IMG/VR virus record: IMGVR_UViG_3300022074_000050
Coordinates: 1-55,048 of that record
Length of the DNA stretch: 55,048 nt
Source: a virus
Taxonomy: Duplodnaviria > Caudoviricetes
Direction: 5' to 3' (one strand)
The notes under the pieces are model-generated. The model did no database searches and was not told the origin of the DNA. It saw nothing but the letters and a program-made list of their open reading frames with translations. Positions within the stretch are counted from its first letter, which is position 1; each line of letters starts with the position of its first letter. Position numbers and translations under genes: made by a program. Shown piece by piece: positions 1 through 55,048 of this stretch.

Positions 1-30
1 AATCGGGGCGCGGGTAGCGCCGTTATTAAT

Positions 31-59
31 AACGTAGCGGCGACTACCCCGAAAGTAAA
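31..59 (-). promoter_or_regulatory. Early promoter copy 1 (TTTACT-N17-TACGTT), pointing out of the left window end
   Basis: One of six intergenic copies with the same -35-like hexamer, a 17-18 bp spacer and TAnnnT. Confidence 0.7.
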
Positions 60-62
60 GCA

Positions 63-755
63 CTAACCTGCGAAAGCTAGGACGCTTAACGATACCGCTA
101 CGAGTATAGCGATCCCTGCTATCGAAATCCCAATAACGGCTGGCCAAATCGGTACTTCTAACTTTGACGGGGTTACTGTAATCTCCGATGGTTTTTGCCG
201 GTCGATAATTTTGTCGATATTTTTCAACATCTCTTGTATATCGCTCGGCGGCTCTAGTTTCTCAGCAGCTTTCTCAGCGGCTTCTTTTACAGCCTCTTGC
301 GAATGCTCAGGCGTATCTCGTTTTATCGACCACTCTCGTGGTGGGGGAAGCTCTGAACTCGGATCTTCGAGGATACGCTCAAGTTTTTCGATACGTTTTT
401 TACTCGCGCCCTGTTCACCATTCTCTATCTTCGAAAGACTGTACATCGTTCTTGACAGTAGTGACGGTTCAGCTTTACTTCTAAAAACGTCATACGCTGC
501 AAAAGTATAAACAGGGTTCTTAGTTCCTCGACTGCTCTGTCGAACAAGGTATCCTTGGGATATCGCTGAACCTGTCAATATTCTTTGAAACTGATTTACC
601 GTTGACGGCGGCTTTTCTTGAGCTATCTCAGTCCAAATCCTCCGACATTCTTTGTACAACTCTAAGCGAGTCGCGGAACCGTTCAAGTTCTCCATCGCGG
701 TATATATTACCATGGAGCGGGAATGCAGCCTTCTTGGTATCGGTGCAATCTTCAT
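63..755 (-). CDS. Hypothetical protein with C-terminal transmembrane anchor
   Basis: 230 aa ORF, AGGAG upstream; hydrophobic C-terminus IWPAVIGISIAGIAILVAVSLSVLAF. Confidence 0.8.
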   Translation of the reverse strand: MKIAPIPRRLHSRSMVIYTAMENLNGSATRLELYKECRRIWTEIAQEKPPSTVNQFQRILTGSAISQGYLVRQSSRGTKNPVYTFAAYDVFRSKAEPSLLSRTMYSLSKIENGEQGASKKRIEKLERILEDPSSELPPPREWSIKRDTPEHSQEAVKEAAEKAAEKLEPPSDIQEMLKNIDKIIDRQKPSEITVTPSKLEVPIWPAVIGISIAGIAILVAVSLSVLAFAG

Positions 756-779
756 TCTACTTTCTCCTATGTAGATATT

Positions 780-795
780 GGGGGCCGTAGCCCCC
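780..795 (-). other. GC hairpin with C(UACG)G tetraloop between two early genes
   Basis: Minus strand GGGGGC-TACG-GCCCCC; no U-tract follows, so more likely a stabilising/processing hairpin than a terminator. Confidence 0.6.
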
Positions 796-802
796 GATGA
801 AA

Positions 803-1189
803 TTAAAGCTGTACGATAAACCCTTCATCGATCAGGGCTTTTTTGTAGCAAGCGATAATTCGCTTTTTCTGCTTTTCTGGGTTTTTAGTATTCGGCATAC
901 TGATATGCCCTTCCTGAACTCCTAGATCAGCAACTTGCTGCATCGTAAAATCGTCACGATTAAACTCTGCAGATTCAATATCTTGCATTGAAATAATCAA
1001 GGCTTGGAACTGCGGGGTTTTGACAGTAGTCTCCCCGAGTTGCTTGCCGGTGTACTTAAAGTGCTGTGCAGCACGACCACGACTCGCGGCTGGTGCTTTC
1101 GTTACTTTAATCGCAGATACCTTGGCTACTTTCTTAGCGGCAGGTTTCTTTGGCGCAGCTGGGGCTGCTTCTTTTTTGGCTGTTGCCAT
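803..1189 (-). CDS. Hypothetical protein with Lys/Ala/Pro-rich N-terminus, possibly DNA-binding
   Basis: 128 aa; strong AGAAAGGAG RBS; own promoter upstream. Confidence 0.85.
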   Translation of the reverse strand: MATAKKEAAPAAPKKPAAKKVAKVSAIKVTKAPAASRGRAAQHFKYTGKQLGETTVKTPQFQALIISMQDIESAEFNRDDFTMQQVADLGVQEGHISMPNTKNPEKQKKRIIACYKKALIDEGFIVQL

Positions 1190-1250
1190 GTCATTCTCCT
1201 TTCTATGATGACGTTATACTTTCTAACTGGTTTTTACCAGCATGTTTACT

Positions 1251-1279
1251 ACTTTACTACCGACGCTACCGAAAGTAAA
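1251..1279 (-). promoter_or_regulatory. Early promoter copy 2 (TTTACT-N17-TAAAGT)
   Basis: Repeat of the shared motif, intergenic, upstream of 803..1189. Confidence 0.75.
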
Positions 1280-1292
1280 GCAGTATTTAGAT

Positions 1293-1484
1293 TTACCGAT
1301 CTTGGTTGACATACGCTGATGTCGGCTCACCTGTATCGAACATCTCAGGTTCTTCAACTGGTGAGTAGTATCTAATCAGCCTTTGGCAGCGATCTGCCAT
1401 ACGCAAGCATTCGCTGCGCATAATCGTTAATTCAGCTTGTAGCTGTATTAAATCTTCGGGCAAATTAAGATTCGGAACTTTCAT
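1293..1484 (-). CDS. Hypothetical protein
   Basis: Start moved to ATG at 1484 (MKVPNL), which has GGAGG upstream and overlaps the end of the preceding gene. Confidence 0.65.
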   Translation of the reverse strand: MKVPNLNLPEDLIQLQAELTIMRSECLRMADRCQRLIRYYSPVEEPEMFDTGEPTSAYVNQDR

Positions 1485-1791
1485 TTTTATCCTCCATTCG
1501 CCATACTCGGACACCGCTAACTTCTTTGTTGCCAGATTTCTCTAGGCGTACTCGAGAGATAAACTGCCACTTCGGCTGCTTACCCGCGATAAAAGTTCTA
1601 AGTGATTGGTCGATACGATTCTTCAATCGTTTCGATGTGTCGATGCCATCGTCGTCAGGTAAAAACATCATCGATGCTTGTTTACCGTCTTTGGCTGGTG
1701 GAAATTTATCCCACGGATATTTCGTAGTGCTACGCAAATCCGTAGGTAGGGGTACGTCGACATCGAAGTCCCCCCACTGTGCATCAGACAT
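1465..1791 (-). CDS. Hypothetical phage protein (KYPW...GVRVWR pattern)
   Basis: About 108 aa, coupled to neighbours, AGGAG upstream. Confidence 0.75.
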   Translation of the reverse strand: MSDAQWGDFDVDVPLPTDLRSTTKYPWDKFPPAKDGKQASMMFLPDDDGIDTSKRLKNRIDQSLRTFIAGKQPKWQFISRVRLEKSGNKEVSGVRVWRMEDKNESSES

Positions 1792-2056
1792 CAAAGTCTC
1801 CTTCTTCTACTAGGTTTTCCCAATCCGACTGGTAGCCGGAATTAGCTATTTCAGAAGAGAGGGCGCAGTCTTGCTGCACCATCTTCTGGGTAAGGCTCAA
1901 GCACACGAATCTCGCGTGCTCTTGCAACTCGTGGAACTCGCTAAGTGGGCGATCTAATACTTTACCGTCGGCGAGTGCGTATAAGGTATACCACAGCTCG
2001 CTAACGGTTTCCTGATCTACAATTACAGCGTTGTTCAACTTTACTACTTCGCCCAT
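1784..2056 (-). CDS. Hypothetical protein
   Basis: 90 aa, abuts the stop of the DUF932 gene. Confidence 0.7.
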   Translation of the reverse strand: MGEVVKLNNAVIVDQETVSELWYTLYALADGKVLDRPLSEFHELQEHARFVCLSLTQKMVQQDCALSSEIANSGYQSDWENLVEEGDFDV

Positions 2057-3073
2057 TTACGCCGCCTTCGCATATTCAAGTGCAAGATTAAACGCTTTGG
2101 TCTTAGCCGCTGACGCGTTACCGAACATCGCGTTGTATACACGGTTTTCGCCGGTACGCTGATGGTCTTCAACAAACGTCACAGCGTTTACCGCGCCCCA
2201 CCATGTACCCTTAGCTGATTTAGCGTCGGCTCCTGGAGAAGTGACTAACGCTTCAAACACCGTCTTAGCGGTATTGTTTAGCGCATCGCGTAACGGGCCG
2301 TCTTCGGGCTTGTGGTCTTCCAACAGCTTCGGTTGGTACAAGCTAGAGATAAACTCTAGAACCTGACCGTCTTTAGCTTTCGTCTTGGATAAGAACTCAG
2401 CCGCTTCCTTAAACTCTGCACGCCGCTCGTATACAGCGCCCATAGTTTTAAGAGCTTCCTCTTCTCGGATATCGTCAAACGCGGTACGGTGCGACATACG
2501 AAACTCAGCGGTTGCTGTTTGCTTTAACGCTAGTTGCAACGTATTGCTACATACGACTCGCACTTCGGTGTCGCGTATAGACATCGCATATCCTGGCTGG
2601 TGTGGCTGACGAAATAGTACGAAGCCGTTGATCTCGTCGCCTCCAGGAAGTTCGAAGCTATCGTTTAACTTAGCAAGTCCGAAGATATCCTTACCGCCTC
2701 GTAAGCTACCCGCCGTCTCCATAGAGATATGGGCGTGTTTAGCAAACTTCTGGAAGAAGTCGAAGATACGTTCGTTTTGGATAGGTTGGTAATCTTGTGA
2801 ACAAGTACCGAGGATCGTATTGTCGCTATCGCGCATAATACTAAAGCGGTCAGGGTGCTCCATAACCTCGTCAAGAATGATATTACCGTCAGCGTCTTTT
2901 TCGTATTCGCTAACGGGCCGCGCCAGCGTATATAAAGGACGCTTGTCTACCGACCAGTCTAGACCGGCGGCGACCATCATCTCATGTGGTGTTAACGTAC
3001 CGTCAACTTCCACGCCTTCGCCGTGCCAAGGCACTTGGCCTGTCCACGCCATACTTTCTACTGCTGCTACCAT
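2057..3073 (-). CDS. DUF932 / phage-plasmid-like protein (TIGR03299-like)
   Basis: N-terminal VESMAW..VPWHG.G, AGLDW, ETAGSL.GG, VRVVCSNTL and GTWWGAVNAVT motifs typical of the family. Confidence 0.88.
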   Translation of the reverse strand: MVAAVESMAWTGQVPWHGEGVEVDGTLTPHEMMVAAGLDWSVDKRPLYTLARPVSEYEKDADGNIILDEVMEHPDRFSIMRDSDNTILGTCSQDYQPIQNERIFDFFQKFAKHAHISMETAGSLRGGKDIFGLAKLNDSFELPGGDEINGFVLFRQPHQPGYAMSIRDTEVRVVCSNTLQLALKQTATAEFRMSHRTAFDDIREEEALKTMGAVYERRAEFKEAAEFLSKTKAKDGQVLEFISSLYQPKLLEDHKPEDGPLRDALNNTAKTVFEALVTSPGADAKSAKGTWWGAVNAVTFVEDHQRTGENRVYNAMFGNASAAKTKAFNLALEYAKAA

Positions 3074-3139
3074 GGGTAGTCTCCTTTGTAAGTTCTACTT
3101 TCTAAATGTTCGTAACGCTGTCACGGCGCTACTTTTAAT

Positions 3140-3168
3140 ACTTTAGCCGCGAGGGTTACGAAAGTAAA
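3140..3168 (-). promoter_or_regulatory. Early promoter copy 3 (TTTACT-N17-TAAAGT)
   Basis: Shared motif upstream of the DUF932 gene. Confidence 0.75.
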
Positions 3169-3171
3169 GCA

Positions 3172-3561
3172 CTAAGCCGACGCTTTAAAGATAAAAGTAA
3201 ACAGGGTTTTCCAATCGTACGGAGCCTCCAGAGTAACGGCAGACTCGCTTTTCCAACTAAGCTCTTGTATCTCTTTTAGCTCAGTCGGCTGGAATAATTT
3301 AATCTCTCTATTCTTTCTAATCAGTACGAAACAGTTGCCGCCTGCTTTAGATCGATTGTAAAGCCAAGCGATCTGGAAGGGACTCAACTCCGACTTATTG
3401 CCTTTGATCGATTTAAGCTCGATCCAGATCTCTTTGCCGTTTTGACAGTAGTTTACGTCCGGCACTCCCTTCCCTGTCCCTCCAGTCTCGATCCGCTGAA
3501 CGTGGGCTTCGTTAGGGATATGCGGTTTCATTAGAGACCAGAACTGTGATTCTTTAGCCAT
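3172..3561 (-). CDS. VRR-NUC / PD-(D/E)XK nuclease (Holliday junction resolvase-like)
   Basis: GVPDV...WIELK motif, LSPFQIAW, GGNCFV. Confidence 0.85.
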   Translation of the reverse strand: MAKESQFWSLMKPHIPNEAHVQRIETGGTGKGVPDVNYCQNGKEIWIELKSIKGNKSELSPFQIAWLYNRSKAGGNCFVLIRKNREIKLFQPTELKEIQELSWKSESAVTLEAPYDWKTLFTFIFKASA

Positions 3562-3663
3562 ACGTTACCAGCATCTGTAATACGAAACTAAGAATGTATA
3601 TCCCGATGATAATCGAGATACCTACGAGTATCCCCGTGATTACATCATCGCGTTCGGGCTTCA

Positions 3664-4008
3664 TTAATGCTTAATCATCCCTTCTTCAGAGATCTTTTCA
3701 AGAATACTCTCTCGATCCCCGAAGATTTCTAACAGCTCGAAAGCGTTAGCTCTAATTTCTTCCATCATCTCATCCGCTTCTTCGATCGTATAGTTTAAAA
3801 GATGGATCAAGTTTACCGATCCGACGAATACCATAGCTTTGTATACATCCATCATATCGACATTGCCGTCCCCACGCATCTCTTCTAACCATTCGTTAAT
3901 CGTGTCGAAAATGATCTTTACTTGTTCTTCATCGCATTGGATCTCAAACTCACCGCTCCCAAACATTTTAACTTCCTTTATTCCGGTGCTCATGGTAGTA
4001 GTCTCCAT
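3664..4008 (-). CDS. Hypothetical acidic protein
   Basis: 114 aa ORF in the operon; exact start uncertain. Confidence 0.65.
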   Translation of the reverse strand: METTTMSTGIKEVKMFGSGEFEIQCDEEQVKIIFDTINEWLEEMRGDGNVDMMDVYKAMVFVGSVNLIHLLNYTIEEADEMMEEIRANAFELLEIFGDRESILEKISEEGMIKH

Positions 4009-4180
4009 TGCCTTTTTGAACTTTCGTTACGATCTGCCAGATTCGCTGCTTACTTACGTTGTATATCTGTCCTATCTCTTTAAGAGTCATCGTACCGCTA
4101 TCATACAGTTGAAAAATCTGTTTATATGTTTCTTCGTTTTTCGCGATATCTTCTTGCGAAAGACTTTGTATTCGCATCAT
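3968..4180 (-). CDS. Small helix-turn-helix protein (sigma70 region 4-like)
   Basis: MTLKEIGQIYNVSKQRIWQIV; ATGA overlap with the polymerase stop. Confidence 0.8.
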   Translation of the reverse strand: MMRIQSLSQEDIAKNEETYKQIFQLYDSGTMTLKEIGQIYNVSKQRIWQIVTKVQKGNGDYYHEHRNKGS

Positions 4181-6039
4181 TTAGCTTCACCCCAATTTAT
4201 TCCGGTTTCGTAATCCACTACCAGTGGAACTTTTAAATCGACGCAGTTGACCATTCGATCGATCACCATGTCTGATTGTTCTTTATTAAAAATCGAATAG
4301 TCGAGTTCGTCATGTATACCGATATGTGGAACTAATCCTTCTTTCCACAAATCACGCATAGCGAGTTTCGTCATATCCGCAGCCGATCCTTGAATCAGCT
4401 TGTTTAGTGCCTTGTATGTAAACGACCGCTTGAGGTTACTGCCGTACTTATCTACCGCTTCTTCTCTTGGCAGTGGAGCATGTTTTTCACCGTGTAAGTA
4501 CCCTACCGGCTCCCATAGATCGAAATGGCATTTACGACCACCGAGCGTTGTTATATAGCCGCGCTGCTCTGCCATCCGAGTACACATGTTTTGTATGCCT
4601 CGAATAAAAGGAACACGACTATGGTACAGGTCGAGTAGTTTCCCAGCTTCGTCTGACTCTAGTCCTAGTTCTTTAATGAGCTTTTCGCGGCCCATCCCAT
4701 ACGTTAGACCAAGGTTGATATTCTTAGCTTGTTTGCGGGGGATACCGGCCATATCCGCTACGATCTGGTGAAAGTCAGCTCCTTCGTTAGAATATGCATT
4801 TACCGCGTCAGCGGCTCCCTCGAGTCCGAGTAGCGACGAATAATGTACGGTGATTCGAGGCTCTTGTTGAGAGTAATCGAATACTCCCCACGTTGCTCCT
4901 TCTTCGGGGATAAACAAAGACCGAATCAGCTTACCGATCTCTGGGTCTCTCGCGGGAACTTGCTGAAGGTTTGGGTTCGAGTAACTAAACCTTCCTGTTA
5001 CTGTACCGCCGCCGTCATTCTTTAGCGGGTGAGCTTCAGCGTGTATCCGACCGTGGTGCGAATATTCTAAGATCGCTCCTTCGATAAACGTAGTCCGAGC
5101 TTTATTAATACGTCGAGCTTCGACGATCATCTTCGGAAGGTCATGTTCGTGAGCTTCTAACCACGGGCCTTGGAAACTTGGCGCACCTTTCTCAGTGTGT
5201 GGATACCATAAGTCATTGGCGTCGAACGCTTTTTGTATTGACGCGCTCGCCCAAATATCTACGTTGATACCGAACCGTCTCTTAATCTCTACGAGTAGTT
5301 GCTGTTCTTTCTTAGACATTTGCTCCGAGGCTTGCTCTGCTCGGGCCGTGTCGATCCGAACGCCGCGCCATCGCATCTCGATCAGTAGCGGTATAAGGTC
5401 GCACTCTAGGTCGAATATCTTCTGCAGCCCCTCGGCCTCTATACGCTTCCCTAGCGTCTTCCACAGGCGTAGCGTTAGGACTGCGTCCTGTTCCGCATAC
5501 GGCCCCACATACTTCGCTGGGAGCGACCACATGCCGCTCTTTGCATTTACGCCCCACGCTTTCGCTGCCATCTCGAGTAGCGTTTCGTCTTTTTCCTCAG
5601 CTAGTAAATCCTTACCTAAGTTGTTTAGCGAGTATGACCGGCGGTTTTCATCTAACAGTGGCGCTGCAAACATCGTATCGCGTAGCCTGCAAGTTAGCTC
5701 CAGACCTTCACGTTTTAGCCAGCCCACATCATAAAGTGCATTATGGAAAACCATCGTACCTTTATGATTTTCAAAGGTTCTTTTGAGCCAGCGTAGGACA
5801 ACTTCTTCTTCTAAGTTGCCGCCGTTTTCGTGCCGTATCGGTAAATAGCCTGACCATGAATCTGATGCGATAGCGATCCCAACAACATAGCCGTCACCCG
5901 TTGCCCATCCTGGACCACGGTTTATCAAGTTGGGGTCGTAAGTTTCTAAATCGACCGCGAGCGTTTCGTGTGGGTCGAACTTAGGTAGAACTTGCGGAGC
6001 TATCCATTCGCTTTCAGGCTGGATCAGTGGTATCTGCAT
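4177..6039 (-). CDS. polA: Family A DNA polymerase with 3'-5' exonuclease domain
   Basis: Exo DLET, FHNALYD, YAEQDA; TGRFS..PNLQQ; motif A DYSQQEPR; motif B RKQAKNINLGLTYG; motif C HDEL. Confidence 0.97.
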   Translation of the reverse strand: MQIPLIQPESEWIAPQVLPKFDPHETLAVDLETYDPNLINRGPGWATGDGYVVGIAIASDSWSGYLPIRHENGGNLEEEVVLRWLKRTFENHKGTMVFHNALYDVGWLKREGLELTCRLRDTMFAAPLLDENRRSYSLNNLGKDLLAEEKDETLLEMAAKAWGVNAKSGMWSLPAKYVGPYAEQDAVLTLRLWKTLGKRIEAEGLQKIFDLECDLIPLLIEMRWRGVRIDTARAEQASEQMSKKEQQLLVEIKRRFGINVDIWASASIQKAFDANDLWYPHTEKGAPSFQGPWLEAHEHDLPKMIVEARRINKARTTFIEGAILEYSHHGRIHAEAHPLKNDGGGTVTGRFSYSNPNLQQVPARDPEIGKLIRSLFIPEEGATWGVFDYSQQEPRITVHYSSLLGLEGAADAVNAYSNEGADFHQIVADMAGIPRKQAKNINLGLTYGMGREKLIKELGLESDEAGKLLDLYHSRVPFIRGIQNMCTRMAEQRGYITTLGGRKCHFDLWEPVGYLHGEKHAPLPREEAVDKYGSNLKRSFTYKALNKLIQGSAADMTKLAMRDLWKEGLVPHIGIHDELDYSIFNKEQSDMVIDRMVNCVDLKVPLVVDYETGINWGEAK

Positions 6040-6346
6040 CTATGAGTCCTCCTGATTCTAGCGAACGAATATGTTGCTCAACTAAAAATAAATACCGTCT
6101 GAGGTCTCCGATATCGTCGAGTAGTCCATCCTCGCCGTCGAACTTTAGCCCTGCTTCGAACACATCGTAATTACAATGCTCGGCTTGCTGTTCGATCCTG
6201 TCGAACTTACGGGCCAACATCATAAACGCTCCCGTACCGCCCCGACGCTTCCACGAATCGCCGTAAGATTTTTCTGATTCGATCAGGCTAACAATGTCTT
6301 CCTGAGCGATATTCTTCATATCCGTCCACTTGCGATCAAGACCCAT
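6014..6346 (-). CDS. Nucleotide-modification-associated all-helical protein (Nmad1/DUF1599-like, possible NTP pyrophosphatase)
   Basis: EKSYGDSW..G....LARKFDRIE...DDIGDLRRY; start moved to ATG 6346 (GGAG upstream, overlaps TS stop). Confidence 0.6.
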   Translation of the reverse strand: MGLDRKWTDMKNIAQEDIVSLIESEKSYGDSWKRRGGTGAFMMLARKFDRIEQQAEHCNYDVFEAGLKFDGEDGLLDDIGDLRRYLFLVEQHIRSLESGGLIDADTTDPA

Positions 6347-7388
6347 CTTTATTTCTCCAATTTCTTTCTCGTCGTTTAATCCACTGGAAACAGGCTTGCT
6401 GCCAGTCCAACGCTTTAATTTCTCCGAGATATTTGTAGCAATCTTCATATCGCCGCTCCTTATGGCAGATGTAAGCGTGGATCATCGGGATCATTACTTC
6501 TGGGAAGAAAGTGTTTTTATATTTACTTGCTCCGAATATCGTCGGCCAGCTATCAACCAGCTCAGGGTTTCCTGACACTCGTCTCGGCGGGACACTGCTT
6601 AATAGTTCCTCACATTCTTCTAAGAACGTCTCGGGGTGAGAACAGAGCGGGTAATGTTTTTCTGGATATTCTTCGGATATTGGGAGAAAAGGTGTTACTC
6701 GAAGGTCTTTTACCTTATCCCACTCTTTGTTGAGGTAAACGTGAAAGCTGTCGCTGACTTGGTAGTACGGCCCCATATAGCAGCCCAATGCCGCAGCAAC
6801 ATATTCTTGTAACACCGACATATGAACTGCGTTAGCACCGTAAGCTCCCCAGATCATATCATTCGACCTATTACAGACCGTCATCTGTAATGCGCCATCT
6901 CTAACCTTAAAATAGATATTCGTGTTGCATGGGATATCTTTACTTGGACTATCGAGGTCGTGAACTGGATCCCACATCTGTAAAACTACTCGACGCGAGT
7001 CAGGATCTTTCGTTAGCATATCTATTACGTTTCCAAGCTGGTCGTAATCGAACTGCTGCCTCCACCGATAGCCATAAGAACCGTTTAAGGTTTCATTATC
7101 GTCTGAAAAATTAGCCATGCCTGCGTTAAAGTGAGTGAGCTTTTGTAGATCTCTAGAACCACCTAACATCCAGATCGCTTCATATAGATGAAAGAACGGA
7201 TTAGCGTCTCGTTCTTCACTAAACAGCACCCTCTGCCAAGGTTTGCTATAAACCGTAGTAACCGGAGTGTGGCACTCCATCGTATCTCCGTTACGGCTGG
7301 CCTGTGTTCGATAATTTACTGACGACTGGAATAAGTCAATGCCCCGTAGGAGGGCGTCGTTTACATTGACTGCGCTAATCACCTTCAT
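6336..7388 (-). CDS. Thymidylate synthase-superfamily enzyme, probable dUMP hydroxymethylase
   Basis: NPFFHLYEAIWML, YGYRW, SRRVV, catalytic DIPC, RSNDMIWGAYGAN (Asn at the dUMP-specificity site), SFHVY; C-terminal extension. Confidence 0.85.
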   Translation of the reverse strand: MKVISAVNVNDALLRGIDLFQSSVNYRTQASRNGDTMECHTPVTTVYSKPWQRVLFSEERDANPFFHLYEAIWMLGGSRDLQKLTHFNAGMANFSDDNETLNGSYGYRWRQQFDYDQLGNVIDMLTKDPDSRRVVLQMWDPVHDLDSPSKDIPCNTNIYFKVRDGALQMTVCNRSNDMIWGAYGANAVHMSVLQEYVAAALGCYMGPYYQVSDSFHVYLNKEWDKVKDLRVTPFLPISEEYPEKHYPLCSHPETFLEECEELLSSVPPRRVSGNPELVDSWPTIFGASKYKNTFFPEVMIPMIHAYICHKERRYEDCYKYLGEIKALDWQQACFQWIKRRERNWRNKDGS

Positions 7389-7611
7389 AAAGACTCTCCG
7401 TCTGCTGATTAATAATGTATTCGATCTGAATACGGCCTAAATCGACTCCTGAAATATACGCTGCCCAATGAATTGCGTTGATAGCGTCTTCCCAAGTATT
7501 CGGCATCGTTTTATCTTGCATCGCTTTTTGTAGGAACAGTCCATAATGTTCCATAGCAAATTCAACCTGACCACTATCTAGGTCTACGACCAACTGTTTG
7601 AGTTTCCCCAT
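7375..7611 (-). CDS. Hypothetical protein within the modification operon
   Basis: 78 aa, overlaps both neighbours, GGAG upstream. Confidence 0.7.
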   Translation of the reverse strand: MGKLKQLVVDLDSGQVEFAMEHYGLFLQKAMQDKTMPNTWEDAINAIHWAAYISGVDLGRIQIEYIINQQTESLYEGD

Positions 7612-8510
7612 TTACTTTCTCCATTCTCTATATCCTCTATGAGAGGACGGTTTCTTTCTGAGTAGTTATAGACGCTTCGGGTGCGTCCTTGTCCGTGCAA
7701 TATGCGAGAGTATTTATCAAACTCACATAGTCCTCCTTCAATCTCCCGCATCTCGAAAGGTCTGTGGAATTTACTAAGGTCTAGCTGTTCTCTACACCAC
7801 TGGTACAGTGCCTGCATTTCGCCGTTCCAATCCCAGCTACGTTTACAAAACTCTAGTGGCCTGCCTGTCAGCCTGTTCAATCCTCTCATTGCTCCAGGCC
7901 CAGCATTCGCCCAAGAACAAATATCCTCAGCGTTTTCTAGTAGGTAGGTATGGCGTAAGTCAGAAACTAGTTCGTACGATACAAATGGGCCGATATACGG
8001 AAACCGCATCAGGTAGTACCACGCGTCACATAAAGACTTGAAGTGTTTGAAGTCTTTTAAGATGCGCTCCCGCTCTACCCATATGTGGCTAACGCATTCA
8101 GCTACGCCTGTTACCTTATCCATGCGATTAGGAGTTTTGACGATATATGCGCCAGTAATCCACTTCGGCTGTTTCCGCACTTCTTCGATCGCTTTCTCTC
8201 GATCCCACTCGGTTAGTAAGTTATGGTCGAGCAGCGTTCTGCCTGTTTCGATCAAGTTGAAGAATCTAAAAATTACCGTCGCCATTAGCACGTCAGGGTC
8301 GTTGCGTAGTGGCTCGCGAATATGCTCGCGAAACCACCGCGTAGTCCTATCGTCCTCGCGGAAGACTTGGCAAAACTTAAACTCTTGCAATATCGGGTCG
8401 AGAGTCCAAGGCGGCTCTAGTTTCTCTTCCTCTTTTACTCGACGTATCCGTTCACGTTCTTCGATCCAGTAAACGTACCGATCTACCTCTGCGGGTATAA
8501 AATTTGTCAT
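7584..8510 (-). CDS. aGPT-PPlase clade 1-like DNA base-hypermodification protein (HhH glycosylase-like fold)
   Basis: ERERIR..PWTLDPILQEFKFCQVFREDDR, FRFFN, IGPFVSYE..SDL, GPGAMRGL, EIEGGLCEFDKY; start moved to 8510 (ATGA overlap). Confidence 0.82.
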   Translation of the reverse strand: MTNFIPAEVDRYVYWIEERERIRRVKEEEKLEPPWTLDPILQEFKFCQVFREDDRTTRWFREHIREPLRNDPDVLMATVIFRFFNLIETGRTLLDHNLLTEWDREKAIEEVRKQPKWITGAYIVKTPNRMDKVTGVAECVSHIWVERERILKDFKHFKSLCDAWYYLMRFPYIGPFVSYELVSDLRHTYLLENAEDICSWANAGPGAMRGLNRLTGRPLEFCKRSWDWNGEMQALYQWCREQLDLSKFHRPFEMREIEGGLCEFDKYSRILHGQGRTRSVYNYSERNRPLIEDIENGESKWGNSNSWS

Positions 8511-9370
8511 GTAGGCTTTCTCAATATCCACGCGCAGTTGTTAGAAACTTCTGGGAAAAACGTCGCGGCAACTACTCGCAAGAACTGTTTACCGTAGCGT
8601 TCTTCGAGTAACTCGAACTGATCAGGTAGCCAACGCCACTCGCCGTCGTCGCCGTCTTTCTGCATAGCCTTCTTTAGTTTAGGCATTTGGCAAAACGTAC
8701 CGACAACCGACTGTAGTTCCCAGCCTCGTGATTCTTTCGTAAGCTCGTCTTTTAGTTCTTCGAAACCCCATTCGTAAACGTGGTCTTCGGGTAACTTGTC
8801 GTTAGAGCCGTCATGGTTAGGCGTTGAAACGTAAATCAATCCTCCTGGACGCAATACTCGGTTAGCGTCATCAAGCCATGGTGCAATAAACTCTCGGCCC
8901 ATATGTTCAATAACTTCGGTAGTCCAGAAAAAGTCTATTGATTCGTCGGGCAGGTCAAATACGGGGTTTACCGTAAGGTCTTGAATATCAATCTGTCCGT
9001 TGAAGTTAGCGAACCATGTTGAATCTTGAACGAATCCAGTAGGGCTGCTATAGCCAACCTTTTCGTTCAGGACAGCGGGGTCGATATCTACGCCGCGATA
9101 AGAGCGGATCACGTCCGACTTCTTTACGGTGTAGGCTTTATACAAATTACGCAGTACCCAAAGTTCTCCGCACCCTGCTTCGAGTACGTCGATAGGTCTG
9201 TCGCGATACTTCGCTTCTCCGATACATAGTGACGAACATTTATCGAAGCGCGTCATATGTGTAATTTCGTCAGGTCGCCAGTTGCCTAGCATATTACCGC
9301 TGGCAATATCCATGCGCGTATTTTTGCTGTCGTTAGCGTTTTCTTGAAGGGTCTTTCTAATAGAGGCCAT
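8507..9370 (-). CDS. Class I SAM-dependent methyltransferase (small-molecule type)
   Basis: VLEAGCG, GVDID, EVIEHM, RVLRPGGLIYVSTPN; no DPPY/NPPY/PC DNA-methylase motif seen. Confidence 0.9.
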   Translation of the reverse strand: MASIRKTLQENANDSKNTRMDIASGNMLGNWRPDEITHMTRFDKCSSLCIGEAKYRDRPIDVLEAGCGELWVLRNLYKAYTVKKSDVIRSYRGVDIDPAVLNEKVGYSSPTGFVQDSTWFANFNGQIDIQDLTVNPVFDLPDESIDFFWTTEVIEHMGREFIAPWLDDANRVLRPGGLIYVSTPNHDGSNDKLPEDHVYEWGFEELKDELTKESRGWELQSVVGTFCQMPKLKKAMQKDGDDGEWRWLPDQFELLEERYGKQFLRVVAATFFPEVSNNCAWILRKPT

Positions 9371-9408
9371 TAACTAATCCACCATGTTGGTTTTCTTGAA
9401 GGGTCTTT
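9338..9408. repeat. 19-bp exact direct repeat GTTTTCTTGAAGGGTCTTT (9338-9356 and 9390-9408)
   Basis: Read directly; the two copies straddle the glycosylase/methyltransferase junction. Confidence 0.9.
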
Positions 9409-9870
9409 TACCCATTTAGCGAAATAAGATTTCTCGCCTATGAGATAGTTGCGGTACGAAGCGTAAACATCTTCGCATTTATATTCATCAGGCATTGCTA
9501 ACGCAAAGCCCTCTGGATTTTTATTTGCTCGTTGTATTCGGTAGTCAGGGAAGGGTAGCCAGAACAGAGACCACAGAAGACTCGACGACTTATGTTCTTT
9601 ACCGTAGCGGTGCGTATACTCTTGACACAATTCTGAAAAGTGCCGGTATAGCCAGATATAGTTTTCTGGTGATTCACGAACCCAGATACTACACGGATGG
9701 TTTAGGTGAGCTTGTTTATACAAGTTCTCTTTTTCTGCACGTTCATTATCAAACACGCGCCACGCAGTAGATAACATCTGAGCAGATTCTAGAACCATCT
9801 TCACACAGTGTTTGTCACATTGTTCACGCGCACTTTGTACAGGACACGGGTCAGTTACAAAGATATTCAT
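9370..9870 (-). CDS. Pyrimidine-dimer DNA glycosylase (T4 DenV)-like protein
   Basis: MNIF..D..P..SA...CDKH.VKM.LESAQMLST, HLNHPC..W, EYTHRYGK.H. Confidence 0.8.
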   Translation of the reverse strand: MNIFVTDPCPVQSAREQCDKHCVKMVLESAQMLSTAWRVFDNERAEKENLYKQAHLNHPCSIWVRESPENYIWLYRHFSELCQEYTHRYGKEHKSSSLLWSLFWLPFPDYRIQRANKNPEGFALAMPDEYKCEDVYASYRNYLIGEKSYFAKWVKDPSRKPTWWIS

Positions 9871-9895
9871 TTATTTCTCCTTTCTAAGTTTTACT

Positions 9896-9924
9896 ACTTT
9901 ACCTTAGATACCTCTGAAAGTAAA
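9896..9924 (-). promoter_or_regulatory. Early promoter copy 4 (TTTACT-N17-TAAAGT), heading the modification/PolA operon
   Basis: Shared motif, followed by TAGAAAGGAG RBS. Confidence 0.75.
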
Positions 9925-9927
9925 GGA

Positions 9928-11421
9928 CTAAAGCGGGAAGTATTTTTGAGTTTGTGGCTCAATTAAAAACAAGTTCTCCTTTGCTCGGGTTAGTCCAACA
10001 TAAAACACCCGCGACTCGTCGTCAGGGTTTGATTGGTACGATTTATAAATCCTGTTCGAGATGTCGGTTAGCAGGATTACGTTTTCAGCTTCGCCTCCTT
10101 TAGCTGCATGGATAGTCGATAGCTTGATCCGTGGTTCTTTAGTTATTTTTTCTCCTCGTCTAAGCATCGCACGAATGTAGCTGCGTTCCGAAACTGAGAT
10201 TCCGTCGAACAAGTCGTACCAATATTCTTTTTTGAGGTCAGGTACGAACTGCTGCGCCTGATCGAATGAGATATTAGTATCAAAGTCGTTTCTCTCTAGG
10301 GAGATAGGTACGCGGATCTTCATATAATTTAAGACTTTGGTAAGATCTACGATTGGTATTTCGCCGCCCTGCCGTAGAGTTTCCCAATCGCGCACCGCTT
10401 TGACCTTTTTCTCAGAAACTGAGTTGCGGTTTTTACTTTTATAGAACCAGCCTTCTGACCGGCAATGTTCTTCGATCCCGTTTAGTAAGTAGTTTGTCCT
10501 AGCAAGCACTAACCACTCACCACTTTCCATGTCGATCGTTTCGTAAGACGGTTCCCACGAAACGTGTCCAGCTTCTTTACGAGGGTTCCAGCTTTTCTGT
10601 ACCCGTGAGGCCACCTGCCCGATACAGTTTTGTGCAATCTTATGTATCGAAGATGGAACGCGATAAGACTGTTTTAAAATCATCGCGTCTTTTGAATTAC
10701 GGATTAGGTAATCAACGTCGGCACCCGCCCAACGATAGATCGCCTGATCGTCATCTCCTGCAATATAAATACGATCCGCTGATTCACATAACTTACGAAC
10801 TACCGCCCACTGTAATGGCGATAGGTCTTGAGCTTCGTCTACGAACATTACATCTAACTTCGGAGCGCGTCCTCGATCTAAAAACAACTGCAACATATCG
10901 GTATAGTCGATAAGTAATCTGTCGTCTTTAAACAGTCGCAAGCCGTTCGCAAACCGCTCTAATTCAAACCAGCCAACAACGTCATCAGAGTCGTGCCACT
11001 GGGTTTCTAAATTTACCTGTCTCATTCGAGCAAGGTTTTCTATAAACAATAATCTGTCATCTTTAGAGATGCTTGAGATATGTCCCTCTTCGGAACTAAC
11101 AGAGCCAGTTAGACGCAAGTTCAACTTCTGGTTTAAATCACCAATATCTCTCGAACTCATGACGCTATCTTTCGACAGCCCTAACTGGAAAAAGCAAAGA
11201 GAATGTAAGGTTCTAAAATACGGTAACTGTCCATTCGTTATCGCGAACCTCGACATCGCCCTAGTCTTGCCTTCCTGTACCGCTTGTTTGGTAAAGGTGA
11301 AGAACCCAATGTCTTCTGGGCAAGTCCCCCGATCTAATTCTTCTTCTAATAGCCCTAGTAGTGTGCTCGTCTTCCCTGTTCCTGGAGGCCCAAGGATTAT
11401 TTGTGCATCTGACTTTAACAC
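9928..11421 (-). CDS. UvrD/Rep-like superfamily 1 helicase
   Basis: GPPGTGKT, VDEAQD, GDDDQAIY, QSYR, STIHAAKGGE, YVGLTRA. Confidence 0.93.
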   Translation of the reverse strand: MLKSDAQIILGPPGTGKTSTLLGLLEEELDRGTCPEDIGFFTFTKQAVQEGKTRAMSRFAITNGQLPYFRTLHSLCFFQLGLSKDSVMSSRDIGDLNQKLNLRLTGSVSSEEGHISSISKDDRLLFIENLARMRQVNLETQWHDSDDVVGWFELERFANGLRLFKDDRLLIDYTDMLQLFLDRGRAPKLDVMFVDEAQDLSPLQWAVVRKLCESADRIYIAGDDDQAIYRWAGADVDYLIRNSKDAMILKQSYRVPSSIHKIAQNCIGQVASRVQKSWNPRKEAGHVSWEPSYETIDMESGEWLVLARTNYLLNGIEEHCRSEGWFYKSKNRNSVSEKKVKAVRDWETLRQGGEIPIVDLTKVLNYMKIRVPISLERNDFDTNISFDQAQQFVPDLKKEYWYDLFDGISVSERSYIRAMLRRGEKITKEPRIKLSTIHAAKGGEAENVILLTDISNRIYKSYQSNPDDESRVFYVGLTRAKENLFLIEPQTQKYFPL

Positions 11422-12944
11422 TATAACGGTGAGTCGTTAAACTCAGGCAGCGAATGTGATTCGCTTTGCGCTTGGAACTCTGGTATATGCCAGACGTTAG
11501 CGCCCTTGCCCTTGATGTTAAAGAAATGCGAATCACCGCCCATATTCTTGAGCTTGGCGGTTAGCTTATTACGAGGATAATCCCTGAAGTTCTTACGGTG
11601 TAAGAAATCCATCAGGTCAGCTAAACGGAAATACGTCCTGCTTTTATCTGTCCAAGGTTTACCAAGTAGTAGCTCGTCCCGTTCCCTAGCCGGTCTTTCG
11701 GTACAAAATGTTTCTAACAACTCGTTAAAATGACCTTCTGTCGAAGCATCTTTCGGTACTTCGATAATGGTCAGCGTATCGAGAAGCTGTTGGATAATAG
11801 TGCGCCATACGTTATCCCGTACTTTCGGCGGAATAATATTGAGGCTATCCATACACTTTCGTTGGAACCGAGTCTGGTTAAGTAGCTCCTCCGTCTCTAG
11901 CTCTAGCCTGCCGCCTTCGACATCTAAGAACCAGATTGGTGGATCACTATTCTGTTTAGTCAAGTTACTAAATAAAGGCGTACCTCCTGACGCACCGATA
12001 CCGAACTTGCGTGTACGGCACAGTGGGCTGTTGCAATGACCGGCTATTGGCTGGTCGTTACATTTATAGAAGTAATCCTTTTTCTGAACTTGCTTTGCTA
12101 CCGATAACACTTCTTGCGCACTCAGAGGTGGGCTAAAGTGTTTGTGGTTTATCTGCTCTAACCGACCTTCCCAATCGTCTGGAAACTTTTTACGCAGGAA
12201 TACACCTACGTTAAACAACCCAGAGTTACGCATACCTTTCGGGAATCCTTGAGCGATTAAATGTTCTAGGCACGGAGGAGAGTGGTCGAGCCATTCCATA
12301 TCTTCTAAGATAGGAGTGACTTCGAGCTTATCCAGTTCTTCTTCAGTAAGGACAATACTTTCACAGTAATCCAAAAACTCTGTTGGAGTAAGGACGTTGC
12401 CAGTGGCCCCGAACCCGTAGCTAGTAGAGTCTTCGCCGCCAAAATACGGCATCTGTAACGGACTTCCTCTATCCCCTCGTTCTAACAATAACTTAGTCTG
12501 TTTAGGAAAAACCTCAGACTGACCAAAACCTATTGCTGCAGATATCTGTCTCAGTTTACGTTGCATCGTAGAGCAAGGTACTGGGTCAAATACAAACATA
12601 AAGATATGTGCACCACCGCTTTTAGATCGCGTAACGACCATAGGCAGCTTGAACTTCTTAATCTTTTTAGCTAACGCTTTGAGATCTAGCGGGTAATCAT
12701 CTATGTCGATAGACCCCCAAGAACACATATTATTCTCATCAATCGGTACGATACCGAGGCTTCTTTCCCCTCTTATATGCTCTGCCCAGATAGCGAATAA
12801 CTCTTTCTGGTTGAGCGTTTGTGAAATCGTTACATATTTCCCTTTCGCTTTGCCATCTTCCCGCGTTTCTTTCGTCGGGGTAAAGACACTATAACCGTGT
12901 CTCAACCCCACGAAACGGGTGGCAAACTGCTCGTGTATTGACAT
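11421..12944 (-). CDS. Archaeo-eukaryotic-type primase (prim-pol) with helical C-terminal region
   Basis: IDIDDY (DxD), RSKSGGAH, PPCL, RNSGLFN; no fused helicase motif seen. Confidence 0.82.
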   Translation of the reverse strand: MSIHEQFATRFVGLRHGYSVFTPTKETREDGKAKGKYVTISQTLNQKELFAIWAEHIRGERSLGIVPIDENNMCSWGSIDIDDYPLDLKALAKKIKKFKLPMVVTRSKSGGAHIFMFVFDPVPCSTMQRKLRQISAAIGFGQSEVFPKQTKLLLERGDRGSPLQMPYFGGEDSTSYGFGATGNVLTPTEFLDYCESIVLTEEELDKLEVTPILEDMEWLDHSPPCLEHLIAQGFPKGMRNSGLFNVGVFLRKKFPDDWEGRLEQINHKHFSPPLSAQEVLSVAKQVQKKDYFYKCNDQPIAGHCNSPLCRTRKFGIGASGGTPLFSNLTKQNSDPPIWFLDVEGGRLELETEELLNQTRFQRKCMDSLNIIPPKVRDNVWRTIIQQLLDTLTIIEVPKDASTEGHFNELLETFCTERPARERDELLLGKPWTDKSRTYFRLADLMDFLHRKNFRDYPRNKLTAKLKNMGGDSHFFNIKGKGANVWHIPEFQAQSESHSLPEFNDSPL

Positions 12945-12961
12945 TGCTCACCCTTATAAAC

Positions 12962-13759
12962 CTAAAACGGGACATCGTCTCCGTCGACTACTTCTGCCTC
13001 AGCGGAAGCTGCTGCTCCTTCCTGCTCTTGCTTTACTTCTACCGCGCCAGAACGTGCGGCTTTCATAAACTCAAGTGCAGCCATCGCCAGCGGCATCGGG
13101 GTGGGCCTGCTCTTTTCAACAGATAGTCCCATCCAGCTGTACTGGTCGTTCGACTGAGCAATCGTAGTTAGGTTGTACATATAAGAGAACATTGGTGCGG
13201 CTACTGTTTCACCTTTCGCGTTATTAACACGTGCGTTGTTCAGCATCGTATTCCAACGTCGAGAGAAACCTAACTGCGAAGACGTAAGGCTTAACAAAAC
13301 CTGCTCTGGAGAGTTTTCGTCCTGCGCTAAAATACAATAATACTCAGCAGTTTCTGCGATCTGATTACCGTTTGTCCAGATAAACCGACCGTTATCGTCT
13401 TTCTTACACTCTTTGAGGATCGAAGCGGAATGCTCGTCTGATACGAACCCGCCGCCGTTTTCCCGTGTGACCCACTCGATATACTTTTTCTTGTATGCAC
13501 AGGGGATGATCATTACGCCTTCAGTGCCGTCGTATACCGATTCGGTAACGGTATTGAAAAAGTTTCCTTCCTCAGCACCTTGGATATACTTGCCGTCGCT
13601 CTTTTTAAGCTGTGGCGACATTGATTGTAGAATCCGCAAAAACGGAATCGCATAGTCATCTGCACTCGCTTCTTCGAGTCCAGTACCTGCCGATAACAGA
13701 TCGTCATCGAAAGGAATTAAATCTGAGGACGAAACCTCAGCTACTTTCTTATCAGCCAT
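12962..13759 (-). CDS. Putative single-stranded DNA-binding protein
   Basis: IPFLRILQ.MSPQ motif, acidic tail ending DGDDVPF, replication context. Confidence 0.6.
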   Translation of the reverse strand: MADKKVAEVSSSDLIPFDDDLLSAGTGLEEASADDYAIPFLRILQSMSPQLKKSDGKYIQGAEEGNFFNTVTESVYDGTEGVMIIPCAYKKKYIEWVTRENGGGFVSDEHSASILKECKKDDNGRFIWTNGNQIAETAEYYCILAQDENSPEQVLLSLTSSQLGFSRRWNTMLNNARVNNAKGETVAAPMFSYMYNLTTIAQSNDQYSWMGLSVEKSRPTPMPLAMAALEFMKAARSGAVEVKQEQEGAAASAEAEVVDGDDVPF

Positions 13760-13770
13760 TTGAGTTACCT

Positions 13771-14352
13771 CTATTTTAGTTTGGCGCGGGATCCGACGAA
13801 TATCCCGAATAGGTCTGCAGGAAGGTCTTTCCCACTCGTCATTTGTTCTTTCACAAATGCATTAAGCGTTTGCGGATGAACACTCTCTTTAACAGCAGGG
13901 TCTAACCCTTTCTGTTTGAGACTTTGCACAGCGTCTGCAGCTTTATCCCCTTCGTCCTTACCGAACTTCAGGTTAACTTCGTGCTTAATTATGCCGCCGT
14001 GGTTATTTTGTAGGAGCCAAGCGTGCGCTTTTTCGCGGTTCTTTTCGGAGATATACCCTTTATAGAACTCGTTAATCGTTACTTTGGCACCGTTGAGTAG
14101 TTTGATCTCTTTAAGATTCGCCGCTTGCATCGCCTCGGGTAACTCCTGTTCTTCTACAACACGGAGAACTTCTTTGGCTTGCTTTAGGTCATCTTCTAAA
14201 GACGCTATCGTTTTTTGCAGTTCCTGCATTTTTGTTGCAGTAGCACTGATCTTTGCGAACTCGTTATCGAGTGTCGTTTCGTTCCATTCTTCTTGCGAAG
14301 AAGCACCTGTTAACTCCTCGAAGGATAACGGTGTATCTTTTTCATCAGACAT
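13771..14352 (-). CDS. Phage replication-region protein of unknown function (N-terminal coiled coil)
   Basis: 193 aa; ELPEAM...VHPQTLNAFVKE pattern. Confidence 0.8.
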   Translation of the reverse strand: MSDEKDTPLSFEELTGASSQEEWNETTLDNEFAKISATATKMQELQKTIASLEDDLKQAKEVLRVVEEQELPEAMQAANLKEIKLLNGAKVTINEFYKGYISEKNREKAHAWLLQNNHGGIIKHEVNLKFGKDEGDKAADAVQSLKQKGLDPAVKESVHPQTLNAFVKEQMTSGKDLPADLFGIFVGSRAKLK

Positions 14353-14680
14353 GTAATTCTCCTAATTCTTGTGACCCGCCCCTAATATCGAACGATACGG
14401 GGTAGTAAGTCATTTCTTGGCGATCCCATTTCAATACCGTAAACCGGCCATTTATTGCCGCAGCTACTGCGCAACATAGACCGATAGCGGCAGGGTCGCC
14501 AACTAGAAGTAGGTAATCGTCGTCATTGAAATCAATTAACTTGCGTTTGAGGCGTGCTACCTCTGGCCCTGTCGTAAGCATCAGGTTCGTTTTCGCTGGG
14601 AGTAGCGAAACGAGTTCCCCGTACTTAGCTGCAGGAACGAAGTTCCTTCCAGGAACATCTTGGACAATATAAACTGTCAT
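14345..14680 (-). CDS. Hypothetical phage protein
   Basis: 111 aa, AGGAG RBS; DDYLLLVGDP motif. Confidence 0.8.
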   Translation of the reverse strand: MTVYIVQDVPGRNFVPAAKYGELVSLLPAKTNLMLTTGPEVARLKRKLIDFNDDDYLLLVGDPAAIGLCCAVAAAINGRFTVLKWDRQEMTYYPVSFDIRGGSQELGELHV

Positions 14681-14706
14681 TTCTAATTTCTCCTTTATAG
14701 GGCTAT

Positions 14707-14736
14707 ACCTTACCTTAGCGGCTTTTCGTAAGTAAA
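14707..14736 (-). promoter_or_regulatory. Early promoter copy 5 (TTTACT-N18-TAAGGT)
   Basis: Shared motif at the head of the replication operon. Confidence 0.65.
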
Positions 14737-14759
14737 CCCCTATTTCCTGTATTCCCCGT

Positions 14760-14910
14760 ATTACCTATATCTAAAATAAAATTTTTTATAAAAAAATTAA
14801 CAGAAACGTCTAATAGAGTAATAGAAGTAATAGATAAGAGTCTAAACTACTGTTTTACATAAGAAACTGAGAAACAGTAAAAGTAATAGAATATATTATA
14901 TCTATTACAG
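14760..14910 (+). repeat. AT-rich element A with (G)TAATAGA repeats; inverted homologue of 54320-54465
   Basis: 14804-14838 matches the reverse complement of 54389-54423 at 32/35 nt; further unit at 14880-14890 and inverted TCTATTAC at 14901-14908. Confidence 0.85.
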
Positions 14911-14990
14911 GCTTCCTACGAATTCAGAAATTCATTTCTTTATTATTCTATTTCTATATACTTACTTATAGAACTTAGAAAGGAACAGCT

Positions 14991-16436
14991 TTGAAGTACG
15001 AATTCAAAACGCAACCGTTTGCGCATCAAAAGACGGCGTTAACCCGTTCATGGAACAAGCCAGAATACGGCTTCTTTATGGAAATGGGAACAGGTAAATC
15101 GAAAGTCCTTATAGATACGATCGGTATTTTATACGGGAAAGGCGCGATCAACGCCGCCGTTATCATTGCGCCAAAAGGCGTATATAAGAATTGGTCGACA
15201 AAAGAGATACCTGACCATATGCCAGACTATATCGACCGGCATGTCGCAGTATGGTCGCCTGCGCCTCGTAAACAGGAAAAGGCAGATCTAATAAAACTAT
15301 TCGATGTAGGCGAAGATAAACTCAAAATCTTCGTTATCAACGTCGAAGCGTTTAGTACAGCTAAGGGTGTCAAGTTTACTGAGAACTTTATCCTCGGTCA
15401 TCAAGTGCTATTCGCGGTTGACGAATCTACGACGATTAAAAACCCGAAAGCCTCACGAACCAAGGCTATTACGAAACTAGCAAAGAATACTAAGTTCCGT
15501 AGGATCCTAACCGGCTCACCAATAACCCAATCGCCGCTAGACTTGTATAGTCAAACTGAGGTACTCGGAACAAGCCTACTTGGGTACAGCTCGTTCTACT
15601 CTTTCCAAAACCACTTCGGAGAGGTCGTAAATCGCTATTTCGGGGGCCGTACCGTTAAACAGGTAGTAGGGTATAGGAACCTAGACGAACTAACGTCTAA
15701 GCTAGATACGTTCTCTTATAGGGTACTTAAAAACGACTGCCTCGACCTACCGGAAAAGTTGTATATCCGTAGAGAAGTAACCCTGACCGCGCAACAAAAG
15801 AAACTGTACACTGAACTAAAAGAACTAGCGATAACAGAACTTGAAAACCAAGAGATGGTAAGTGTTACGAATGTACTCACTCAGCTGCTCAGGTTACACC
15901 AGATTATATGCGGTCATGTAAAAAGCGATGACGGCGTAGAAACACCTATAGATAGCAACCGTATCGACGAACTTATTGAAGTTATCGGGGAGATGCAAGG
16001 TAAGGTGATTATCTGGGCAAACTACCGCCAAAATATCTTAGAGATCGTTGAAACACTACAAGGTCTATTCGGATCGGATTCGGTAGCTGCCTATTTCGGA
16101 GATACAAGTACCGATGAACGTGAACGGGTTATTAAAGATTTCCAGAACCCCGATTCACCGCTCAGGTTTTTCGTAGGTAATACGCAAACAGGTGGGTATG
16201 GTATCACTCTTACCGAAGCACAAAACGTCATCTATTACTCGAATAATTTCGACTTAGAAAAACGATTGCAATCAGAAGATAGAGCACACCGTATTGGCCA
16301 AAAGAACAACGTAACTTACGTTGACCTTGTAGCCAAAGATACGGTAGACGAAAAGATTGTAACAGCGTTGCGTAACAAACTTGACCTCGCCCAAGAAGTC
16401 TTAGGCGACGAAAAGTGGGAAAACTGGTTAAGCTAA
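14991..16436 (+). CDS. SNF2-family (SF2) helicase/ATPase
   Basis: MEMGTGKS, VDES, LTGSP, QSEDRAHRIGQ; TTG start after TAGAAAGGA; the only plus-strand gene. Confidence 0.93.
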   Translation: MKYEFKTQPFAHQKTALTRSWNKPEYGFFMEMGTGKSKVLIDTIGILYGKGAINAAVIIAPKGVYKNWSTKEIPDHMPDYIDRHVAVWSPAPRKQEKADLIKLFDVGEDKLKIFVINVEAFSTAKGVKFTENFILGHQVLFAVDESTTIKNPKASRTKAITKLAKNTKFRRILTGSPITQSPLDLYSQTEVLGTSLLGYSSFYSFQNHFGEVVNRYFGGRTVKQVVGYRNLDELTSKLDTFSYRVLKNDCLDLPEKLYIRREVTLTAQQKKLYTELKELAITELENQEMVSVTNVLTQLLRLHQIICGHVKSDDGVETPIDSNRIDELIEVIGEMQGKVIIWANYRQNILEIVETLQGLFGSDSVAAYFGDTSTDERERVIKDFQNPDSPLRFFVGNTQTGGYGITLTEAQNVIYYSNNFDLEKRLQSEDRAHRIGQKNNVTYVDLVAKDTVDEKIVTALRNKLDLAQEVLGDEKWENWLS

Positions 16437-16829
16437 TAAAGCTCGCAGTTCTGCAGCAGCCGCTTCTACAGCCGCTAACGCTTCCTCAGGTGACGCAGAA
16501 ATATCTAACGCAGATTGCGCGATACCTACTGCAAGATCTTGAGGTTGAACATCTGCCATCGGGTCTTCTTCGGGCATCATCGGTTCGTCGCCCATACCAC
16601 CCATTAGTTCAGCTAGGCGATCTTCTTCTGGAGCAGGAGCGTCAGCCATAGGAGGTGGAGGCATAGGCGCACCACCACCAGCGGGAGGCATCGGCGGCAT
16701 AGGTGCTCCCCTACCGGCGGGAGGTGGAGTTGGGGCACCACCGGCAGGGGGCAAGGGCGCAGCTGACATTTCAGCATCAGCTCTCATTTGATCTAAGCGA
16801 TTCGGCATTTCATTCATAGGGATAGCCAT
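16428..16829 (-). CDS. Pro/Met-rich hypothetical late protein
   Basis: 133 aa, last gene of the late block, converges on the SNF2 gene. Confidence 0.75.
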   Translation of the reverse strand: MAIPMNEMPNRLDQMRADAEMSAAPLPPAGGAPTPPPAGRGAPMPPMPPAGGGAPMPPPPMADAPAPEEDRLAELMGGMGDEPMMPEEDPMADVQPQDLAVGIAQSALDISASPEEALAAVEAAAAELRALLA

Positions 16830-16831
16830 TA

Positions 16832-18367
16832 TTAGTTCCTTGGTACGTTAGGCCGAAAGGCGTTTTGAAACGGTTGTACGTTCGTATCGAAATTAGTGAG
16901 ATCCATTATACCGTTAGATACTTGACCGCCCATGTTCTTTTTATCAGGGTTGTACGACATCCCGCCAGTAAACGGATTGCTATACATACCGCCAGTAAAC
17001 GGTTGATTTCGTTCGTTATATTCTTCAGGAGTAAACGGTTCGTCGTATGCACTGTAGCTAGGAGTAAATGTTTTTAAATATGATGTAAACGGATCTTGAC
17101 CTTGTCCTTCACGCTGCCCTTCAATAAGGCTCGCCATCGGGCTACCTCCTGGAAGGAACGAAGTACCAGAACTAAACTGAGACGTAGACCCTGTTCGTGG
17201 GCCGCTAGGCGCAGATGCTGCAAAATAGTTATTCAGCTCGTCTTTTGTATCAGAGATTTGTTGATTAACTGCGTCAGCTTCGTACTGAGAAGTAACGTCT
17301 TGGTATTTTGTTTCAAGCGCACCTAGTTGATCTGTTAAACCTTGAATAACAGAATCATAATCATTAGTCGTCGCTTCTGCTAATTGTTCAGGAGTAACGT
17401 ACTGACCTTCTTGTGGGAGATATGATTGTAATTGTTCAGGAGTAAGGTAGTTTTGGAACAAACTTTCTAAACCTTGCACCTGTTCTTGTGTTGCATATCC
17501 TGATAAATCGTCAGAAGTAAGATAACCAGACAAATCTATGTTCGGGTCATATTCCCCTAGCTGATTAGAAATTAAATCAGAAACCTGATCTTCGGTAAGT
17601 CTGCCTTCGTTAATTAAGTCTTGAACTTGTTCTTGTGTTAAACCTGCGGCGGCAGCGGTTTCTTGGGCGCTAGGCTCTTCCTCGGACTGGGCAGCAACTT
17701 CGCCTTCGACTAGTGCTAAAATCTGTTCTTCAGTAAGCAACCCTTGAGTATATAACTGAGCTAACTGATCTTCGCTAAGTTGATAGTTTTGAATAATTGC
17801 AAGAACTTGATCTTCGGTAAGCACCCCACCTGTAATAAGATCTTGAATTTCTTCAGCACTTAGTTCGGCGTTAGCTAATCGTCTAGCAAATTCTTCTTCT
17901 GCTGCAGCAACTCTAGCCGCCGCAGCTTCTGCTTCAGCAGCTCTAGCAGCTTCTGCTTCCGCAGCTCGCTCTTCCGCAGCCCTTCTAGCTGCGATTGCAC
18001 GGGCAATATCAGCTTCGTTATAGGTCGGCCCCATACCCTCAGACTGATCGTATCGAGCATAATCGTTACCGTATGCACCCTGCTCAACATTAAAGCCCAT
18101 CGCCTCAGAAGCTGAAGGGCCGTACAGATAATTAAACGCATCTACTTCTTCTGTAGTAGGAGAAGCAGTGTTAGTTACACGTTGCGGAGGGGCTTGACTA
18201 ACTGTATCGGCAACTACTGGGTTGTTTGCCATATATGCGGCAATACGTTCAGGGTCGATATTAATACTAAAATTACCAATATTGCCGCCACCGAACATTT
18301 TAGGAGGTTCGACTTCTTCAGTCGTTGGAAGTTGTGAGAGTGTTTTTGATTTATAAAAAACCGACAT
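16832..18367 (-). CDS. Putative internal virion protein, acidic, with LT(E/P)(D/E)Q repeats
   Basis: About 511 aa; repeated LSAEEI/LTEDQV/LSEDQL/LTEEQI/LTQEQV/LTPEQL units. Confidence 0.7.
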   Translation of the reverse strand: MSVFYKSKTLSQLPTTEEVEPPKMFGGGNIGNFSINIDPERIAAYMANNPVVADTVSQAPPQRVTNTASPTTEEVDAFNYLYGPSASEAMGFNVEQGAYGNDYARYDQSEGMGPTYNEADIARAIAARRAAEERAAEAEAARAAEAEAAAARVAAAEEEFARRLANAELSAEEIQDLITGGVLTEDQVLAIIQNYQLSEDQLAQLYTQGLLTEEQILALVEGEVAAQSEEEPSAQETAAAAGLTQEQVQDLINEGRLTEDQVSDLISNQLGEYDPNIDLSGYLTSDDLSGYATQEQVQGLESLFQNYLTPEQLQSYLPQEGQYVTPEQLAEATTNDYDSVIQGLTDQLGALETKYQDVTSQYEADAVNQQISDTKDELNNYFAASAPSGPRTGSTSQFSSGTSFLPGGSPMASLIEGQREGQGQDPFTSYLKTFTPSYSAYDEPFTPEEYNERNQPFTGGMYSNPFTGGMSYNPDKKNMGGQVSNGIMDLTNFDTNVQPFQNAFRPNVPRN

Positions 18368-21300
18368 CAAAATATCTCCTCAAGCAAACGGTATATTCGT
18401 TCAGGCATTTCTCTTTGCTCTTCTGTTAAACTAGACAGCTCATCTCTAATTCGCTCACGAGCAGTTTGGTCTTCTTCGCTACCTACGTTTGCTGATCGGC
18501 CTTGAGCAATAGCCGCAGTAACCTGATACATCGTAAGGGCTGGTAATTTTAACTGTTCTGCTCTTAAATATGCTTTTAGTTTTTTAGGATCGGAAACAAT
18601 CTGTCCTAAATAGCGTGCTTTAGCTTCGTCTAATTCTTCAGAAAACACGTCTCTAGCTATACCGATACGAGTGGCAGTTAAGTCTAAGGGGCCGAAGATC
18701 GCTCTACGCAATCTATCTATAGTCCCTCGTCCTGCAGGGGTACGACTTCTTATGTCTTCGACATTTTTTGTCGCCTGTTTGCCGGCATACGTTTCTAAAG
18801 GGTTTCCAGCAAACCCTCTCTGTTTATCCACCATTCTAGCTAAGATTCTAAGATCTTTCGCATATCTAAATGCTTCATCAGCCCCGACTATCGGCTCTAA
18901 AAACCTAGCAGCTTCAGCGTCAGTGTTGAACGGGGTGAGGATTAACTCTTCTAATCTCTTAATATCAAAAGAAGATTCAGGCCCAGCTGCGTCTAACATC
19001 CGTGTCCCGCGAGTCGTTCCTCTAAATTTAGTTCCTCGCAACCCTAACACGACATTTTCAGCAAAATACTCTTGTAACGCAGTTCTTAATTCTGGGTAAT
19101 CCTCTGCCATTTTGCCGAGGTTATTTACGAATCGACCCAGTTGAGTTTCTCGGATATTTTTTGCGCCCTGAGAGGACAGTGTAAAATACTGGTCTAACGC
19201 TTGCGTTAACGTGGGAAACCTACCTGTATCGTCAGCTAGTTTTTCAAGCTCTTTATTGATAGCGCGAACATTAGCTTGAGATTTAGTGATAGACTCTCTA
19301 GCGTTAGTTAAAAAGTCCCGATAGTTTTCAAATTTTACAAAATCTTCTGGGAATAATGCACGAAGCTGTTCTTCGTTTTTAGACATGATTGAGTTAAAGC
19401 GGTTACGGGCTGTGCCAACATCGACATTATCTACGTCAATCTCTCGTTGAACAGACTCTAAAACAGTTGATTTAATCGACTGTAATTTTTCTAACCCACC
19501 TTCTTGTCTACTAATAAATTCAACTAATGCTCTAACTTGTCCAGGGTTGGTAGTTCTAATAAATAAACCTATTTCAGATTCGTCTTTTTTAGCGATGTCT
19601 ACTAAAAACCGAGCAGATAGATCTCTTTGTTGGTCGGCAAGTTTCGTAGCAAGAATTTGATATTCACGACCAACTTCGTCGTAAACTCTTTCCATATTCT
19701 CTGGGGCTTTTTTGCCGGTCTGTACCTTATACATTTGACGAAAGTTATCGTCGATTGCATTATCAATGCTATCAATAAGTGCTTGGCCTTTTTCACGAAT
19801 AACTTTATTAGGGTGTCCAGATATCGCTGCGGATAAGTTTTCCCTAGTTAAAATTAGCTCTCGTTGAGTAAAGTCTCGTTGAGGTAAAAACTGTCCCCCC
19901 TCTCGACCCTGCCCTAATAGCATTTGGATACTTATTCCTTCAGTTTCTCGATTCGGCAAAATAGCTCTAATAAACTCTGCCGCTTCAGCTGCGTCTTCAG
20001 AGCCGAATACAATACCTTCTTGTTTATTAGCGTTTAAAAAATCTTCAAGAGCACCTTTTATATATTTAGGAAGTTTGACAGTCGCTTGGCTATCGTTATA
20101 TTGCTCTCTAGATAATATACCGTCTATTTGAGAACGGGTGCCGTCTAGTTCTTCACTGCGCTGAACAATAAGCCTTGATTTTCGATCAGGGAATGCTTGA
20201 CTTTGTGCTGTACTAACTTGTTCTTGAATGTTTTCTGCAGCTTGTTGTCTTCCAGCTCGAGAAGTATCTAACGCAAATGCTTGCCCTAATTGCTGATTAG
20301 CCATATTTTCGGCTAATGCTCGTTCTTCTTCTGAAAGCTCGCTAACTAATTTCTGACTACGAATACCAGTAAAAACATCGTTTAATGTTTCTTTAGTAAT
20401 TCCTAAATCTTCAGCCTCTCTAGGATTGAGACCCGATTTTCTTAAAATATCAGTATAAAACTGTTCTAACAACGAAGAGTTTGACCTATGGAAATCTTCT
20501 AATTTTCCAGCTATGGGCATTTCTAAAGCAATTTCCGACATCAATTCTTCAAACGCTATGATTTGTTCGTTATCAGACATTTGTCCAAGAGTTTGAGCTT
20601 GCTGCCTAATTCTCCTTGCTGCTTCTGTAGAACCTTCTTGGGTAATTCTTATAATTTCTGCAGGAGTTAGTTCGTCAAATTGTTCAGCGAAACCAGTTTC
20701 TTCTTGAACAACTTCAGTAATTCTTCGACGCATTTCGGGAGTCGTTTCCTCAGGAAGCGCGTCTGCATCACCGTTATTAACTCGACGAATTTTATCGCCT
20801 AATACTCTTGCTTCGACCATCATTGTATCAATTATTTCACTAGATACTGGTCGACCAGTCAATTTAGACCACATAGCCCCAAGGCTTCTAAGGAATGCGT
20901 CTCCTCCTGCACCATACATAAGTGCCGCTTTGAATACGGCCCCCGAATCTTCTGCTGCTCTTTCAAAAGTTAGGTCAGGCTGTACGTTGCCGCCTGCTTC
21001 GGTTGCACCTAAAGCAAGTTGTCCAAATCGTATAAGAGTTTCAGTGCCAGCTACTCCGAGTGCTGTAGCTCCAACTTCAACCACTGCCTTACCGAACCTA
21101 GATTCAGGTAATCTGTAAAGAGCTTCGCCTTCATCTATATCGGTAGCTTTTCTTTGCAGTCTTTGCTGGATTCTGTTTTTAGCTACTTTACCAGCTACGT
21201 TTGTAAGAAAACCACCAGCCGCGATTCCCGCGCCTTCTTGCGCTCCAAATTTAGCAAGTTCCCGTAACGCAGGAGAGATGTCGCCTTCTAATGCTTCTTC

Positions 21301-22164
21301 AACAGGCTGTACATTAGCTACAGGGAGCCATGCGTAATCCCCACGCTCTTCGTCAAAAGGATTAAATTTACTTTTAACGATTAACCCGTCTTGAGGATTA
21401 CGAGGGTTAATTAATTCAACTTCGGCTTCGGGGTCAAATTTCCGAATAATGTTTTTATATTCTGTCGGAGTCGGAAAAACAGGGGAAACGCCCGAACGAT
21501 AAAAATAATCAGAATCAATAGGGGCGAACTCTTCATAAGAGTTTTCAACGTAGCGGGGGTTTACTCCTCGTAAAACTGACGCTTCTCGTTGAGCCTCATT
21601 AGTTTCAAACGATAGCCCTCGAATAGCTTCGGCCCCCCGAATAAGGCCGTAACCAAGAAGGCCGCTGCTAACTTGCATAGCTGGAGGAACTAGCGGCTCC
21701 TCATCTTGTTCTCGTTTTTCATAGTCAGTAGAGACTAGGGCTTGATCTCTGTTCCTACCAATACGCGCATGCATTTCGCTGTAGATAGGCTCGACTGCTT
21801 CAAAGTCAGAGCGCAGCTTATCAACGTTCACGCCTAGTTCGTCTTGAACTTGTTGTAATCTCTCAGGGTCGTTTAAAACTTGTTCTAATGTCGCTGCGAA
21901 ACGGAAAAAGTCGGGATTAGATAACGCGACCTTTTGTTTTCCCTGCCCTGTTTGAACTTCTTGAACTACATTTGCCCTTGGGCCACCTGAATCTAATATC
22001 TGTTTAGGAGTATAAGCTCGGATATTACCTTCACTATCGCGATAACGTGAATTTATTTCGCCTTCCGAATCTAAATACGCATCTATGCCTGCTTCAGTAG
22101 CGATCGTTCCAAAAACGTCGGACTCATAAAACGGGTCTTTTGTAAGTAAGAATTCACTAGACAT
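18367..22164 (-). CDS. Large putative internal virion/ejection protein
   Basis: 1265 aa, helical-looking, central hydrophobic Gly/Ala segments; position after tail genes. Confidence 0.65.
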   Translation of the reverse strand: MSSEFLLTKDPFYESDVFGTIATEAGIDAYLDSEGEINSRYRDSEGNIRAYTPKQILDSGGPRANVVQEVQTGQGKQKVALSNPDFFRFAATLEQVLNDPERLQQVQDELGVNVDKLRSDFEAVEPIYSEMHARIGRNRDQALVSTDYEKREQDEEPLVPPAMQVSSGLLGYGLIRGAEAIRGLSFETNEAQREASVLRGVNPRYVENSYEEFAPIDSDYFYRSGVSPVFPTPTEYKNIIRKFDPEAEVELINPRNPQDGLIVKSKFNPFDEERGDYAWLPVANVQPVEEALEGDISPALRELAKFGAQEGAGIAAGGFLTNVAGKVAKNRIQQRLQRKATDIDEGEALYRLPESRFGKAVVEVGATALGVAGTETLIRFGQLALGATEAGGNVQPDLTFERAAEDSGAVFKAALMYGAGGDAFLRSLGAMWSKLTGRPVSSEIIDTMMVEARVLGDKIRRVNNGDADALPEETTPEMRRRITEVVQEETGFAEQFDELTPAEIIRITQEGSTEAARRIRQQAQTLGQMSDNEQIIAFEELMSEIALEMPIAGKLEDFHRSNSSLLEQFYTDILRKSGLNPREAEDLGITKETLNDVFTGIRSQKLVSELSEEERALAENMANQQLGQAFALDTSRAGRQQAAENIQEQVSTAQSQAFPDRKSRLIVQRSEELDGTRSQIDGILSREQYNDSQATVKLPKYIKGALEDFLNANKQEGIVFGSEDAAEAAEFIRAILPNRETEGISIQMLLGQGREGGQFLPQRDFTQRELILTRENLSAAISGHPNKVIREKGQALIDSIDNAIDDNFRQMYKVQTGKKAPENMERVYDEVGREYQILATKLADQQRDLSARFLVDIAKKDESEIGLFIRTTNPGQVRALVEFISRQEGGLEKLQSIKSTVLESVQREIDVDNVDVGTARNRFNSIMSKNEEQLRALFPEDFVKFENYRDFLTNARESITKSQANVRAINKELEKLADDTGRFPTLTQALDQYFTLSSQGAKNIRETQLGRFVNNLGKMAEDYPELRTALQEYFAENVVLGLRGTKFRGTTRGTRMLDAAGPESSFDIKRLEELILTPFNTDAEAARFLEPIVGADEAFRYAKDLRILARMVDKQRGFAGNPLETYAGKQATKNVEDIRSRTPAGRGTIDRLRRAIFGPLDLTATRIGIARDVFSEELDEAKARYLGQIVSDPKKLKAYLRAEQLKLPALTMYQVTAAIAQGRSANVGSEEDQTARERIRDELSSLTEEQREMPERIYRLLEEIF

Positions 22165-22166
22165 AG

Positions 22167-24467
22167 TTATTTGCTCTGGCTCTGTACCCGTTCACTAAAC
22201 GTGCCTGTAGTATTAACTCCTCCTGGAGTTTTTACTGCAGCGCGATTACGAGCGCGAGATGGAGCGGTGCTTCGTTTTCCAGGAGTTTGGCCAGTTCGTA
22301 AATTATATTTTAACATACCTAAATATCGACCGAACTTACCGAACTCTGGGTCTTCGCCTCTGAGTATTTCTCTGGCAACTGTTGCAGGTAAAAACATTTG
22401 GAGTTTTGGATCGTAAATAAAAGTATTCGTTCCAGCGCCACCTACATTTCTTTGCGCATCTCCTCTTATTTTCCTGCGTAATCTAGCTATTTCTGTAGGA
22501 TCTTCAGAATTATAAAGTCTGTCAAGATCTGAATCTGGGCCAGTATCTAAATTATATCTAGCTGCAAAATCATCTCGAATATTTTCTAAAGTACTAGTTT
22601 GTTCTGCAGGAGACATCTTTTCTAGCAGCTCTACTTTTCGCAGCGTAGAAGAACCCGCAAATTCTCTATCAACATTTCTAATCGCGTCGAAAATAGCACC
22701 ACCTAATTTATCTACAACTACAGAAGGGGCACCGTCTTCAAAACCCATTGTTTGTAGGTTTAAAGCTACGTCTCTATCAGAAATCCTCGATAGCGACTCA
22801 CCTCTAGCAGTAGCCATTAAAAACGCTAAACGGATTTGTGCAGCACCGTAAAATCCAGTGTCTTGAAGATATTCATCTAATGCTTTTCTATCTAAATTAA
22901 GCCAACTTGTCTTGCTATCCGCATCTTTTGAAGTAGTGCTGTTTCTAATGGTCAGTAGGTCATCTACTAACATTGATCGTGTATTTCTTATATCCGTAGG
23001 ATCGGTGCTTTCTAAAGCGGCCTGATACGCACCTAAAGTACCAGAAAGTTGTACAGCTCCTGCACCAGCATCTGGGTCTACATTTCTATTTATAAATTCA
23101 TCAAAAACAGACGTTTGGTCAGCTCCTTCCATACCGTATATCTGGGCCATTTTTGAACCGAACATTCTGATATTTCTATCAAAAACATCAGTTAAGTTTG
23201 CAGCATACTCAGTAGAACCTGTCGTAATACTTTCGTCTAAACCTACGATGTTTCCGTTTTCGTCTCTTACTAAATCACCATTTTCGTCTACAGACGCACC
23301 TGCCATACCTAAACGGTCAAAAATCTGAGTAGCTAAAGCAACGAGATTACGAGTGCCGTTTCTGCGTAACACATAATTATCTAATTTATTCTGCTGATTC
23401 GTTTTTAATCTTCCAGGAACGGCTCGTTCGGTTGTTAAATCAACGCTTGAAACTAAGTTATATCCTTCTTGTTTCATTTGGGCGACAGTTTTATATGTTC
23501 CGTCGTCTTGCAATACTCGTCTTTCTATTATCCTTTGTCCAGTTTTAGGATCCATAGCGTTAACTAAACTTACTTCGTAAAGTTGTCCGTCAGTTTTCCC
23601 GCCTGAATCTTGGAAAGTTTCGGTTTTAACTTCTGCTATTTCTCCGTCTAGCAAAGTTAGGTCAGTGTTGCGGTAATACTGACCTTTAGGAACAACTTCG
23701 TTAGTACCTTGTTGTTTATCAAATCGAGTATCTCCACGACTTTCAACCCAAGTCACCCCGTTTTCATCACGAAGTGCTCTAGTTTGATATCCTTCGAGCT
23801 TGCCGTCTACATCTTTCCAACCATTAACCGTAACTGAGGTAAGTTTGGGGTCTACTTTGGCAAATTCAGAAGCCCGACTTTGGCTTCTTCGTATAGCTGC
23901 ATCTATTTCTGACCGTTCTGTAGCTGCATCTAATTTTCTAGCTGCGTTTGCTGCGCTAATAAACGCGCCTGCAGAACCGTCGTCTTCGTCTCCTGCTAGT
24001 GCCAGAGCAGGAGCGAACTGTAGTAATGAGCTGGCTAAATTCCCCAACCCTGTTTTCCTTTCTGTGCCGATTTGCGGGAGAGAATTAGAAATTTCCGCTA
24101 ATCGTTGGTTTCTTATTCTTTGCCTAAGTTCTTCTGGGCTAAGTCCTTCGCCAGCAGCTATATCTTCAGGCACGCCCATGTCAGGAACTTGCGCTGAAAC
24201 TGCCGTGGGATCTGGTTTAAAAAACTTATCCTCTAAGCCCGTTATTGAACCTAAACCTTTTAATGCAGCGTCTGCTGCAAACGGCGCAGCTGTACCTAAC
24301 AGCGCACCAAGGATCTGTTTTTTAGGATCTTTTTCGTCGCGCTGCGTTTGTCGTCGAGGCGTAGGCGCAAACTGCACTGAGCGAACAGGCGTAACTTTAG
24401 GGGCTTGGACTAAATTAGCAATACCGCCACCACCACCGCCGATATTAAAACCGAAATTATTCGCCAC
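22167..24467 (-). CDS. Putative internal virion/ejection protein
   Basis: 766 aa; context among ejection-type genes. Confidence 0.65.
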   Translation of the reverse strand: MANNFGFNIGGGGGGIANLVQAPKVTPVRSVQFAPTPRRQTQRDEKDPKKQILGALLGTAAPFAADAALKGLGSITGLEDKFFKPDPTAVSAQVPDMGVPEDIAAGEGLSPEELRQRIRNQRLAEISNSLPQIGTERKTGLGNLASSLLQFAPALALAGDEDDGSAGAFISAANAARKLDAATERSEIDAAIRRSQSRASEFAKVDPKLTSVTVNGWKDVDGKLEGYQTRALRDENGVTWVESRGDTRFDKQQGTNEVVPKGQYYRNTDLTLLDGEIAEVKTETFQDSGGKTDGQLYEVSLVNAMDPKTGQRIIERRVLQDDGTYKTVAQMKQEGYNLVSSVDLTTERAVPGRLKTNQQNKLDNYVLRRNGTRNLVALATQIFDRLGMAGASVDENGDLVRDENGNIVGLDESITTGSTEYAANLTDVFDRNIRMFGSKMAQIYGMEGADQTSVFDEFINRNVDPDAGAGAVQLSGTLGAYQAALESTDPTDIRNTRSMLVDDLLTIRNSTTSKDADSKTSWLNLDRKALDEYLQDTGFYGAAQIRLAFLMATARGESLSRISDRDVALNLQTMGFEDGAPSVVVDKLGGAIFDAIRNVDREFAGSSTLRKVELLEKMSPAEQTSTLENIRDDFAARYNLDTGPDSDLDRLYNSEDPTEIARLRRKIRGDAQRNVGGAGTNTFIYDPKLQMFLPATVAREILRGEDPEFGKFGRYLGMLKYNLRTGQTPGKRSTAPSRARNRAAVKTPGGVNTTGTFSERVQSQSK

Positions 24468-24468
24468 G

Positions 24469-26358
24469 TTATGCCCCTAATTTACGGGATGCCATCGGGA
24501 ATCGAGGATTAATAGCCCCGCCCATATTTTTCTTAGCTGGAGTAAACCCCATCTTGCGTACTACTTCAGGTGCTTTTCGCGATAATGCCGCTAATCCTTT
24601 GTTACCTTGAGGTATAACGCGACCGCCGTCCTCCATTCCATAAGCAGGATAAGAATAATTACTTCCTGTAAAAGTACCTGCTGTTCCATATCCGCTAAAC
24701 GGTGTTGCTTGGCTAGTTCCAGAATATCCCGTACCCCCAGCTAACGGGCCAGCACCAGTTAAGAAGTTTGCGTAACCCGACATTAACTGTTGCGGCATAT
24801 TATATTGACCAACAAAGTTTTGATAATTTAAATCTAAACCAGCTTGATTTCTAGCGCGGTTCATCGCACCGATATTCATCATCGAACCAACATCGCCTTG
24901 ACGGAAGCCTTGTTCAGCACCAGCTAATCCTTGATAAGCGCCAGCAGCTCCTGTTTGCGCTCCAGATAATTGTCCAGCTAAACCAGATAATCCCGACGAA
25001 GCTCCTGCTCCCATATCGTAAAACTGTCGGCCTGCACCTGTACCCATACCGTACAGTTCTGAGCCAGCTCCCGACAATGCGCCTGCTGTGCCCATTTTAG
25101 CACCGTAACCAGTTTGACCGATATTACTCAGGTTAGTACCTAGCCCCGAGCGATAACCAGACCGTTGAGAACCTAAAGCACCGACAGTACCTGCGAGACG
25201 CTCTCGGCTTCCGCCCATTGCACCACCTAATCCAGCAATCTCGGCTCCCGAACCACGGTAAGATGAACCTCGTTGACCAGCGGTTCCCGCTAGTAGCTGG
25301 GCTAATCCTGACTCCGCGCCTCCTGCCTGCGCACCTAAGCCAGCTGTCATGCCTGCCGCACCTGCTTCAGCGGCTCTAGCCCTACCAAACTCTCCCATCG
25401 CAGCGTCACGAGAACTCTGATAGCCTTGGCTACGCAATGCGCCAACAGCTTCCATCATTCCACGGTTCGCGGCTATATCTGATTCTTCTTGTCCTAATCG
25501 ACTGCGAGAACCACCAAACGCTCCTGAACCAATTTCACTAGCCCGCCTACCGATATCGCTTTGAGCTTGTCCCTTTTGAATATCTTTAATAGTCTGTTGT
25601 ACAACTGCATCTTCATATGGATTCATATACGAAGAAACAGAAGACGGATCAAATCCTGCAGTGCTTGCGCGAGTTTGTTGCAGAGCTTCTTCTAAATACG
25701 GACTCTGGGCAGATACTCCTCGACGGGCAGCTTGGTCAGCGGCACTTAAACCACTTATTTCTGCTTCGCGACCTTGTCGTACTCCTGCAATACCTTCTTT
25801 ATAAAAAGGATCGGTTATTGCTTGACCTTCGCGAGCAATACGCTCTGCTTCAGAAGCGTAATCTAACCCTTCTCGTTCTGCTCCACGAAAAGAACCTTCT
25901 GCTTGGCGAAGACGACCCATAAGCCCTTGTTCTGCTTCAGAAGTTTTATCTATACTTCGACCTAGGAAATCAGTTCCTTGTTGTAGCCCTGTACGGGTAT
26001 AGTCTTCGCCTTGTTGTTGTGCTCGAAGTAGTGCGGCTTTAGCTTCTGCGCTGCCGCCTGCGATCGTAGCTAATGCTTCTTCGGTTAATCCTTTAGCGCG
26101 AGAAAGATACGGAGCGTATGCGCCAATACCTTGATCAGCAAGTTGCATTGCGTATTCTTCTCTAGGAGAAAATTCTGCAATACGATCCCCTGTATAAGTA
26201 AACGGATTAGTATCCGCTCCACCTAAATTTTCAAATTGGCTACGGTAGTACGCCTCAACTTGAGGCATAAGACCAAAACGATTCCCTGACCCCATAAGGA
26301 GGTTATAGATATTTTGATCGGGAGCCTGATAACTATATGCAGTATCGTTTTCAGCCAT
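24469..26358 (-). CDS. Gly/Ala/Gln-rich DNA pilot/ejection-type protein
   Basis: YMNPY...GAFGGSR signature; long low-complexity helical repeats. Confidence 0.7.
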   Translation of the reverse strand: MAENDTAYSYQAPDQNIYNLLMGSGNRFGLMPQVEAYYRSQFENLGGADTNPFTYTGDRIAEFSPREEYAMQLADQGIGAYAPYLSRAKGLTEEALATIAGGSAEAKAALLRAQQQGEDYTRTGLQQGTDFLGRSIDKTSEAEQGLMGRLRQAEGSFRGAEREGLDYASEAERIAREGQAITDPFYKEGIAGVRQGREAEISGLSAADQAARRGVSAQSPYLEEALQQTRASTAGFDPSSVSSYMNPYEDAVVQQTIKDIQKGQAQSDIGRRASEIGSGAFGGSRSRLGQEESDIAANRGMMEAVGALRSQGYQSSRDAAMGEFGRARAAEAGAAGMTAGLGAQAGGAESGLAQLLAGTAGQRGSSYRGSGAEIAGLGGAMGGSRERLAGTVGALGSQRSGYRSGLGTNLSNIGQTGYGAKMGTAGALSGAGSELYGMGTGAGRQFYDMGAGASSGLSGLAGQLSGAQTGAAGAYQGLAGAEQGFRQGDVGSMMNIGAMNRARNQAGLDLNYQNFVGQYNMPQQLMSGYANFLTGAGPLAGGTGYSGTSQATPFSGYGTAGTFTGSNYSYPAYGMEDGGRVIPQGNKGLAALSRKAPEVVRKMGFTPAKKNMGGAINPRFPMASRKLGA

Positions 26359-26360
26359 GA

Positions 26361-27311
26361 TTATTTACCAAAGTTAACTTTATCAAGAGCCGCGATTCCT
26401 TTATCGAAATCACCGCCACCTATATTTTTTACGCCTTGATGTGAAACAACGTATTCTTTATCGCTCGCCCATATCGGTACTAAGTCTTCTTTTGGGCCTC
26501 CAGGCCCATCAACTTCGCCGCCATCTAAAAACAATTTACGGCCTAAAACGCTACCACCATCTTCCATACCAATACGTTGACTACGGACAGTTCCTGGCTG
26601 AAACCTTGGGCGCGGAGCACGAACAGGGACACTCCTTTTACGATCACTACCCCCACCAAGAGCTTGCCCAAGAATTTTACCAATATCTTGACCTGAAGAC
26701 ATAAGCTGTTTAGCAACTAAAGGGTTTTCATCTAAATACTTTTGAAACTTTTCTAAGCGAGTAGGATCAGGACTTGGGTCAACGCTCGCTAAATCTGGAG
26801 AAGCAACGTCTAAAGTAACCTCCCCTAAACCCTCTCCAGCTGTTCGTACTCCTTCAGAGCTTATTGTTACAGGAGAGTTTACTGCTTCGACTGCAGCGGC
26901 AGAACTATCTGCTGCCCCACTAGCTGCTTCCGCCCCACCACTAGTAAAAACATCCGCGATACTACTACCGACATTACCGATTCCTTCTATAGCAGAAGAA
27001 CCAAGGTTCTGTAGAATCTCTGCTATAGCTGTAAGACCTCCAGTAAACATCTCTGGAGGATTACTTTGTAATGGCTCATCAACACGTTTACGGTATTCGT
27101 CATTAAGAGCGTTAACTAATCGTTCACCACCAAGATTCCCGATTCCCGTATTCGCACCGTAAGTTGCGTAACGGTTGAGAATGTCCATCGTAACGTCGCG
27201 GGGTAGCCCAATATCTTCGCCTTGCTCCATAAATTTAGTAGCGTTAGATTCAGAATTCATCATAGAGCTAACTAGTGAACTCGTTTGATCTTCGTCGAAT
27301 ATCCTACTCAT
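26361..27311 (-). CDS. Putative virion protein with C-terminal GGxVxGPG..D.VP..EYVV module
   Basis: 316 aa; LDGGEVDGPGGPKEDLVPIWASDKEYVV. Confidence 0.7.
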   Translation of the reverse strand: MSRIFDEDQTSSLVSSMMNSESNATKFMEQGEDIGLPRDVTMDILNRYATYGANTGIGNLGGERLVNALNDEYRKRVDEPLQSNPPEMFTGGLTAIAEILQNLGSSAIEGIGNVGSSIADVFTSGGAEAASGAADSSAAAVEAVNSPVTISSEGVRTAGEGLGEVTLDVASPDLASVDPSPDPTRLEKFQKYLDENPLVAKQLMSSGQDIGKILGQALGGGSDRKRSVPVRAPRPRFQPGTVRSQRIGMEDGGSVLGRKLFLDGGEVDGPGGPKEDLVPIWASDKEYVVSHQGVKNIGGGDFDKGIAALDKVNFGK

Positions 27312-27583
27312 GAAGTTTTCTTCTTAGCTGGTTTCTTTTTAGCTTTAGAGCCTTTCATAATATCTTTGTCAACTGTAGCCGCTTTACCGCCTGTAAGCAC
27401 AGAATTCACACGGGCCATCGCCCACTGATGCTGCGATGTTCCAGGACGGTGGCCTGTCTTATACGCAGCTAATCCACGTTTATAGACGCGAGAGAGTTGA
27501 CCAGCGGTTACTTTTTTGCCTTTTTTACGAGCAGCTTCCGCTTTATTAGACAGTGCCTTTTTCGTTTTATCGGAAAGACTCAT
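27308..27583 (-). CDS. Small basic protein resembling the C-terminal half of DUF5824
   Basis: VYKRGLAAYKTGHRPGTSQHQWAMARVNS. Confidence 0.7.
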   Translation of the reverse strand: MSLSDKTKKALSNKAEAARKKGKKVTAGQLSRVYKRGLAAYKTGHRPGTSQHQWAMARVNSVLTGGKAATVDKDIMKGSKAKKKPAKKKTS

Positions 27584-27807
27584 GACTTTGTACCAAACCT
27601 CTCTTTAAACCTGCGAGTATATTTAGACTCTATCGTTTTCCTACGCTTACCTTTTTTCTTATCAGTCGAAAACTTGTAAGCAGAAGGATCGCTCATAGCC
27701 TTCTTTTTATTCCTAGCTATCTCTTTCTTACGCTTCTTCTTTTCTTCAGCAGTAAGACCGGCTAGGTACTTCGCAGGGACTTTAGGTTTTTTCTTCGGCT
27801 TTGCCAT
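27580..27807 (-). CDS. Small Lys-rich protein resembling the N-terminal half of DUF5824
   Basis: VPAKYLAGL...FSTDK...SKYTRRF; ATGA overlap with the next gene. Confidence 0.65.
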   Translation of the reverse strand: MAKPKKKPKVPAKYLAGLTAEEKKKRKKEIARNKKKAMSDPSAYKFSTDKKKGKRRKTIESKYTRRFKERFGTKS

Positions 27808-27809
27808 AG

Positions 27810-28136
27810 CTATAGTGCTACCACGATATTACCGTTCGTAACGACCTGAACTGTACCAACACTCCCTGTTGCGTTCAGTCCAGAGGTACTTGGCGTTGAA
27901 ATGTTCTGCCAAGAATTGCCCAAATATACTTGAAGAACCTCTTCTGTAGTATTCCAAATAATATCGCCTACCGCAAAACTTAGCTCGTCCCTGTTAGAAC
28001 TGGCGTACTGAGGAGTTGCTGTAGGATCGAACGACCCTAAACCAAGTTCCAACACCCTCATAGCTCTATTAAACGATCCGCTATCCACCGGATCTTGATT
28101 AACAACAGGTAATCTTCCGTTAAGGATTCTAGCCAT
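27810..28136 (-). CDS. Putative tail-associated protein
   Basis: 108 aa; GDIIWNTT..LQVY.G..W beta motif; coupled to the upstream tail gene. Confidence 0.7.
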   Translation of the reverse strand: MARILNGRLPVVNQDPVDSGSFNRAMRVLELGLGSFDPTATPQYASSNRDELSFAVGDIIWNTTEEVLQVYLGNSWQNISTPSTSGLNATGSVGTVQVVTNGNIVVAL

Positions 28137-30016
28137 TACCGCCTACCGTTAGGCTGTATTTCTAAACGAGTAGCTCCAATAACAAACCCAACCCCTAATC
28201 TTGTACCTTCGTCCCCGTCATCGTCAGATTCGAAGCGTACTGCCGCCTGTCGGCCCCTAGCGCGGGTATCTATTTTAGTCGTAGTTCCGGTAAAGGAGGA
28301 CGTTATATCCGTCGTAAGGGACTCTCCAGGATAATTACGGGCCTTCAACACGAAGTTAATCGCCTGCGTACTACCGGAGTCACCTGTAAATTTAACATCA
28401 GGAATACATCTACGAATAAATTGGAACTGGTCTCCTTCTCCAATATCGAAATCAGCGCTTTCAATAAAGACGTTATCCATAGGAACACCGTCATCATCGT
28501 TTCCTGATTCATGGGAATATACATAAGAAGTAGAACTATATTTGCCCGTAGCGCGAGGAAACGACTCAATACCTTCATCTAGCCATGCGGTACGTGAAAG
28601 CTGACCAATAGCCCACGATTGTTCGACATAGTTATAAGTAACATAACTATCCGGCTCGGTGCTGGTTCCAGTGCAATAAAACCAACCAATTTCATCAAAT
28701 TGTTTATTTACAAATCCAAACACTTGAAACGCTTGGCTTACGTTTATATTGTCGAATACATGAGAATGCACGCTACACGGTAACGGCTGTACCGCACCGT
28801 TATACGCATAAAAACCTTTTTTATCCATCCAAAAAACGCCACTAGGACTATTTATTGCAGCGTTCGGAGAGATCAAGCTCACTCCTTCGTTAATAAGGGT
28901 AAGGCCAAACGTGTTCGGAGGCCCAATAAACTGCAAGCTGTATAACGCAGCATCTGTCCAAATAAGTGTTTCTTGTCTAGCTCTTAACCCACCAATAATT
29001 TCTGAACCTGCTGAACACCGTAATGACCCTGCAGTATTTGTAGCACGTGGCTCCCAATCTAATGGATTTTCTTGGTCTGAAAATGCAACGAGTAGAGGAT
29101 CTATTTCTTCAGACCGGCTACCGCCTTCTATTGGATCTGCTCCTAAAACGATAACGTGCCTATCAATATCAGAAACTAAAATTTGTAACCCGACAGTAGG
29201 AGCGAAATTTGCTCCTTGTATATCTTTAAGAGCTTTAGCTCTTTGACTAGCAGTAGAAAAATCCCAATAGTAAACGCCGCCTGCTCGTACATTAGCAACT
29301 AAATCCTCGCCAAAATTATCTAGTGACCATAGACGTAACTGGTTATTAGCGGCTAACGAGCTGGTTGAACCCCAAGTACCATCACCCCATGCGCCTACAC
29401 CATAACCAGAACCGGATACGAAAACGTCTAGACCGACGTTAATTTGATATGCTCCTACTGTAGAAGACCCACCGTTACCAGTATCTGAAGCATTCGCTGT
29501 TACTGTGGCTCCGGAAGTATCTTTAGCTTCTATCGTGTATGAATTAGTGTTTACTACCGAAGCAACTTGGTATTCTTGGTTTAGAACAGCTGCTATGATG
29601 TTGCCACCTAACGAAGCTGCTCCGGAAAACGTAACAAAATCGTTTAGATTAACCCCGTTACTTGTATCACTAACCGTGATCGTAGAGGAACCATTAGAAG
29701 CGGAAAACGTGACATCTCCTGCAGCGGTAGTTTCTCGAAGAGGGGTAATATCGTTGTACCCAGCACCCTCCTGCCAATACAACTTAGACGTTGTACCTAT
29801 TGCTAGAATCTTAGTTCCATTTAAAGCTACCCAGCCGTGTAGCTTCCTCCCTGTTCCCGTAAAAGAAGATGCAAGATATTTTACCCAGCCTCCAATCTTT
29901 TCTGGAAGCCCTTGACGAAACCGAACTAAGTTAGCGTCGAACCAGCCACCTTCAGCACTATAGTCGGTGCCTTCTTTGTTGATTCCAGGATTAAAGATAA
30001 ATTTCTGCAAAGGCAT
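28136..30016 (-). CDS. Tail nozzle/stabilisation protein (P22 gp10 or T7 gp12-like role)
   Basis: 626 aa beta-rich; PGINKE.T.Y..EG.W.D...VRF..G.PEKIGGW N-terminus; function inferred from position. Confidence 0.65.
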   Translation of the reverse strand: MPLQKFIFNPGINKEGTDYSAEGGWFDANLVRFRQGLPEKIGGWVKYLASSFTGTGRKLHGWVALNGTKILAIGTTSKLYWQEGAGYNDITPLRETTAAGDVTFSASNGSSTITVSDTSNGVNLNDFVTFSGAASLGGNIIAAVLNQEYQVASVVNTNSYTIEAKDTSGATVTANASDTGNGGSSTVGAYQINVGLDVFVSGSGYGVGAWGDGTWGSTSSLAANNQLRLWSLDNFGEDLVANVRAGGVYYWDFSTASQRAKALKDIQGANFAPTVGLQILVSDIDRHVIVLGADPIEGGSRSEEIDPLLVAFSDQENPLDWEPRATNTAGSLRCSAGSEIIGGLRARQETLIWTDAALYSLQFIGPPNTFGLTLINEGVSLISPNAAINSPSGVFWMDKKGFYAYNGAVQPLPCSVHSHVFDNINVSQAFQVFGFVNKQFDEIGWFYCTGTSTEPDSYVTYNYVEQSWAIGQLSRTAWLDEGIESFPRATGKYSSTSYVYSHESGNDDDGVPMDNVFIESADFDIGEGDQFQFIRRCIPDVKFTGDSGSTQAINFVLKARNYPGESLTTDITSSFTGTTTKIDTRARGRQAAVRFESDDDGDEGTRLGVGFVIGATRLEIQPNGRR

Positions 30017-30435
30017 TATTGATATTCCCCAGATCGAATCATTTCAGTCACTCTAACAGCCCTCATGCCAACTTGCTGCGCCCACTTGCTATCTAAGAAC
30101 TCATCAGCAGCCACATCAAACTGTTCGCGTGACATAGCCTCAAGGGCTTTTACAAATCCCCGCAATCTGGTTAGACCAAGGTTGAAGCACATGTCGATCA
30201 TTGCATCTTGCCGCGCTTCGTTGATGCCGTTGAACCAAAAGTATGTATCTGCAAGCTCGCTTTTTACTCGCGCTATATCATTCGACAACAAGTATTCAAT
30301 CTCATCGTCAGATAGCCCAAGGCCCGACTCTGAGATATTTCTGCCAACGCCTATGGTTTCATAGCCAGCGGAGCACAAATAAACTTTGGATTTGACGCCT
30401 TCATGGCGTTTGATCATTTCAACTAGCTTACTCAT
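30016..30435 (-). CDS. Lysozyme/endolysin (T4-like, GH24)
   Basis: HEG....YLCSAG.ETIGVGRN, MCFNLG, LDSKWAQQVG.RA. Confidence 0.92.
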   Translation of the reverse strand: MSKLVEMIKRHEGVKSKVYLCSAGYETIGVGRNISESGLGLSDDEIEYLLSNDIARVKSELADTYFWFNGINEARQDAMIDMCFNLGLTRLRGFVKALEAMSREQFDVAADEFLDSKWAQQVGMRAVRVTEMIRSGEYQ

Positions 30436-30818
30436 TACTTCTCCCGTGCTACGGAGTTAACCTTCTCGTATGAACGCATAGCGCCCAACCCGAGCATGCC
30501 CATCATAACGGGGACAAGAAGTGTTGTATCTACTTCTGGTACAGCTACCCAGATACTGATTATGTTAGCGATAATCGTATTATAAAGCAGCCCTAGCGCA
30601 CAGATCCAACCGATAGCAGGTCGCCATCCAGCGACAAATAAGGACTTATGGGCCGCTTCCATCTTGTTGATTTCAAGCTGGCCCTTGAGCGCCTCATGCG
30701 AGTGTTTTTCGCTCATGGTCGCTATCTCATGGGCTAAAGCGTTCTTCTGATCTTTGTCTTCTATGAACTTGTCTAGCAGTCCAGTGACAGGCCCAACTAG
30801 CGATGCAACAATACTCAT
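30435..30818 (-). CDS. Holin (GTA 3TM-holin-like)
   Basis: FVAGWRPAIGW, two hydrophobic helices, LGLGAMRSYEK; adjacent to lysozyme. Confidence 0.82.
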   Translation of the reverse strand: MSIVASLVGPVTGLLDKFIEDKDQKNALAHEIATMSEKHSHEALKGQLEINKMEAAHKSLFVAGWRPAIGWICALGLLYNTIIANIISIWVAVPEVDTTLLVPVMMGMLGLGAMRSYEKVNSVAREK

Positions 30819-30821
30819 AAT

Positions 30822-31148
30822 CTATTTCCTATTTGACCATGCCTGTGCGCCAAAAAACGCAGCTAGTATACCTGCAACGGAGACAAAGTAGACTGCTGCC
30901 ATATCGCCCAAGATAGATGCTGCTTGATTCATTCCAAAAAACTCACTAACAACGACAAGTGATGGATAGAGCAGCATCCCCCAGAGGGCAAACCATGACA
31001 TGGCACGTTGAGCATCTGCTCGTTCATGTCGTAAGCGCAGCTCCTGCAACTCTTTACTTGTCTGTAGTTCTTCATCGGTAACGATGCCATCGCCGTCCGC
31101 ATCGTATTCGGCGTATTCACTACCGTCTTCTAATCTTTTTGCTGCCAT
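30822..31148 (-). CDS. Membrane protein with an EF-hand-like loop and two TM helices
   Basis: DADGDGIVTDEE; two hydrophobic C-terminal segments. Confidence 0.78.
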   Translation of the reverse strand: MAAKRLEDGSEYAEYDADGDGIVTDEELQTSKELQELRLRHERADAQRAMSWFALWGMLLYPSLVVVSEFFGMNQAASILGDMAAVYFVSVAGILAAFFGAQAWSNRK

Positions 31149-31149
31149 A

Positions 31150-31365
31150 TCAGTCGTAGAATTGTATGTTTGGTCTAACTTTAACAGGAATACAGTACGC
31201 TGTAATGTTTTGCTGGTTGTTTAACCGCCTGCGCTCTACAGGCTTGACAGTTCCTTGTTCTAGCCAGTATGCAAACTGATTGCACCTATGAATGTTGCGA
31301 AAGTGAAACTGGCCTGCCACTTGCTCGCCCTCTACCAACATGACTAGCAAGAACGCCATTATCAT
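31150..31365 (-). CDS. Hypothetical protein (hydrophobic N-terminus, two Cys)
   Basis: 71 aa, ATGA-coupled. Confidence 0.7.
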   Translation of the reverse strand: MIMAFLLVMLVEGEQVAGQFHFRNIHRCNQFAYWLEQGTVKPVERRRLNNQQNITAYCIPVKVRPNIQFYD

Positions 31366-31826
31366 CCGTACACCCTCAACATAATCACAAAACCCATTGC
31401 GATAATGGCACCACCAATTATCAGCGTTGTGCCCCCCACTAGTATCTGGTTCGTAAGGTGTCGTCGGGCTTTGGCCTTTTGAGCAATCATCTTTAAGTGC
31501 GATTGCCTGTCAAGCTCTTGCTGCTTTTTGGCGGCCTTGAAATCATCGAGGAGCTTCGGGTCGCTGACAAGGAGCAAATCGTGGACGCTCTGCCAATGCC
31601 GGTCATATTGCCTCTTTAGCATCTGGAGCTTCAAGATTTCGTTCTGGGTTAAAGGCTTGAATGTGCTTTGACGCCGCCTAGCCTCAAACTCAGTGATGCC
31701 CTCACCAAAATCCGAGATCATGCCCATAACTTGGTGGACACCCTGACCTGTCTCGTTGACCTGAGAGATCAGGCCGTTTATAGCCGACAGGGTTGCGGAG
31801 GCCGCTGCGATTGATTCAATCACCAT
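31362..31826 (-). CDS. Hypothetical protein with coiled coil and C-terminal TM
   Basis: 154 aa. Confidence 0.75.
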   Translation of the reverse strand: MVIESIAAASATLSAINGLISQVNETGQGVHQVMGMISDFGEGITEFEARRRQSTFKPLTQNEILKLQMLKRQYDRHWQSVHDLLLVSDPKLLDDFKAAKKQQELDRQSHLKMIAQKAKARRHLTNQILVGGTTLIIGGAIIAMGFVIMLRVYG

Positions 31827-31832
31827 AGGGGG

Positions 31833-32021
31833 TCACCCCATGAAAAACTGCGGCAATGCTGCCGCTGCAATCAATGCGTACAGTCCGTAAATAAGATGTT
31901 CTAGGTGCTTAAACTTAGCAGAGCCTTCTGCAAGGCGCTCTTCGATACGCTGGTAGCGCAAGGCACACTCTCGCTCATGGGCGTTAACTTCGTTCAATGC
32001 TTGTTCGCCTTTGTCGCTCAT
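31833..32021 (-). CDS. Small coiled-coil plus TM protein
   Basis: HERECALRY..IE.RL..G..KF followed by a hydrophobic tail. Confidence 0.75.
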   Translation of the reverse strand: MSDKGEQALNEVNAHERECALRYQRIEERLAEGSAKFKHLEHLIYGLYALIAAAALPQFFMG

Positions 32022-32221
32022 ACCGATATATTCACTCGTTGGGTAGGCGCTAATGGTTGCGCTTCTACCTTGTTACCTTCTTTGGTGTACATAGTCGGTA
32101 TGATCGTCTCCACCGCCTCTCGCACAGTCTCGCCTTCAGCGCCTGTCCTTAACCGCTCTTGTTTTTGTACCGCTACCTGCTTCCAACTAACTTGAGCAGT
32201 ATCACTAATGCTTATGTCCAT
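32018..32221 (-). CDS. Hypothetical protein
   Basis: About 67 aa filling the gap and overlapping both neighbours; start uncertain. Confidence 0.6.
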   Translation of the reverse strand: MDISISDTAQVSWKQVAVQKQERLRTGAEGETVREAVETIIPTMYTKEGNKVEAQPLAPTQRVNISV

Positions 32222-32915
32222 CTTGCTCACCCTCGACAGGAAAACAATTTATATTGGCGGCTACTGTTCTTCGCTCGCCTTCCCCCTGAAAAGGGTAAAC
32301 CATATGCTGCATCCAACTCGGAAACATATATAGCCTACCTACCTGCGGCCTAACTACGACATTCTGTGTAGGTTTGAGCCGCTCTCTATCCCATGTGCTC
32401 GATTGTCCATAGTTGAAACACAAACAGCCATCGCTTTCGCCAGAGGCGTTATACAGCCCGTACTCTTGCGACCCCGGTCTTGGCCCTTGCACTATCTGGG
32501 GCGGCACCTTCGTCCATGTCGTACAGCTAATACCCATCACCGTCTTAGTGCCGTGGTCATGGATCGGGTTGTAATCACCCTCGTAGCTATGAACCGACCA
32601 TAGCTCATCCATCTCGACGTTTCTGTTACCGTCCAGCGACTGACCAGATTGGGCCATAAACTGGTTGATATACGTCACGCCCATCTCGCACAAGAACCTA
32701 GAAAACGGTGCCAGCCTTGGATCTTCGTGATCCATTACTAACTGCTCACCCGTCTTGATCTGGCCTACGAGCGTGTGCGCTGCGCTGACCTTATCGTCTT
32801 GTGTAACTAACTCATCGAGGTAGTCGTTACAAGACTCAACAAACTCTGTCGGGATGTCCAACTCCATCAGGAATACTGACGGCAGCGGGTGCATCTGAAA
32901 CTGTATTTCAGCCAT
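32205..32915 (-). CDS. 2OG-Fe(II) oxygenase-like protein (TIGR02466-like)
   Basis: YNPIHDH, FPSWMQHMVYPF, ERRTVAAN. Confidence 0.85.
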   Translation of the reverse strand: MAEIQFQMHPLPSVFLMELDIPTEFVESCNDYLDELVTQDDKVSAAHTLVGQIKTGEQLVMDHEDPRLAPFSRFLCEMGVTYINQFMAQSGQSLDGNRNVEMDELWSVHSYEGDYNPIHDHGTKTVMGISCTTWTKVPPQIVQGPRPGSQEYGLYNASGESDGCLCFNYGQSSTWDRERLKPTQNVVVRPQVGRLYMFPSWMQHMVYPFQGEGERRTVAANINCFPVEGEQDGHKH

Positions 32916-33090
32916 TTACGACTTCTTCAGTCTCTTCCTCGCCTTCTTCGTCTTCTTCTGGCTCAACGAGTTGCGCGTCAGCTTGTACCTTAATCTTCAT
33001 CATCAAAGGCCACGTCCCAGTTTTGCTTGGCATATCGCCCAATATCGCTAGGATCACGTTAATGTCGTTTTCACTCAGTTCAATTTGCAC
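32908..33090 (-). CDS. Small acidic hypothetical protein
   Basis: 60 aa, GTG start after AAGGA. Confidence 0.7.
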   Translation of the reverse strand: MQIELSENDINVILAILGDMPSKTGTWPLMMKIKVQADAQLVEPEEDEEGEEETEEVVNG

Positions 33091-33103
33091 GGTCTATTTT
33101 TCC

Positions 33104-33364
33104 TTATGGTGTATAGGCTTTGGCTGCGGTTACAGCACTGTCGATAGCGGTAAAGTCTTCTGACCCCCAATCGCCTAGTGCTTTGCCGTATTCAAGGTAT
33201 CCAGAGCTACGCAGTACACGCTCCTGCTTTTCAGCATTTGTCATGTCGTTGTAAAACTCGTTGTTTGCATCCAGCACACTAGTGATGACGTTAGCGCCAT
33301 CCAGCATGGCTTGATACATTTGTGCTTTTTCTTCTGCTGTTCGTACTACTGTTTCTTCGCTCAT
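33104..33364 (-). CDS. Tail-fibre-associated small protein, paralogue 2
   Basis: RTAEE...DWGSEDFTAIDSAVTAAKAY. Confidence 0.8.
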   Translation of the reverse strand: MSEETVVRTAEEKAQMYQAMLDGANVITSVLDANNEFYNDMTNAEKQERVLRSSGYLEYGKALGDWGSEDFTAIDSAVTAAKAYTP

Positions 33365-33609
33365 GATGCTGTGTATCCTTTTCCGGCGCTAATAGCTGAG
33401 TCAGTAGCTGTAAAACTTTCGCTACCCCAATCTTCTTTAGCTTTCATAATTTCAAGGTGCGCTACATTTCTGTCAACACAATCCTGCCTGTCTGCGGCTT
33501 CTTCATCTGCCATAGCGTCACCCGCGATTACGTCTGTAATTAGACTAATGCTGTGACCCATTGCGGTGAAGTCTGCTGCACATTCTTCTGCTGTTCTATC
33601 TTCGCTCAT
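33361..33609 (-). CDS. Tail-fibre-associated small protein, paralogue 1
   Basis: RTAEE...DWGSESFTATDSAISAGKGY. Confidence 0.8.
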   Translation of the reverse strand: MSEDRTAEECAADFTAMGHSISLITDVIAGDAMADEEAADRQDCVDRNVAHLEIMKAKEDWGSESFTATDSAISAGKGYTAS

Positions 33610-33615
33610 AGTTAT

Positions 33616-36600
33616 TTATCCTTCTAAGGTTTCAATTCTTGCGGTTAATGATTCAATCAAGGCTTGCTGCTCTTGGATTGCTTTGGTTAAAATCGGTATA
33701 AGCGCAGACGGTGCTACACGTTGCTGACCATCGCTGTCTTTTTCCATCCACATATCAAAGCCATCTTTAATTTCTGGATGAGCGTCAATTGTAGATTTAA
33801 CTTCTTGAGCTATAAAGCCGTGGTTGGTTGTATCGTTTATGACACGTTTTTCAGAGCCTTCAACGTAAGCATCCATTGAAGTTGGAAGGTCTTTTTCCTT
33901 TTTCCACTTATAAGTTACAGGACGTAAATCATTAACAAAGGATAGACCTGCTGTTGATGTAGCAACGTCTTCTTTCATGCGAGAGTCAGATGGAGCAGTC
34001 CAAGTAGTTGCGCCTAAAACAAGATTGCTATCAACTGAACCGTTACCAACAGTAAAGTTTCCATTACCTACGCCTGTAGCACTAGCACCCATTACAATTT
34101 GAATATCTGCGCCAACACCAGAAGGCTCACAACCATGACCAATAATTACGCAATCCGTCGCTGTTGTTAGCGTTTCTCCTGCTTCAAATCCAATTATTGT
34201 ATTTCTTGAACCTGTATTAATTGAATCTCCTGCTAAACCGCCAATCAGTGTATTCTCTACGCCTGTGGTGACTGACTTACCTGCCTCATAGCCAACTGCA
34301 ATATTGTAATTAGTTGTTGCAGTTGTAAAATTTTGAGTAGCTAAAGCTTCTTTACCAATAGCAACGGCATTGCTTCCAAGAGTGTCAGCAGTAAGAGCGC
34401 CTTTGCCAATCGCTATATTTGAATTACCTTCCGTAAGGTGATCGCCCGCAAGAGCGCCGATAAGAACATGCTGAACTCCCGTGGTGATTGCCGCACCTGC
34501 TACATAGCCTACTGCTGTGTTAAAAGAATCTGTAGCAGTAGTAAAGTTTTGAACATTTAACGCACCGTGACCTATAGCTGTTGCTTTACTACCTAAAGTA
34601 TCTGCACTTAAAGCTGCGTAACCCATCGCCACGTTGAAGTCGGCGTCAGTCAAAGCGTCACCTACTAGACCACCTATGAGGACGTTCTGAATTCCCGTGG
34701 TGACTGACGCTCCTGCTTGCATACCAACGGCTACATTGTAAGAAGTAGTCGCAGTTGTGAAGTTTTGATTTTGTAACGCGCTTTTGCCGATAGCGACATT
34801 TTGAGCGCCTTGAGTATCTGTCGTTAATGCCTCAACGCCAATTGCCACGTTATTATAGCCGGTAGTTAGAGCGTCACCAGCAAGTCCCCCGATGAGGGTG
34901 TTCTGGATTCCCGTGGTGACTGCGTTACCTGCGTAGTAACCAACTGCCACATTGTGAGTTTGTGTAGCCGTAGTGAAGTTTTGGGCTGCTAAAGCGGCTC
35001 GACCAACGGCAACAGATCGACTGCCAAGAACGTCTGAGCCTAATGCACTCACACCGACAGCTACATTATCATCAGCTTCAGTGCTTGCATCTAAAGCAAC
35101 CTCGCCGATGGCTACATTATTTGACCCGGTGGTAAGTGCTCCCAAAGAATTTGTACCAACGCCTGTATTAAAAGCGCCTGTCGTAATTGCATCACCTGAA
35201 AGCCCACCGATTAGAGTGTTTGCAGTTCCCGTAGTGACGTTGCCCCCCGCACTATGACCAACAGCAGTATTGTAGACATCAGTAGCTGTGGTGAAGTTTT
35301 GTTGACTAAGCGCAAAACTACCTAACGCAACACTTCTAGTTCCTAAAGTATCGGAGGTTAATGCCGCGTATCCTAAAGCTACACTATAGTCTGAGTCTGT
35401 TAGAGCATCCCCAGCTAGACCCCCAATTAACGTATTTTGGGTTCCCGTGGTGACTGAGCCTCCCGCAAACATTCCAACAGCGGTGTTATAAACCTCAGTG
35501 GCGGTGGTAAAGTTTTGTGCGCTAAGTGCTAGGTAGCCTACAGCCGTACTTCTGCTTCCTAGCGTATCTGAACTTAAAGACCCGTAACCAATAGATGTAT
35601 TAAAATCAGCATCAGTCAAAGCATCACCAGCAAGACCACCGATGAGAGTGTTCTGTGTTCCCGTGGTGATTGCGGTTCCTGCACTTGCGCCTACAGCCAC
35701 GTTGTAAGCATTTGCTCCTGCGTTCAAATTTAATAAGGCGGCATTACCAATAGCAACATTAAGTCCATGTGCGTCTTCTGTCTGTAAAGCCGCATAACCA
35801 ATGGCAACATTACCGTCACCCGTAGTTAAAGCCGTACCCGCTTCATCGCCCACAACCACATTATAGTTGCCGCCAGAGGTAATGCTGTCGCCAGCGTTAA
35901 CTCCTAATCTTACGTTGGATGTCCCTGCTGTCGGAGTGGATGGAGCGCCATCTGCCGCTAATTCAAAAACGACTGTATCGCTCGTTGCAAACTTCATAGG
36001 GATGGCGTCTTGTGTCGCTAAAAAAGCGGCGGCAGTAGTCAAGCCCATTTCAAAGGTATTGTTGCTAGTCGTTTCTTTTATAAGAACTATTGGGTGCGTA
36101 GCATCAAAAACATTTATACCGTTCGCATCTCCAGAAAAGTTACCGTTGTCAAACGTAGAACCGCCAAACATGACATTTCCAGTGCTCCCTTCTAAGAAAA
36201 AAGCGTGAGTGTTTGCGTTTGACTCAATGCGAAAATCAACATCTGCACTTGCTTCGTTAAATACAGCGCCACCGTCTTGAGTCAAAGCACCATCAATGTC
36301 CACGACATCAAGATTAGTGGTGCCATCTACATCCAAGTCGCCTGATACAAAGAACGACGGGACAGATAGATCGGTAAACGCATCAACCATCGCAGCGCCT
36401 GATCCAGCACCGTCGCTATAGATAGCTTTGGTCTGACCGTTGGCGATGGTGACCGTAGCACCACTGCCTTGCTTGATGATGATGCTCTGCGATCCGCTCG
36501 TTGCGTTCTCAATGAACCAGAGCTTGCTGACCGTGTTTGGCCCTATAGTGATGGTGCAAGTGCTATCAAGAGTGCCAGTATATTTGAGGAAGAGACTGCG

Positions 36601-36789
36601 GCCCGGATCAGTAGACCCGTCAGCAATAGTAGTAGTATGAGTATCAGCATTAGTCGTAATAGCTTCCGTCCCAAAGGAAAAAGCCTCCGCAATCAACTCA
36701 AGGTTCGTGTTCGTACTAGTTCCCCAAGTACCTGATTCATCGCCGGTAGATATCTCTTTTAGGCGTAGATCGTTAACGTAAGTTGCCAT
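33616..36789 (-). CDS. Tail fibre with tandem NxAxG beta-repeats and C-terminal S74-type intramolecular chaperone
   Basis: GDESGTWG..TN.NL anchor; six QNFTTAT-containing repeats; SDSRMKED, LRPVTYKW, GFIAQEV, terminal coiled coil. Confidence 0.9.
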   Translation of the reverse strand: MATYVNDLRLKEISTGDESGTWGTSTNTNLELIAEAFSFGTEAITTNADTHTTTIADGSTDPGRSLFLKYTGTLDSTCTITIGPNTVSKLWFIENATSGSQSIIIKQGSGATVTIANGQTKAIYSDGAGSGAAMVDAFTDLSVPSFFVSGDLDVDGTTNLDVVDIDGALTQDGGAVFNEASADVDFRIESNANTHAFFLEGSTGNVMFGGSTFDNGNFSGDANGINVFDATHPIVLIKETTSNNTFEMGLTTAAAFLATQDAIPMKFATSDTVVFELAADGAPSTPTAGTSNVRLGVNAGDSITSGGNYNVVVGDEAGTALTTGDGNVAIGYAALQTEDAHGLNVAIGNAALLNLNAGANAYNVAVGASAGTAITTGTQNTLIGGLAGDALTDADFNTSIGYGSLSSDTLGSRSTAVGYLALSAQNFTTATEVYNTAVGMFAGGSVTTGTQNTLIGGLAGDALTDSDYSVALGYAALTSDTLGTRSVALGSFALSQQNFTTATDVYNTAVGHSAGGNVTTGTANTLIGGLSGDAITTGAFNTGVGTNSLGALTTGSNNVAIGEVALDASTEADDNVAVGVSALGSDVLGSRSVAVGRAALAAQNFTTATQTHNVAVGYYAGNAVTTGIQNTLIGGLAGDALTTGYNNVAIGVEALTTDTQGAQNVAIGKSALQNQNFTTATTSYNVAVGMQAGASVTTGIQNVLIGGLVGDALTDADFNVAMGYAALSADTLGSKATAIGHGALNVQNFTTATDSFNTAVGYVAGAAITTGVQHVLIGALAGDHLTEGNSNIAIGKGALTADTLGSNAVAIGKEALATQNFTTATTNYNIAVGYEAGKSVTTGVENTLIGGLAGDSINTGSRNTIIGFEAGETLTTATDCVIIGHGCEPSGVGADIQIVMGASATGVGNGNFTVGNGSVDSNLVLGATTWTAPSDSRMKEDVATSTAGLSFVNDLRPVTYKWKKEKDLPTSMDAYVEGSEKRVINDTTNHGFIAQEVKSTIDAHPEIKDGFDMWMEKDSDGQQRVAPSALIPILTKAIQEQQALIESLTARIETLEG

Positions 36790-36791
36790 TT

Positions 36792-37556
36792 TTAAGCTAC
36801 CTCATCCCAATTAGGGGTTTGACTGTCTGAAACATCAGCCCACCCAGGAGTCTGACTGTCCGTTATATTATTCCAATTTGGAGTTTGAGCCTCATTTACT
36901 AGACCCCAAACATTAAAATACCCTATCTCCGCTGTTCCAGATACTCCAGTTACCCCAATAACTGCATCCGCAACAACTACATTACCAACCGCTCCAGTTG
37001 CTGCAACACCTGTTGGAACGATCGTTTGGCCCAGACCAACAGTGACTGTGCCAACCGCTGAAGTACCTGCCACACCTGTAACAGAAAATACTGCATCTCC
37101 TGTTGCAGTGACTGTGCCAACCGCTGAAGTACCTGCCACACCTGTAACAGCAACATTCGCATCTGAGCTAATTGTGGTTGTTCCGACAGCCGAAGTACCC
37201 GCGACTCCAGTGACTGAAGCATTCGCATCTGCGCTGACCGTAACTGAGCCAACCGCTCCAGTACCAGTAATGCCAGTAACACTAACATTCGCATCTGACG
37301 ATACAGTAAGCGTTCCGATAGCTCCCGTTCCTGCCACTCCCGTAACAGAAACGGTAATGCCCGTTCCTTCAACAATCGTAACGGAGCCAATCGACCCCGT
37401 TCCTGCCACACCTGTGACAGCAGCATTCGCATCCGCAGAAACTGTGACGGAACCGACCGCTCCAGTTGCTGCAACACCTGTAACCTCAACAGGGTCTGCT
37501 TGACCCCATGGGCCTTCGCCCCAAGTGCCTCTGCCCCATCCATTAAGGTCTGCCAC
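36792..37556 (-). CDS. Gly/Val/Thr/Ala-repeat virion (fibre-like) protein
   Basis: About 22-aa repeats VTGVAGTxAVGxVT; exact ~45-bp internal duplication near 37040 and 37107. Confidence 0.8.
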   Translation of the reverse strand: MADLNGWGRGTWGEGPWGQADPVEVTGVAATGAVGSVTVSADANAAVTGVAGTGSIGSVTIVEGTGITVSVTGVAGTGAIGTLTVSSDANVSVTGITGTGAVGSVTVSADANASVTGVAGTSAVGTTTISSDANVAVTGVAGTSAVGTVTATGDAVFSVTGVAGTSAVGTVTVGLGQTIVPTGVAATGAVGNVVVADAVIGVTGVSGTAEIGYFNVWGLVNEAQTPNWNNITDSQTPGWADVSDSQTPNWDEVA

Positions 37557-37566
37557 ATATTACTCG

Positions 37567-37998
37567 CTATGCGATACGAATAATGGCGTTAGACGCATCC
37601 GCTGTAGGGAATTGAATAGTAAAATCCCCTGAACTAGATGTTTTATCTCCGCCAAAATCTAAAGCACAAACAGACGGATCACCTGACGCGCTATCGTTAA
37701 AAATCAATGCGCCACGTGCAGTAATACTGCTAGAGCTAAAGGTCAAATTTGCAAAATCTGTCAATGCCGTAGTTCCAGAGGTGCTCGGATCTACACGAGT
37801 GAGTGCAGCACCTTTAGCCGTATAGCCTGTACCAGAAACTTCATTAGACGTAGTATAGGCTGTAGTGCCTGCGCCCAAAGAAGCGGAACTTGTGTACAGC
37901 GCCAAGTTAAAGGTACTGCCGCCTGAATTTTTAAAATTGTGCACTGCTTCCATAAGTTCTTTCTTAAAAGAAGTACACATTGCGGTCGTAATAGCCAT
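37567..37998 (-). CDS. Putative virion structural protein
   Basis: 143 aa; F.LALYT..A, Y...G..L, LDFGGDKT motifs. Confidence 0.75.
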   Translation of the reverse strand: MAITTAMCTSFKKELMEAVHNFKNSGGSTFNLALYTSSASLGAGTTAYTTSNEVSGTGYTAKGAALTRVDPSTSGTTALTDFANLTFSSSSITARGALIFNDSASGDPSVCALDFGGDKTSSSGDFTIQFPTADASNAIIRIA

Positions 37999-38288
37999 TA
38001 TAGACTCCTAATTATGTCTGCCATGTCTTTATGGCCTTGACGTTCTAATTCAGCAATTAAGGTTGTTCTATCACTTTTAATTGCTTCTTTTATATAAAAA
38101 CTTACCGTTGTTTGTACAGATTGCTTGAACGCTTCGGCCTGTTGTGCAATTACGGGGTGGCATTCCCCCCCAACACTAATAATTCTATCAGAAGCAACTT
38201 TTGCCCAAAACTCAGGATCATGTCCTTTATCTGTAGTCGTTGTTACAAATACTTCGCCTATCTCCATCTGCGGAGCTTGAATCAACAT
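37998..38288 (-). CDS. Hypothetical protein
   Basis: 96 aa, coupled to the downstream gene. Confidence 0.75.
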   Translation of the reverse strand: MLIQAPQMEIGEVFVTTTTDKGHDPEFWAKVASDRIISVGGECHPVIAQQAEAFKQSVQTTVSFYIKEAIKSDRTTLIAELERQGHKDMADIIRSL

Positions 38289-38293
38289 TTCAT

Positions 38294-38929
38294 TTATCCT
38301 TTAGAAATATCGTACCGATATTCGTCTCTTGAACCATAGCCTTGACCTAAGTTTTTAAGACCGTTTACTGCTTGAACAAAGCGTTGCTCATATTGAGCTA
38401 CTTCTTCTGGAACTTTAAGAAAAGTCGCAGCCTCCACTAAAGTGCCATATAACATCGCGTCGGGAGCATTATCAGAAAGCCATGTCGTTTCTGAACCTGA
38501 AGTCGTAGTTAACGATGCAGGCCGGTATTTATAGTGTAGTTCAAACGAATAACCTTGATCTGGAGTAGGTGCTAACATAAAAGTATTATCATCAAATAAT
38601 GCATAATACTTTGGAATGCCTGTCGTTGCAGAATTAGGCGTAAAGTCTCTAATAAAAGAAACGTGTTTATACAACAAGTAGCTATACACGCTGCTAGAGA
38701 TTACAGCCAAACTGTAAGGTGCTAAAAAGTCAGTTGGCGTACTTAAATAGGTGTTACTCGCAGAAGCAGAACCTGTTACGTTTTTTCTAAAAACCGGCAG
38801 CTCTACTGCTTTTAAAATCCGTTCTTCAGCTTCTTTAATAAACGTATCTAAATCAGAAACGAAAGTTGTTTCTGCTGTTTCGCAATAATCTTGAACCGTA
38901 GACTTCAATGTAGCTAATGTAAAACTCAT
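38294..38929 (-). CDS. Head-tail adaptor-like protein
   Basis: FIKEAEERI, G.PKYY, APTPD..Y..EL.Y, TWLS..APD.MLYG.L.EA. Confidence 0.7.
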   Translation of the reverse strand: MSFTLATLKSTVQDYCETAETTFVSDLDTFIKEAEERILKAVELPVFRKNVTGSASASNTYLSTPTDFLAPYSLAVISSSVYSYLLYKHVSFIRDFTPNSATTGIPKYYALFDDNTFMLAPTPDQGYSFELHYKYRPASLTTTSGSETTWLSDNAPDAMLYGTLVEAATFLKVPEEVAQYEQRFVQAVNGLKNLGQGYGSRDEYRYDISKG

Positions 38930-39294
38930 GTCGTTGTCACCGTAATAGTTCCGACACTACCTGTAGCTAAGACACCTACAAAATCAGTACCAATAGGGTC
39001 TACAACACTTAACGGTTGGCCACCTACATTAACGCCTGAATCAGTTGTATTACTCGGCCCTGTCGTTCTTACCAGTCCTAACTGCGCTTGTGGTAAAGGG
39101 GTTTCAGGTCTAGCTTGTCTTAGCCCCTCTGGATCAGAAACATGGTGCGGAGGATCTAGTTGTGGATGTTTAGGTTCGAAACATTCTGAACAAACTTTAA
39201 AGCCTGTCCATTCCATTTTCATCTGTAGATATTTGACACGAAACCCACAACGGTCACAGACGCCGTATGCGTATTTACCTACCGCAAAAGCCAT
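38926..39294 (-). CDS. Protein with N-terminal CxxC...CxxC zinc-finger-like motif
   Basis: CDRCG...CSECFEPKHPQL. Confidence 0.8.
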   Translation of the reverse strand: MAFAVGKYAYGVCDRCGFRVKYLQMKMEWTGFKVCSECFEPKHPQLDPPHHVSDPEGLRQARPETPLPQAQLGLVRTTGPSNTTDSGVNVGGQPLSVVDPIGTDFVGVLATGSVGTITVTTT

Positions 39295-39962
39295 TACAAA
39301 TAAGTCCGTTTAGGTACTAATCTTAATGAGCCGTCGTCATCGTAACGTATTGCGTTTATTAAGTTCTGTTCGTACAAAGGTTGTAATAACCCTGCTTTTT
39401 CTGGATTCTTTTTTATAGCTAAATAAAAAGCTAATCCAGAGGTAAGACAAGGAAGAAATCTACTAGGTAAATCTACATCGTTTACAGACTCTGTAATATC
39501 TTGGATGCGTTTCCAACGGTACGATACAAATTTATCTGTAGAGTTTTCAGGCGCAGGCCAGACATAGAGCTTCGGTGTAATCGTGCGCTCAAGATAATAT
39601 TGAGTGACTCGCGCTTTCGTTAACTTATTAGGTATATCTAAATATTCCCCACGATCTATACGATCTAGTTGGAAATCTGTTTGTATTCCGTTAGTTGTTC
39701 GACGTATAACAGCGTCTAAAATATCTATATCAAACTGATTCAAATCGTAAGTCGTTTGACCTTCAACTAAATCTAAAGATACTTGTTCTACTTCCCATAT
39801 TTGTATGCCCCTGTTTGACCAGTCAGCAAACATAATATTCATAGAACGGCGTGCGGTTACACCGTCGTAACCAGTACGATATTCTAGACCTGCTAGTTCA
39901 TACGCCTCTTCTATCGCATCAGCAGCATTTAGACTAAAAGTGCGTGTGCCGGATGTAGCCAT
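39294..39962 (-). CDS. Head-tail connector/tail tubular protein A-like
   Basis: MATSGT, ARRSMN....W.NRG, LYVWP.P, RFLPCL..GLA. Confidence 0.7.
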   Translation of the reverse strand: MATSGTRTFSLNAADAIEEAYELAGLEYRTGYDGVTARRSMNIMFADWSNRGIQIWEVEQVSLDLVEGQTTYDLNQFDIDILDAVIRRTTNGIQTDFQLDRIDRGEYLDIPNKLTKARVTQYYLERTITPKLYVWPAPENSTDKFVSYRWKRIQDITESVNDVDLPSRFLPCLTSGLAFYLAIKKNPEKAGLLQPLYEQNLINAIRYDDDGSLRLVPKRTYL

Positions 39963-40369
39963 TACCCATAGTTCTTCAAAAGTTCTAAGACAATAACATA
40001 ACTATCATTGGATGACGCGCCGATAGTCGTCAGGTTGAGATCTCCAGTTTTACCACTACCCGCAGTATTTTTTAAACCGCCGAACTCACTGAAGTCCATG
40101 TGACCATTACTATCCTGAGCTAATCCTAGGGCTATCGTATCAGTAGTCGCATCAAACAAAAGCTGTACTTGTGTAAAGCCGATAATTGAATGACTTACTT
40201 TTTCTATAAGCACACTACTACACGCAGTTCCATCTTCTCTCGCTGCCAAACCACTAACGTCAATCTTAGTTACGGCATCTTCGCCAGTACCGTCACTAAG
40301 ATTAGTTAGTTGTATGACAGCTTTATGCGTACCATCAGAGATAGTTGTTGAAGTTACTGCATCTGCCAT
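39962..40369 (-). CDS. Putative virion protein
   Basis: 135 aa, beta-rich. Confidence 0.75.
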   Translation of the reverse strand: MADAVTSTTISDGTHKAVIQLTNLSDGTGEDAVTKIDVSGLAAREDGTACSSVLIEKVSHSIIGFTQVQLLFDATTDTIALGLAQDSNGHMDFSEFGGLKNTAGSGKTGDLNLTTIGASSNDSYVIVLELLKNYG

Positions 40370-40386
40370 ATCAATTTACTCCCGTA

Positions 40387-40893
40387 TTAAGCGTCTGCAA
40401 ACGGAGTGACGATAGTGCCTGATCCAAGGGTCAGCCCTTCTATTGCATACTTCGCACTAGCGATAGCTGTAACTCGGATAATACTTCCTGCAAGACCGCC
40501 TTTAGTGCTGCCGTTTAACGTAATTACGTCGTTAGAAGCCCCAGAAATAAAGGTTTTACCAGTTGCGTCATCTACGCCTGTGTAAACCCCTCCAACAAAC
40601 TTATCGGTGCCGTCTGTCAAAATATCCATATCAGTAGCAGCTGTTACAACTACGAATGTAAATTGAGCACCTAAATTATTTGTTTGATCTGGGGAAGTTG
40701 GGTCGGTAGGACTAGTTGTAACGATTGAGGGCAAAGTAAACTTACCGTCTGCATCATTACAAAGAAGAATCTTACCCGCGTGAGATGCAACAGTTATTGT
40801 TGTGTCTGCGGTTAGGCTAACTGTAGCGTTAGTCCCTGCGTTTATAAAACCCGCCAAAGATCTGACTGGGCCAGCAAAAGTAGTCTGTGCCAT
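40387..40893 (-). CDS. Putative head decoration/fibre protein
   Basis: MAQTTFAGPVRS..GF start, Thr/Gly-rich; follows the capsid gene; GAGGT RBS. Confidence 0.7.
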   Translation of the reverse strand: MAQTTFAGPVRSLAGFINAGTNATVSLTADTTITVASHAGKILLCNDADGKFTLPSIVTTSPTDPTSPDQTNNLGAQFTFVVVTAATDMDILTDGTDKFVGGVYTGVDDATGKTFISGASNDVITLNGSTKGGLAGSIIRVTAIASAKYAIEGLTLGSGTIVTPFADA

Positions 40894-40906
40894 TATAAAT
40901 ACCTCT

Positions 40907-40977
40907 TTACGAAAGGATTCGCCCTAGAGTCTTCGTAACGTCCGTCTGAGTCGGTCGCTAGGGCTGTTTTTCTCAGA
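40907..40977 (-). ncRNA. Candidate structured RNA leader (two hairpins with complementary loops)
   Basis: TCTGAG/CTCAGA and TTACGAAG/TTTCGTAA stems; loops carry GCCCTAG and CTAGGGC. Confidence 0.55.
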
Positions 40978-40995
40978 TAATGCGTTTATACAGGA

Positions 40996-41030
40996 GAAAA
41001 AGAAAAGGGGCAACTAGTGCCCCTTTCTTT
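40996..41030 (-). terminator. Rho-independent terminator after the major capsid gene
   Basis: Stem AAAGGGGCA/TGCCCCTTT with a 5-nt loop, then TCTTTTT on the minus strand. Confidence 0.88.
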
Positions 41031-41037
41031 CGCGATA

Positions 41038-41949
41038 TTACGCAGCTCCAGGAGAGCCGAAAATACCACGCCAGTCGGAGAAGCCAAAGCTGTATCGCTC
41101 TCTGGCCTTGTACCGAACATTACCAGTTTCGAAGTCACCTTCCATACTGGTCGATACAGGAGAACGCACAAAGTGCTTCAGACCGTTAGGTACGTCAGTC
41201 GTCAGGAAGAACGCATCAGTATCTGTTAGATAATGATTGACGGTGTATCCCTCAGGAACCATACCCATGTTGCGTAGTGCGTTGATATCGTTATCAGCCG
41301 TACCGACTCGTCCAGGAGTTTCCAGTAGACGATCTGCAACGAATTGCAGTGCGGTTGGGATAATCAGCTTACGGGCTTGTGCGTTGATCTTTAGACCCCG
41401 CTCATCTTCGAAAGCTGCGATATCGATCAGCGACTGCTCTAGTGAGGTTTCATTAAGATCCGACGCAGTCGATAGCTCGTTGCGTTGGGTCTCATTACCT
41501 ACAGTCGGGTGATCAGTTGCACACAGTTCTTTGCCATCACCACCAACAAAAGAAGAACTAAACGCATTGTTCAATACGTTCGCGCCCTTAATGTTTTTAG
41601 TGGTCATCATAGAACGAGCAAGTGCTCGCGTATAACGTGAGGACAAGGTGTCGTACAAATTATCTTCAATAGCTTCTTCAGTCAATGAAAAAGCCAAAGC
41701 GATAGTTTCATGCGAGTACCGTGCAGTAAAAGATTCTTGTGCGGTGTCATAAGTAACACCAGAACCTTCAAACTTTACAGGAGCTTCGCCGAAGCCAGTC
41801 AACATTACCTCTTCTTCAAAAGCTCGTTCTGAAGTTTCGGTTTCGAAGATTTCTTCGTACTCAGCGTCGTAGCGATCATACTCTAGTCCGAAAAGAGCAT
41901 GAAGGCCAGGAACAAGCTCTTTTACGAGTTGCGCTCTATTAATAGCCAT
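41038..41949 (-). CDS. Major capsid protein
   Basis: 303 aa; AINRAQL.KEL.PGL..LFG.EY start, RERYSFG.SDWRG.FGS.G end; follows scaffold, precedes terminator. Confidence 0.9.
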   Translation of the reverse strand: MAINRAQLVKELVPGLHALFGLEYDRYDAEYEEIFETETSERAFEEEVMLTGFGEAPVKFEGSGVTYDTAQESFTARYSHETIALAFSLTEEAIEDNLYDTLSSRYTRALARSMMTTKNIKGANVLNNAFSSSFVGGDGKELCATDHPTVGNETQRNELSTASDLNETSLEQSLIDIAAFEDERGLKINAQARKLIIPTALQFVADRLLETPGRVGTADNDINALRNMGMVPEGYTVNHYLTDTDAFFLTTDVPNGLKHFVRSPVSTSMEGDFETGNVRYKARERYSFGFSDWRGIFGSPGAA

Positions 41950-41966
41950 TAGTTACTCTCCTTCGA

Positions 41967-42506
41967 CTATACAGCGAATACGTTAGTTGGGAACGAAAAA
42001 TACCCACGAGCATTAGCACCGATGCTATTGCTTGGGGAATCTACGAACCTATTCAACAACGCTATTCCGCTACTTGTTGTCGCTGTTACACCTTCTTTGG
42101 ATCGACCATTGTTAGTGCTACCAGCGGTAGTAGTGATAGTATATTTACTACCAATGAAACTTACGGCAGGAGTACCTGCTGTAAATTGTGCTTCATACAC
42201 GATTGCAGGATCGGTATACACATACGCTTCTGCGTCAGCACCGCCTAGCGTAGCTAGGTCTGCTGTCCACATATTAGAGTATGTAGGTGTACCGTCTGTT
42301 GCGGTGTAGAAAACGCCAGCAAAAACTCCAGCAGGAGTTCCTGTAGCAGTGCCTTGGATAACGTACCCAGAAGAAAGATTGACTACATCTCCAGTAAAAA
42401 TGGAGGCGTTGGTCGCGCTTGCAATACGCAATTTCTGGGGACGGATCGTTCCACCATAAAGGTGGTAGGCTGGGGTGAACCCGTTAGGGGCGTCAGTATT
42501 AGCCAT
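41967..42506 (-). CDS. Capsid-associated (cement/decoration-like) protein
   Basis: MAN.D.P.GF.P, IFTGD.V, GVF.G..Y, DP..VYE.Q; immediately upstream of MCP. Confidence 0.7.
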   Translation of the reverse strand: MANTDAPNGFTPAYHLYGGTIRPQKLRIASATNASIFTGDVVNLSSGYVIQGTATGTPAGVFAGVFYTATDGTPTYSNMWTADLATLGGADAEAYVYTDPAIVYEAQFTAGTPAVSFIGSKYTITTTAGSTNNGRSKEGVTATTSSGIALLNRFVDSPSNSIGANARGYFSFPTNVFAV

Positions 42507-42533
42507 GATTTAGTCCTCTAAGGAAATAATGAA

Positions 42534-43007
42534 TTAATCCGTAGCCTTTGTGGGGCTTCCGAATTCCACTTTAGTGCTTCTCCGCATGTCGCTTTGTCTC
42601 AGCGGCATTCTTGGATCGGCCTCTCGCATCAAATCATTATCAACACCTTGAAGTTGTTCCGCAGTCTTACTGTTATAGTAATAATTACGTTCTTCAACGG
42701 TCTCTTCAGGAATTTTAGCGAGAATAAGACCACCAACACCTATCACACCGGCGTGTTTACCGTCCTCAATCGTAGGGGCATCGAAATCTGGATGATCTTC
42801 TGCTCTTACAGGCTCGAATCCTTCACGAATACGTTTAGACATATTCGCTCGGTCATCATGCCCACGGACTTCTGCACGAACCCACCTGTGTTTATATCCA
42901 GGAGGGGCGGTAGGGGCGTCTAACATAGATGGCGGTTGCCAAGGTTTACGGCGAGTTTTCTTTTCTCGTGTTTCAGCAGACCTGGAGGTACGATCTGTCA
43001 TTTTCAT
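42534..43007 (-). CDS. Head-module hypothetical protein
   Basis: W.PPS.L.AP..P.GYKHRWVR, EG.EPV, GGL.LAKIP. Confidence 0.8.
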   Translation of the reverse strand: MKMTDRTSRSAETREKKTRRKPWQPPSMLDAPTAPPGYKHRWVRAEVRGHDDRANMSKRIREGFEPVRAEDHPDFDAPTIEDGKHAGVIGVGGLILAKIPEETVEERNYYYNSKTAEQLQGVDNDLMREADPRMPLRQSDMRRSTKVEFGSPTKATD

Positions 43008-43010
43008 CTC

Positions 43011-43874
43011 CTATACAAACTTTGCGTACTCTTCTAGAGGCACACCTATTCTTTTAGCAATTGCTATTTGTGAAGGTGTGAGTTTTACACTGCGTGCGCC
43101 TTTCTTTACAGAACCAACACCACGGCTGGCACCTGCTACAGAAGATTGCACGTTTTTCGTCTCATCGGCGAACTTTTGTGGAAAGAGGTCTCTCATCTCC
43201 GCATCTACCCTCTGGTAATAATGTTTAGAGCTGGGAGGCACACCTTCCTTAACTAACTTTTGATGAATCCCCATGGCAGCATACGTCATGCCTTCGTCTT
43301 CACCAAACCAACCATTCTTTTCAGCCCATGCTTCCGCACTAGCGTCTGGAGCAGCTGGTTGTATATTCCGTTGCGGCATTTCAGGAACTTGCACTTGTTG
43401 AGGTGCGTTTTTCTGTCGTGCTACTAATCTTTGGGCATTTTGCGCTTCGTAAGAAGTTTTAGCAACCGCTTCTGTAGCTAGAGCAATAGCTTCAGCATCA
43501 CCAAGTTCTTGAGCTTCTTTGAGTGCCCTACGCGCTCGCTCCTTATCTAGCTCAATACGCTGAGTATACTCATTGACTAGAGTTGAATCGGAGGAATGTA
43601 ACTTAGTTTGAAGTTGGTTATTTTGCTCAGAGATTTTCTTAGCAAACTCAATCGCTTCTTCTCTCTGGCGTTCAGCTTCACGCATACGATAAGTTAGCTT
43701 ATCAATGCGTTTTTTAACACCGTCGCTGTATTCTTCTAATTCATCAGAGTTAGAAGCAGTTTCTTCTCGAGCAGACATATCAAAGTCTTGCGCAGGTTCC
43801 TGTAGAACATCCGCTTCTCTAGAATCGACTTCCTCATCAGGAAGTATCAGTTCAATATCTTGGGATTCAGCCAT
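43011..43874 (-). CDS. Capsid scaffolding protein (putative)
   Basis: Acidic N-terminus, coiled coil, W...N.WFG, C-terminal LT.SQ.AIAK..GV..EEYAK. Confidence 0.75.
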   Translation of the reverse strand: MAESQDIELILPDEEVDSREADVLQEPAQDFDMSAREETASNSDELEEYSDGVKKRIDKLTYRMREAERQREEAIEFAKKISEQNNQLQTKLHSSDSTLVNEYTQRIELDKERARRALKEAQELGDAEAIALATEAVAKTSYEAQNAQRLVARQKNAPQQVQVPEMPQRNIQPAAPDASAEAWAEKNGWFGEDEGMTYAAMGIHQKLVKEGVPPSSKHYYQRVDAEMRDLFPQKFADETKNVQSSVAGASRGVGSVKKGARSVKLTPSQIAIAKRIGVPLEEYAKFV

Positions 43875-43885
43875 TACATATCACC

Positions 43886-44347
43886 TTATTGCAGAATATC
43901 TTCTGGATTATTTACAGTAGCTAAAATTTCGTCATCGTTTAAAAGACGCATATCGCCTCCGTCGATGTTAAACCTAGCTCCCGCGTAGCGACCAAAAATT
44001 ACCCAATCACCCTCTTCACACCAAGAGCCATCAGGAAATTTATCTGGATCGGAATAAGCATCTGGGCCTTTTCTTACGACAAGCCCTACTACGGTAGCTA
44101 TCCGCTCTTTATCAAGAGTTTGTTTAGCTAACATAATGCCGCCTTTTGTTTTCTCTGGAGGAGTAAACGGCAGAATTAACAAACGATACCCAGTAGGGTT
44201 CGGCAGTTTATCTGCATGAGCTTCATAATTTTCAGAGGTTATACTTTCTTTAGTAGGTTCCAATGGCGTATCAGAACCAAAATTAAGAACTCGTTCTGGG
44301 GTAGCTCCTATGCTACTTAAATCAACGTCTTCAGTCGTCTTCGACAT
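43886..44347 (-). CDS. groES: GroES-like co-chaperonin
   Basis: PTGYRLLI, KTKGGIML, V...GP, EGDWV.F.RYAG, LLNDDEILA; start moved to ATG 44347. Confidence 0.88.
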   Translation of the reverse strand: MSKTTEDVDLSSIGATPERVLNFGSDTPLEPTKESITSENYEAHADKLPNPTGYRLLILPFTPPEKTKGGIMLAKQTLDKERIATVVGLVVRKGPDAYSDPDKFPDGSWCEEGDWVIFGRYAGARFNIDGGDMRLLNDDEILATVNNPEDILQ

Positions 44348-44531
44348 CTTCCATCCTTCCATGCAGGGTAGTTATTTCTTGTTCAGCGAAATTAAGCCCT
44401 GAGATTTCACCAACGACACGTTGGTACTGAACAAAGTCTTGTGCGCCACCTGTGGCGAGAGTCTGCGCGAGATCTTCTTGTCTCTCGCGCAGCTTGCGGA
44501 GTAAATACTCCGAATATTTTATAAAGTCCAT
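44331..44531 (-). CDS. Small hypothetical protein
   Basis: 66 aa; Y...VGEI.GL pattern. Confidence 0.75.
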   Translation of the reverse strand: MDFIKYSEYLLRKLRERQEDLAQTLATGGAQDFVQYQRVVGEISGLNFAEQEITTLHGRMEDVEDD

Positions 44532-44743
44532 TAGTTAACGTAGCTTGTAAAATCTAATCCTTTAGTAGCTGCGCCAGTTCCTTTTGTCTTTACTTTTTTG
44601 CCAGGAATGCTGATAGTTTTTTCTGCCAGCATCGTAGCTTTTGCAAAACCTTCGTTAGAAGGTTCTGGGATTGACGGTTGAACTCCTGCCTTTTGAGTTT
44701 TAGGGGACGGATAAGGCATTTCCGTGTTTCTAAGGTTTCTCAT
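44531..44743 (-). CDS. Small hypothetical protein
   Basis: 70 aa; KGTGAATKG motif; coupled on both sides. Confidence 0.7.
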   Translation of the reverse strand: MRNLRNTEMPYPSPKTQKAGVQPSIPEPSNEGFAKATMLAEKTISIPGKKVKTKGTGAATKGLDFTSYVN

Positions 44744-44874
44744 TTCTTACTCTTACTACGAGACTTAGAACCTGTTTTACCACCGCGCTTCATTTTCATC
44801 GGCATTTTTTTAGCGGTCTTACCGCCCATACCCATCTTCTTAGGCATCTTTTTATTCGTTTTGTGTCCTGGCAT
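44740..44874 (-). CDS. Very basic Lys/Met-rich micro-protein
   Basis: MPGHK start at 44874 after AGGAG; KMGMGGK and KMKRGGK repeats. Confidence 0.7.
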   Translation of the reverse strand: MPGHKTNKKMPKKMGMGGKTAKKMPMKMKRGGKTGSKSRSKSKK

Positions 44875-44875
44875 T

Positions 44876-45553
44876 CTAATCTCCTTCGGCGTACAAGTTA
44901 TTAAACGTAATGTTCGGATCCATGTAGCTATCGTCAATTTCCGCGCTATGCACGTGTTGACTAGGATAAAAGTCCGGCGCTCCTGAACCTGTCTCCCATA
45001 GCGCAGGATTGGTCGCTCTTACACGATTGTTAGGCAGTGCTACAATATTGCCTGTCCATTTTCCTGCATCAGTCAGCTGAATAACATGACTCTGCTTATG
45101 CTGCGCAGGATCATCAGCTATATCATTTCCTGTATAATCTACAGTAAACAAATACTTCCCTGTATGGAACTCGCTATCTATCTTACATAGCCAAGGGCTA
45201 GAAGATACACGATCCATAACAATAACCTCATGGTCTCGGGAACTACAGTCCCAAGGCTGCGCTAAATGAGTTGCCATTGATTCAGGCATTTCATCAATCA
45301 TCGCGTCAGCAACTAAAGCAGTAATAGGCATCCTAGCCCACATTGCTCCCCCATGAAGATTTTCAGAATCTTCATCTTCATTCAATTCGTATCCTGTAAA
45401 TACGACTTGAAAGGATAAACATCTATCTGGGATAGTGTTTACCGCAATAGCTATTGCATGTAAATACTCTCCGTGATACTGTAGATGATTATGTGTGTAT
45501 TCTTTTCTAACCCAACAATTGAAATGTGGAATATTACTTATTAAGTGTGACAC
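44876..45553 (-). CDS. Hypothetical protein downstream of portal
   Basis: 225 aa; GAMWARMPI, QPWDC, HKQSHV, ALPNNR. Confidence 0.8.
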   Translation of the reverse strand: MSHLISNIPHFNCWVRKEYTHNHLQYHGEYLHAIAIAVNTIPDRCLSFQVVFTGYELNEDEDSENLHGGAMWARMPITALVADAMIDEMPESMATHLAQPWDCSSRDHEVIVMDRVSSSPWLCKIDSEFHTGKYLFTVDYTGNDIADDPAQHKQSHVIQLTDAGKWTGNIVALPNNRVRATNPALWETGSGAPDFYPSQHVHSAEIDDSYMDPNITFNNLYAEGD

Positions 45554-47926
45554 TTAGTCCCTTTCCTGTGACTCCCGAACAATCTTTGCAATCTCAGTTA
45601 AATTCGAATCTACTTCTCTATCGTCGCGCATCTCTGCTTGCTGTAGATCAGAAGCTATACGGATATCCGTTTGTTGTTCTTGAGATTCAATACGCTCTCT
45701 TTCCAACTGCGTTTTACGCTCGGATTCTTTATCACGCTGTTTGAGTTTTTCGAATTCTAATTCCATCTGTTCTTCGAACATCTGGCGCTGAGGATCTTGC
45801 TGCTGTGCGGCCATCGCTTGAGCAAGAGCTTGTTCTTGACCAGTAATCTGCTGAGTCGCCTGAGCAGCTGCCATAGCAATTTGGCTTTCGGCTTCTGGAG
45901 GTAACTGCGGCATCTGACCATCTGGCCCTGGCTGTGGTAGCTGGATACCTTGTTGAGTCAACATTTCTTCCACTTGAATACGATACTTCAGAGCTTGGTG
46001 CTGTTGAATATGCGCTTGGAGTGCGCCCATCGCTTGTGGGTTCTGCTGTGTTTGAGGATTTTGCATAAACGCCATATGTGCTTGAACGTGGGCGTCATGG
46101 TTTTGTTGAATGAACGCTTGTAAAGGAGCACTCATCAATGCGTCCATATTTTCTTGGACGGGGTCTTTAGGCGCAGGGGCCATATCTGGCATTAAGATAT
46201 CGTCGATATCTTTAATGTTCAGCGCGATATACATCTTGCGGAACGCTTCTTTCAGATTATGGATCTGAGGTGCACTCTGAGCCATCTGAAGTTGAGTCTG
46301 CGCTAAAATAATTCGCTGTGTCGTACTAAAGATATTAGGGTCGCAAACAGGAATAACATCTACGCTGTTGTTAAAGTCCTCAGCGAAAACAGTTTGTTGT
46401 GCGCCCTGCACTTGGTACGGATATTCAGGAGGTAGATACTCGCCGAATAGTCGCTTTAGTATTTTGAATTCGTTACGCTGCGCGTAATGCAACCGCTTAT
46501 GGATTGCAGAAATAACTTTCTGACCTTTTTCTAACAACGCAACGGTAGTACCTACTGGGGCGTTAGAGTTAGCGTCGCCAGTTTGATTGTCCATTACAGA
46601 CGCAAACCGCTGTCCAGACTCTACGAGTAGTCCTAATAACTGCGCTAAAGTTGCGCTAGGTTCTTTATACGGAAGCGGCATAAAGGAATCGCGGATAGTT
46701 CCTCCAGGAGTGTCTACATCCCGCCACTCTCCAGGCTGTACTGGATCATCAGAACGCTGGATATTTAATCCACGCGCTTTAAATCCAGCGGGTAAGTTTG
46801 CTAACGTACCCGCGTCAATAAGTTGTCGGAGGATTGCGGTCGCTGATTTCGTAACGCCACCAATCATATGGATTAGACCGAAACCGTAAAACCCTAATCC
46901 TGGAAGGAATTTATAATGCGTAAAGTATTCAATTTTTTTACGCATAGGATCAGTTTCTTCGTAGTTCCTACGAACTGATAAAACACTATTGTTATCTTTA
47001 CAAATCGTTACGATATACGGAATAGCTAACCCAGTAGGCTCTCCGTCTTTATCTGTATGCTCAAAACCTTCGATATCTAATTCGACGTGAAACTCAAGCA
47101 GCGTATAGTCGTGCTGGTTCCCTGTACGAGTAACGCCGTCTAGCTGATCAATTTTTTGCTGTACCGAATCGCTATCGTCAGAATAAGACGGAGGATTCAT
47201 CTCCTCGTCTATATAAAAACCACTGAGTTGTAGTTTACGAAGATCATTTTCCGTCATCGTTAAACGATGCGTAATACGAGGTGATGTATGTAAATCTGTC
47301 GCGCTATACGGGACAACTAAATCTTCAGCTTTAATAAACCTAGAAACAACACGACCCATCGTAGGATCGTAATAACATTTCTTAAACGCAGAACCTGCCA
47401 ACGGCAAAAAGAACAACATCTGATCCATTTCAGGATCGTACTCGTCCATTTTATACATCAGCTGGTAGTTCATGAAATCCTTAACGCGATTAGCTTGCAT
47501 CGCTTTAGGATCGTTAGAAGCGCCCATAATTTTCGTATCTACAGGGCCGTTAGCTGGTAACAGTTCTTTATATGCTTGCGCTTGAAAATGCGTAGCCGCT
47601 TCAGCTAATACGGGATGGTATACGCCGCTCGCGCCTTCAAACGGTTCACTACGAGGATCGTTTTCAATACCTAGTAGCTCTAAACCGTCTTTAAATGTTT
47701 CGTACCAATTTTGACGAGAGTCAACATCGGTTTCATACGAACTAAGTAGCTCGCTAGAAATTTCAGATAGGGTAGCTGGGTCTAAATACTCGGCAAGGTT
47801 TTCTTCAAACGGAATATCTACTTCCATTTCTAACATCGAAGGGTCAACGAGGTTATCTTCCTCGTCAAAAAGAATTTCTACCGCTTCTTCGCCTTCTAAC
47901 TCTTCTGGGAATTGCACTTCAGCCAT
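45554..47926 (-). CDS. Portal protein
   Basis: 790 aa after TerL; EPFEGASGV.HP, LAGSAFKK.Y, FYGFGL, Gln-rich C-terminal coiled coil. Confidence 0.9.
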   Translation of the reverse strand: MAEVQFPEELEGEEAVEILFDEEDNLVDPSMLEMEVDIPFEENLAEYLDPATLSEISSELLSSYETDVDSRQNWYETFKDGLELLGIENDPRSEPFEGASGVYHPVLAEAATHFQAQAYKELLPANGPVDTKIMGASNDPKAMQANRVKDFMNYQLMYKMDEYDPEMDQMLFFLPLAGSAFKKCYYDPTMGRVVSRFIKAEDLVVPYSATDLHTSPRITHRLTMTENDLRKLQLSGFYIDEEMNPPSYSDDSDSVQQKIDQLDGVTRTGNQHDYTLLEFHVELDIEGFEHTDKDGEPTGLAIPYIVTICKDNNSVLSVRRNYEETDPMRKKIEYFTHYKFLPGLGFYGFGLIHMIGGVTKSATAILRQLIDAGTLANLPAGFKARGLNIQRSDDPVQPGEWRDVDTPGGTIRDSFMPLPYKEPSATLAQLLGLLVESGQRFASVMDNQTGDANSNAPVGTTVALLEKGQKVISAIHKRLHYAQRNEFKILKRLFGEYLPPEYPYQVQGAQQTVFAEDFNNSVDVIPVCDPNIFSTTQRIILAQTQLQMAQSAPQIHNLKEAFRKMYIALNIKDIDDILMPDMAPAPKDPVQENMDALMSAPLQAFIQQNHDAHVQAHMAFMQNPQTQQNPQAMGALQAHIQQHQALKYRIQVEEMLTQQGIQLPQPGPDGQMPQLPPEAESQIAMAAAQATQQITGQEQALAQAMAAQQQDPQRQMFEEQMELEFEKLKQRDKESERKTQLERERIESQEQQTDIRIASDLQQAEMRDDREVDSNLTEIAKIVRESQERD

Positions 47927-47963
47927 GGAACGCTACCCTACTCTAGTTTTTTACAACGGTAAA

Positions 47964-49481
47964 TTAGTAATATGCCCGTATTTTCGGATAATACTCGTCT
48001 TCGTCGTTATAATCGCCGTCTAATCGCAAAAATCCGCCCTGTCTAAAACGACTTAGGGCTAAAGTAGTTGCATCTACGCAATCATCGTTATCCCCGTTCG
48101 GAAAATCAGCAACTTCGTCTACTAATTCTTGCGCCCAGTTCGTATCAGGCACCCAAACACGGCCTTCTTGGAAAATTCCACTCACCGCATTTAATCTAGC
48201 GATCTTATCCTGACCTTTACTCGGTGAAAAGGTATTTATTGGGATACCCTGTCGCCGTAATTCCTGCGTTAACGGGATACCAGAGGCTTTCGTTTCGATA
48301 ATTACCGAATCAGGCTCCCAATGTTCGTATAAACGCATCGCTTCGCGCTTGAGTTCAGGGAAATCTAACCGCTCTTTTACGCAATCTAACAAAATTATAT
48401 GCGCATCCTGCCCACTATAGTGTTCATCGCCGATTTTACCCTCGGGATAGAACACTCCCCACGTGGTTATCGCTGTATAGTCGGATCTTTCGGATTTTAA
48501 AAACGCCGTATCGTAACTTTGGATCAAATAATCGCAAGATGGAGGGTTATCTCTAGGCCATTCCATTATCCATTCTTTAGGAATAATCGAAATACCCTCG
48601 CCCGTAGGCCGCTGCATATACTGCGCTGCCCATTTAGACGGAGGTATCGACGCTTTAGTCGCTTCTAATTCGTCTAATGACCAAAATTCAGGCCATAGAG
48701 GTTTACCTGATGGTAATATCGCGGGAAATTCAATAACCTCCCATTCGTCGCCACCCTTTTCTTGCGTCATCCGCTTGATTAATTTACCCGTTACGTCCTT
48801 TTTAGACCAACGAGTCATTACAATAACGATCGCACCTCCTGGCTGAAGGCGCTGACGGGGGCCAGTTTGATACCAGTCATACGCTTCTTCTAACGCTTTA
48901 TCCGAAAAAGCGTCTTGTTCAGAATGAGGATCGTCAATAATAAACAAATCAGCACCACGACCCGCGAGTGCACCACCAATACCCGCCGCATAATACTGAC
49001 CGCCCTGCGATGTATTCCATTTACCCGCGCTTCGCGAGTCAGCCTTTAGTTCGGTAGCCGGAAATATCTCCGCATACTCTTCACTTTCAATTAAGTCACG
49101 AACTCTACGACCAAAGTTGATCGCAAGGTCAGCTGTGTGCGTGGCTTCAATGATCTTTAATTTAGGACGCTTACCTAATAAGTAAGCTGGGAACAAATAC
49201 GAAGCAAATTCAGACTTCGTATGTCGCGGAGGCATGTTGATTATGAGGCGCTTTGATTCTCCGCTGGCGATTTTATCGAATGCTTCGGCCATCTTTTTGT
49301 GGTGCGCACCCGCAATAAACTCTGGCCAAATCGTTTTAACAAAATCGTAAAACGACGCCATAGAACTTTCACGCTTTTCACGCTTTTCTAATTCCTCTAG
49401 GAGAAGGGTAAACTCTTTCGCTTCATCTTTCGACAGATGGGAAAGGTCTACTTCCTTTAGCTGTTCAAGTGGAGTGGTCAA
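47964..49481 (-). CDS. terL: Terminase large subunit
   Basis: MPPRHTKS, GRGADLFIIDDP, VMTRW, QSYDTA, FPNG.NDD.VD. Confidence 0.96.
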   Translation of the reverse strand: MTTPLEQLKEVDLSHLSKDEAKEFTLLLEELEKREKRESSMASFYDFVKTIWPEFIAGAHHKKMAEAFDKIASGESKRLIINMPPRHTKSEFASYLFPAYLLGKRPKLKIIEATHTADLAINFGRRVRDLIESEEYAEIFPATELKADSRSAGKWNTSQGGQYYAAGIGGALAGRGADLFIIDDPHSEQDAFSDKALEEAYDWYQTGPRQRLQPGGAIVIVMTRWSKKDVTGKLIKRMTQEKGGDEWEVIEFPAILPSGKPLWPEFWSLDELEATKASIPPSKWAAQYMQRPTGEGISIIPKEWIMEWPRDNPPSCDYLIQSYDTAFLKSERSDYTAITTWGVFYPEGKIGDEHYSGQDAHIILLDCVKERLDFPELKREAMRLYEHWEPDSVIIETKASGIPLTQELRRQGIPINTFSPSKGQDKIARLNAVSGIFQEGRVWVPDTNWAQELVDEVADFPNGDNDDCVDATTLALSRFRQGGFLRLDGDYNDEDEYYPKIRAYY

Positions 49482-50419
49482 CTGCGTCTAAGCTGGTTTA
49501 GCCGTTCCTCAGTTATCGGGCCACCTTCAGCAAATCGTTTTTGGAAATCTAATCTTACTTGCGGATCACCACGGTTCGTCGAAGCACCTAACCGTAATGA
49601 GGAATCTTCGTCTCCGAATATCTTAGACATCGAATACTCGTCGCCTTCTTTTTGAATATCTACAGGCAAATCTAAACGATCCATTAATTCACTAAACAGA
49701 ACGTCTTCTCTACTCCTTTCTCCAAAATCTTCAGGCAACCCAAGACTTGATAACAAATCTCTTTTTGTGGATCCCCTTAATCTTTCAAGTTCTTGTAGAG
49801 GATCTAACCCAGCTCTCCTTTGTAGCTCATCGTCAGTGATCCCTCCGTTAGAAAACTTTTTTGCGGTAACAGCGCCCCCGTTAGCCATCGTTTGTATTTG
49901 TTGTTGCGTAGCTGGCACCATTCCTGCGTCGGGCATCGTTTCCATTTGATCCGCAAGCTGCATACCAACCTGCTGGATCTGTGGATCGGGGTCTTGCATC
50001 ATCCCCATAATTTGCGGAACACCAAAATAATATACATCTCCAGGTGTCCCTACCGGCCCCCCGTCGGCCATACCTTGCGGCAACAAACCTTCTAACCCGC
50101 CCTGCTGCTCTAACATCATCATCAGTTCTTCTTCAGAAACATCAGCTGGTAACGCACCTTGTTCTGGTACTCCAGGAATCGGGGGCTGACCGCCTTCGTA
50201 ATCCATCGCTTTTAACGCGTCTTCTAATCCAGAAACATCGCTACCCTGTATTTCTTCAGGGACAATTTCTTTAACCATCGCGATATTCGGGGCAGACCCT
50301 TCAATTAACGCACGAGTTTGAGCGTTTTCTTCAGCACGTTTTTGGGCTTTGCGTGATTGGCTTGCGCCGTATGCGGCTGTGCCCGTTGCGATAACTACTG
50401 AGGTGACTACAAATGCCAT
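49478..50419 (-). CDS. Putative virion protein with pilot-like hydrophobic N-terminus and repeated xxxGGx(V/I) motifs
   Basis: MAFVVTSVVIATGTAAYGASQSRKAQK; MADGGPV, MANGGAV, FSNGGI, FAEGGPI. Confidence 0.7.
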   Translation of the reverse strand: MAFVVTSVVIATGTAAYGASQSRKAQKRAEENAQTRALIEGSAPNIAMVKEIVPEEIQGSDVSGLEDALKAMDYEGGQPPIPGVPEQGALPADVSEEELMMMLEQQGGLEGLLPQGMADGGPVGTPGDVYYFGVPQIMGMMQDPDPQIQQVGMQLADQMETMPDAGMVPATQQQIQTMANGGAVTAKKFSNGGITDDELQRRAGLDPLQELERLRGSTKRDLLSSLGLPEDFGERSREDVLFSELMDRLDLPVDIQKEGDEYSMSKIFGDEDSSLRLGASTNRGDPQVRLDFQKRFAEGGPITEERLNQLRRS

Positions 50420-50850
50420 TATTCAATATCCTTGAAATTATCTACAACAAACATCCGCTCTAATTCTGGTATATCTCGGATATCGTCAGGATTAGGATGG
50501 ACAGTAATAATCGTAGTATCTTCTAAAAAGTATAAAGCCCGTTTCGTATGCGCAGGCGTATTCATAATCGCGAAATCTTTATAAACGTCTATCCGTTCTT
50601 CGTCTTGCATCGTAGAAATAACGCGACAATGACCCGCTGCTAATATCGTCATATGCTCGTGTAAATGAACTTGGCTTACGACTACCGAACCTTTGACCCC
50701 GTAATACGCTCGCATATAGATTCCAGGAGCAAAGTGATGCGTATTAATATACGGCGACGGCGCGTTGGGACGGGTTCTTGAAATGGCAGAAACAACGTCT
50801 TGTATCCCTGCAAGTTTAGATTTTTGAATATCTAATATCGCCGTACTCAT
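50419..50850 (-). CDS. Cupin-fold protein
   Basis: HHFAPGIYMR, VHLHEH, G.C.V, TP..TKRA....EDT..ITVH. Confidence 0.75.
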   Translation of the reverse strand: MSTAILDIQKSKLAGIQDVVSAISRTRPNAPSPYINTHHFAPGIYMRAYYGVKGSVVVSQVHLHEHMTILAAGHCRVISTMQDEERIDVYKDFAIMNTPAHTKRALYFLEDTTIITVHPNPDDIRDIPELERMFVVDNFKDIE

Positions 50851-51668
50851 TTATACGATTTACCGTAATAACCCTTCGCGTAACTTAAACCACCGCCGTT
50901 AGCTTTCTTAGCAGTAGTCGCGGCCTGTCGGAAATTTTCTTTCGTCGGCGCACCCTTAGATCCCGCCTTACGCATCGTTTCGCCAGAACCCGCAGCTATC
51001 CGCTTACGCTTCGCGGCGATATTTGCATACAACCCTGGACGCCCACCACCTGCCATCTGGTCAGGGTCGCTAAAAATATCTTTCCGTAACTTCTGGATTC
51101 CAGATTCACCTTGGCGGTTCATAAAATCTTGGTATTCGCGTAATGCCGTTTCGTATTCTTCCGACATTTCGCCTTCTTCTAAACGACGATTAAATTCACC
51201 ACGTGGGCCAACTTTCGGATCTTCATCCATCATACGTTGGGTCATACGGCGGTCAACTTTCATCGCTTTTTCGCCTGCTGGCCCTTCGAAAAAACGTGTG
51301 GCTTTTTCGTCCATTAATTCGTCGCGCATTTTTAAAAACCTTTCTAAACCGTCTTTCGCCATCCCTACTTTTTTTCCAGGGCCAGCCATTCCCATCGCCA
51401 TCGCTAATTCATCACCTAATAACGATTCTAATCCTGGAGTATTACTTAACGTAACCGCAAGTTCGTTCGGCTCACCTATTTCCTCGGTTTGCCGCATCGT
51501 CAACGTATCTTTGTTGGTGTTTTGTAACATCGCCATAATTTCGGGGAGGTTATCCATAATATCCTCGCCGACTAAAAAATCACCGGCTCCTCGTAATAAC
51601 GACATTAAACCTCCACGACCGCGACCTAATTCTTCATCGTAAACCGCTTGCATATCGTCCATTACCAT
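50847..51668 (-). CDS. Hypothetical protein with a basic C-terminal module
   Basis: 273 aa; ends GLYANIAAKRKRIAAGSGETMRKAGSKGAPT...YAKGYYGK. Confidence 0.75.
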   Translation of the reverse strand: MVMDDMQAVYDEELGRGRGGLMSLLRGAGDFLVGEDIMDNLPEIMAMLQNTNKDTLTMRQTEEIGEPNELAVTLSNTPGLESLLGDELAMAMGMAGPGKKVGMAKDGLERFLKMRDELMDEKATRFFEGPAGEKAMKVDRRMTQRMMDEDPKVGPRGEFNRRLEEGEMSEEYETALREYQDFMNRQGESGIQKLRKDIFSDPDQMAGGGRPGLYANIAAKRKRIAAGSGETMRKAGSKGAPTKENFRQAATTAKKANGGGLSYAKGYYGKSYK

Positions 51669-51958
51669 TTCACCTTATCGGCCCAATAAGCTGCGCTCAT
51701 CTTGCCCTTTTTGATATTCTTTCCGTGACGTGCCTTAAAACTCTTACGCCGCGCCTTTTGCTTCGCCGACTCACCCGCTTTAGGCTTACCCGCAGTTTTT
51801 ACACCCTGCTGCCCAAATCGAATCGTCTTAATTTTATCGCCTTCCTTAGCAACTACAACATGCGATTTTTTAGGATGGGACGGGGTACGCTTCGGCTTGT
51901 TATAACCGCTAACGCCTGCGCGTTCTAATCGCGAATCTTTTTTCTTTTTCTCAGGCAC
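51662..51958 (-). CDS. Small basic protein (DUF6321-like)
   Basis: KTIRFGQQG, ARRKSFKARH, SAAYWA; start uncertain (GTG 51958 or TTG 51979). Confidence 0.75.
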   Translation of the reverse strand: MPEKKKKDSRLERAGVSGYNKPKRTPSHPKKSHVVVAKEGDKIKTIRFGQQGVKTAGKPKAGESAKQKARRKSFKARHGKNIKKGKMSAAYWADKVKW

Positions 51959-52463
51959 CGAATGGGTTCCCCTGCGCAACAGGAAATGCTTGTAGCCTCA
52001 TAGAATCTGGCCCTTGGGTTCTTAATCTAGATATCGCAGGCTGAGGACGTAACTGCTGAAATAACCCGCCTAAACCACTTTGAGCTTGTAACTGGTTTAA
52101 CATACCAGAACCAGCACCTAAATGTTCAGATAACCGCTGCTGCTGTTGCTGCATCTGCTGGATATTACCCTGTAATTGCTCAAGCGTTTGTTCCGTTGTC
52201 TGCTCTTGCGGCATTGGCATCTGATTACCTAATGCCGCTAGTCTTTCTGACGATCTTCTGTCTATAGGTTCCGCAGAACCTAACGCCGGTAACGGCATCT
52301 GCATATCTACAACACGATCTTCTGTCGCTTGTTGTGGCATCTCACTAGGCTGCGGAGCGTATTGCGCCCTCATCTGATCACGCATTCGTAACATCATCAT
52401 CATCTGAGGATCCATAAACATCCCGCGACCCATCGTCGAACCATATGGAGACTGACCGTACAT
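51951..52463 (-). CDS. Gln/Met-rich hypothetical protein, first gene of the late block
   Basis: 170 aa, GAGGT RBS. Confidence 0.75.
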   Translation of the reverse strand: MYGQSPYGSTMGRGMFMDPQMMMMLRMRDQMRAQYAPQPSEMPQQATEDRVVDMQMPLPALGSAEPIDRRSSERLAALGNQMPMPQEQTTEQTLEQLQGNIQQMQQQQQRLSEHLGAGSGMLNQLQAQSGLGGLFQQLRPQPAISRLRTQGPDSMRLQAFPVAQGNPFGA

Positions 52464-52667
52464 AAAACAACCTCATCAAAGATAGCCGAATCGTAACCCC
52501 CTAATCACTACTCTCGCTACCCCTAAAAAATTTTCGCGAAAAATTTTGACCCATCGAAAAATATAAATGTGCGAAATTTTTGAATAGGGAACCTAAAGCA
52601 AAAGTATCTCGGAAAAAGAGGCGGGAACTAGGTAGTGGTGGGTGGGCGGGTGCCTTGCGGCAATTTT

Positions 52668-52681
52668 GGGGGTATACCCCC
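52668..52681. other. Perfect 14-bp palindrome GGGGGTATACCCCC
   Basis: Read directly; lies in the non-coding gap between terS and the late block. Confidence 0.85.
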
Positions 52682-52744
52682 TTAGCCTAACCGTTAGCAT
52701 ATGCGGTAGGCCGCGCCCCTTAGCAAAACTGTTAGCTAACAGGC

Positions 52745-52772
52745 AAAAAAAGGGGCGCACACGGCACCCCTT
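52745..52772 (-). terminator. Rho-independent terminator of the 52790..53275 gene
   Basis: GGGGTGC-CGTGT-GCGCCCC followed by a T-run on the minus strand. Confidence 0.82.
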
Positions 52773-52789
52773 AGTAAGTCGGTTAGTGG

Positions 52790-53275
52790 TTAGCTAATAC
52801 GCTTGAACATCGCAAAGCTAAACTCAACACCTTCTTTAACCACATCGCGCATCTTTTGATTGCCGCGAGCCTTGGCCCACTTAGCACCTAACAGCATAGG
52901 TAAGTAGGTTTCTATCACCATGTTATTTTCTGACTTATGAACTAACGACTTAGCTATGATAGCAGCCTCTTTATCATCAATAACAATTTGGTTGTCATTG
53001 TCTAAGCGTAGCAACATTTCCCTAGCCAGTTTGCCACATTGCCTAGTAAGTACGTCAAACAACCTAGACCATCGGGGGTCATCGGCGTTAACTACTTCGT
53101 AGGTGCCTACTAGGTTAGAAGCGCCACCATTAACGTATACCTTGCCAGCAGCTTGTTGCTTGAGCTTTTCCAAAGCCGTAGGCTTAGGTGCTAGGGTTGA
53201 CCCGTTAGCGTCAAGGTTAGCGATAGCTTCGCGGGCGGTCTGTTCGGGGGCTGATTTTGTGTTTGATTTGGTCAT
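52790..53275 (-). CDS. Stand-alone hypothetical protein
   Basis: 161 aa, AAGGT RBS, own terminator, non-coding flanks. Confidence 0.8.
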   Translation of the reverse strand: MTKSNTKSAPEQTAREAIANLDANGSTLAPKPTALEKLKQQAAGKVYVNGGASNLVGTYEVVNADDPRWSRLFDVLTRQCGKLAREMLLRLDNDNQIVIDDKEAAIIAKSLVHKSENNMVIETYLPMLLGAKWAKARGNQKMRDVVKEGVEFSFAMFKRIS

Positions 53276-53370
53276 AATGTTTACCTTTTAAGTTAAGTTA
53301 ATGTCATCAAGTGACAGGCATATAATCAGGCATCTTGTGTATATAGTCAAGCACTAATAATCAGTCGGTC

Positions 53371-53400
53371 ACCTAATCAATTACCTAATCAATTACCTAA
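53371..53400. repeat. Tandem 12-bp repeat ACCTAATCAATT x2.5
   Basis: acctaatcaatt acctaatcaatt acctaa. Confidence 0.9.
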
Positions 53401-53536
53401 CCGTCGCGGCTTAACAAAATGGTTGGAACTTAAAATAACGGTTTGACTATGGGGCGCGCCTAATCCTAACCGTCGGGATCTGTCGCGCCGTCCCTCGGCC
53501 TCCGTCGGTCGCTCCCTCGCTCGCCGTCAATGAATC

Positions 53537-53624
53537 GTGGTGGGTGGGTGGGTGCGCTCGCGCTCCGTCAATCTTTTATAGTCGATCGATCGATCGATCG
53601 ATCAAACGTGGTGGGTGGGTGGGT
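53537..53624. repeat. Two GTGGTGGGTGGGTGGGT copies flanking a (GATC)5 run
   Basis: Copies at 53537-53553 and 53608-53624; tcgatcgatcgatcgatcgatc at 53582-53603; a third near-copy at about 52635-52651. Confidence 0.88.
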
Positions 53625-54196
53625 CAATCGCTCTCTCGCTCAATTAATACAGTCGATCCGTCTGTCGATCCGATCCGATTCGTAATCTGTCCCTCGATCG
53701 TTTGCGGTACGCGCTTCGTGATAAGCTGTCCAAGTCGATCGATCAGCTGATCCTTCGAGAGCATGTCGATCTTCGCGGTCAATACCTCGCGTCGATCGAT
53801 GTAAAGCCCCCCGACCTTCCCTCGGTGTATCTCTGCCGTGATCGCTGCGTTAATCTGCCCCGACTCCCGTGCCTCCTCACGCAAGTCATGGAGCGCGGAG
53901 AGGTGGCCCTCCATGGAAACTCTATCCCTCTCTGCCTCCTTGATTTCCTGGTCTATAAGGTAATTTCGCAAAAGTGGGTTGTGGTTGAGTAAGACGCTGC
54001 CTTGTCGTTTGGCTGCGGCTCGATTCTTCGTATAGCCTGCTTTTACCGCTGCTTCGGTAGCGTTTTGGCCTTTCAAATACTCTCGAGCGAACTTCTTTTG
54101 TTTCGGATTTAGCGGTTGCCATCTCTTACCATCGGCGTCGATGTAGCCCATTCCGTCATCAGCAGGTGTCAGGGGAGTGTACTGTAGTTCTTTCAT
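53624..54196 (-). CDS. terS: Terminase small subunit
   Basis: LNPKQKKFAREYL...NATEAAVKAGY HTH; AAITAE..RGK..GLY. Confidence 0.9.
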   Translation of the reverse strand: MKELQYTPLTPADDGMGYIDADGKRWQPLNPKQKKFAREYLKGQNATEAAVKAGYTKNRAAAKRQGSVLLNHNPLLRNYLIDQEIKEAERDRVSMEGHLSALHDLREEARESGQINAAITAEIHRGKVGGLYIDRREVLTAKIDMLSKDQLIDRLGQLITKRVPQTIEGQITNRIGSTDGSTVLIERESD

Positions 54197-54319
54197 GCAG
54201 TGTTTCCGAGGATCGTAAGCGTGTAGAACTATATCTTAGAAAATAAAATAATTTATAAAAAGTAAAAGTTTTCCTCATGGCCTCTCACCACTATTCACTG
54301 TTCTCGTTTCAATAACCTA

Positions 54320-54465
54320 TACGATTTCTATTACTTTCTCGTCACACTCATCACGGCCCCCAGCTCTCGTATCCATTGGCTTCTTTCACTTTTCTATTAC
54401 TTCTATTACTTTATTAGTCGTTTTAGTTGAAAAAAATAAAAAAAGTTTTTTTTCTAAATAGACAA
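54320..54465 (-). repeat. AT-rich element B with (G)TAATAGA repeats; inverted homologue of 14760-14910
   Basis: Core 54389-54423; extra unit 54327-54337; A/T tracts 54430-54453. Confidence 0.85.
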
Positions 54466-54499
54466 TATACGCAATATCGCGGGTCGTTCTAATAGGCAC

Positions 54500-54523
54500 A
54501 AAAAAGCCCGCTCGAGGCGGGCT
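54500..54523 (-). terminator. Rho-independent terminator closing the early block
   Basis: AGCCCGC-CTCGA-GCGGGCT followed by a T-run on the minus strand. Confidence 0.88.
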
Positions 54524-54542
54524 AATCACGATCCGTGGTAAC

Positions 54543-54890
54543 TTAGTAGTGGTCTAAGTCTGTTTCGCGGATTATCCAATCTTCTTTAGTTATGTGACTA
54601 AACGGGTTTTCCCAATCGTCTCGATCCGTATCTCCGTTTTCGTCATTCCTTAGTAACCAAAACCAGTAGCAGTATCCGTCCTTATCGGCCCACTTGCTGT
54701 CTTCTTTCGGATAAATCGGGCCAGTCCGTATAAGCACCGCTGGTTCGAAGTATTCGATTTTGACGTGGTTTTGTAGCCACTGCGGAAATGTCTCGAGCTT
54801 ATCGACTCGGTGTTCATAAAAGCTACCTTCTAGTTCTCGGTATAACTTTCCCCAATCGACGTTTTGTATTGTTTCTGTGAGTGTTTCCAC
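54543..54890 (-). CDS. Hypothetical early protein (Trp/Asp-rich)
   Basis: Start moved to GTG 54890 after TAGAAAGGAG; the longer ORF call would run through the promoter. Confidence 0.75.
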   Translation of the reverse strand: METLTETIQNVDWGKLYRELEGSFYEHRVDKLETFPQWLQNHVKIEYFEPAVLIRTGPIYPKEDSKWADKDGYCYWFWLLRNDENGDTDRDDWENPFSHITKEDWIIRETDLDHY

Positions 54891-54947
54891 ACCTTTCTCC
54901 TTTCTATCGTTTAGTAATCCCGCGCGGCGTATACCGCGCGTATATAT

Positions 54948-54976
54948 AAGGTACTTACGAGTACCCCGATAGTAAA
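54948..54976 (-). promoter_or_regulatory. Early promoter copy 6 (TTTACT-N17-TACCTT)
   Basis: Shared motif, followed by a CGCGCGG/CCGCGCG leader hairpin. Confidence 0.7.
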
Positions 54977-54979
54977 GCA

Positions 54980-55048
54980 CTAAACGACTAAGGCTTCAAT
55001 CGTACCGTCGCTATCGTGGTGGTAGCGGTCAACGAGTCGGGCGTATTC
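54980..55048 (-). CDS. 3' fragment of a gene truncated by the window end
   Basis: Open frame EYARLVDRYHHDSDGTIEALVV* ending in TAG just before promoter 6, the same layout as at 63 and 3172. Confidence 0.55.
   Translation of the reverse strand, partial: EYARLVDRYHHDSDGTIEALVV

Follow-up and report, generated by a model that had tools for sequence, protein, structure and literature searches.

Two inverted heptamer-array modules ahead of the SNF2 and terS genes of a phage: a candidate shared operator/promoter

Genes and repeat modules at the two loci

The window analysed in this work is the whole 55,048-nucleotide virus record, which is 91% complete; comparison with one relative (G001) shows that a segment of about 2.8 kb, joining its end to its start, is missing. 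The original prediction placed the paired element on a circular map; contigs of 11 relatives cross the junction, but the window itself is a linear IMG/VR record. The gene encoding an SNF2-family helicase is the only one on the plus strand and forms a single-gene unit behind one copy of the element (module A), and the gene encoding the small terminase, terS, is preceded by the other copy (module B; Table 1). The mutual inversion of the modules simply results from SNF2 being alone on its strand. The two copies bracket genes of replication and nucleotide metabolism, in agreement with the proposed block, but the label "early" does not fit the one relative with a transcriptome, in which the class is "middle". 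The window belongs to the HTVC023P-type lineage, as judged from the similarity of terL (55-58%) and SNF2 (45-55%); passages of bioRxiv 10.1101/2019.12.14.876532 report that no other known marine viral group is as abundant as this lineage.

Table 1. Positions of the modules, the adjoining genes and other features in the window; promoter elements are predictions
Feature	Position	Strand	Description
70-aa protein, sigma-70 region 4 / Mor-like HTH	3968..4180	-	Pfam Sigma70_r4 at 9.7e-8, HTH_7; Mor below cutoff
Predicted leftward replication-block promoter	14707..14736	-	-35 TTTACT 14736-14731, 18-nt spacer, -10 TAAGGT 14712-14707
Module A left array	14741..14773	-	four reversed units, exact 9-bp period
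Module A A/T tract	14772..14802	+	29/30 A/T; terminal TTAACA 14797-14802; conserved
Module A cluster 1	14810..14834	+	CTAATAGAG TAATAGAAG TAATAGA; three forward units, 8-9-bp period
Module A cluster 2	14883..14908	+	GTAATAGA-N10-TCTATTAC
Module A proximal part (putative promoter)	14908..14990	+	GC-box equivalent CAGGCTTCC, AT-rich stretch, -10 TATACT 14957-14962, leader
SNF2-family helicase gene	14991..16436	+	PHROG 62 at 3e-115; Pfam SNF2-rel_dom, Helicase_C
Small terminase gene terS	53624..54196	-	Pfam Terminase_2 at 9e-15; PHROG 51
Module B proximal part (putative promoter)	54197..54286	-	GC box GAGAGGCCATGAGG 54286-54273, AT-rich stretch, -10-like TAAGAT 54238-54233, leader
Module B cluster 2	54310..54335	-	GTAATAGAAATCGTATAGGTTATTG, degenerate here; relatives TAATAGAAT CTATTAGAA CTATTAG
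Module B cluster 1	54393..54417	-	CTAATAAAG TAATAGAAG TAATAGA
Module B A/T tract	54425..54456	-	28/30 A/T; terminal TCAACT (relatives: TTAACA)
Module B left array	54454..54495	-	about five reversed units, 9-bp period (CTATTAG ... TCTATTTAG)
Intrinsic terminator	54505..54523	-	closes preceding unit just upstream of module B; kept in relatives

The 35-nt match from which the analysis started was confirmed, the sequences AAACGT...ATAAG at 14804-14838(+) and AAACGA...AAAAG at 54423-54389(-) being identical at 32/35 positions. The other sequence features described for the pair were also found: a further copy of AAAGTAATAGAA is present at 14880-14891(+) and 54337-54326(-), the letters of both sites contain the A and T tracts ahead of the elements, and the copies point outward, one heading the SNF2 gene and the other heading terS. 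Chance can be excluded as the origin of the paired element, since AGTAATAGA has seven exact matches vs 0.83 expected, a number reached in 0/100 shuffles. Six of these matches are located in the two elements and the seventh at 16231-16239(-), inside SNF2. The hexamer TAATAG showed no genome-wide enrichment (18 and 11 copies vs 15.6 expected per strand), and its best two 300-bp windows were the two sites, with 5 and 4 copies vs at most 2 elsewhere. In addition, a 65-nt inverted repeat with 77% identity (14774-14838 / 54389-54453) is the longest of the 77 inverted pairs in the window. The likeness between the copies is not restricted to 35 nt and spans a module of approximately 270 bp, extending from the left array through the GC box to the AT-rich promoter stretch.

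Each module starts with three to five reversed heptamers at a 9-bp period, followed by a 25-bp A/T tract, three forward TAATAGA units and a spacer; beyond the spacer there are a second cluster (one forward and two reversed units), a GC box and a putative proximal promoter devoid of a -35 element. Altogether, there are about ten heptamer sites per module, with the core TAATA(G)A and a period of 8-9 bp.

In module A, the left array (TATT at 14741, 14750 and 14759, TATC at 14768) is kept in relatives as nTATTAC/G units. It is adjoined by the predicted leftward promoter, which matches the form of the TTAGTGCTTTACT-N17-TAnnnT family and shows a column conservation of 0.8-0.9 across 38 non-redundant relatives. 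The A/T tract of this module is the most AT-rich 30-mer of the window. Column conservation in cluster 1 is about 0.9, and cluster 2 reads TAATAGAAT CTATTAGAA CTATTAG in relatives, corresponding to one forward and two reversed units. Conservation across the six positions of the TATACT hexamer was 0.9/0.9/0.6/0.9/0.7/0.9, and an AAGGA ribosome site is present in the leader ahead of the SNF2 start.

Regarding module B, exactly one 9-bp unit of the left array is missing in some relatives. In 56/57 B-type sequences the GC box keeps a distance of 50 bp to cluster 2 and of 85-87 bp to the start codon, and a -10-like hexamer (TAAGAT, TAGAAT or TAGATT) occurs at the matching place. On the 3' side of terS there are C-rich repeats and then a gene that has a promoter and a terminator of its own. 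Just past terS we also observed another candidate pac-like feature, made up of ACCCACCCACCCACCAC repeats (kept in 47/50 loci) and a (GATC)5-6 run (42/50 loci).

Conservation, pairing and spacing in relatives

Searching 2.9 million IMG/VR contigs with the core pattern TAATAGAGTAATAGNNNTAATA resulted in 71 matches. In 39 of them a terS homologue starts 209-220 nt further on, and in 31 an SNF2 homologue starts 179-193 nt further on. The orientation of the pattern was that of the downstream gene in 70/70 cases, the remaining match of the 71 being cut by a contig end. The pair itself recurred in relatives, inverted and 16-20 kb apart, in all eight sufficiently long records (5/5 and 3/3), and two inverted copies are present in every genome examined. 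The modules share one anatomy, are conserved, occur in pairs and are associated exclusively with SNF2 and terS.

In the alignment of 38 non-redundant sequences, the levels of conservation were about 0.9 for the repeats, the A/T tract, the -10 hexamer and the ribosome site, and 0.3-0.6 for the spacers. The spacer values are comparable to those of SNF2 third codon positions, and the repeats are conserved like codon positions 1-2, a pattern of purifying selection on the module DNA. RNAalifold on 12 terS leaders revealed no conserved fold (consensus -1.58 kcal/mol, 0 compensatory pairs) and Rfam gave 0 matches over the whole window; therefore, conservation is exerted at the DNA level.

The distance from the third repeat to cluster 2 in B-type sequences was either 55 bp (n=10) or 66-67 bp (n=46). 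Distances from the motif to the start codon also fell into classes, 209 vs 219-220 nt for terS and 179-183 vs 192-193 nt for SNF2. The spacers thus change length in steps of about 10-11 bp, equivalent to whole helical turns, and the classes may derive from only two or three indel events. The more distant DSL-LC04, HTVC027P and G006, the SNF2 of the latter being 58% identical, were inspected for a pair that co-varies on the basis of another motif, and a comparable module was not found in any of them. The syntenic site of DSL-LC04 is a 170-bp gap devoid of A/T tract, and the SNF2-gp01 gap of HTVC027P has 49 nt; replication genes are alike in both.

A candidate shared operator/promoter and competing readings

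SNF2 has no upstream region other than module A, and therefore the promoter of this gene must lie within it; likewise, module B is the sole DNA between the terminator (54523-54505) and terS, so the terS promoter must be inside module B. A consensus scan listed no sigma-70 site either in 14300-15300 or within module B. The GC box is located about 47-48 bp ahead of a conserved -10 hexamer that lacks a -35 partner, and this hexamer (TAnnnT), the short leader and the ribosome site correspond to a predicted activator-dependent promoter. Furthermore, the many copies of one short motif, with a regular period and conservation above background, have the features of an operator array. A second promoter-like site exists further upstream, where a -35-like sequence (TTAACA in A, TCAACT in B, TTAACA/TTTACA in relatives) directly follows the A/T tract, resembling a sigma-70 promoter with a -35 near TTGACA behind an A/T-rich UP element. 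UP elements are A/T-rich at -40 to -60. At the spacing of 16-18 nt expected for a TAnnnT -10, this upstream site offers TAATAG at 16 nt, without the final T that each of the six TTTACT-N17-TAnnnT promoters of the phage itself carries.

We favour the reading, held at about even confidence, that the paralogous modules of about 270 bp constitute a shared operator/promoter for SNF2 and terS, cooperatively bound by one protein. This option was already among those of the original prediction, and it fits the position of the copies ahead of these genes in 70/71 matches and the "Late" class of both genes in HTVC027P. In the mechanism that we propose, one sequence-specific protein (the 70-aa sigma-r4/Mor-like HTH, TerS or a host factor) would occupy the heptamers cooperatively and wrap or loop roughly 200 bp. 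The resulting complex would gate a weak proximal promoter and thereby bring about co-expression of SNF2 and terS, probably late in infection. The complex on module A, placed just upstream of the divergent replication-block promoter, may simultaneously turn that promoter down. With regard to timing, Tables S2/S3 of PMC12753301 assign SNF2 (gp87), terS (gp29) and terL (gp40) of HTVC027P to "Late", and the primase and its neighbours (gp02-05) to "Middle". The SNF2 proteins of HTVC027P and the window are 49.6% identical; HTVC027P is a relative without the module. The main run of structural genes (52463 downward) is not headed by the module, which is therefore not a general late promoter.

Contigs from two oligo-dT RNA runs, one "RNA?" run and one virome were compared with L128, a sequence carrying both modules. 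A 414-nt RNA-library contig (X16) covers the terS 5' end and the leader to just past cluster 1, with RNA-library depth on L128 mostly below 5 throughout and DNA carry-over possible. The contigs yielded neither usable transcript ends nor genome termini.

The 70-aa HTH protein was the only candidate phage regulator recognised and, together with TerS, the only recognisable DNA-binding candidate for the heptamers; a lenient Pfam scan of 20 small proteins of no assigned function revealed no further DNA-binding domain above noise. Its recognition helix, (K/R)QRxxQI(V/I), is kept at 34-40% identity, and a large protein search returned only three near-identical proteins. Its distribution did not tie this protein to the module, as homologues occur in G009 and G010, which carry the module, but also in G006, which lacks it. 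By-eye comparison with consensus sequences showed that none of the DnaA box, CtrA, IHF or sigma-54 sites fits the module motifs.

The modules could alternatively act as twin origins of the SPP1 oriL/oriR kind, a role that we regard as possible but rather unlikely. An initiator would bind the arrays and the A/T tract would melt, the AEP primase, UvrD-like helicase and PolA would then begin synthesis, and the second copy may serve as a fork barrier triggering recombination-dependent replication. In line with this, inverted arrays of one motif flank the 30-mers with the highest A/T content in the genome (29/30 and 28/30), the copies bracket the replication block at a distance of 16-20 kb, and the phage encodes recombination-type functions (an Hjc/VRR-NUC-like nuclease and Pam3 gp33/gp34-like proteins). 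Repeated sites beside an AT-rich unwinding element are also typical of iteron origins, but the 9-bp unit is unusually short, far below the 17-22 bp of classical iterons. An origin would have no need for the fixed orientation and distance to the start codon seen in both copies, DSL-LC04 and HTVC027P lack the element at the syntenic site despite similar replication genes, and PHROG/Pfam scans of 70 ORFs recognised no Rep-, O-, gp38- or DnaA-like initiator. Cumulative GC skew declines steadily, interrupted by a blip over SNF2 alone, although this is a weak origin test because coding bias on one strand dominates and masks the replication signal; AT skew was equally uninformative. Origin and promoter roles could coexist, as in transcription-activated origins. 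Such a combination, which we consider doubtful, would make each module a late promoter and a transcription-coupled origin whose arrays bring the replication machinery onto the A/T tract. A fork from one copy would collide head-on with the other copy and its bound protein, in the manner suggested for fork stalling at SPP1 oriR (PMC6316719; PMC3485210), and the encounter would flip circle replication into recombination-driven concatemer synthesis, terS and SNF2 being switched on by the same complex at that point. If true, the switch of replication mode would be coupled to packaging onset in a clade of the HTVC023P-type lineage.

It is quite improbable, in our view, that module B is a pac region overlapping the terS promoter, where TerS would repress its own gene and control SNF2 via copy A. 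This role would agree with the position of module B, the only copy next to terS and directly ahead of it, and with the near-invariance of B-type repeats in a clade where terS is 84-95% identical. SPP1 Gp1 binds pacL and pacR on either side of the cut site according to passages of PMC6316719, whose reference list also has an article with a title on repression by the terminase of its own synthesis. On the other hand, pac is normally a unique, one-direction site; every genome examined has two inverted copies, the one before SNF2 would package in the opposite direction, and the repeats and (GATC)5-6 run past terS provide a rival candidate. Strand-specific initiation sites for the AEP primase on single-stranded DNA, likened in the original prediction to ssiA/ssiB of RSF1010, were not supported and are very unlikely indeed. 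The copies are inverted, the AEP-type primase gene is 1.8 kb from copy A, and copy A is well folded in single-stranded form (z -3.9 for either strand), but copy B does not fold (z +0.70 and +0.20), and therefore there is no shared hairpin, which ssi sites would need. Besides, the copies are 16-20 kb apart in 8/8 relatives instead of forming one compact origin, and conservation resides in double-strand-type heptamer arrays in both orientations, not in a stem. The suggested inversion of the intervening segment (39 kb or 16-20 kb), with the copies as crossover sites, was not supported by the single arrangement found in 11/11 relatives' contigs holding both genes, and we judge it extremely improbable. 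The copies are indeed inverted repeats, but their identity is only 77% over 65 nt, and PHROG/Pfam scans found no recombinase gene, the sole resolvase-HTH match being the 70-aa protein, itself devoid of a catalytic domain. Contigs of the four runs contained no opposite-strand joint at the modules, in data where contigs drop rare forms.

As for earlier work, the papers covered contain nothing on promoters, origins or intergenic elements of this lineage. Neither "promoter" nor "origin of replication" occurs in bioRxiv 10.1101/2019.12.14.876532 or PMC9599517, "intergenic" is absent from PMC9599517 and "promoter" from PMC12753301; among the papers retrieved on pelagiphage late promoters, none deals with HTVC023P-type regulation as judged by title and abstract. 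The module is a concrete, conserved and testable cis-element in a clade without a cultured member. It points to a trans-factor controlling packaging initiation and possibly replication, and the heptamer arrays could serve as a clade marker in metagenomes.

Comparison with known systems

The ssiA/ssiB sites of RSF1010 form an inverted pair in a genome with a primase gene. In the phage, unlike RSF1010, the copies are kilobases apart, share no hairpin and coexist with a primase of a different family (AEP). In the phi29 early/late switch, the small proteins p4 and p6 bind multiple sites and bend DNA in a divergent intergenic region, and their complex represses one promoter and activates the opposite late one. 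Module A is similarly situated between the replication-block promoter and SNF2; motifs and proteins differ from those of phi29, and module B lacks a divergent partner.

In plasmid pSM19035, contiguous 7-bp WATCACW repeats, direct and inverted, overlap several promoters and are bound cooperatively by one small protein, Omega (ParB-pSM), a single repeat being bound weakly (passages of PMC9499535). As in that plasmid, heptamer cores in both orientations form arrays before two genes of the phage. In contrast with the contiguous 7-bp array, the phage units are 9 bp apart and make up three distinct clusters placed about an A/T tract; the element belongs to a phage instead of a plasmid, with no partition ATPase, and protein-domain scans found no ribbon-helix-helix gene.

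[quoted passage not shown] The phage likewise has two non-coding elements with repeats and an AT-rich tract, 16-20 kb apart. SPP1 has the origin-binding protein gp38, with oriL inside its gene, whereas none such was recognised in the phage; moreover, unlike the SPP1 origins, the phage copies are fixed before start codons and their similarity continues into promoter-proximal DNA. Module B also resembles SPP1 pac, a repeat-bearing region of a few hundred bp at the terS promoter, bound by TerS on two sides as described in parts of PMC6316719, but the phage differs in having a second, inverted copy before an unrelated gene.

The repeat pair and the module around it

The two inverted AT-rich elements, one in front of the SNF2 helicase gene (element or module A) and one in front of terS (element or module B), had been described from the sequence as 35-mers identical at 32 of 35 positions, each with an A/T tract ahead of it and a second motif copy further on, and both letters and coordinates proved correct. 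The A/B pair (65 nt, 77%) was the longest among the 77 inverted repeats returned by the repeat finder, and a search of the IMG/VR record itself revealed the two element places only. Seven copies of AGTAATAGA were present against 0.83 expected, a number reached in 0 of 100 shuffles; six of them lie within the two elements and the seventh inside SNF2. The hexamer TAATAG showed no genome-wide excess, yet was clustered at the two element sites, and no 30-mers of the genome are richer in A and T than the A/T tracts of both modules (29/30 and 28/30).

The module was defined by aligning IMG/VR regions upstream of SNF2 (50 loci) and terS (72 loci). In these alignments the 35-mer forms the core of a module of ~270 bp at both sites, with TAATAGA-type 7-nt sites (heptamers or units) in forward or reversed orientation. 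Some left arrays of terS-type modules (those in front of terS homologues) are short by exactly one 9-bp unit, and the first two units of cluster 2 form a 15-bp palindrome.

Features of the two elements and of the surrounding genome (module parts in 5' to 3' order)
Feature	Position	Strand	Description
Replication and nucleotide block	14680 down to 63	-	
Leftward promoter of replication block	14736-14707	-	TTTACT-N18-TAAGGT, conserved
Element A			between SNF2 and replication/nucleotide block
35-mer, A	14804-14838	+	
35-mer, B	54423-54389	-	
Second copy, A	14880-14891	+	AAAGTAATAGAA
Second copy, B	54337-54326	-	AAAGTAATAGAA
Left array			3-5 reversed units (nTATTAn), 9-bp period; upstream end of module
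A/T tract			25-27 bp, after left array
TT(A/T)ACA..CG			after A/T tract
Cluster 1			three forward units: CTAATAGAG TAATAGAAG TAATAGA
Spacer			between clusters 1 and 2, weakly conserved
Cluster 2			TAATAGAAT CTATTAGAA CTATTAG; one forward, two reversed units
GC box			AGGCCnCGnGCG, after cluster 2
Proximal part			AT-rich, with conserved -10-like hexamer and no -35; then short leader
-10-like hexamer, A	14957-14962		TATACT
-10-like hexamer, B	54238-54233		TAAGAT
SNF2-family helicase gene	14991..16436	+	sole + strand gene; converges on structural block
terL, portal, capsid, tail, lysis and large internal-protein genes	down to 16428	-	
Small gene		-	next after terS; own promoter and terminator
terS (Terminase_2)	54196..53624	-	directly behind element B
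Terminator	54523-54505	-	after a short gene, upstream of element B
~45-nt promoter-like repeats	starts 66, 1286, 3175, 9931, 53357, 54983	-	TTAGTGCTT(T/G)ACT-N17-TAnnnT; weaker copy near 14736
ACCCACCCACCCACCAC	53537-53624; 52635-52651	-	twice directly after terS stop; once ~900 nt on
TTAGGTAATTGA	53367-53402	-	12-bp direct repeat, two copies and one degenerate; just upstream of 53357 promoter

Genome context

The window, which is the entire IMG/VR virus record, is linear and 91% complete, and all of its genes but one are on the - strand. Its terL (55-58%) and SNF2 (45-55%) are similar to those of Pelagibacter phages HTVC027P/HTVC023P, phage 023Pt_psg01 and DSL-LC04, and by these two proteins the phage is a member of the HTVC023P-type lineage. 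The record of one relative (G001) runs collinearly past the window's ends, with ~2.8 kb of additional small unknown genes between the last and first bases of the window (L128 1811-4603), consistent with the completeness estimate. In the full genome, a replication block of 16-20 kb is thus flanked by the two elements, which point outward, as the original prediction had proposed.

The replication block encodes Pam3 gp32/33/34-like proteins, an AEP primase, a UvrD-like helicase, PolA, a thymidine-hypermodification set, a 70-aa sigma-r4/Mor-like HTH protein, a nuclease and a DUF932 protein. The three genes adjoining module A (12962-14680) belong to new Pfam families named for cyanophage Pam3 (gp32, gp33, gp34-like); the same trio lies ahead of the primase in DSL-LC04, with two members annotated as 'DNA ends protecting protein' and 'ATP-binding protein', and as a set might serve recombination or the start of replication. 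Thymidine-hypermodification genes were located at 6336-9870 and 32205-32915 (thymidylate-synthase-like, 5-hmdU DNA kinase [PF18723, 1e-42], SAM methyltransferase, Pyr_excise/aGPT-like glycosylase fold and 2OG-Fe(II) oxygenase); the first four types are those of the replication block. Given this set, the T-rich heptamers would bear modified bases in virion DNA. Repeats of another kind (33616-37556; repeat-finder families D1-D3) were observed in a 1057-aa tailspike-like gene, with six to seven 216-nt units, and in the gene next to it, with 66-nt units.

The left array of module A abuts the -35 of the leftward replication-block promoter, which has the same form as the six ~45-nt promoter-like repeats elsewhere in the genome. 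This family, with 11 matches at ≤2 mismatches vs 3.3 expected, heads replication-block units and, midway through the packaging region, a 161-aa gene (53275..52790), and probably represents host sigma-70 (early/middle) promoters. Behind terS, a (GATC)5-6 run separates the first two ACCCACCCACCCACCAC copies; in terS loci of at least 3.6 kb, CCCACCCACC was kept in 47 of 50 and (GATC)≥3 in 42 of 50. Possible roles of these post-terS repeats are in Rho utilisation, as a pac signal, or in G-quadruplex formation on the opposite strand.

Conservation, pairing and spacing in relatives

When the window was aligned with 40 SNF2 loci (38 non-redundant), conservation reached ~0.9 in the repeat cores, the A/T tract, the -10 and the ribosome site. 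In the spacers it was 0.3-0.6, as at third codon positions of the SNF2 frame next to them. A search with module A DNA identified the inverted pair, one copy per strand, in five of five long relatives, with the copies 17-20 kb apart. In the module-bearing group that diverges most (SNF2 70-72% identical), all three long records also had the pair, with copies 16.5-19.5 kb apart, and the reversed pattern used as a control gave 0 matches; a fourth, partial record contained one copy. No copy was present in a record whose SNF2 is 58% identical. Two more distant relatives also lacked the module: the cultured HTVC027P, whose gap upstream of SNF2 is 49 nt, and DSL-LC04, whose 170-bp gap at this place has neither repeats nor A/T tract. 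Across all IMG/VR, the core pattern gave 71 matches, 39 before terS and 31 before SNF2, and these 70 are all oriented as the downstream gene; the remaining one, beside a gp32-like gene, is cut by the contig end.

Distances within the modules were obtained with a script that parsed 23 of 43 SNF2-type and 56 of 57 terS-type sequences. In SNF2-type modules 54-56 bp separate the third repeat from cluster 2; the terS-type has either 55 bp (n=10) or 66-67 bp (n=46) there. Cluster 2 and the GC box are 26-27 bp apart in 22 of the 23 parsed SNF2-type modules (35 bp in the other) and 50 bp apart in the terS-type. Among the core-pattern matches, the motif lies 179-183 (n=25) or 192-193 (n=6) from the SNF2 start codon, and 209 (n=11) or 219-220 (n=28) from that of terS. 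These classes, one helical turn apart, suggest that the clusters need the same helix face, as in looped or wrapped complexes, an argument that is suggestive only because the classes may stem from just two or three indel events.

A proposed control element ahead of SNF2 and terS

The shared operator put forward in the original prediction is the best-supported reading, given the placement and orientation of 70 of the 71 core-pattern matches; we give a shared operator/promoter module for SNF2 and terS about an even chance. The promoters of both genes must lie inside the modules, since A is the only DNA upstream of the sole + strand gene and B is all the DNA between the terminator and terS. Both modules combine some ten conserved heptamers with a -10 that lacks a -35 and, ~47-48 bp ahead of it, a GC box; each is therefore read as an activator- or repressor-gated promoter. 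One protein, bound cooperatively to the heptamers, would organise the upstream 200 bp of each module, and the A/T tract would give bendability or contacts for the RNA-polymerase alpha subunit. The only recognisable candidate binders are TerS and the 70-aa HTH protein, whose recognition helix is kept in homologues of 34-40% identity, one of them from a record that lacks the module. Ahead of the main structural gene run no module was found, which argues for special control of SNF2 and terS and not for a general late promoter. In the HTVC027P infection time course, PMC12753301 (with supplementary Tables S2/S3) lists SNF2 helicase gp87, terS gp29 and terL gp40 as 'Late', and primase gp04 and neighbours gp02, gp03, gp05 and gp28 as 'Middle'; SNF2, though beside the replication block, is thus expressed with the packaging genes. 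This timing fits a shared control element ahead of both genes, although HTVC027P shares only 50% identity in SNF2 and has no module.

Other functions were weighed, two of which may overlap with an operator role. Twin replication origins would account for two copies whose arrays flank the most AT-rich tract of the genome, much like SPP1 oriL/oriR, described as 13 kb apart with direct repeats and an unwinding element (PMC6316719); we regard them as unlikely, since no initiator gene is recognisable in the window, the GC/AT skew, a check proposed at the outset and a weak one given the dominant coding-strand bias, shows no inflection except over the SNF2 gene, and in relatives that share these replication genes the syntenic position has nothing comparable. 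TerS binding or a pac site at module B, which resembles the SPP1 pac/promoter overlap as presented in PMC6316719, appears still more improbable, as such a site should be unique and a different conserved feature lies directly after terS.

Priming sites of the ssi type, also predicted, were not borne out by ssDNA folding (z of -3.9 for copy A vs +0.7 and +0.2 for copy B), with no hairpin common to the two. Nor did inversion of the intervening segment find support: the 11 contigs with both genes all had one arrangement, no recombinase gene was found in the window, and no inversion joint in assembled contigs of sequencing runs placed on a module-bearing relative. An RNA element was likewise not supported: Rfam gave 0 matches, and across 12 sequences the terS leader showed neither a conserved fold nor any compensatory pair.

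The proposed control module is a heptamer-array element, akin to the operator or iteron arrays known from phages and plasmids, which is not described in the literature searched and occurs in an ecologically dominant, uncultured phage clade. The phi29 p4/p6 switch region offers a further model for it. The closest mechanistic model is provided by the omega/ParB operator arrays of pSM19035, for which PMC9499535 describes heptads in direct and inverted orientation overlapping several promoters.

Follow-up and report, generated by a model that had tools for sequence, protein, structure and literature searches.

Between the terminator-like hairpin that follows the major capsid protein gene of a phage genome and the ribosome-binding site of the next gene, three complementary pairs of segments are interleaved within some 70 nucleotides. 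Is this arrangement a genuine RNA fold and, if so, what does it do for the gene that it precedes? The window analysed here is the whole of an IMG/VR virus record of 55,048 bp, 91% complete. An earlier note, made from the letters of the sequence, had read the arrangement as two hairpins locked by a loop-loop helix and had offered three guesses at its function: a cis-regulatory RNA for the genes after the capsid gene, a nuclease-blocking fold or a small structural RNA able to multimerise. We find that the motif belongs to a large family of leader RNAs of about 70 nt, preceding a probable capsid-decoration gene in HTVC023P-like marine phages and related phages, and that its fold is more intricate than the earlier note described. 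The leader probably controls the use of the decoration-gene message. Our preferred reading, to which we give a probability of roughly 0.55, is that the motif acts in cis, as a leader in which the 5' end of the mRNA is buried and the access of ribosomes is set or gated, probably together with a trans-acting partner. We regard the fold as certain and this function as less so.

The gene upstream of the motif encodes a 303-aa protein that matches the PHROG major head protein family phrog_371 (E 3e-24) and the Pfam family Phage_capsid_4 (E 1e-13), with relatives in the Pelagibacter phages HTVC023P and HTVC027P, the Roseobacter phages CRP-901 and CRP-902, and others. The terminator-like hairpin located behind it by a consensus scan has 10 pairs, five of them G-C, and a loop of 5 nt, after which comes CTTTTTCTCC. 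From 5' to 3' along the minus strand, the features of the locus are as follows.

41038..41949, minus strand: major capsid protein gene (303 aa), an ORF ending in TAA; upstream neighbour of the motif
40993..41027, minus strand: terminator-like hairpin (41027..41003) plus T run, 3' of the capsid gene, from the consensus scan
40985..40990, minus strand: -10-like box TATAAA, ending 8 nt 5' of P1; putative promoter element for the decoration-gene transcript, from the sequence
40972..40976, minus strand: P1 5' strand CUGAG (strand A of the earlier note), by covariation
40965..40971, minus strand: L1 linker AAAAACA, variable and A/U-rich, by composition across instances
40956..40964, minus strand: P2 5' strand GCCCUAGCG (strand B plus two positions), by covariation
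40951..40955, minus strand: junction L2, ACCGA, family consensus ACYGN; its CCG (40954..40952) is the 5' strand of P4
40946..40950, minus strand: P1 3' strand CUCAG (strand A'), by covariation
40940..40945, minus strand: junction A + CGGAC, family consensus CRGAC; its CGG (40944..40942) is the 3' strand of P4
40931..40938, minus strand: P3 5' strand UUACGAAG (strand C), by an own-partner test across types
40921..40929, minus strand: P2 3' strand CUCUAGGGC (strand B' plus two positions), within the P3 hairpin loop
40915..40920, minus strand: spacer GAAUCC, variable, separating P2 from the P3 3' strand, by comparison of instances
40907..40914, minus strand: P3 3' strand UUUCGUAA (strand C'), adjoining the Shine-Dalgarno sequence
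40902..40906, minus strand: Shine-Dalgarno sequence AGAGG, 8 nt 5' of the ATG at 40893, from the sequence
40387..40893, minus strand: 168-aa gene downstream of the leader, encoding a probable capsid decoration (spike/cement) protein

The three pairings are indeed present on the minus strand. Pairing A joins TCTGAG (40977..40972) to CTCAGA (40950..40945), pairing B joins GCCCTAG (40964..40958) to CTAGGGC (40927..40921), and pairing C joins TTACGAAG (40938..40931) to TTTCGTAA (40914..40907) with one G.U included; their strands follow the order A-B-A'-C-B'-C' across 40977..40907. When the 102 nt were shuffled 3000 times with dinucleotides preserved, an interleaved triple with at least 6, 7 and 8 pairs never appeared, and a 5/7/7 triple did so in seven of the 3000. 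The nested-only minimum free energy of 105 nt is unexceptional (z = -0.30) because the fold is pseudoknotted and ViennaRNA is unable to score pseudoknots; this quantity was therefore discarded as a test. The z of -3.37 obtained for a 150-nt fold comes mostly from the terminator. The nested minimum for the window, at -19.3 kcal/mol, may be set against a crude sum for the knotted fold of -8.5 for P1 and P3 together plus about -11.9 for the P2 duplex. By this crude sum the knotted fold is about as good as the nested one and no better, which counts against the preferred reading.

Relatives of the locus were collected by protein-guided retrieval from IMG/VR, which yielded 160 loci, 107 of them with both genes present. 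From the 100 nt preceding the homologous gene came 74 unique sequences, and the motif is carried by 71 of these. One anchored pattern parsed 66 of the 74, and all 66 have five of five P1 pairs together with at least seven of nine P2 pairs; five more form the window's own clade, in which ACCG...CGGAC replaces ACTG...CAGAC, and three are variants (L125, L140 and L149). For P2, 72 sequences were aligned with MAFFT, giving 65 distinct rows. MAFFT alone split the 5' strand of P1, and pairs of this helix were therefore counted after fitting to a model: a covariance model was made from 22 sequences of equal loop length, and 69 matches were then aligned to it. Pair changes for P1, P2 and P3 are given as raw counts that ignore kinship.

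The loop-loop helix emerges strongly. Across its nine positions P2 is 93.0% paired in the MAFFT alignment, with slid controls at 31-41%, and all nine pairs have changed on both sides (154 cells); in an ungapped alignment of 40 instances the paired fraction is 96.2%. Its non-canonical pairs comprise 66 G.U and eight A.C, an asymmetry which places the fold on the mRNA strand. In the window, P2 joins 40964..40956 to 40929..40921 with a single C.U mismatch at position 8. P1 (columns 4-8 with 70-74) is 100% paired in 62 distinct rows of the model-fitted alignment, where four of its five pairs have changed on both sides and one-sided changes number zero. Since a model-fitted alignment favours structure, a shuffle control was added: a 5/5 partner for P1 was observed in 66 of 66 sequences, against a probability of 0.029 in shuffled upstream spans. 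Fifteen distinct combinations of P1 pairs occur in 248 instances among the matches listed. The pair U40977-A40945 is a possible sixth P1 pair in the window's clade only.

A fourth pairing of 3 bp, P4, flanks the 3' strand of P1. It joins CYG to CRG and in the window consists of C40954-G40942, C40953-G40943 and G40952-C40944. Since CYG pairs with CRG, the 3' strand of P1 is closed in a 6-nt loop and P1 becomes a pseudoknot between that loop and the 5' strand. P4 was assessed by four pattern scans of one collection with identical validation, whose results are fractions among the matches listed and not population frequencies: the form ACTG/CAGAC, with a middle U-A pair, was validated in 107 of 112 matches listed; ACCG/CGGAC, with C-G, in 76 of 117; ACTG/CGGAC, with U.G, in 18 of 114 (one of which, L590, is chance-like); and ACCG/CAGAC, with C.A, in none of 119. 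When 40 sequences were aligned, U-A formed the middle pair in 19 cases, C-G in 13 and U.G in six, none being unpaired, and the flanking C-G and G-C pairs are invariant. The earlier note had thus been right that its helices A, B and C exist, while their extents needed correction: B spans nine positions, only 5 bp of A are conserved across the family, and the CCG/CGG pairing had been missed.

The segments between the helices differ greatly in their constraint. The L1 linker varies from 6 to 15 nt and is 45% A and 42% U (156 instances among the matches listed). The A, C and G of the junction ACYGN are invariant, its middle Y covarying with the R of CRGAC, and the AGA that precedes the 3' strand of P2 is kept in 152 of 156 instances among the matches listed; in the window this near-invariant AGA is made up of the last AG of the P3 5' strand and A40930. 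Altogether about 12 near-invariant unpaired nucleotides lie at the multi-helix junction. These nucleotides suggest a trans-acting partner, whether protein, ion or small molecule, that recognises or stabilises the fold. So many invariant unpaired positions would be superfluous in a plain stabiliser or translational damper, and this is a second point against the preferred reading.

P3 is the most changeable of the helices. It was surveyed by a scan independent of the gene, with the pattern ACTG N CYNRG CAGAC N4-10 AGA, which occurs in at least 120 stretches; away from contig ends, 107 of 112 matches listed have a perfect P1 and at least seven of nine P2 pairs. In many clades the variable part after CAGAC pairs with a segment just 5' of the Shine-Dalgarno sequence, although the sequences involved are quite different. 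Among the matches listed, 19 of 33 distinct 6-nt core types find a 6/6 partner in their own leader, against 34 perfect partners in 1056 (3.2%) when types are matched with one another's leaders. A perfect P3 is present in 75 of 156 instances, and a perfect 6-bp core in 147 of 248 pooled instances, in both cases among the matches listed. All six core pairs have changed on both sides in an ungapped set of 40 instances of equal geometry; as this set was preselected for perfect pairing, its diversity and not its percentage is the evidence. The covariation that the earlier note had proposed seeking in homologous intergenic regions is found in P1, P2 and P3 alike.

The position of P3 relative to the ribosome-binding site is well defined. 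Among the matches listed that have a perfect P3, the 3' core 6-mer begins 4-9 nt past P2, the core ends 9-19 nt 5' of the start codon in 73 of 75 instances, and the Shine-Dalgarno sequence starts within -5 to +3 nt of the core in 58 of 75. In the window, as the earlier note had seen, the last stem abuts the Shine-Dalgarno sequence directly: the 3' strand of P3 occupies 40914..40907 and AGAGG begins at 40906. Since the Shine-Dalgarno core lies just outside P3 in most members that have this helix, simple sequestration is not general. Two clades dispense with P3. In one the junction reads xGCCAAGA, and a local hairpin that carries the Shine-Dalgarno sequence stands in for P3; in the other the junction contains CUCC, which can pair with GGAG. 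In a related form, type B, CCUAG pairs with a CUAGG that overlaps the Shine-Dalgarno sequence.

A conserved core joined to a modular part near the Shine-Dalgarno sequence (P3, a local hairpin or the anti-Shine-Dalgarno CUCC) is also what might be expected of a riboswitch, in which the P1/P2/P4 junction would be the aptamer and P3, or its clade-specific substitutes, the expression platform at the ribosome-binding site. The near-invariant unpaired junction nucleotides agree with this idea, as does the likeness to the H-type riboswitches SAM-II, SAM-V, preQ1-II and guanidine-III, which share with the motif a compact pseudoknot, conserved junctions and a Shine-Dalgarno sequence at the 3' edge of the last helix, a layout seen in SAM-II and preQ1-II in particular. 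SAM-V occurs in SAR11, the host group of HTVC023P. The motif differs from these riboswitches in that its downstream gene is structural and that no known riboswitch model in Rfam 15 matches it: SAM-II, SAM-V, preQ1-I, preQ1-II, preQ1-III, guanidine-III, fluoride and ZTP all gave nothing at E <= 10 in 40000-42000 or at E <= 1 in 12 other motif loci. The riboswitches that we know of control metabolic or transport genes. Here a single structural gene family would be regulated (246 of 248 instances among the matches listed), with no obvious link to a ligand, and a conserved, mutually exclusive alternative pairing was not found. We consider a riboswitch unlikely.

Where the transcript begins bears on both the preferred reading and the next alternative. 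A -10-like hexamer ends 6-9 nt 5' of P1 in 84 of 146 unique upstream contexts, and 27 of the 146 are without such a box; a scan requiring both -35 and -10 hexamers found no promoter in 40300-41600. In the clade whose P1 reads CUGGG, the terminator stem stands directly against P1 and the -10-like box is missing, so that the motif is not at the primary 5' end there. The RNA runs are assembled contigs, a form from which transcript ends, strand and level are not readable. In run X5, an rRNA-depleted metatranscriptome, an assembled contig covers 40387-40973 and stops there, P1 starting at 40976; as a transcript 5' end this edge is a weak hint. A 151-nt piece from run X4 bridges the terminator and the motif (40916-41066) and, being a contig, is neutral on read-through, and the single all-spanning contig of run X1 could derive from DNA or be where the record itself came from. 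Stretches left uncovered by X4, X5 and X6 carry no information on transcription.

The coincidence of the X5 contig end at 40973 with the 5' edge of the motif would also suit a ribozyme that cuts itself, or a site dedicated to processing by an RNase; either would free the decoration message from the capsid message or terminator and leave a structured 5' end. Processing would make sense in the promoterless clade with the terminator against P1, and in size, pseudoknotted topology and count of invariant junction nucleotides the motif is comparable to small self-cleaving ribozymes. The order of helices, a-b-a'-c-b'-c', is that of the pistol ribozyme. With pistol the motif shares small size, occurrence in phage and environmental sequences, a 5-bp hairpin and a loop pairing inside a downstream hairpin. 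It differs in its loop-loop helix, of nine positions where pistol has six, in lacking both the P3 hairpin of pistol and the conserved G-U cleavage dinucleotide before the closing strand, and in having the extra P4 pairing and a fused ribosome-binding site.

Membership in the pistol family (RF02679) was rejected, the motif giving no match to the model on the RNA's own strand and being without the cleavage-site architecture. The one match of the pistol model lies on the opposite (+) strand, at 40879-40929, with 16.9 bits and E 4.8 against a gathering score of 34.5 bits; there was none at E <= 1 in the 12 other motif loci. No ribozyme model matches the RNA, and the pistol cleavage segment corresponds here to a short, unconserved spacer. 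The X5 contig runs unbroken through all junctions from 40973 to 40387, so that, if it is built of RNA reads, some molecules have no internal cleavage. In most members the -10-like box accounts for the 5' edge, and a strict tie to the ribosome-binding site of one gene is unusual for self-cleaving ribozymes. Cleavage or dedicated processing at the motif accordingly seems improbable to us.

The gene that the motif serves encodes a 168-aa protein beginning MAQTTFAGPV, for which no Pfam or PHROG family was found. Its AF2 model (pLDDT 81.8) has as best fold match the capsid spike of Pseudomonas phage Pa223 (9ny6_C, Foldseek E 1e-5), a match which VIA puts at Z 10.1 and rmsd 2.2 over 98 aligned residues, followed by head-binding domains of tailspikes. 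A profile of the family retrieved nothing meaningful from PDB sequences (best E 0.32). In phage DSL-LC04 the gene at the same post-capsid position is annotated 'cement protein'. On the strength of the predicted fold and this position, a capsid decoration protein of the spike or cement kind is the probable identity.

Phages provide precedents for proteins that govern their own messages. Autogenous control by way of pseudoknots or hairpins in the leader is established for structural and DNA-binding proteins such as T4 gp32, the MS2 coat protein and the P22 scaffold. The motif could likewise be a translational operator bound by a late phage protein, such as the decoration or capsid protein or another, matching synthesis to capsid assembly. 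In accordance with this, it adjoins the ribosome-binding site, is specific to one gene, and is inherited together with the 12 conserved N-terminal residues even where the remaining protein differs. The T4 gene 32 leader, also a phage pseudoknot upstream of one gene's ribosome-binding site and followed by an A/U-rich stretch, offers the best analogy for how the motif could work; the motif differs in having four helices and a double pseudoknot, and its downstream gene specifies a spike/cement-like capsid protein. With 8 K+R to 14 D+E in a count by eye, that protein is acidic, which argues against the decoration protein as the RNA-binding partner, and with its predicted beta-sandwich, spike-like fold it offers no recognisable RNA-binding feature. 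An operator of this kind is a sub-case of the preferred reading and not a true alternative to it; for that class of partner alone, we think it rather unlikely.

The bond between motif and gene is tight. Among the matches listed, the downstream ORF begins M-A-x-T/S-T-F-x-G-P-V/I-R/K-S in 246 of 248 unique instances, its length being highly variable (55-315 aa, median 168), and of the 228 instances that have 700 nt or more of upstream sequence, 220 show a same-strand capsid homologue there. In some loci 336-656 nt are inserted after the capsid gene, and the motif still adjoins the homologue of the 168-aa gene. In the 55-kb genome of the window the motif is single-copy, the next best model match reaching 14.7 bits (E 0.94). 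The window has the 5-bp P1, the nine-position P2, the P4 form CYG/CRG and the ACYGN, CRGAC and AGA junctions by which the family is defined, as well as a P3 of eight pairs placed around the P2 3' strand and ending at the Shine-Dalgarno sequence; its scores are 55.1 bits under model R2 and 59.1 under R1, values that are not independent since the window is in both seeds. With the motif attached to the post-capsid gene despite these inserts, and single-copy, a cis-regulatory role for that gene would be the best-fitting of the three functions that the earlier note had suggested.

Two further explanations fare poorly against this association. A nascent-RNA element acting at the level of transcription, which would modify RNA polymerase as in HK022 put-like processive antitermination, might be placed just where the motif is, a short way past a likely promoter and ahead of co-oriented structural genes (adaptor genes and downstream ORFs), and so head the structural operon. 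The motif, however, is always fused to the ribosome-binding site of one family, with the P3 core 9-19 nt from the start in the 73 of 75 matches listed noted above; some clades have no promoter in front of it, and it bears no resemblance to the two simple stem-loops of put. We regard such an element as very improbable.

Still further from the data is a free structural RNA that multimerises by loop-loop pairing in the manner of phi29 pRNA, or a chance arrangement. Such a helix could in principle form between molecules, and pRNA is likewise a phage RNA that uses loop-loop pairing: it is a free RNA of 120-174 nt that pairs between molecules as part of the packaging motor. The motif lies instead within an mRNA leader, where the pairing is most simply intramolecular; it is continuous with the ribosome-binding site of the message and sits mid-genome, at 40.9 kb of the 55-kb record, unlike pRNA, which is encoded near a genome end, and pRNA gave no match at E <= 10 in the Rfam search of 40000-42000. 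A trans partner for the P2 loops elsewhere in the genome gave no signal either, GCCCTAG occurring seven times against 4.75 expected, a number that 17 of 100 shuffles reach. Chance is excluded by the shuffles and by the covariation. The comparison with pRNA made in the earlier note has no support, and we assign this pair of explanations a next to negligible likelihood.

Beyond the environmental records, the motif is carried by the cultured Pelagibacter phage HTVC023P (50.6 bits with model R2) and, at 35.4 bits, by DSL-LC04, a phage from freshwater. The same model missed it in CRP-902, HTVC027P and the Rhizobium phage RHph_Y25; HTVC027P and CRP-902 hold variant forms, and in RHph_Y25 only 12 nt separate the capsid gene from the next gene. 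A blastn search of cultured phages with the 64-nt motif returned chance matches only, the query being too short for BLAST.

The earlier note did not recognise the RNA as a known family, and the searches bear this out. Rfam 15 at permissive thresholds gave no relevant match in 40000-42000 (E <= 10) or in the 12 other motif loci (E <= 1); in HTVC023P a sub-threshold match to the L20 leader lies just upstream of the motif, at 26.7 bits against a gathering score of 58.7. The portions of the literature covered on HTVC023P, on pelagiphage RNA motifs and on candidate structured RNAs of phages contain no description of the motif. The parts of Fremin et al. 2023 (PMC10690425) consulted report covarying intergenic motifs from IMG/VR beside phage genes. 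Some of these lie next to capsid genes, five candidates preceding a major capsid protein family, and the gp32 pseudoknot is mentioned there too, with no model of the T4 element in Rfam. The portions of the main text covered there name no candidate in front of a decoration or cement gene; the candidate list of about or over ten thousand is in the supplements (PMC10690425), and the motif may be among these, unnamed. We take the motif to be a real and widespread RNA family that is absent from Rfam 15 and from the literature searched.

How might such a leader work? As the covariation shows, P1 arises when the 6-nt loop of the P4 mini-hairpin pairs with the strand at the 5' edge of the motif, and P2 when the strand between the P1 5' strand and the P4 hairpin pairs with the loop of the P3 hairpin. 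The near-invariant junctions ACYGN, CRGAC and AGA converge where P1, P2, P3 and P4 meet, and the 3' strand of P3 terminates at the Shine-Dalgarno sequence or overlaps it. In most members transcription presumably starts 0-3 nt 5' of P1. The fold would in that event bury the 5' end of the mRNA and shield it from 5'-end-dependent decay, and a rigid helix, lying against the ribosome-binding site or covering it, would set or gate the initiation of decoration-protein translation. The exclusive link to one ribosome-binding site, the frequent position at a likely 5' end, the modular helix near the Shine-Dalgarno sequence and the near-invariant junction together make the cis-acting leader the best fit. 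That the leader affects translation or stability, and that it has a partner, is what we infer from these features of the fold and its place. The nuclease-blocking fold of the earlier note could, as sequestration of the 5' end, be part of this reading.

A bolder interpretation takes the invariant four-helix junction to be a catalytic or ligand-binding core, and the family to represent a self-cleaving ribozyme or a riboswitch of a new class. We hold this to be doubtful, if worth keeping in mind. In one variant of it the fold would thread or bury the 5' end of the mRNA and form a bacterial-phage counterpart of exonuclease-resistant RNAs.

To our knowledge, almost nothing is known of how HTVC023P-type phages control the expression of their late genes. 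What this family brings to the question is a compact fold of four helices and two pseudoknots, with heavy covariation and some 12 invariant nucleotides at its junctions, in hundreds of distinct natural variants. Comparable motifs have earlier proved to be riboswitches, ribozymes or protein-binding operators. The motif is directly testable because the cultured pair of HTVC023P and Pelagibacter HTCC1062 carries it, and its natural variants (type A with and without P3, type B and remnants) constitute a ready-made mutational series. Parts of one report (PMC9599517) place HTVC023P-type pelagiphages and their relatives among the most abundant marine viruses. Were the junction a ribozyme or riboswitch core, it would tie the synthesis of the decoration protein in these phages to an intracellular signal or to RNA processing; should the leader do no more than set the stability of the mRNA and its rate of translation, it would still be a new leader family for RNA databases and for phage annotation.

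The proteins encoded after the type A leader, the pseudoknotted RNA (helices P1-P4) that precedes the Shine-Dalgarno sequence (SD) of the decoration gene, have only their first ~12-25 residues in common (M-A-x-T/S-T-F-x-G-P-V...; loci L161-L278 and L285-L403), beyond which they differ both in sequence and in length, from 55 to 315 aa. Judged from these sequences, the shared N-terminus looks like a conserved capsid-anchoring arm that would have been inherited together with the leader RNA, while the outer domains were swapped.

The same start of the protein, MATSTFSGP, is still found after a reduced form of the leader, in which GACUGAC and GCCAAGAC are retained directly 5' of the SD, while the P1 3' strand, the junction CAGAC and the P2 3' strand are absent; this form does not score with R2, the covariance model of the type A leader. 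Its locations are:

L281, 3500-3560, reduced leader, Roseobacter phage CRP-902
L125, reduced leader

In Rhizobium phage RHph_Y25 (L284, 1467-1480), a homologue of the decoration protein begins only 12 nt after the major head gene, and neither leader nor motif is present in this gap. The homologue is distant (31% identity), and the conserved N-terminal arm is missing from the alignment.

Another leader, type B, is related to type A and precedes the same gene family:

L283, 1430-1502, type B leader, Pelagibacter phage HTVC027P
L140, L149 and L640-L757, further type B leaders

Its elements are, in order, a 7-9-nt strand, GACGNGUAUAGUCGACGG, CCUAG, AGA, a complementary 7-9-nt strand, a spacer and a CUAGG that overlaps the SD, with a TATACAAT-like box immediately upstream of the whole. 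Covariation in the long helix is rich, as illustrated by the pairs GAAUACUG/CAGUAUUC, GGAUAUCG/CGAUAUCC and GAUCAUAG/CUAUGAUC. The exact 18-nt type B core occurs in at least 120 stretches, 117 being unique among the matches listed.

In the window, the spacer between the capsid and decoration genes measures 144 nt and is among only about a dozen gaps exceeding 100 nt; the long ORFs of the whole record are tightly packed and lie nearly all on the minus strand. Downstream of the decoration gene, a 122-aa ORF separates two paralogues:

38294-38929, minus strand, SU10 adaptor-domain gene (Pfam PF24175, E 2e-26)
39294-39962, minus strand, SU10 adaptor-domain gene (Pfam PF24175, E 7e-12)

In all three cultured relatives (HTVC023P, CRP-902 and DSL-LC04), a GroES co-chaperonin encoded by the phage is annotated about 2 kb upstream of the capsid gene, four genes ahead of it. 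In HTVC023P, a PurM-like gene lies three genes downstream of the decoration gene.

Type A leaders of the C-G form, named for the middle pair of P4 (ACCG/CGGAC, loci L285-L403), are higher in G+C. Since the IMG/VR sample numbers of many of them differ from those in the U-A set (ACTG/CAGAC), which looks marine, the motif family probably reaches beyond pelagic marine phages.
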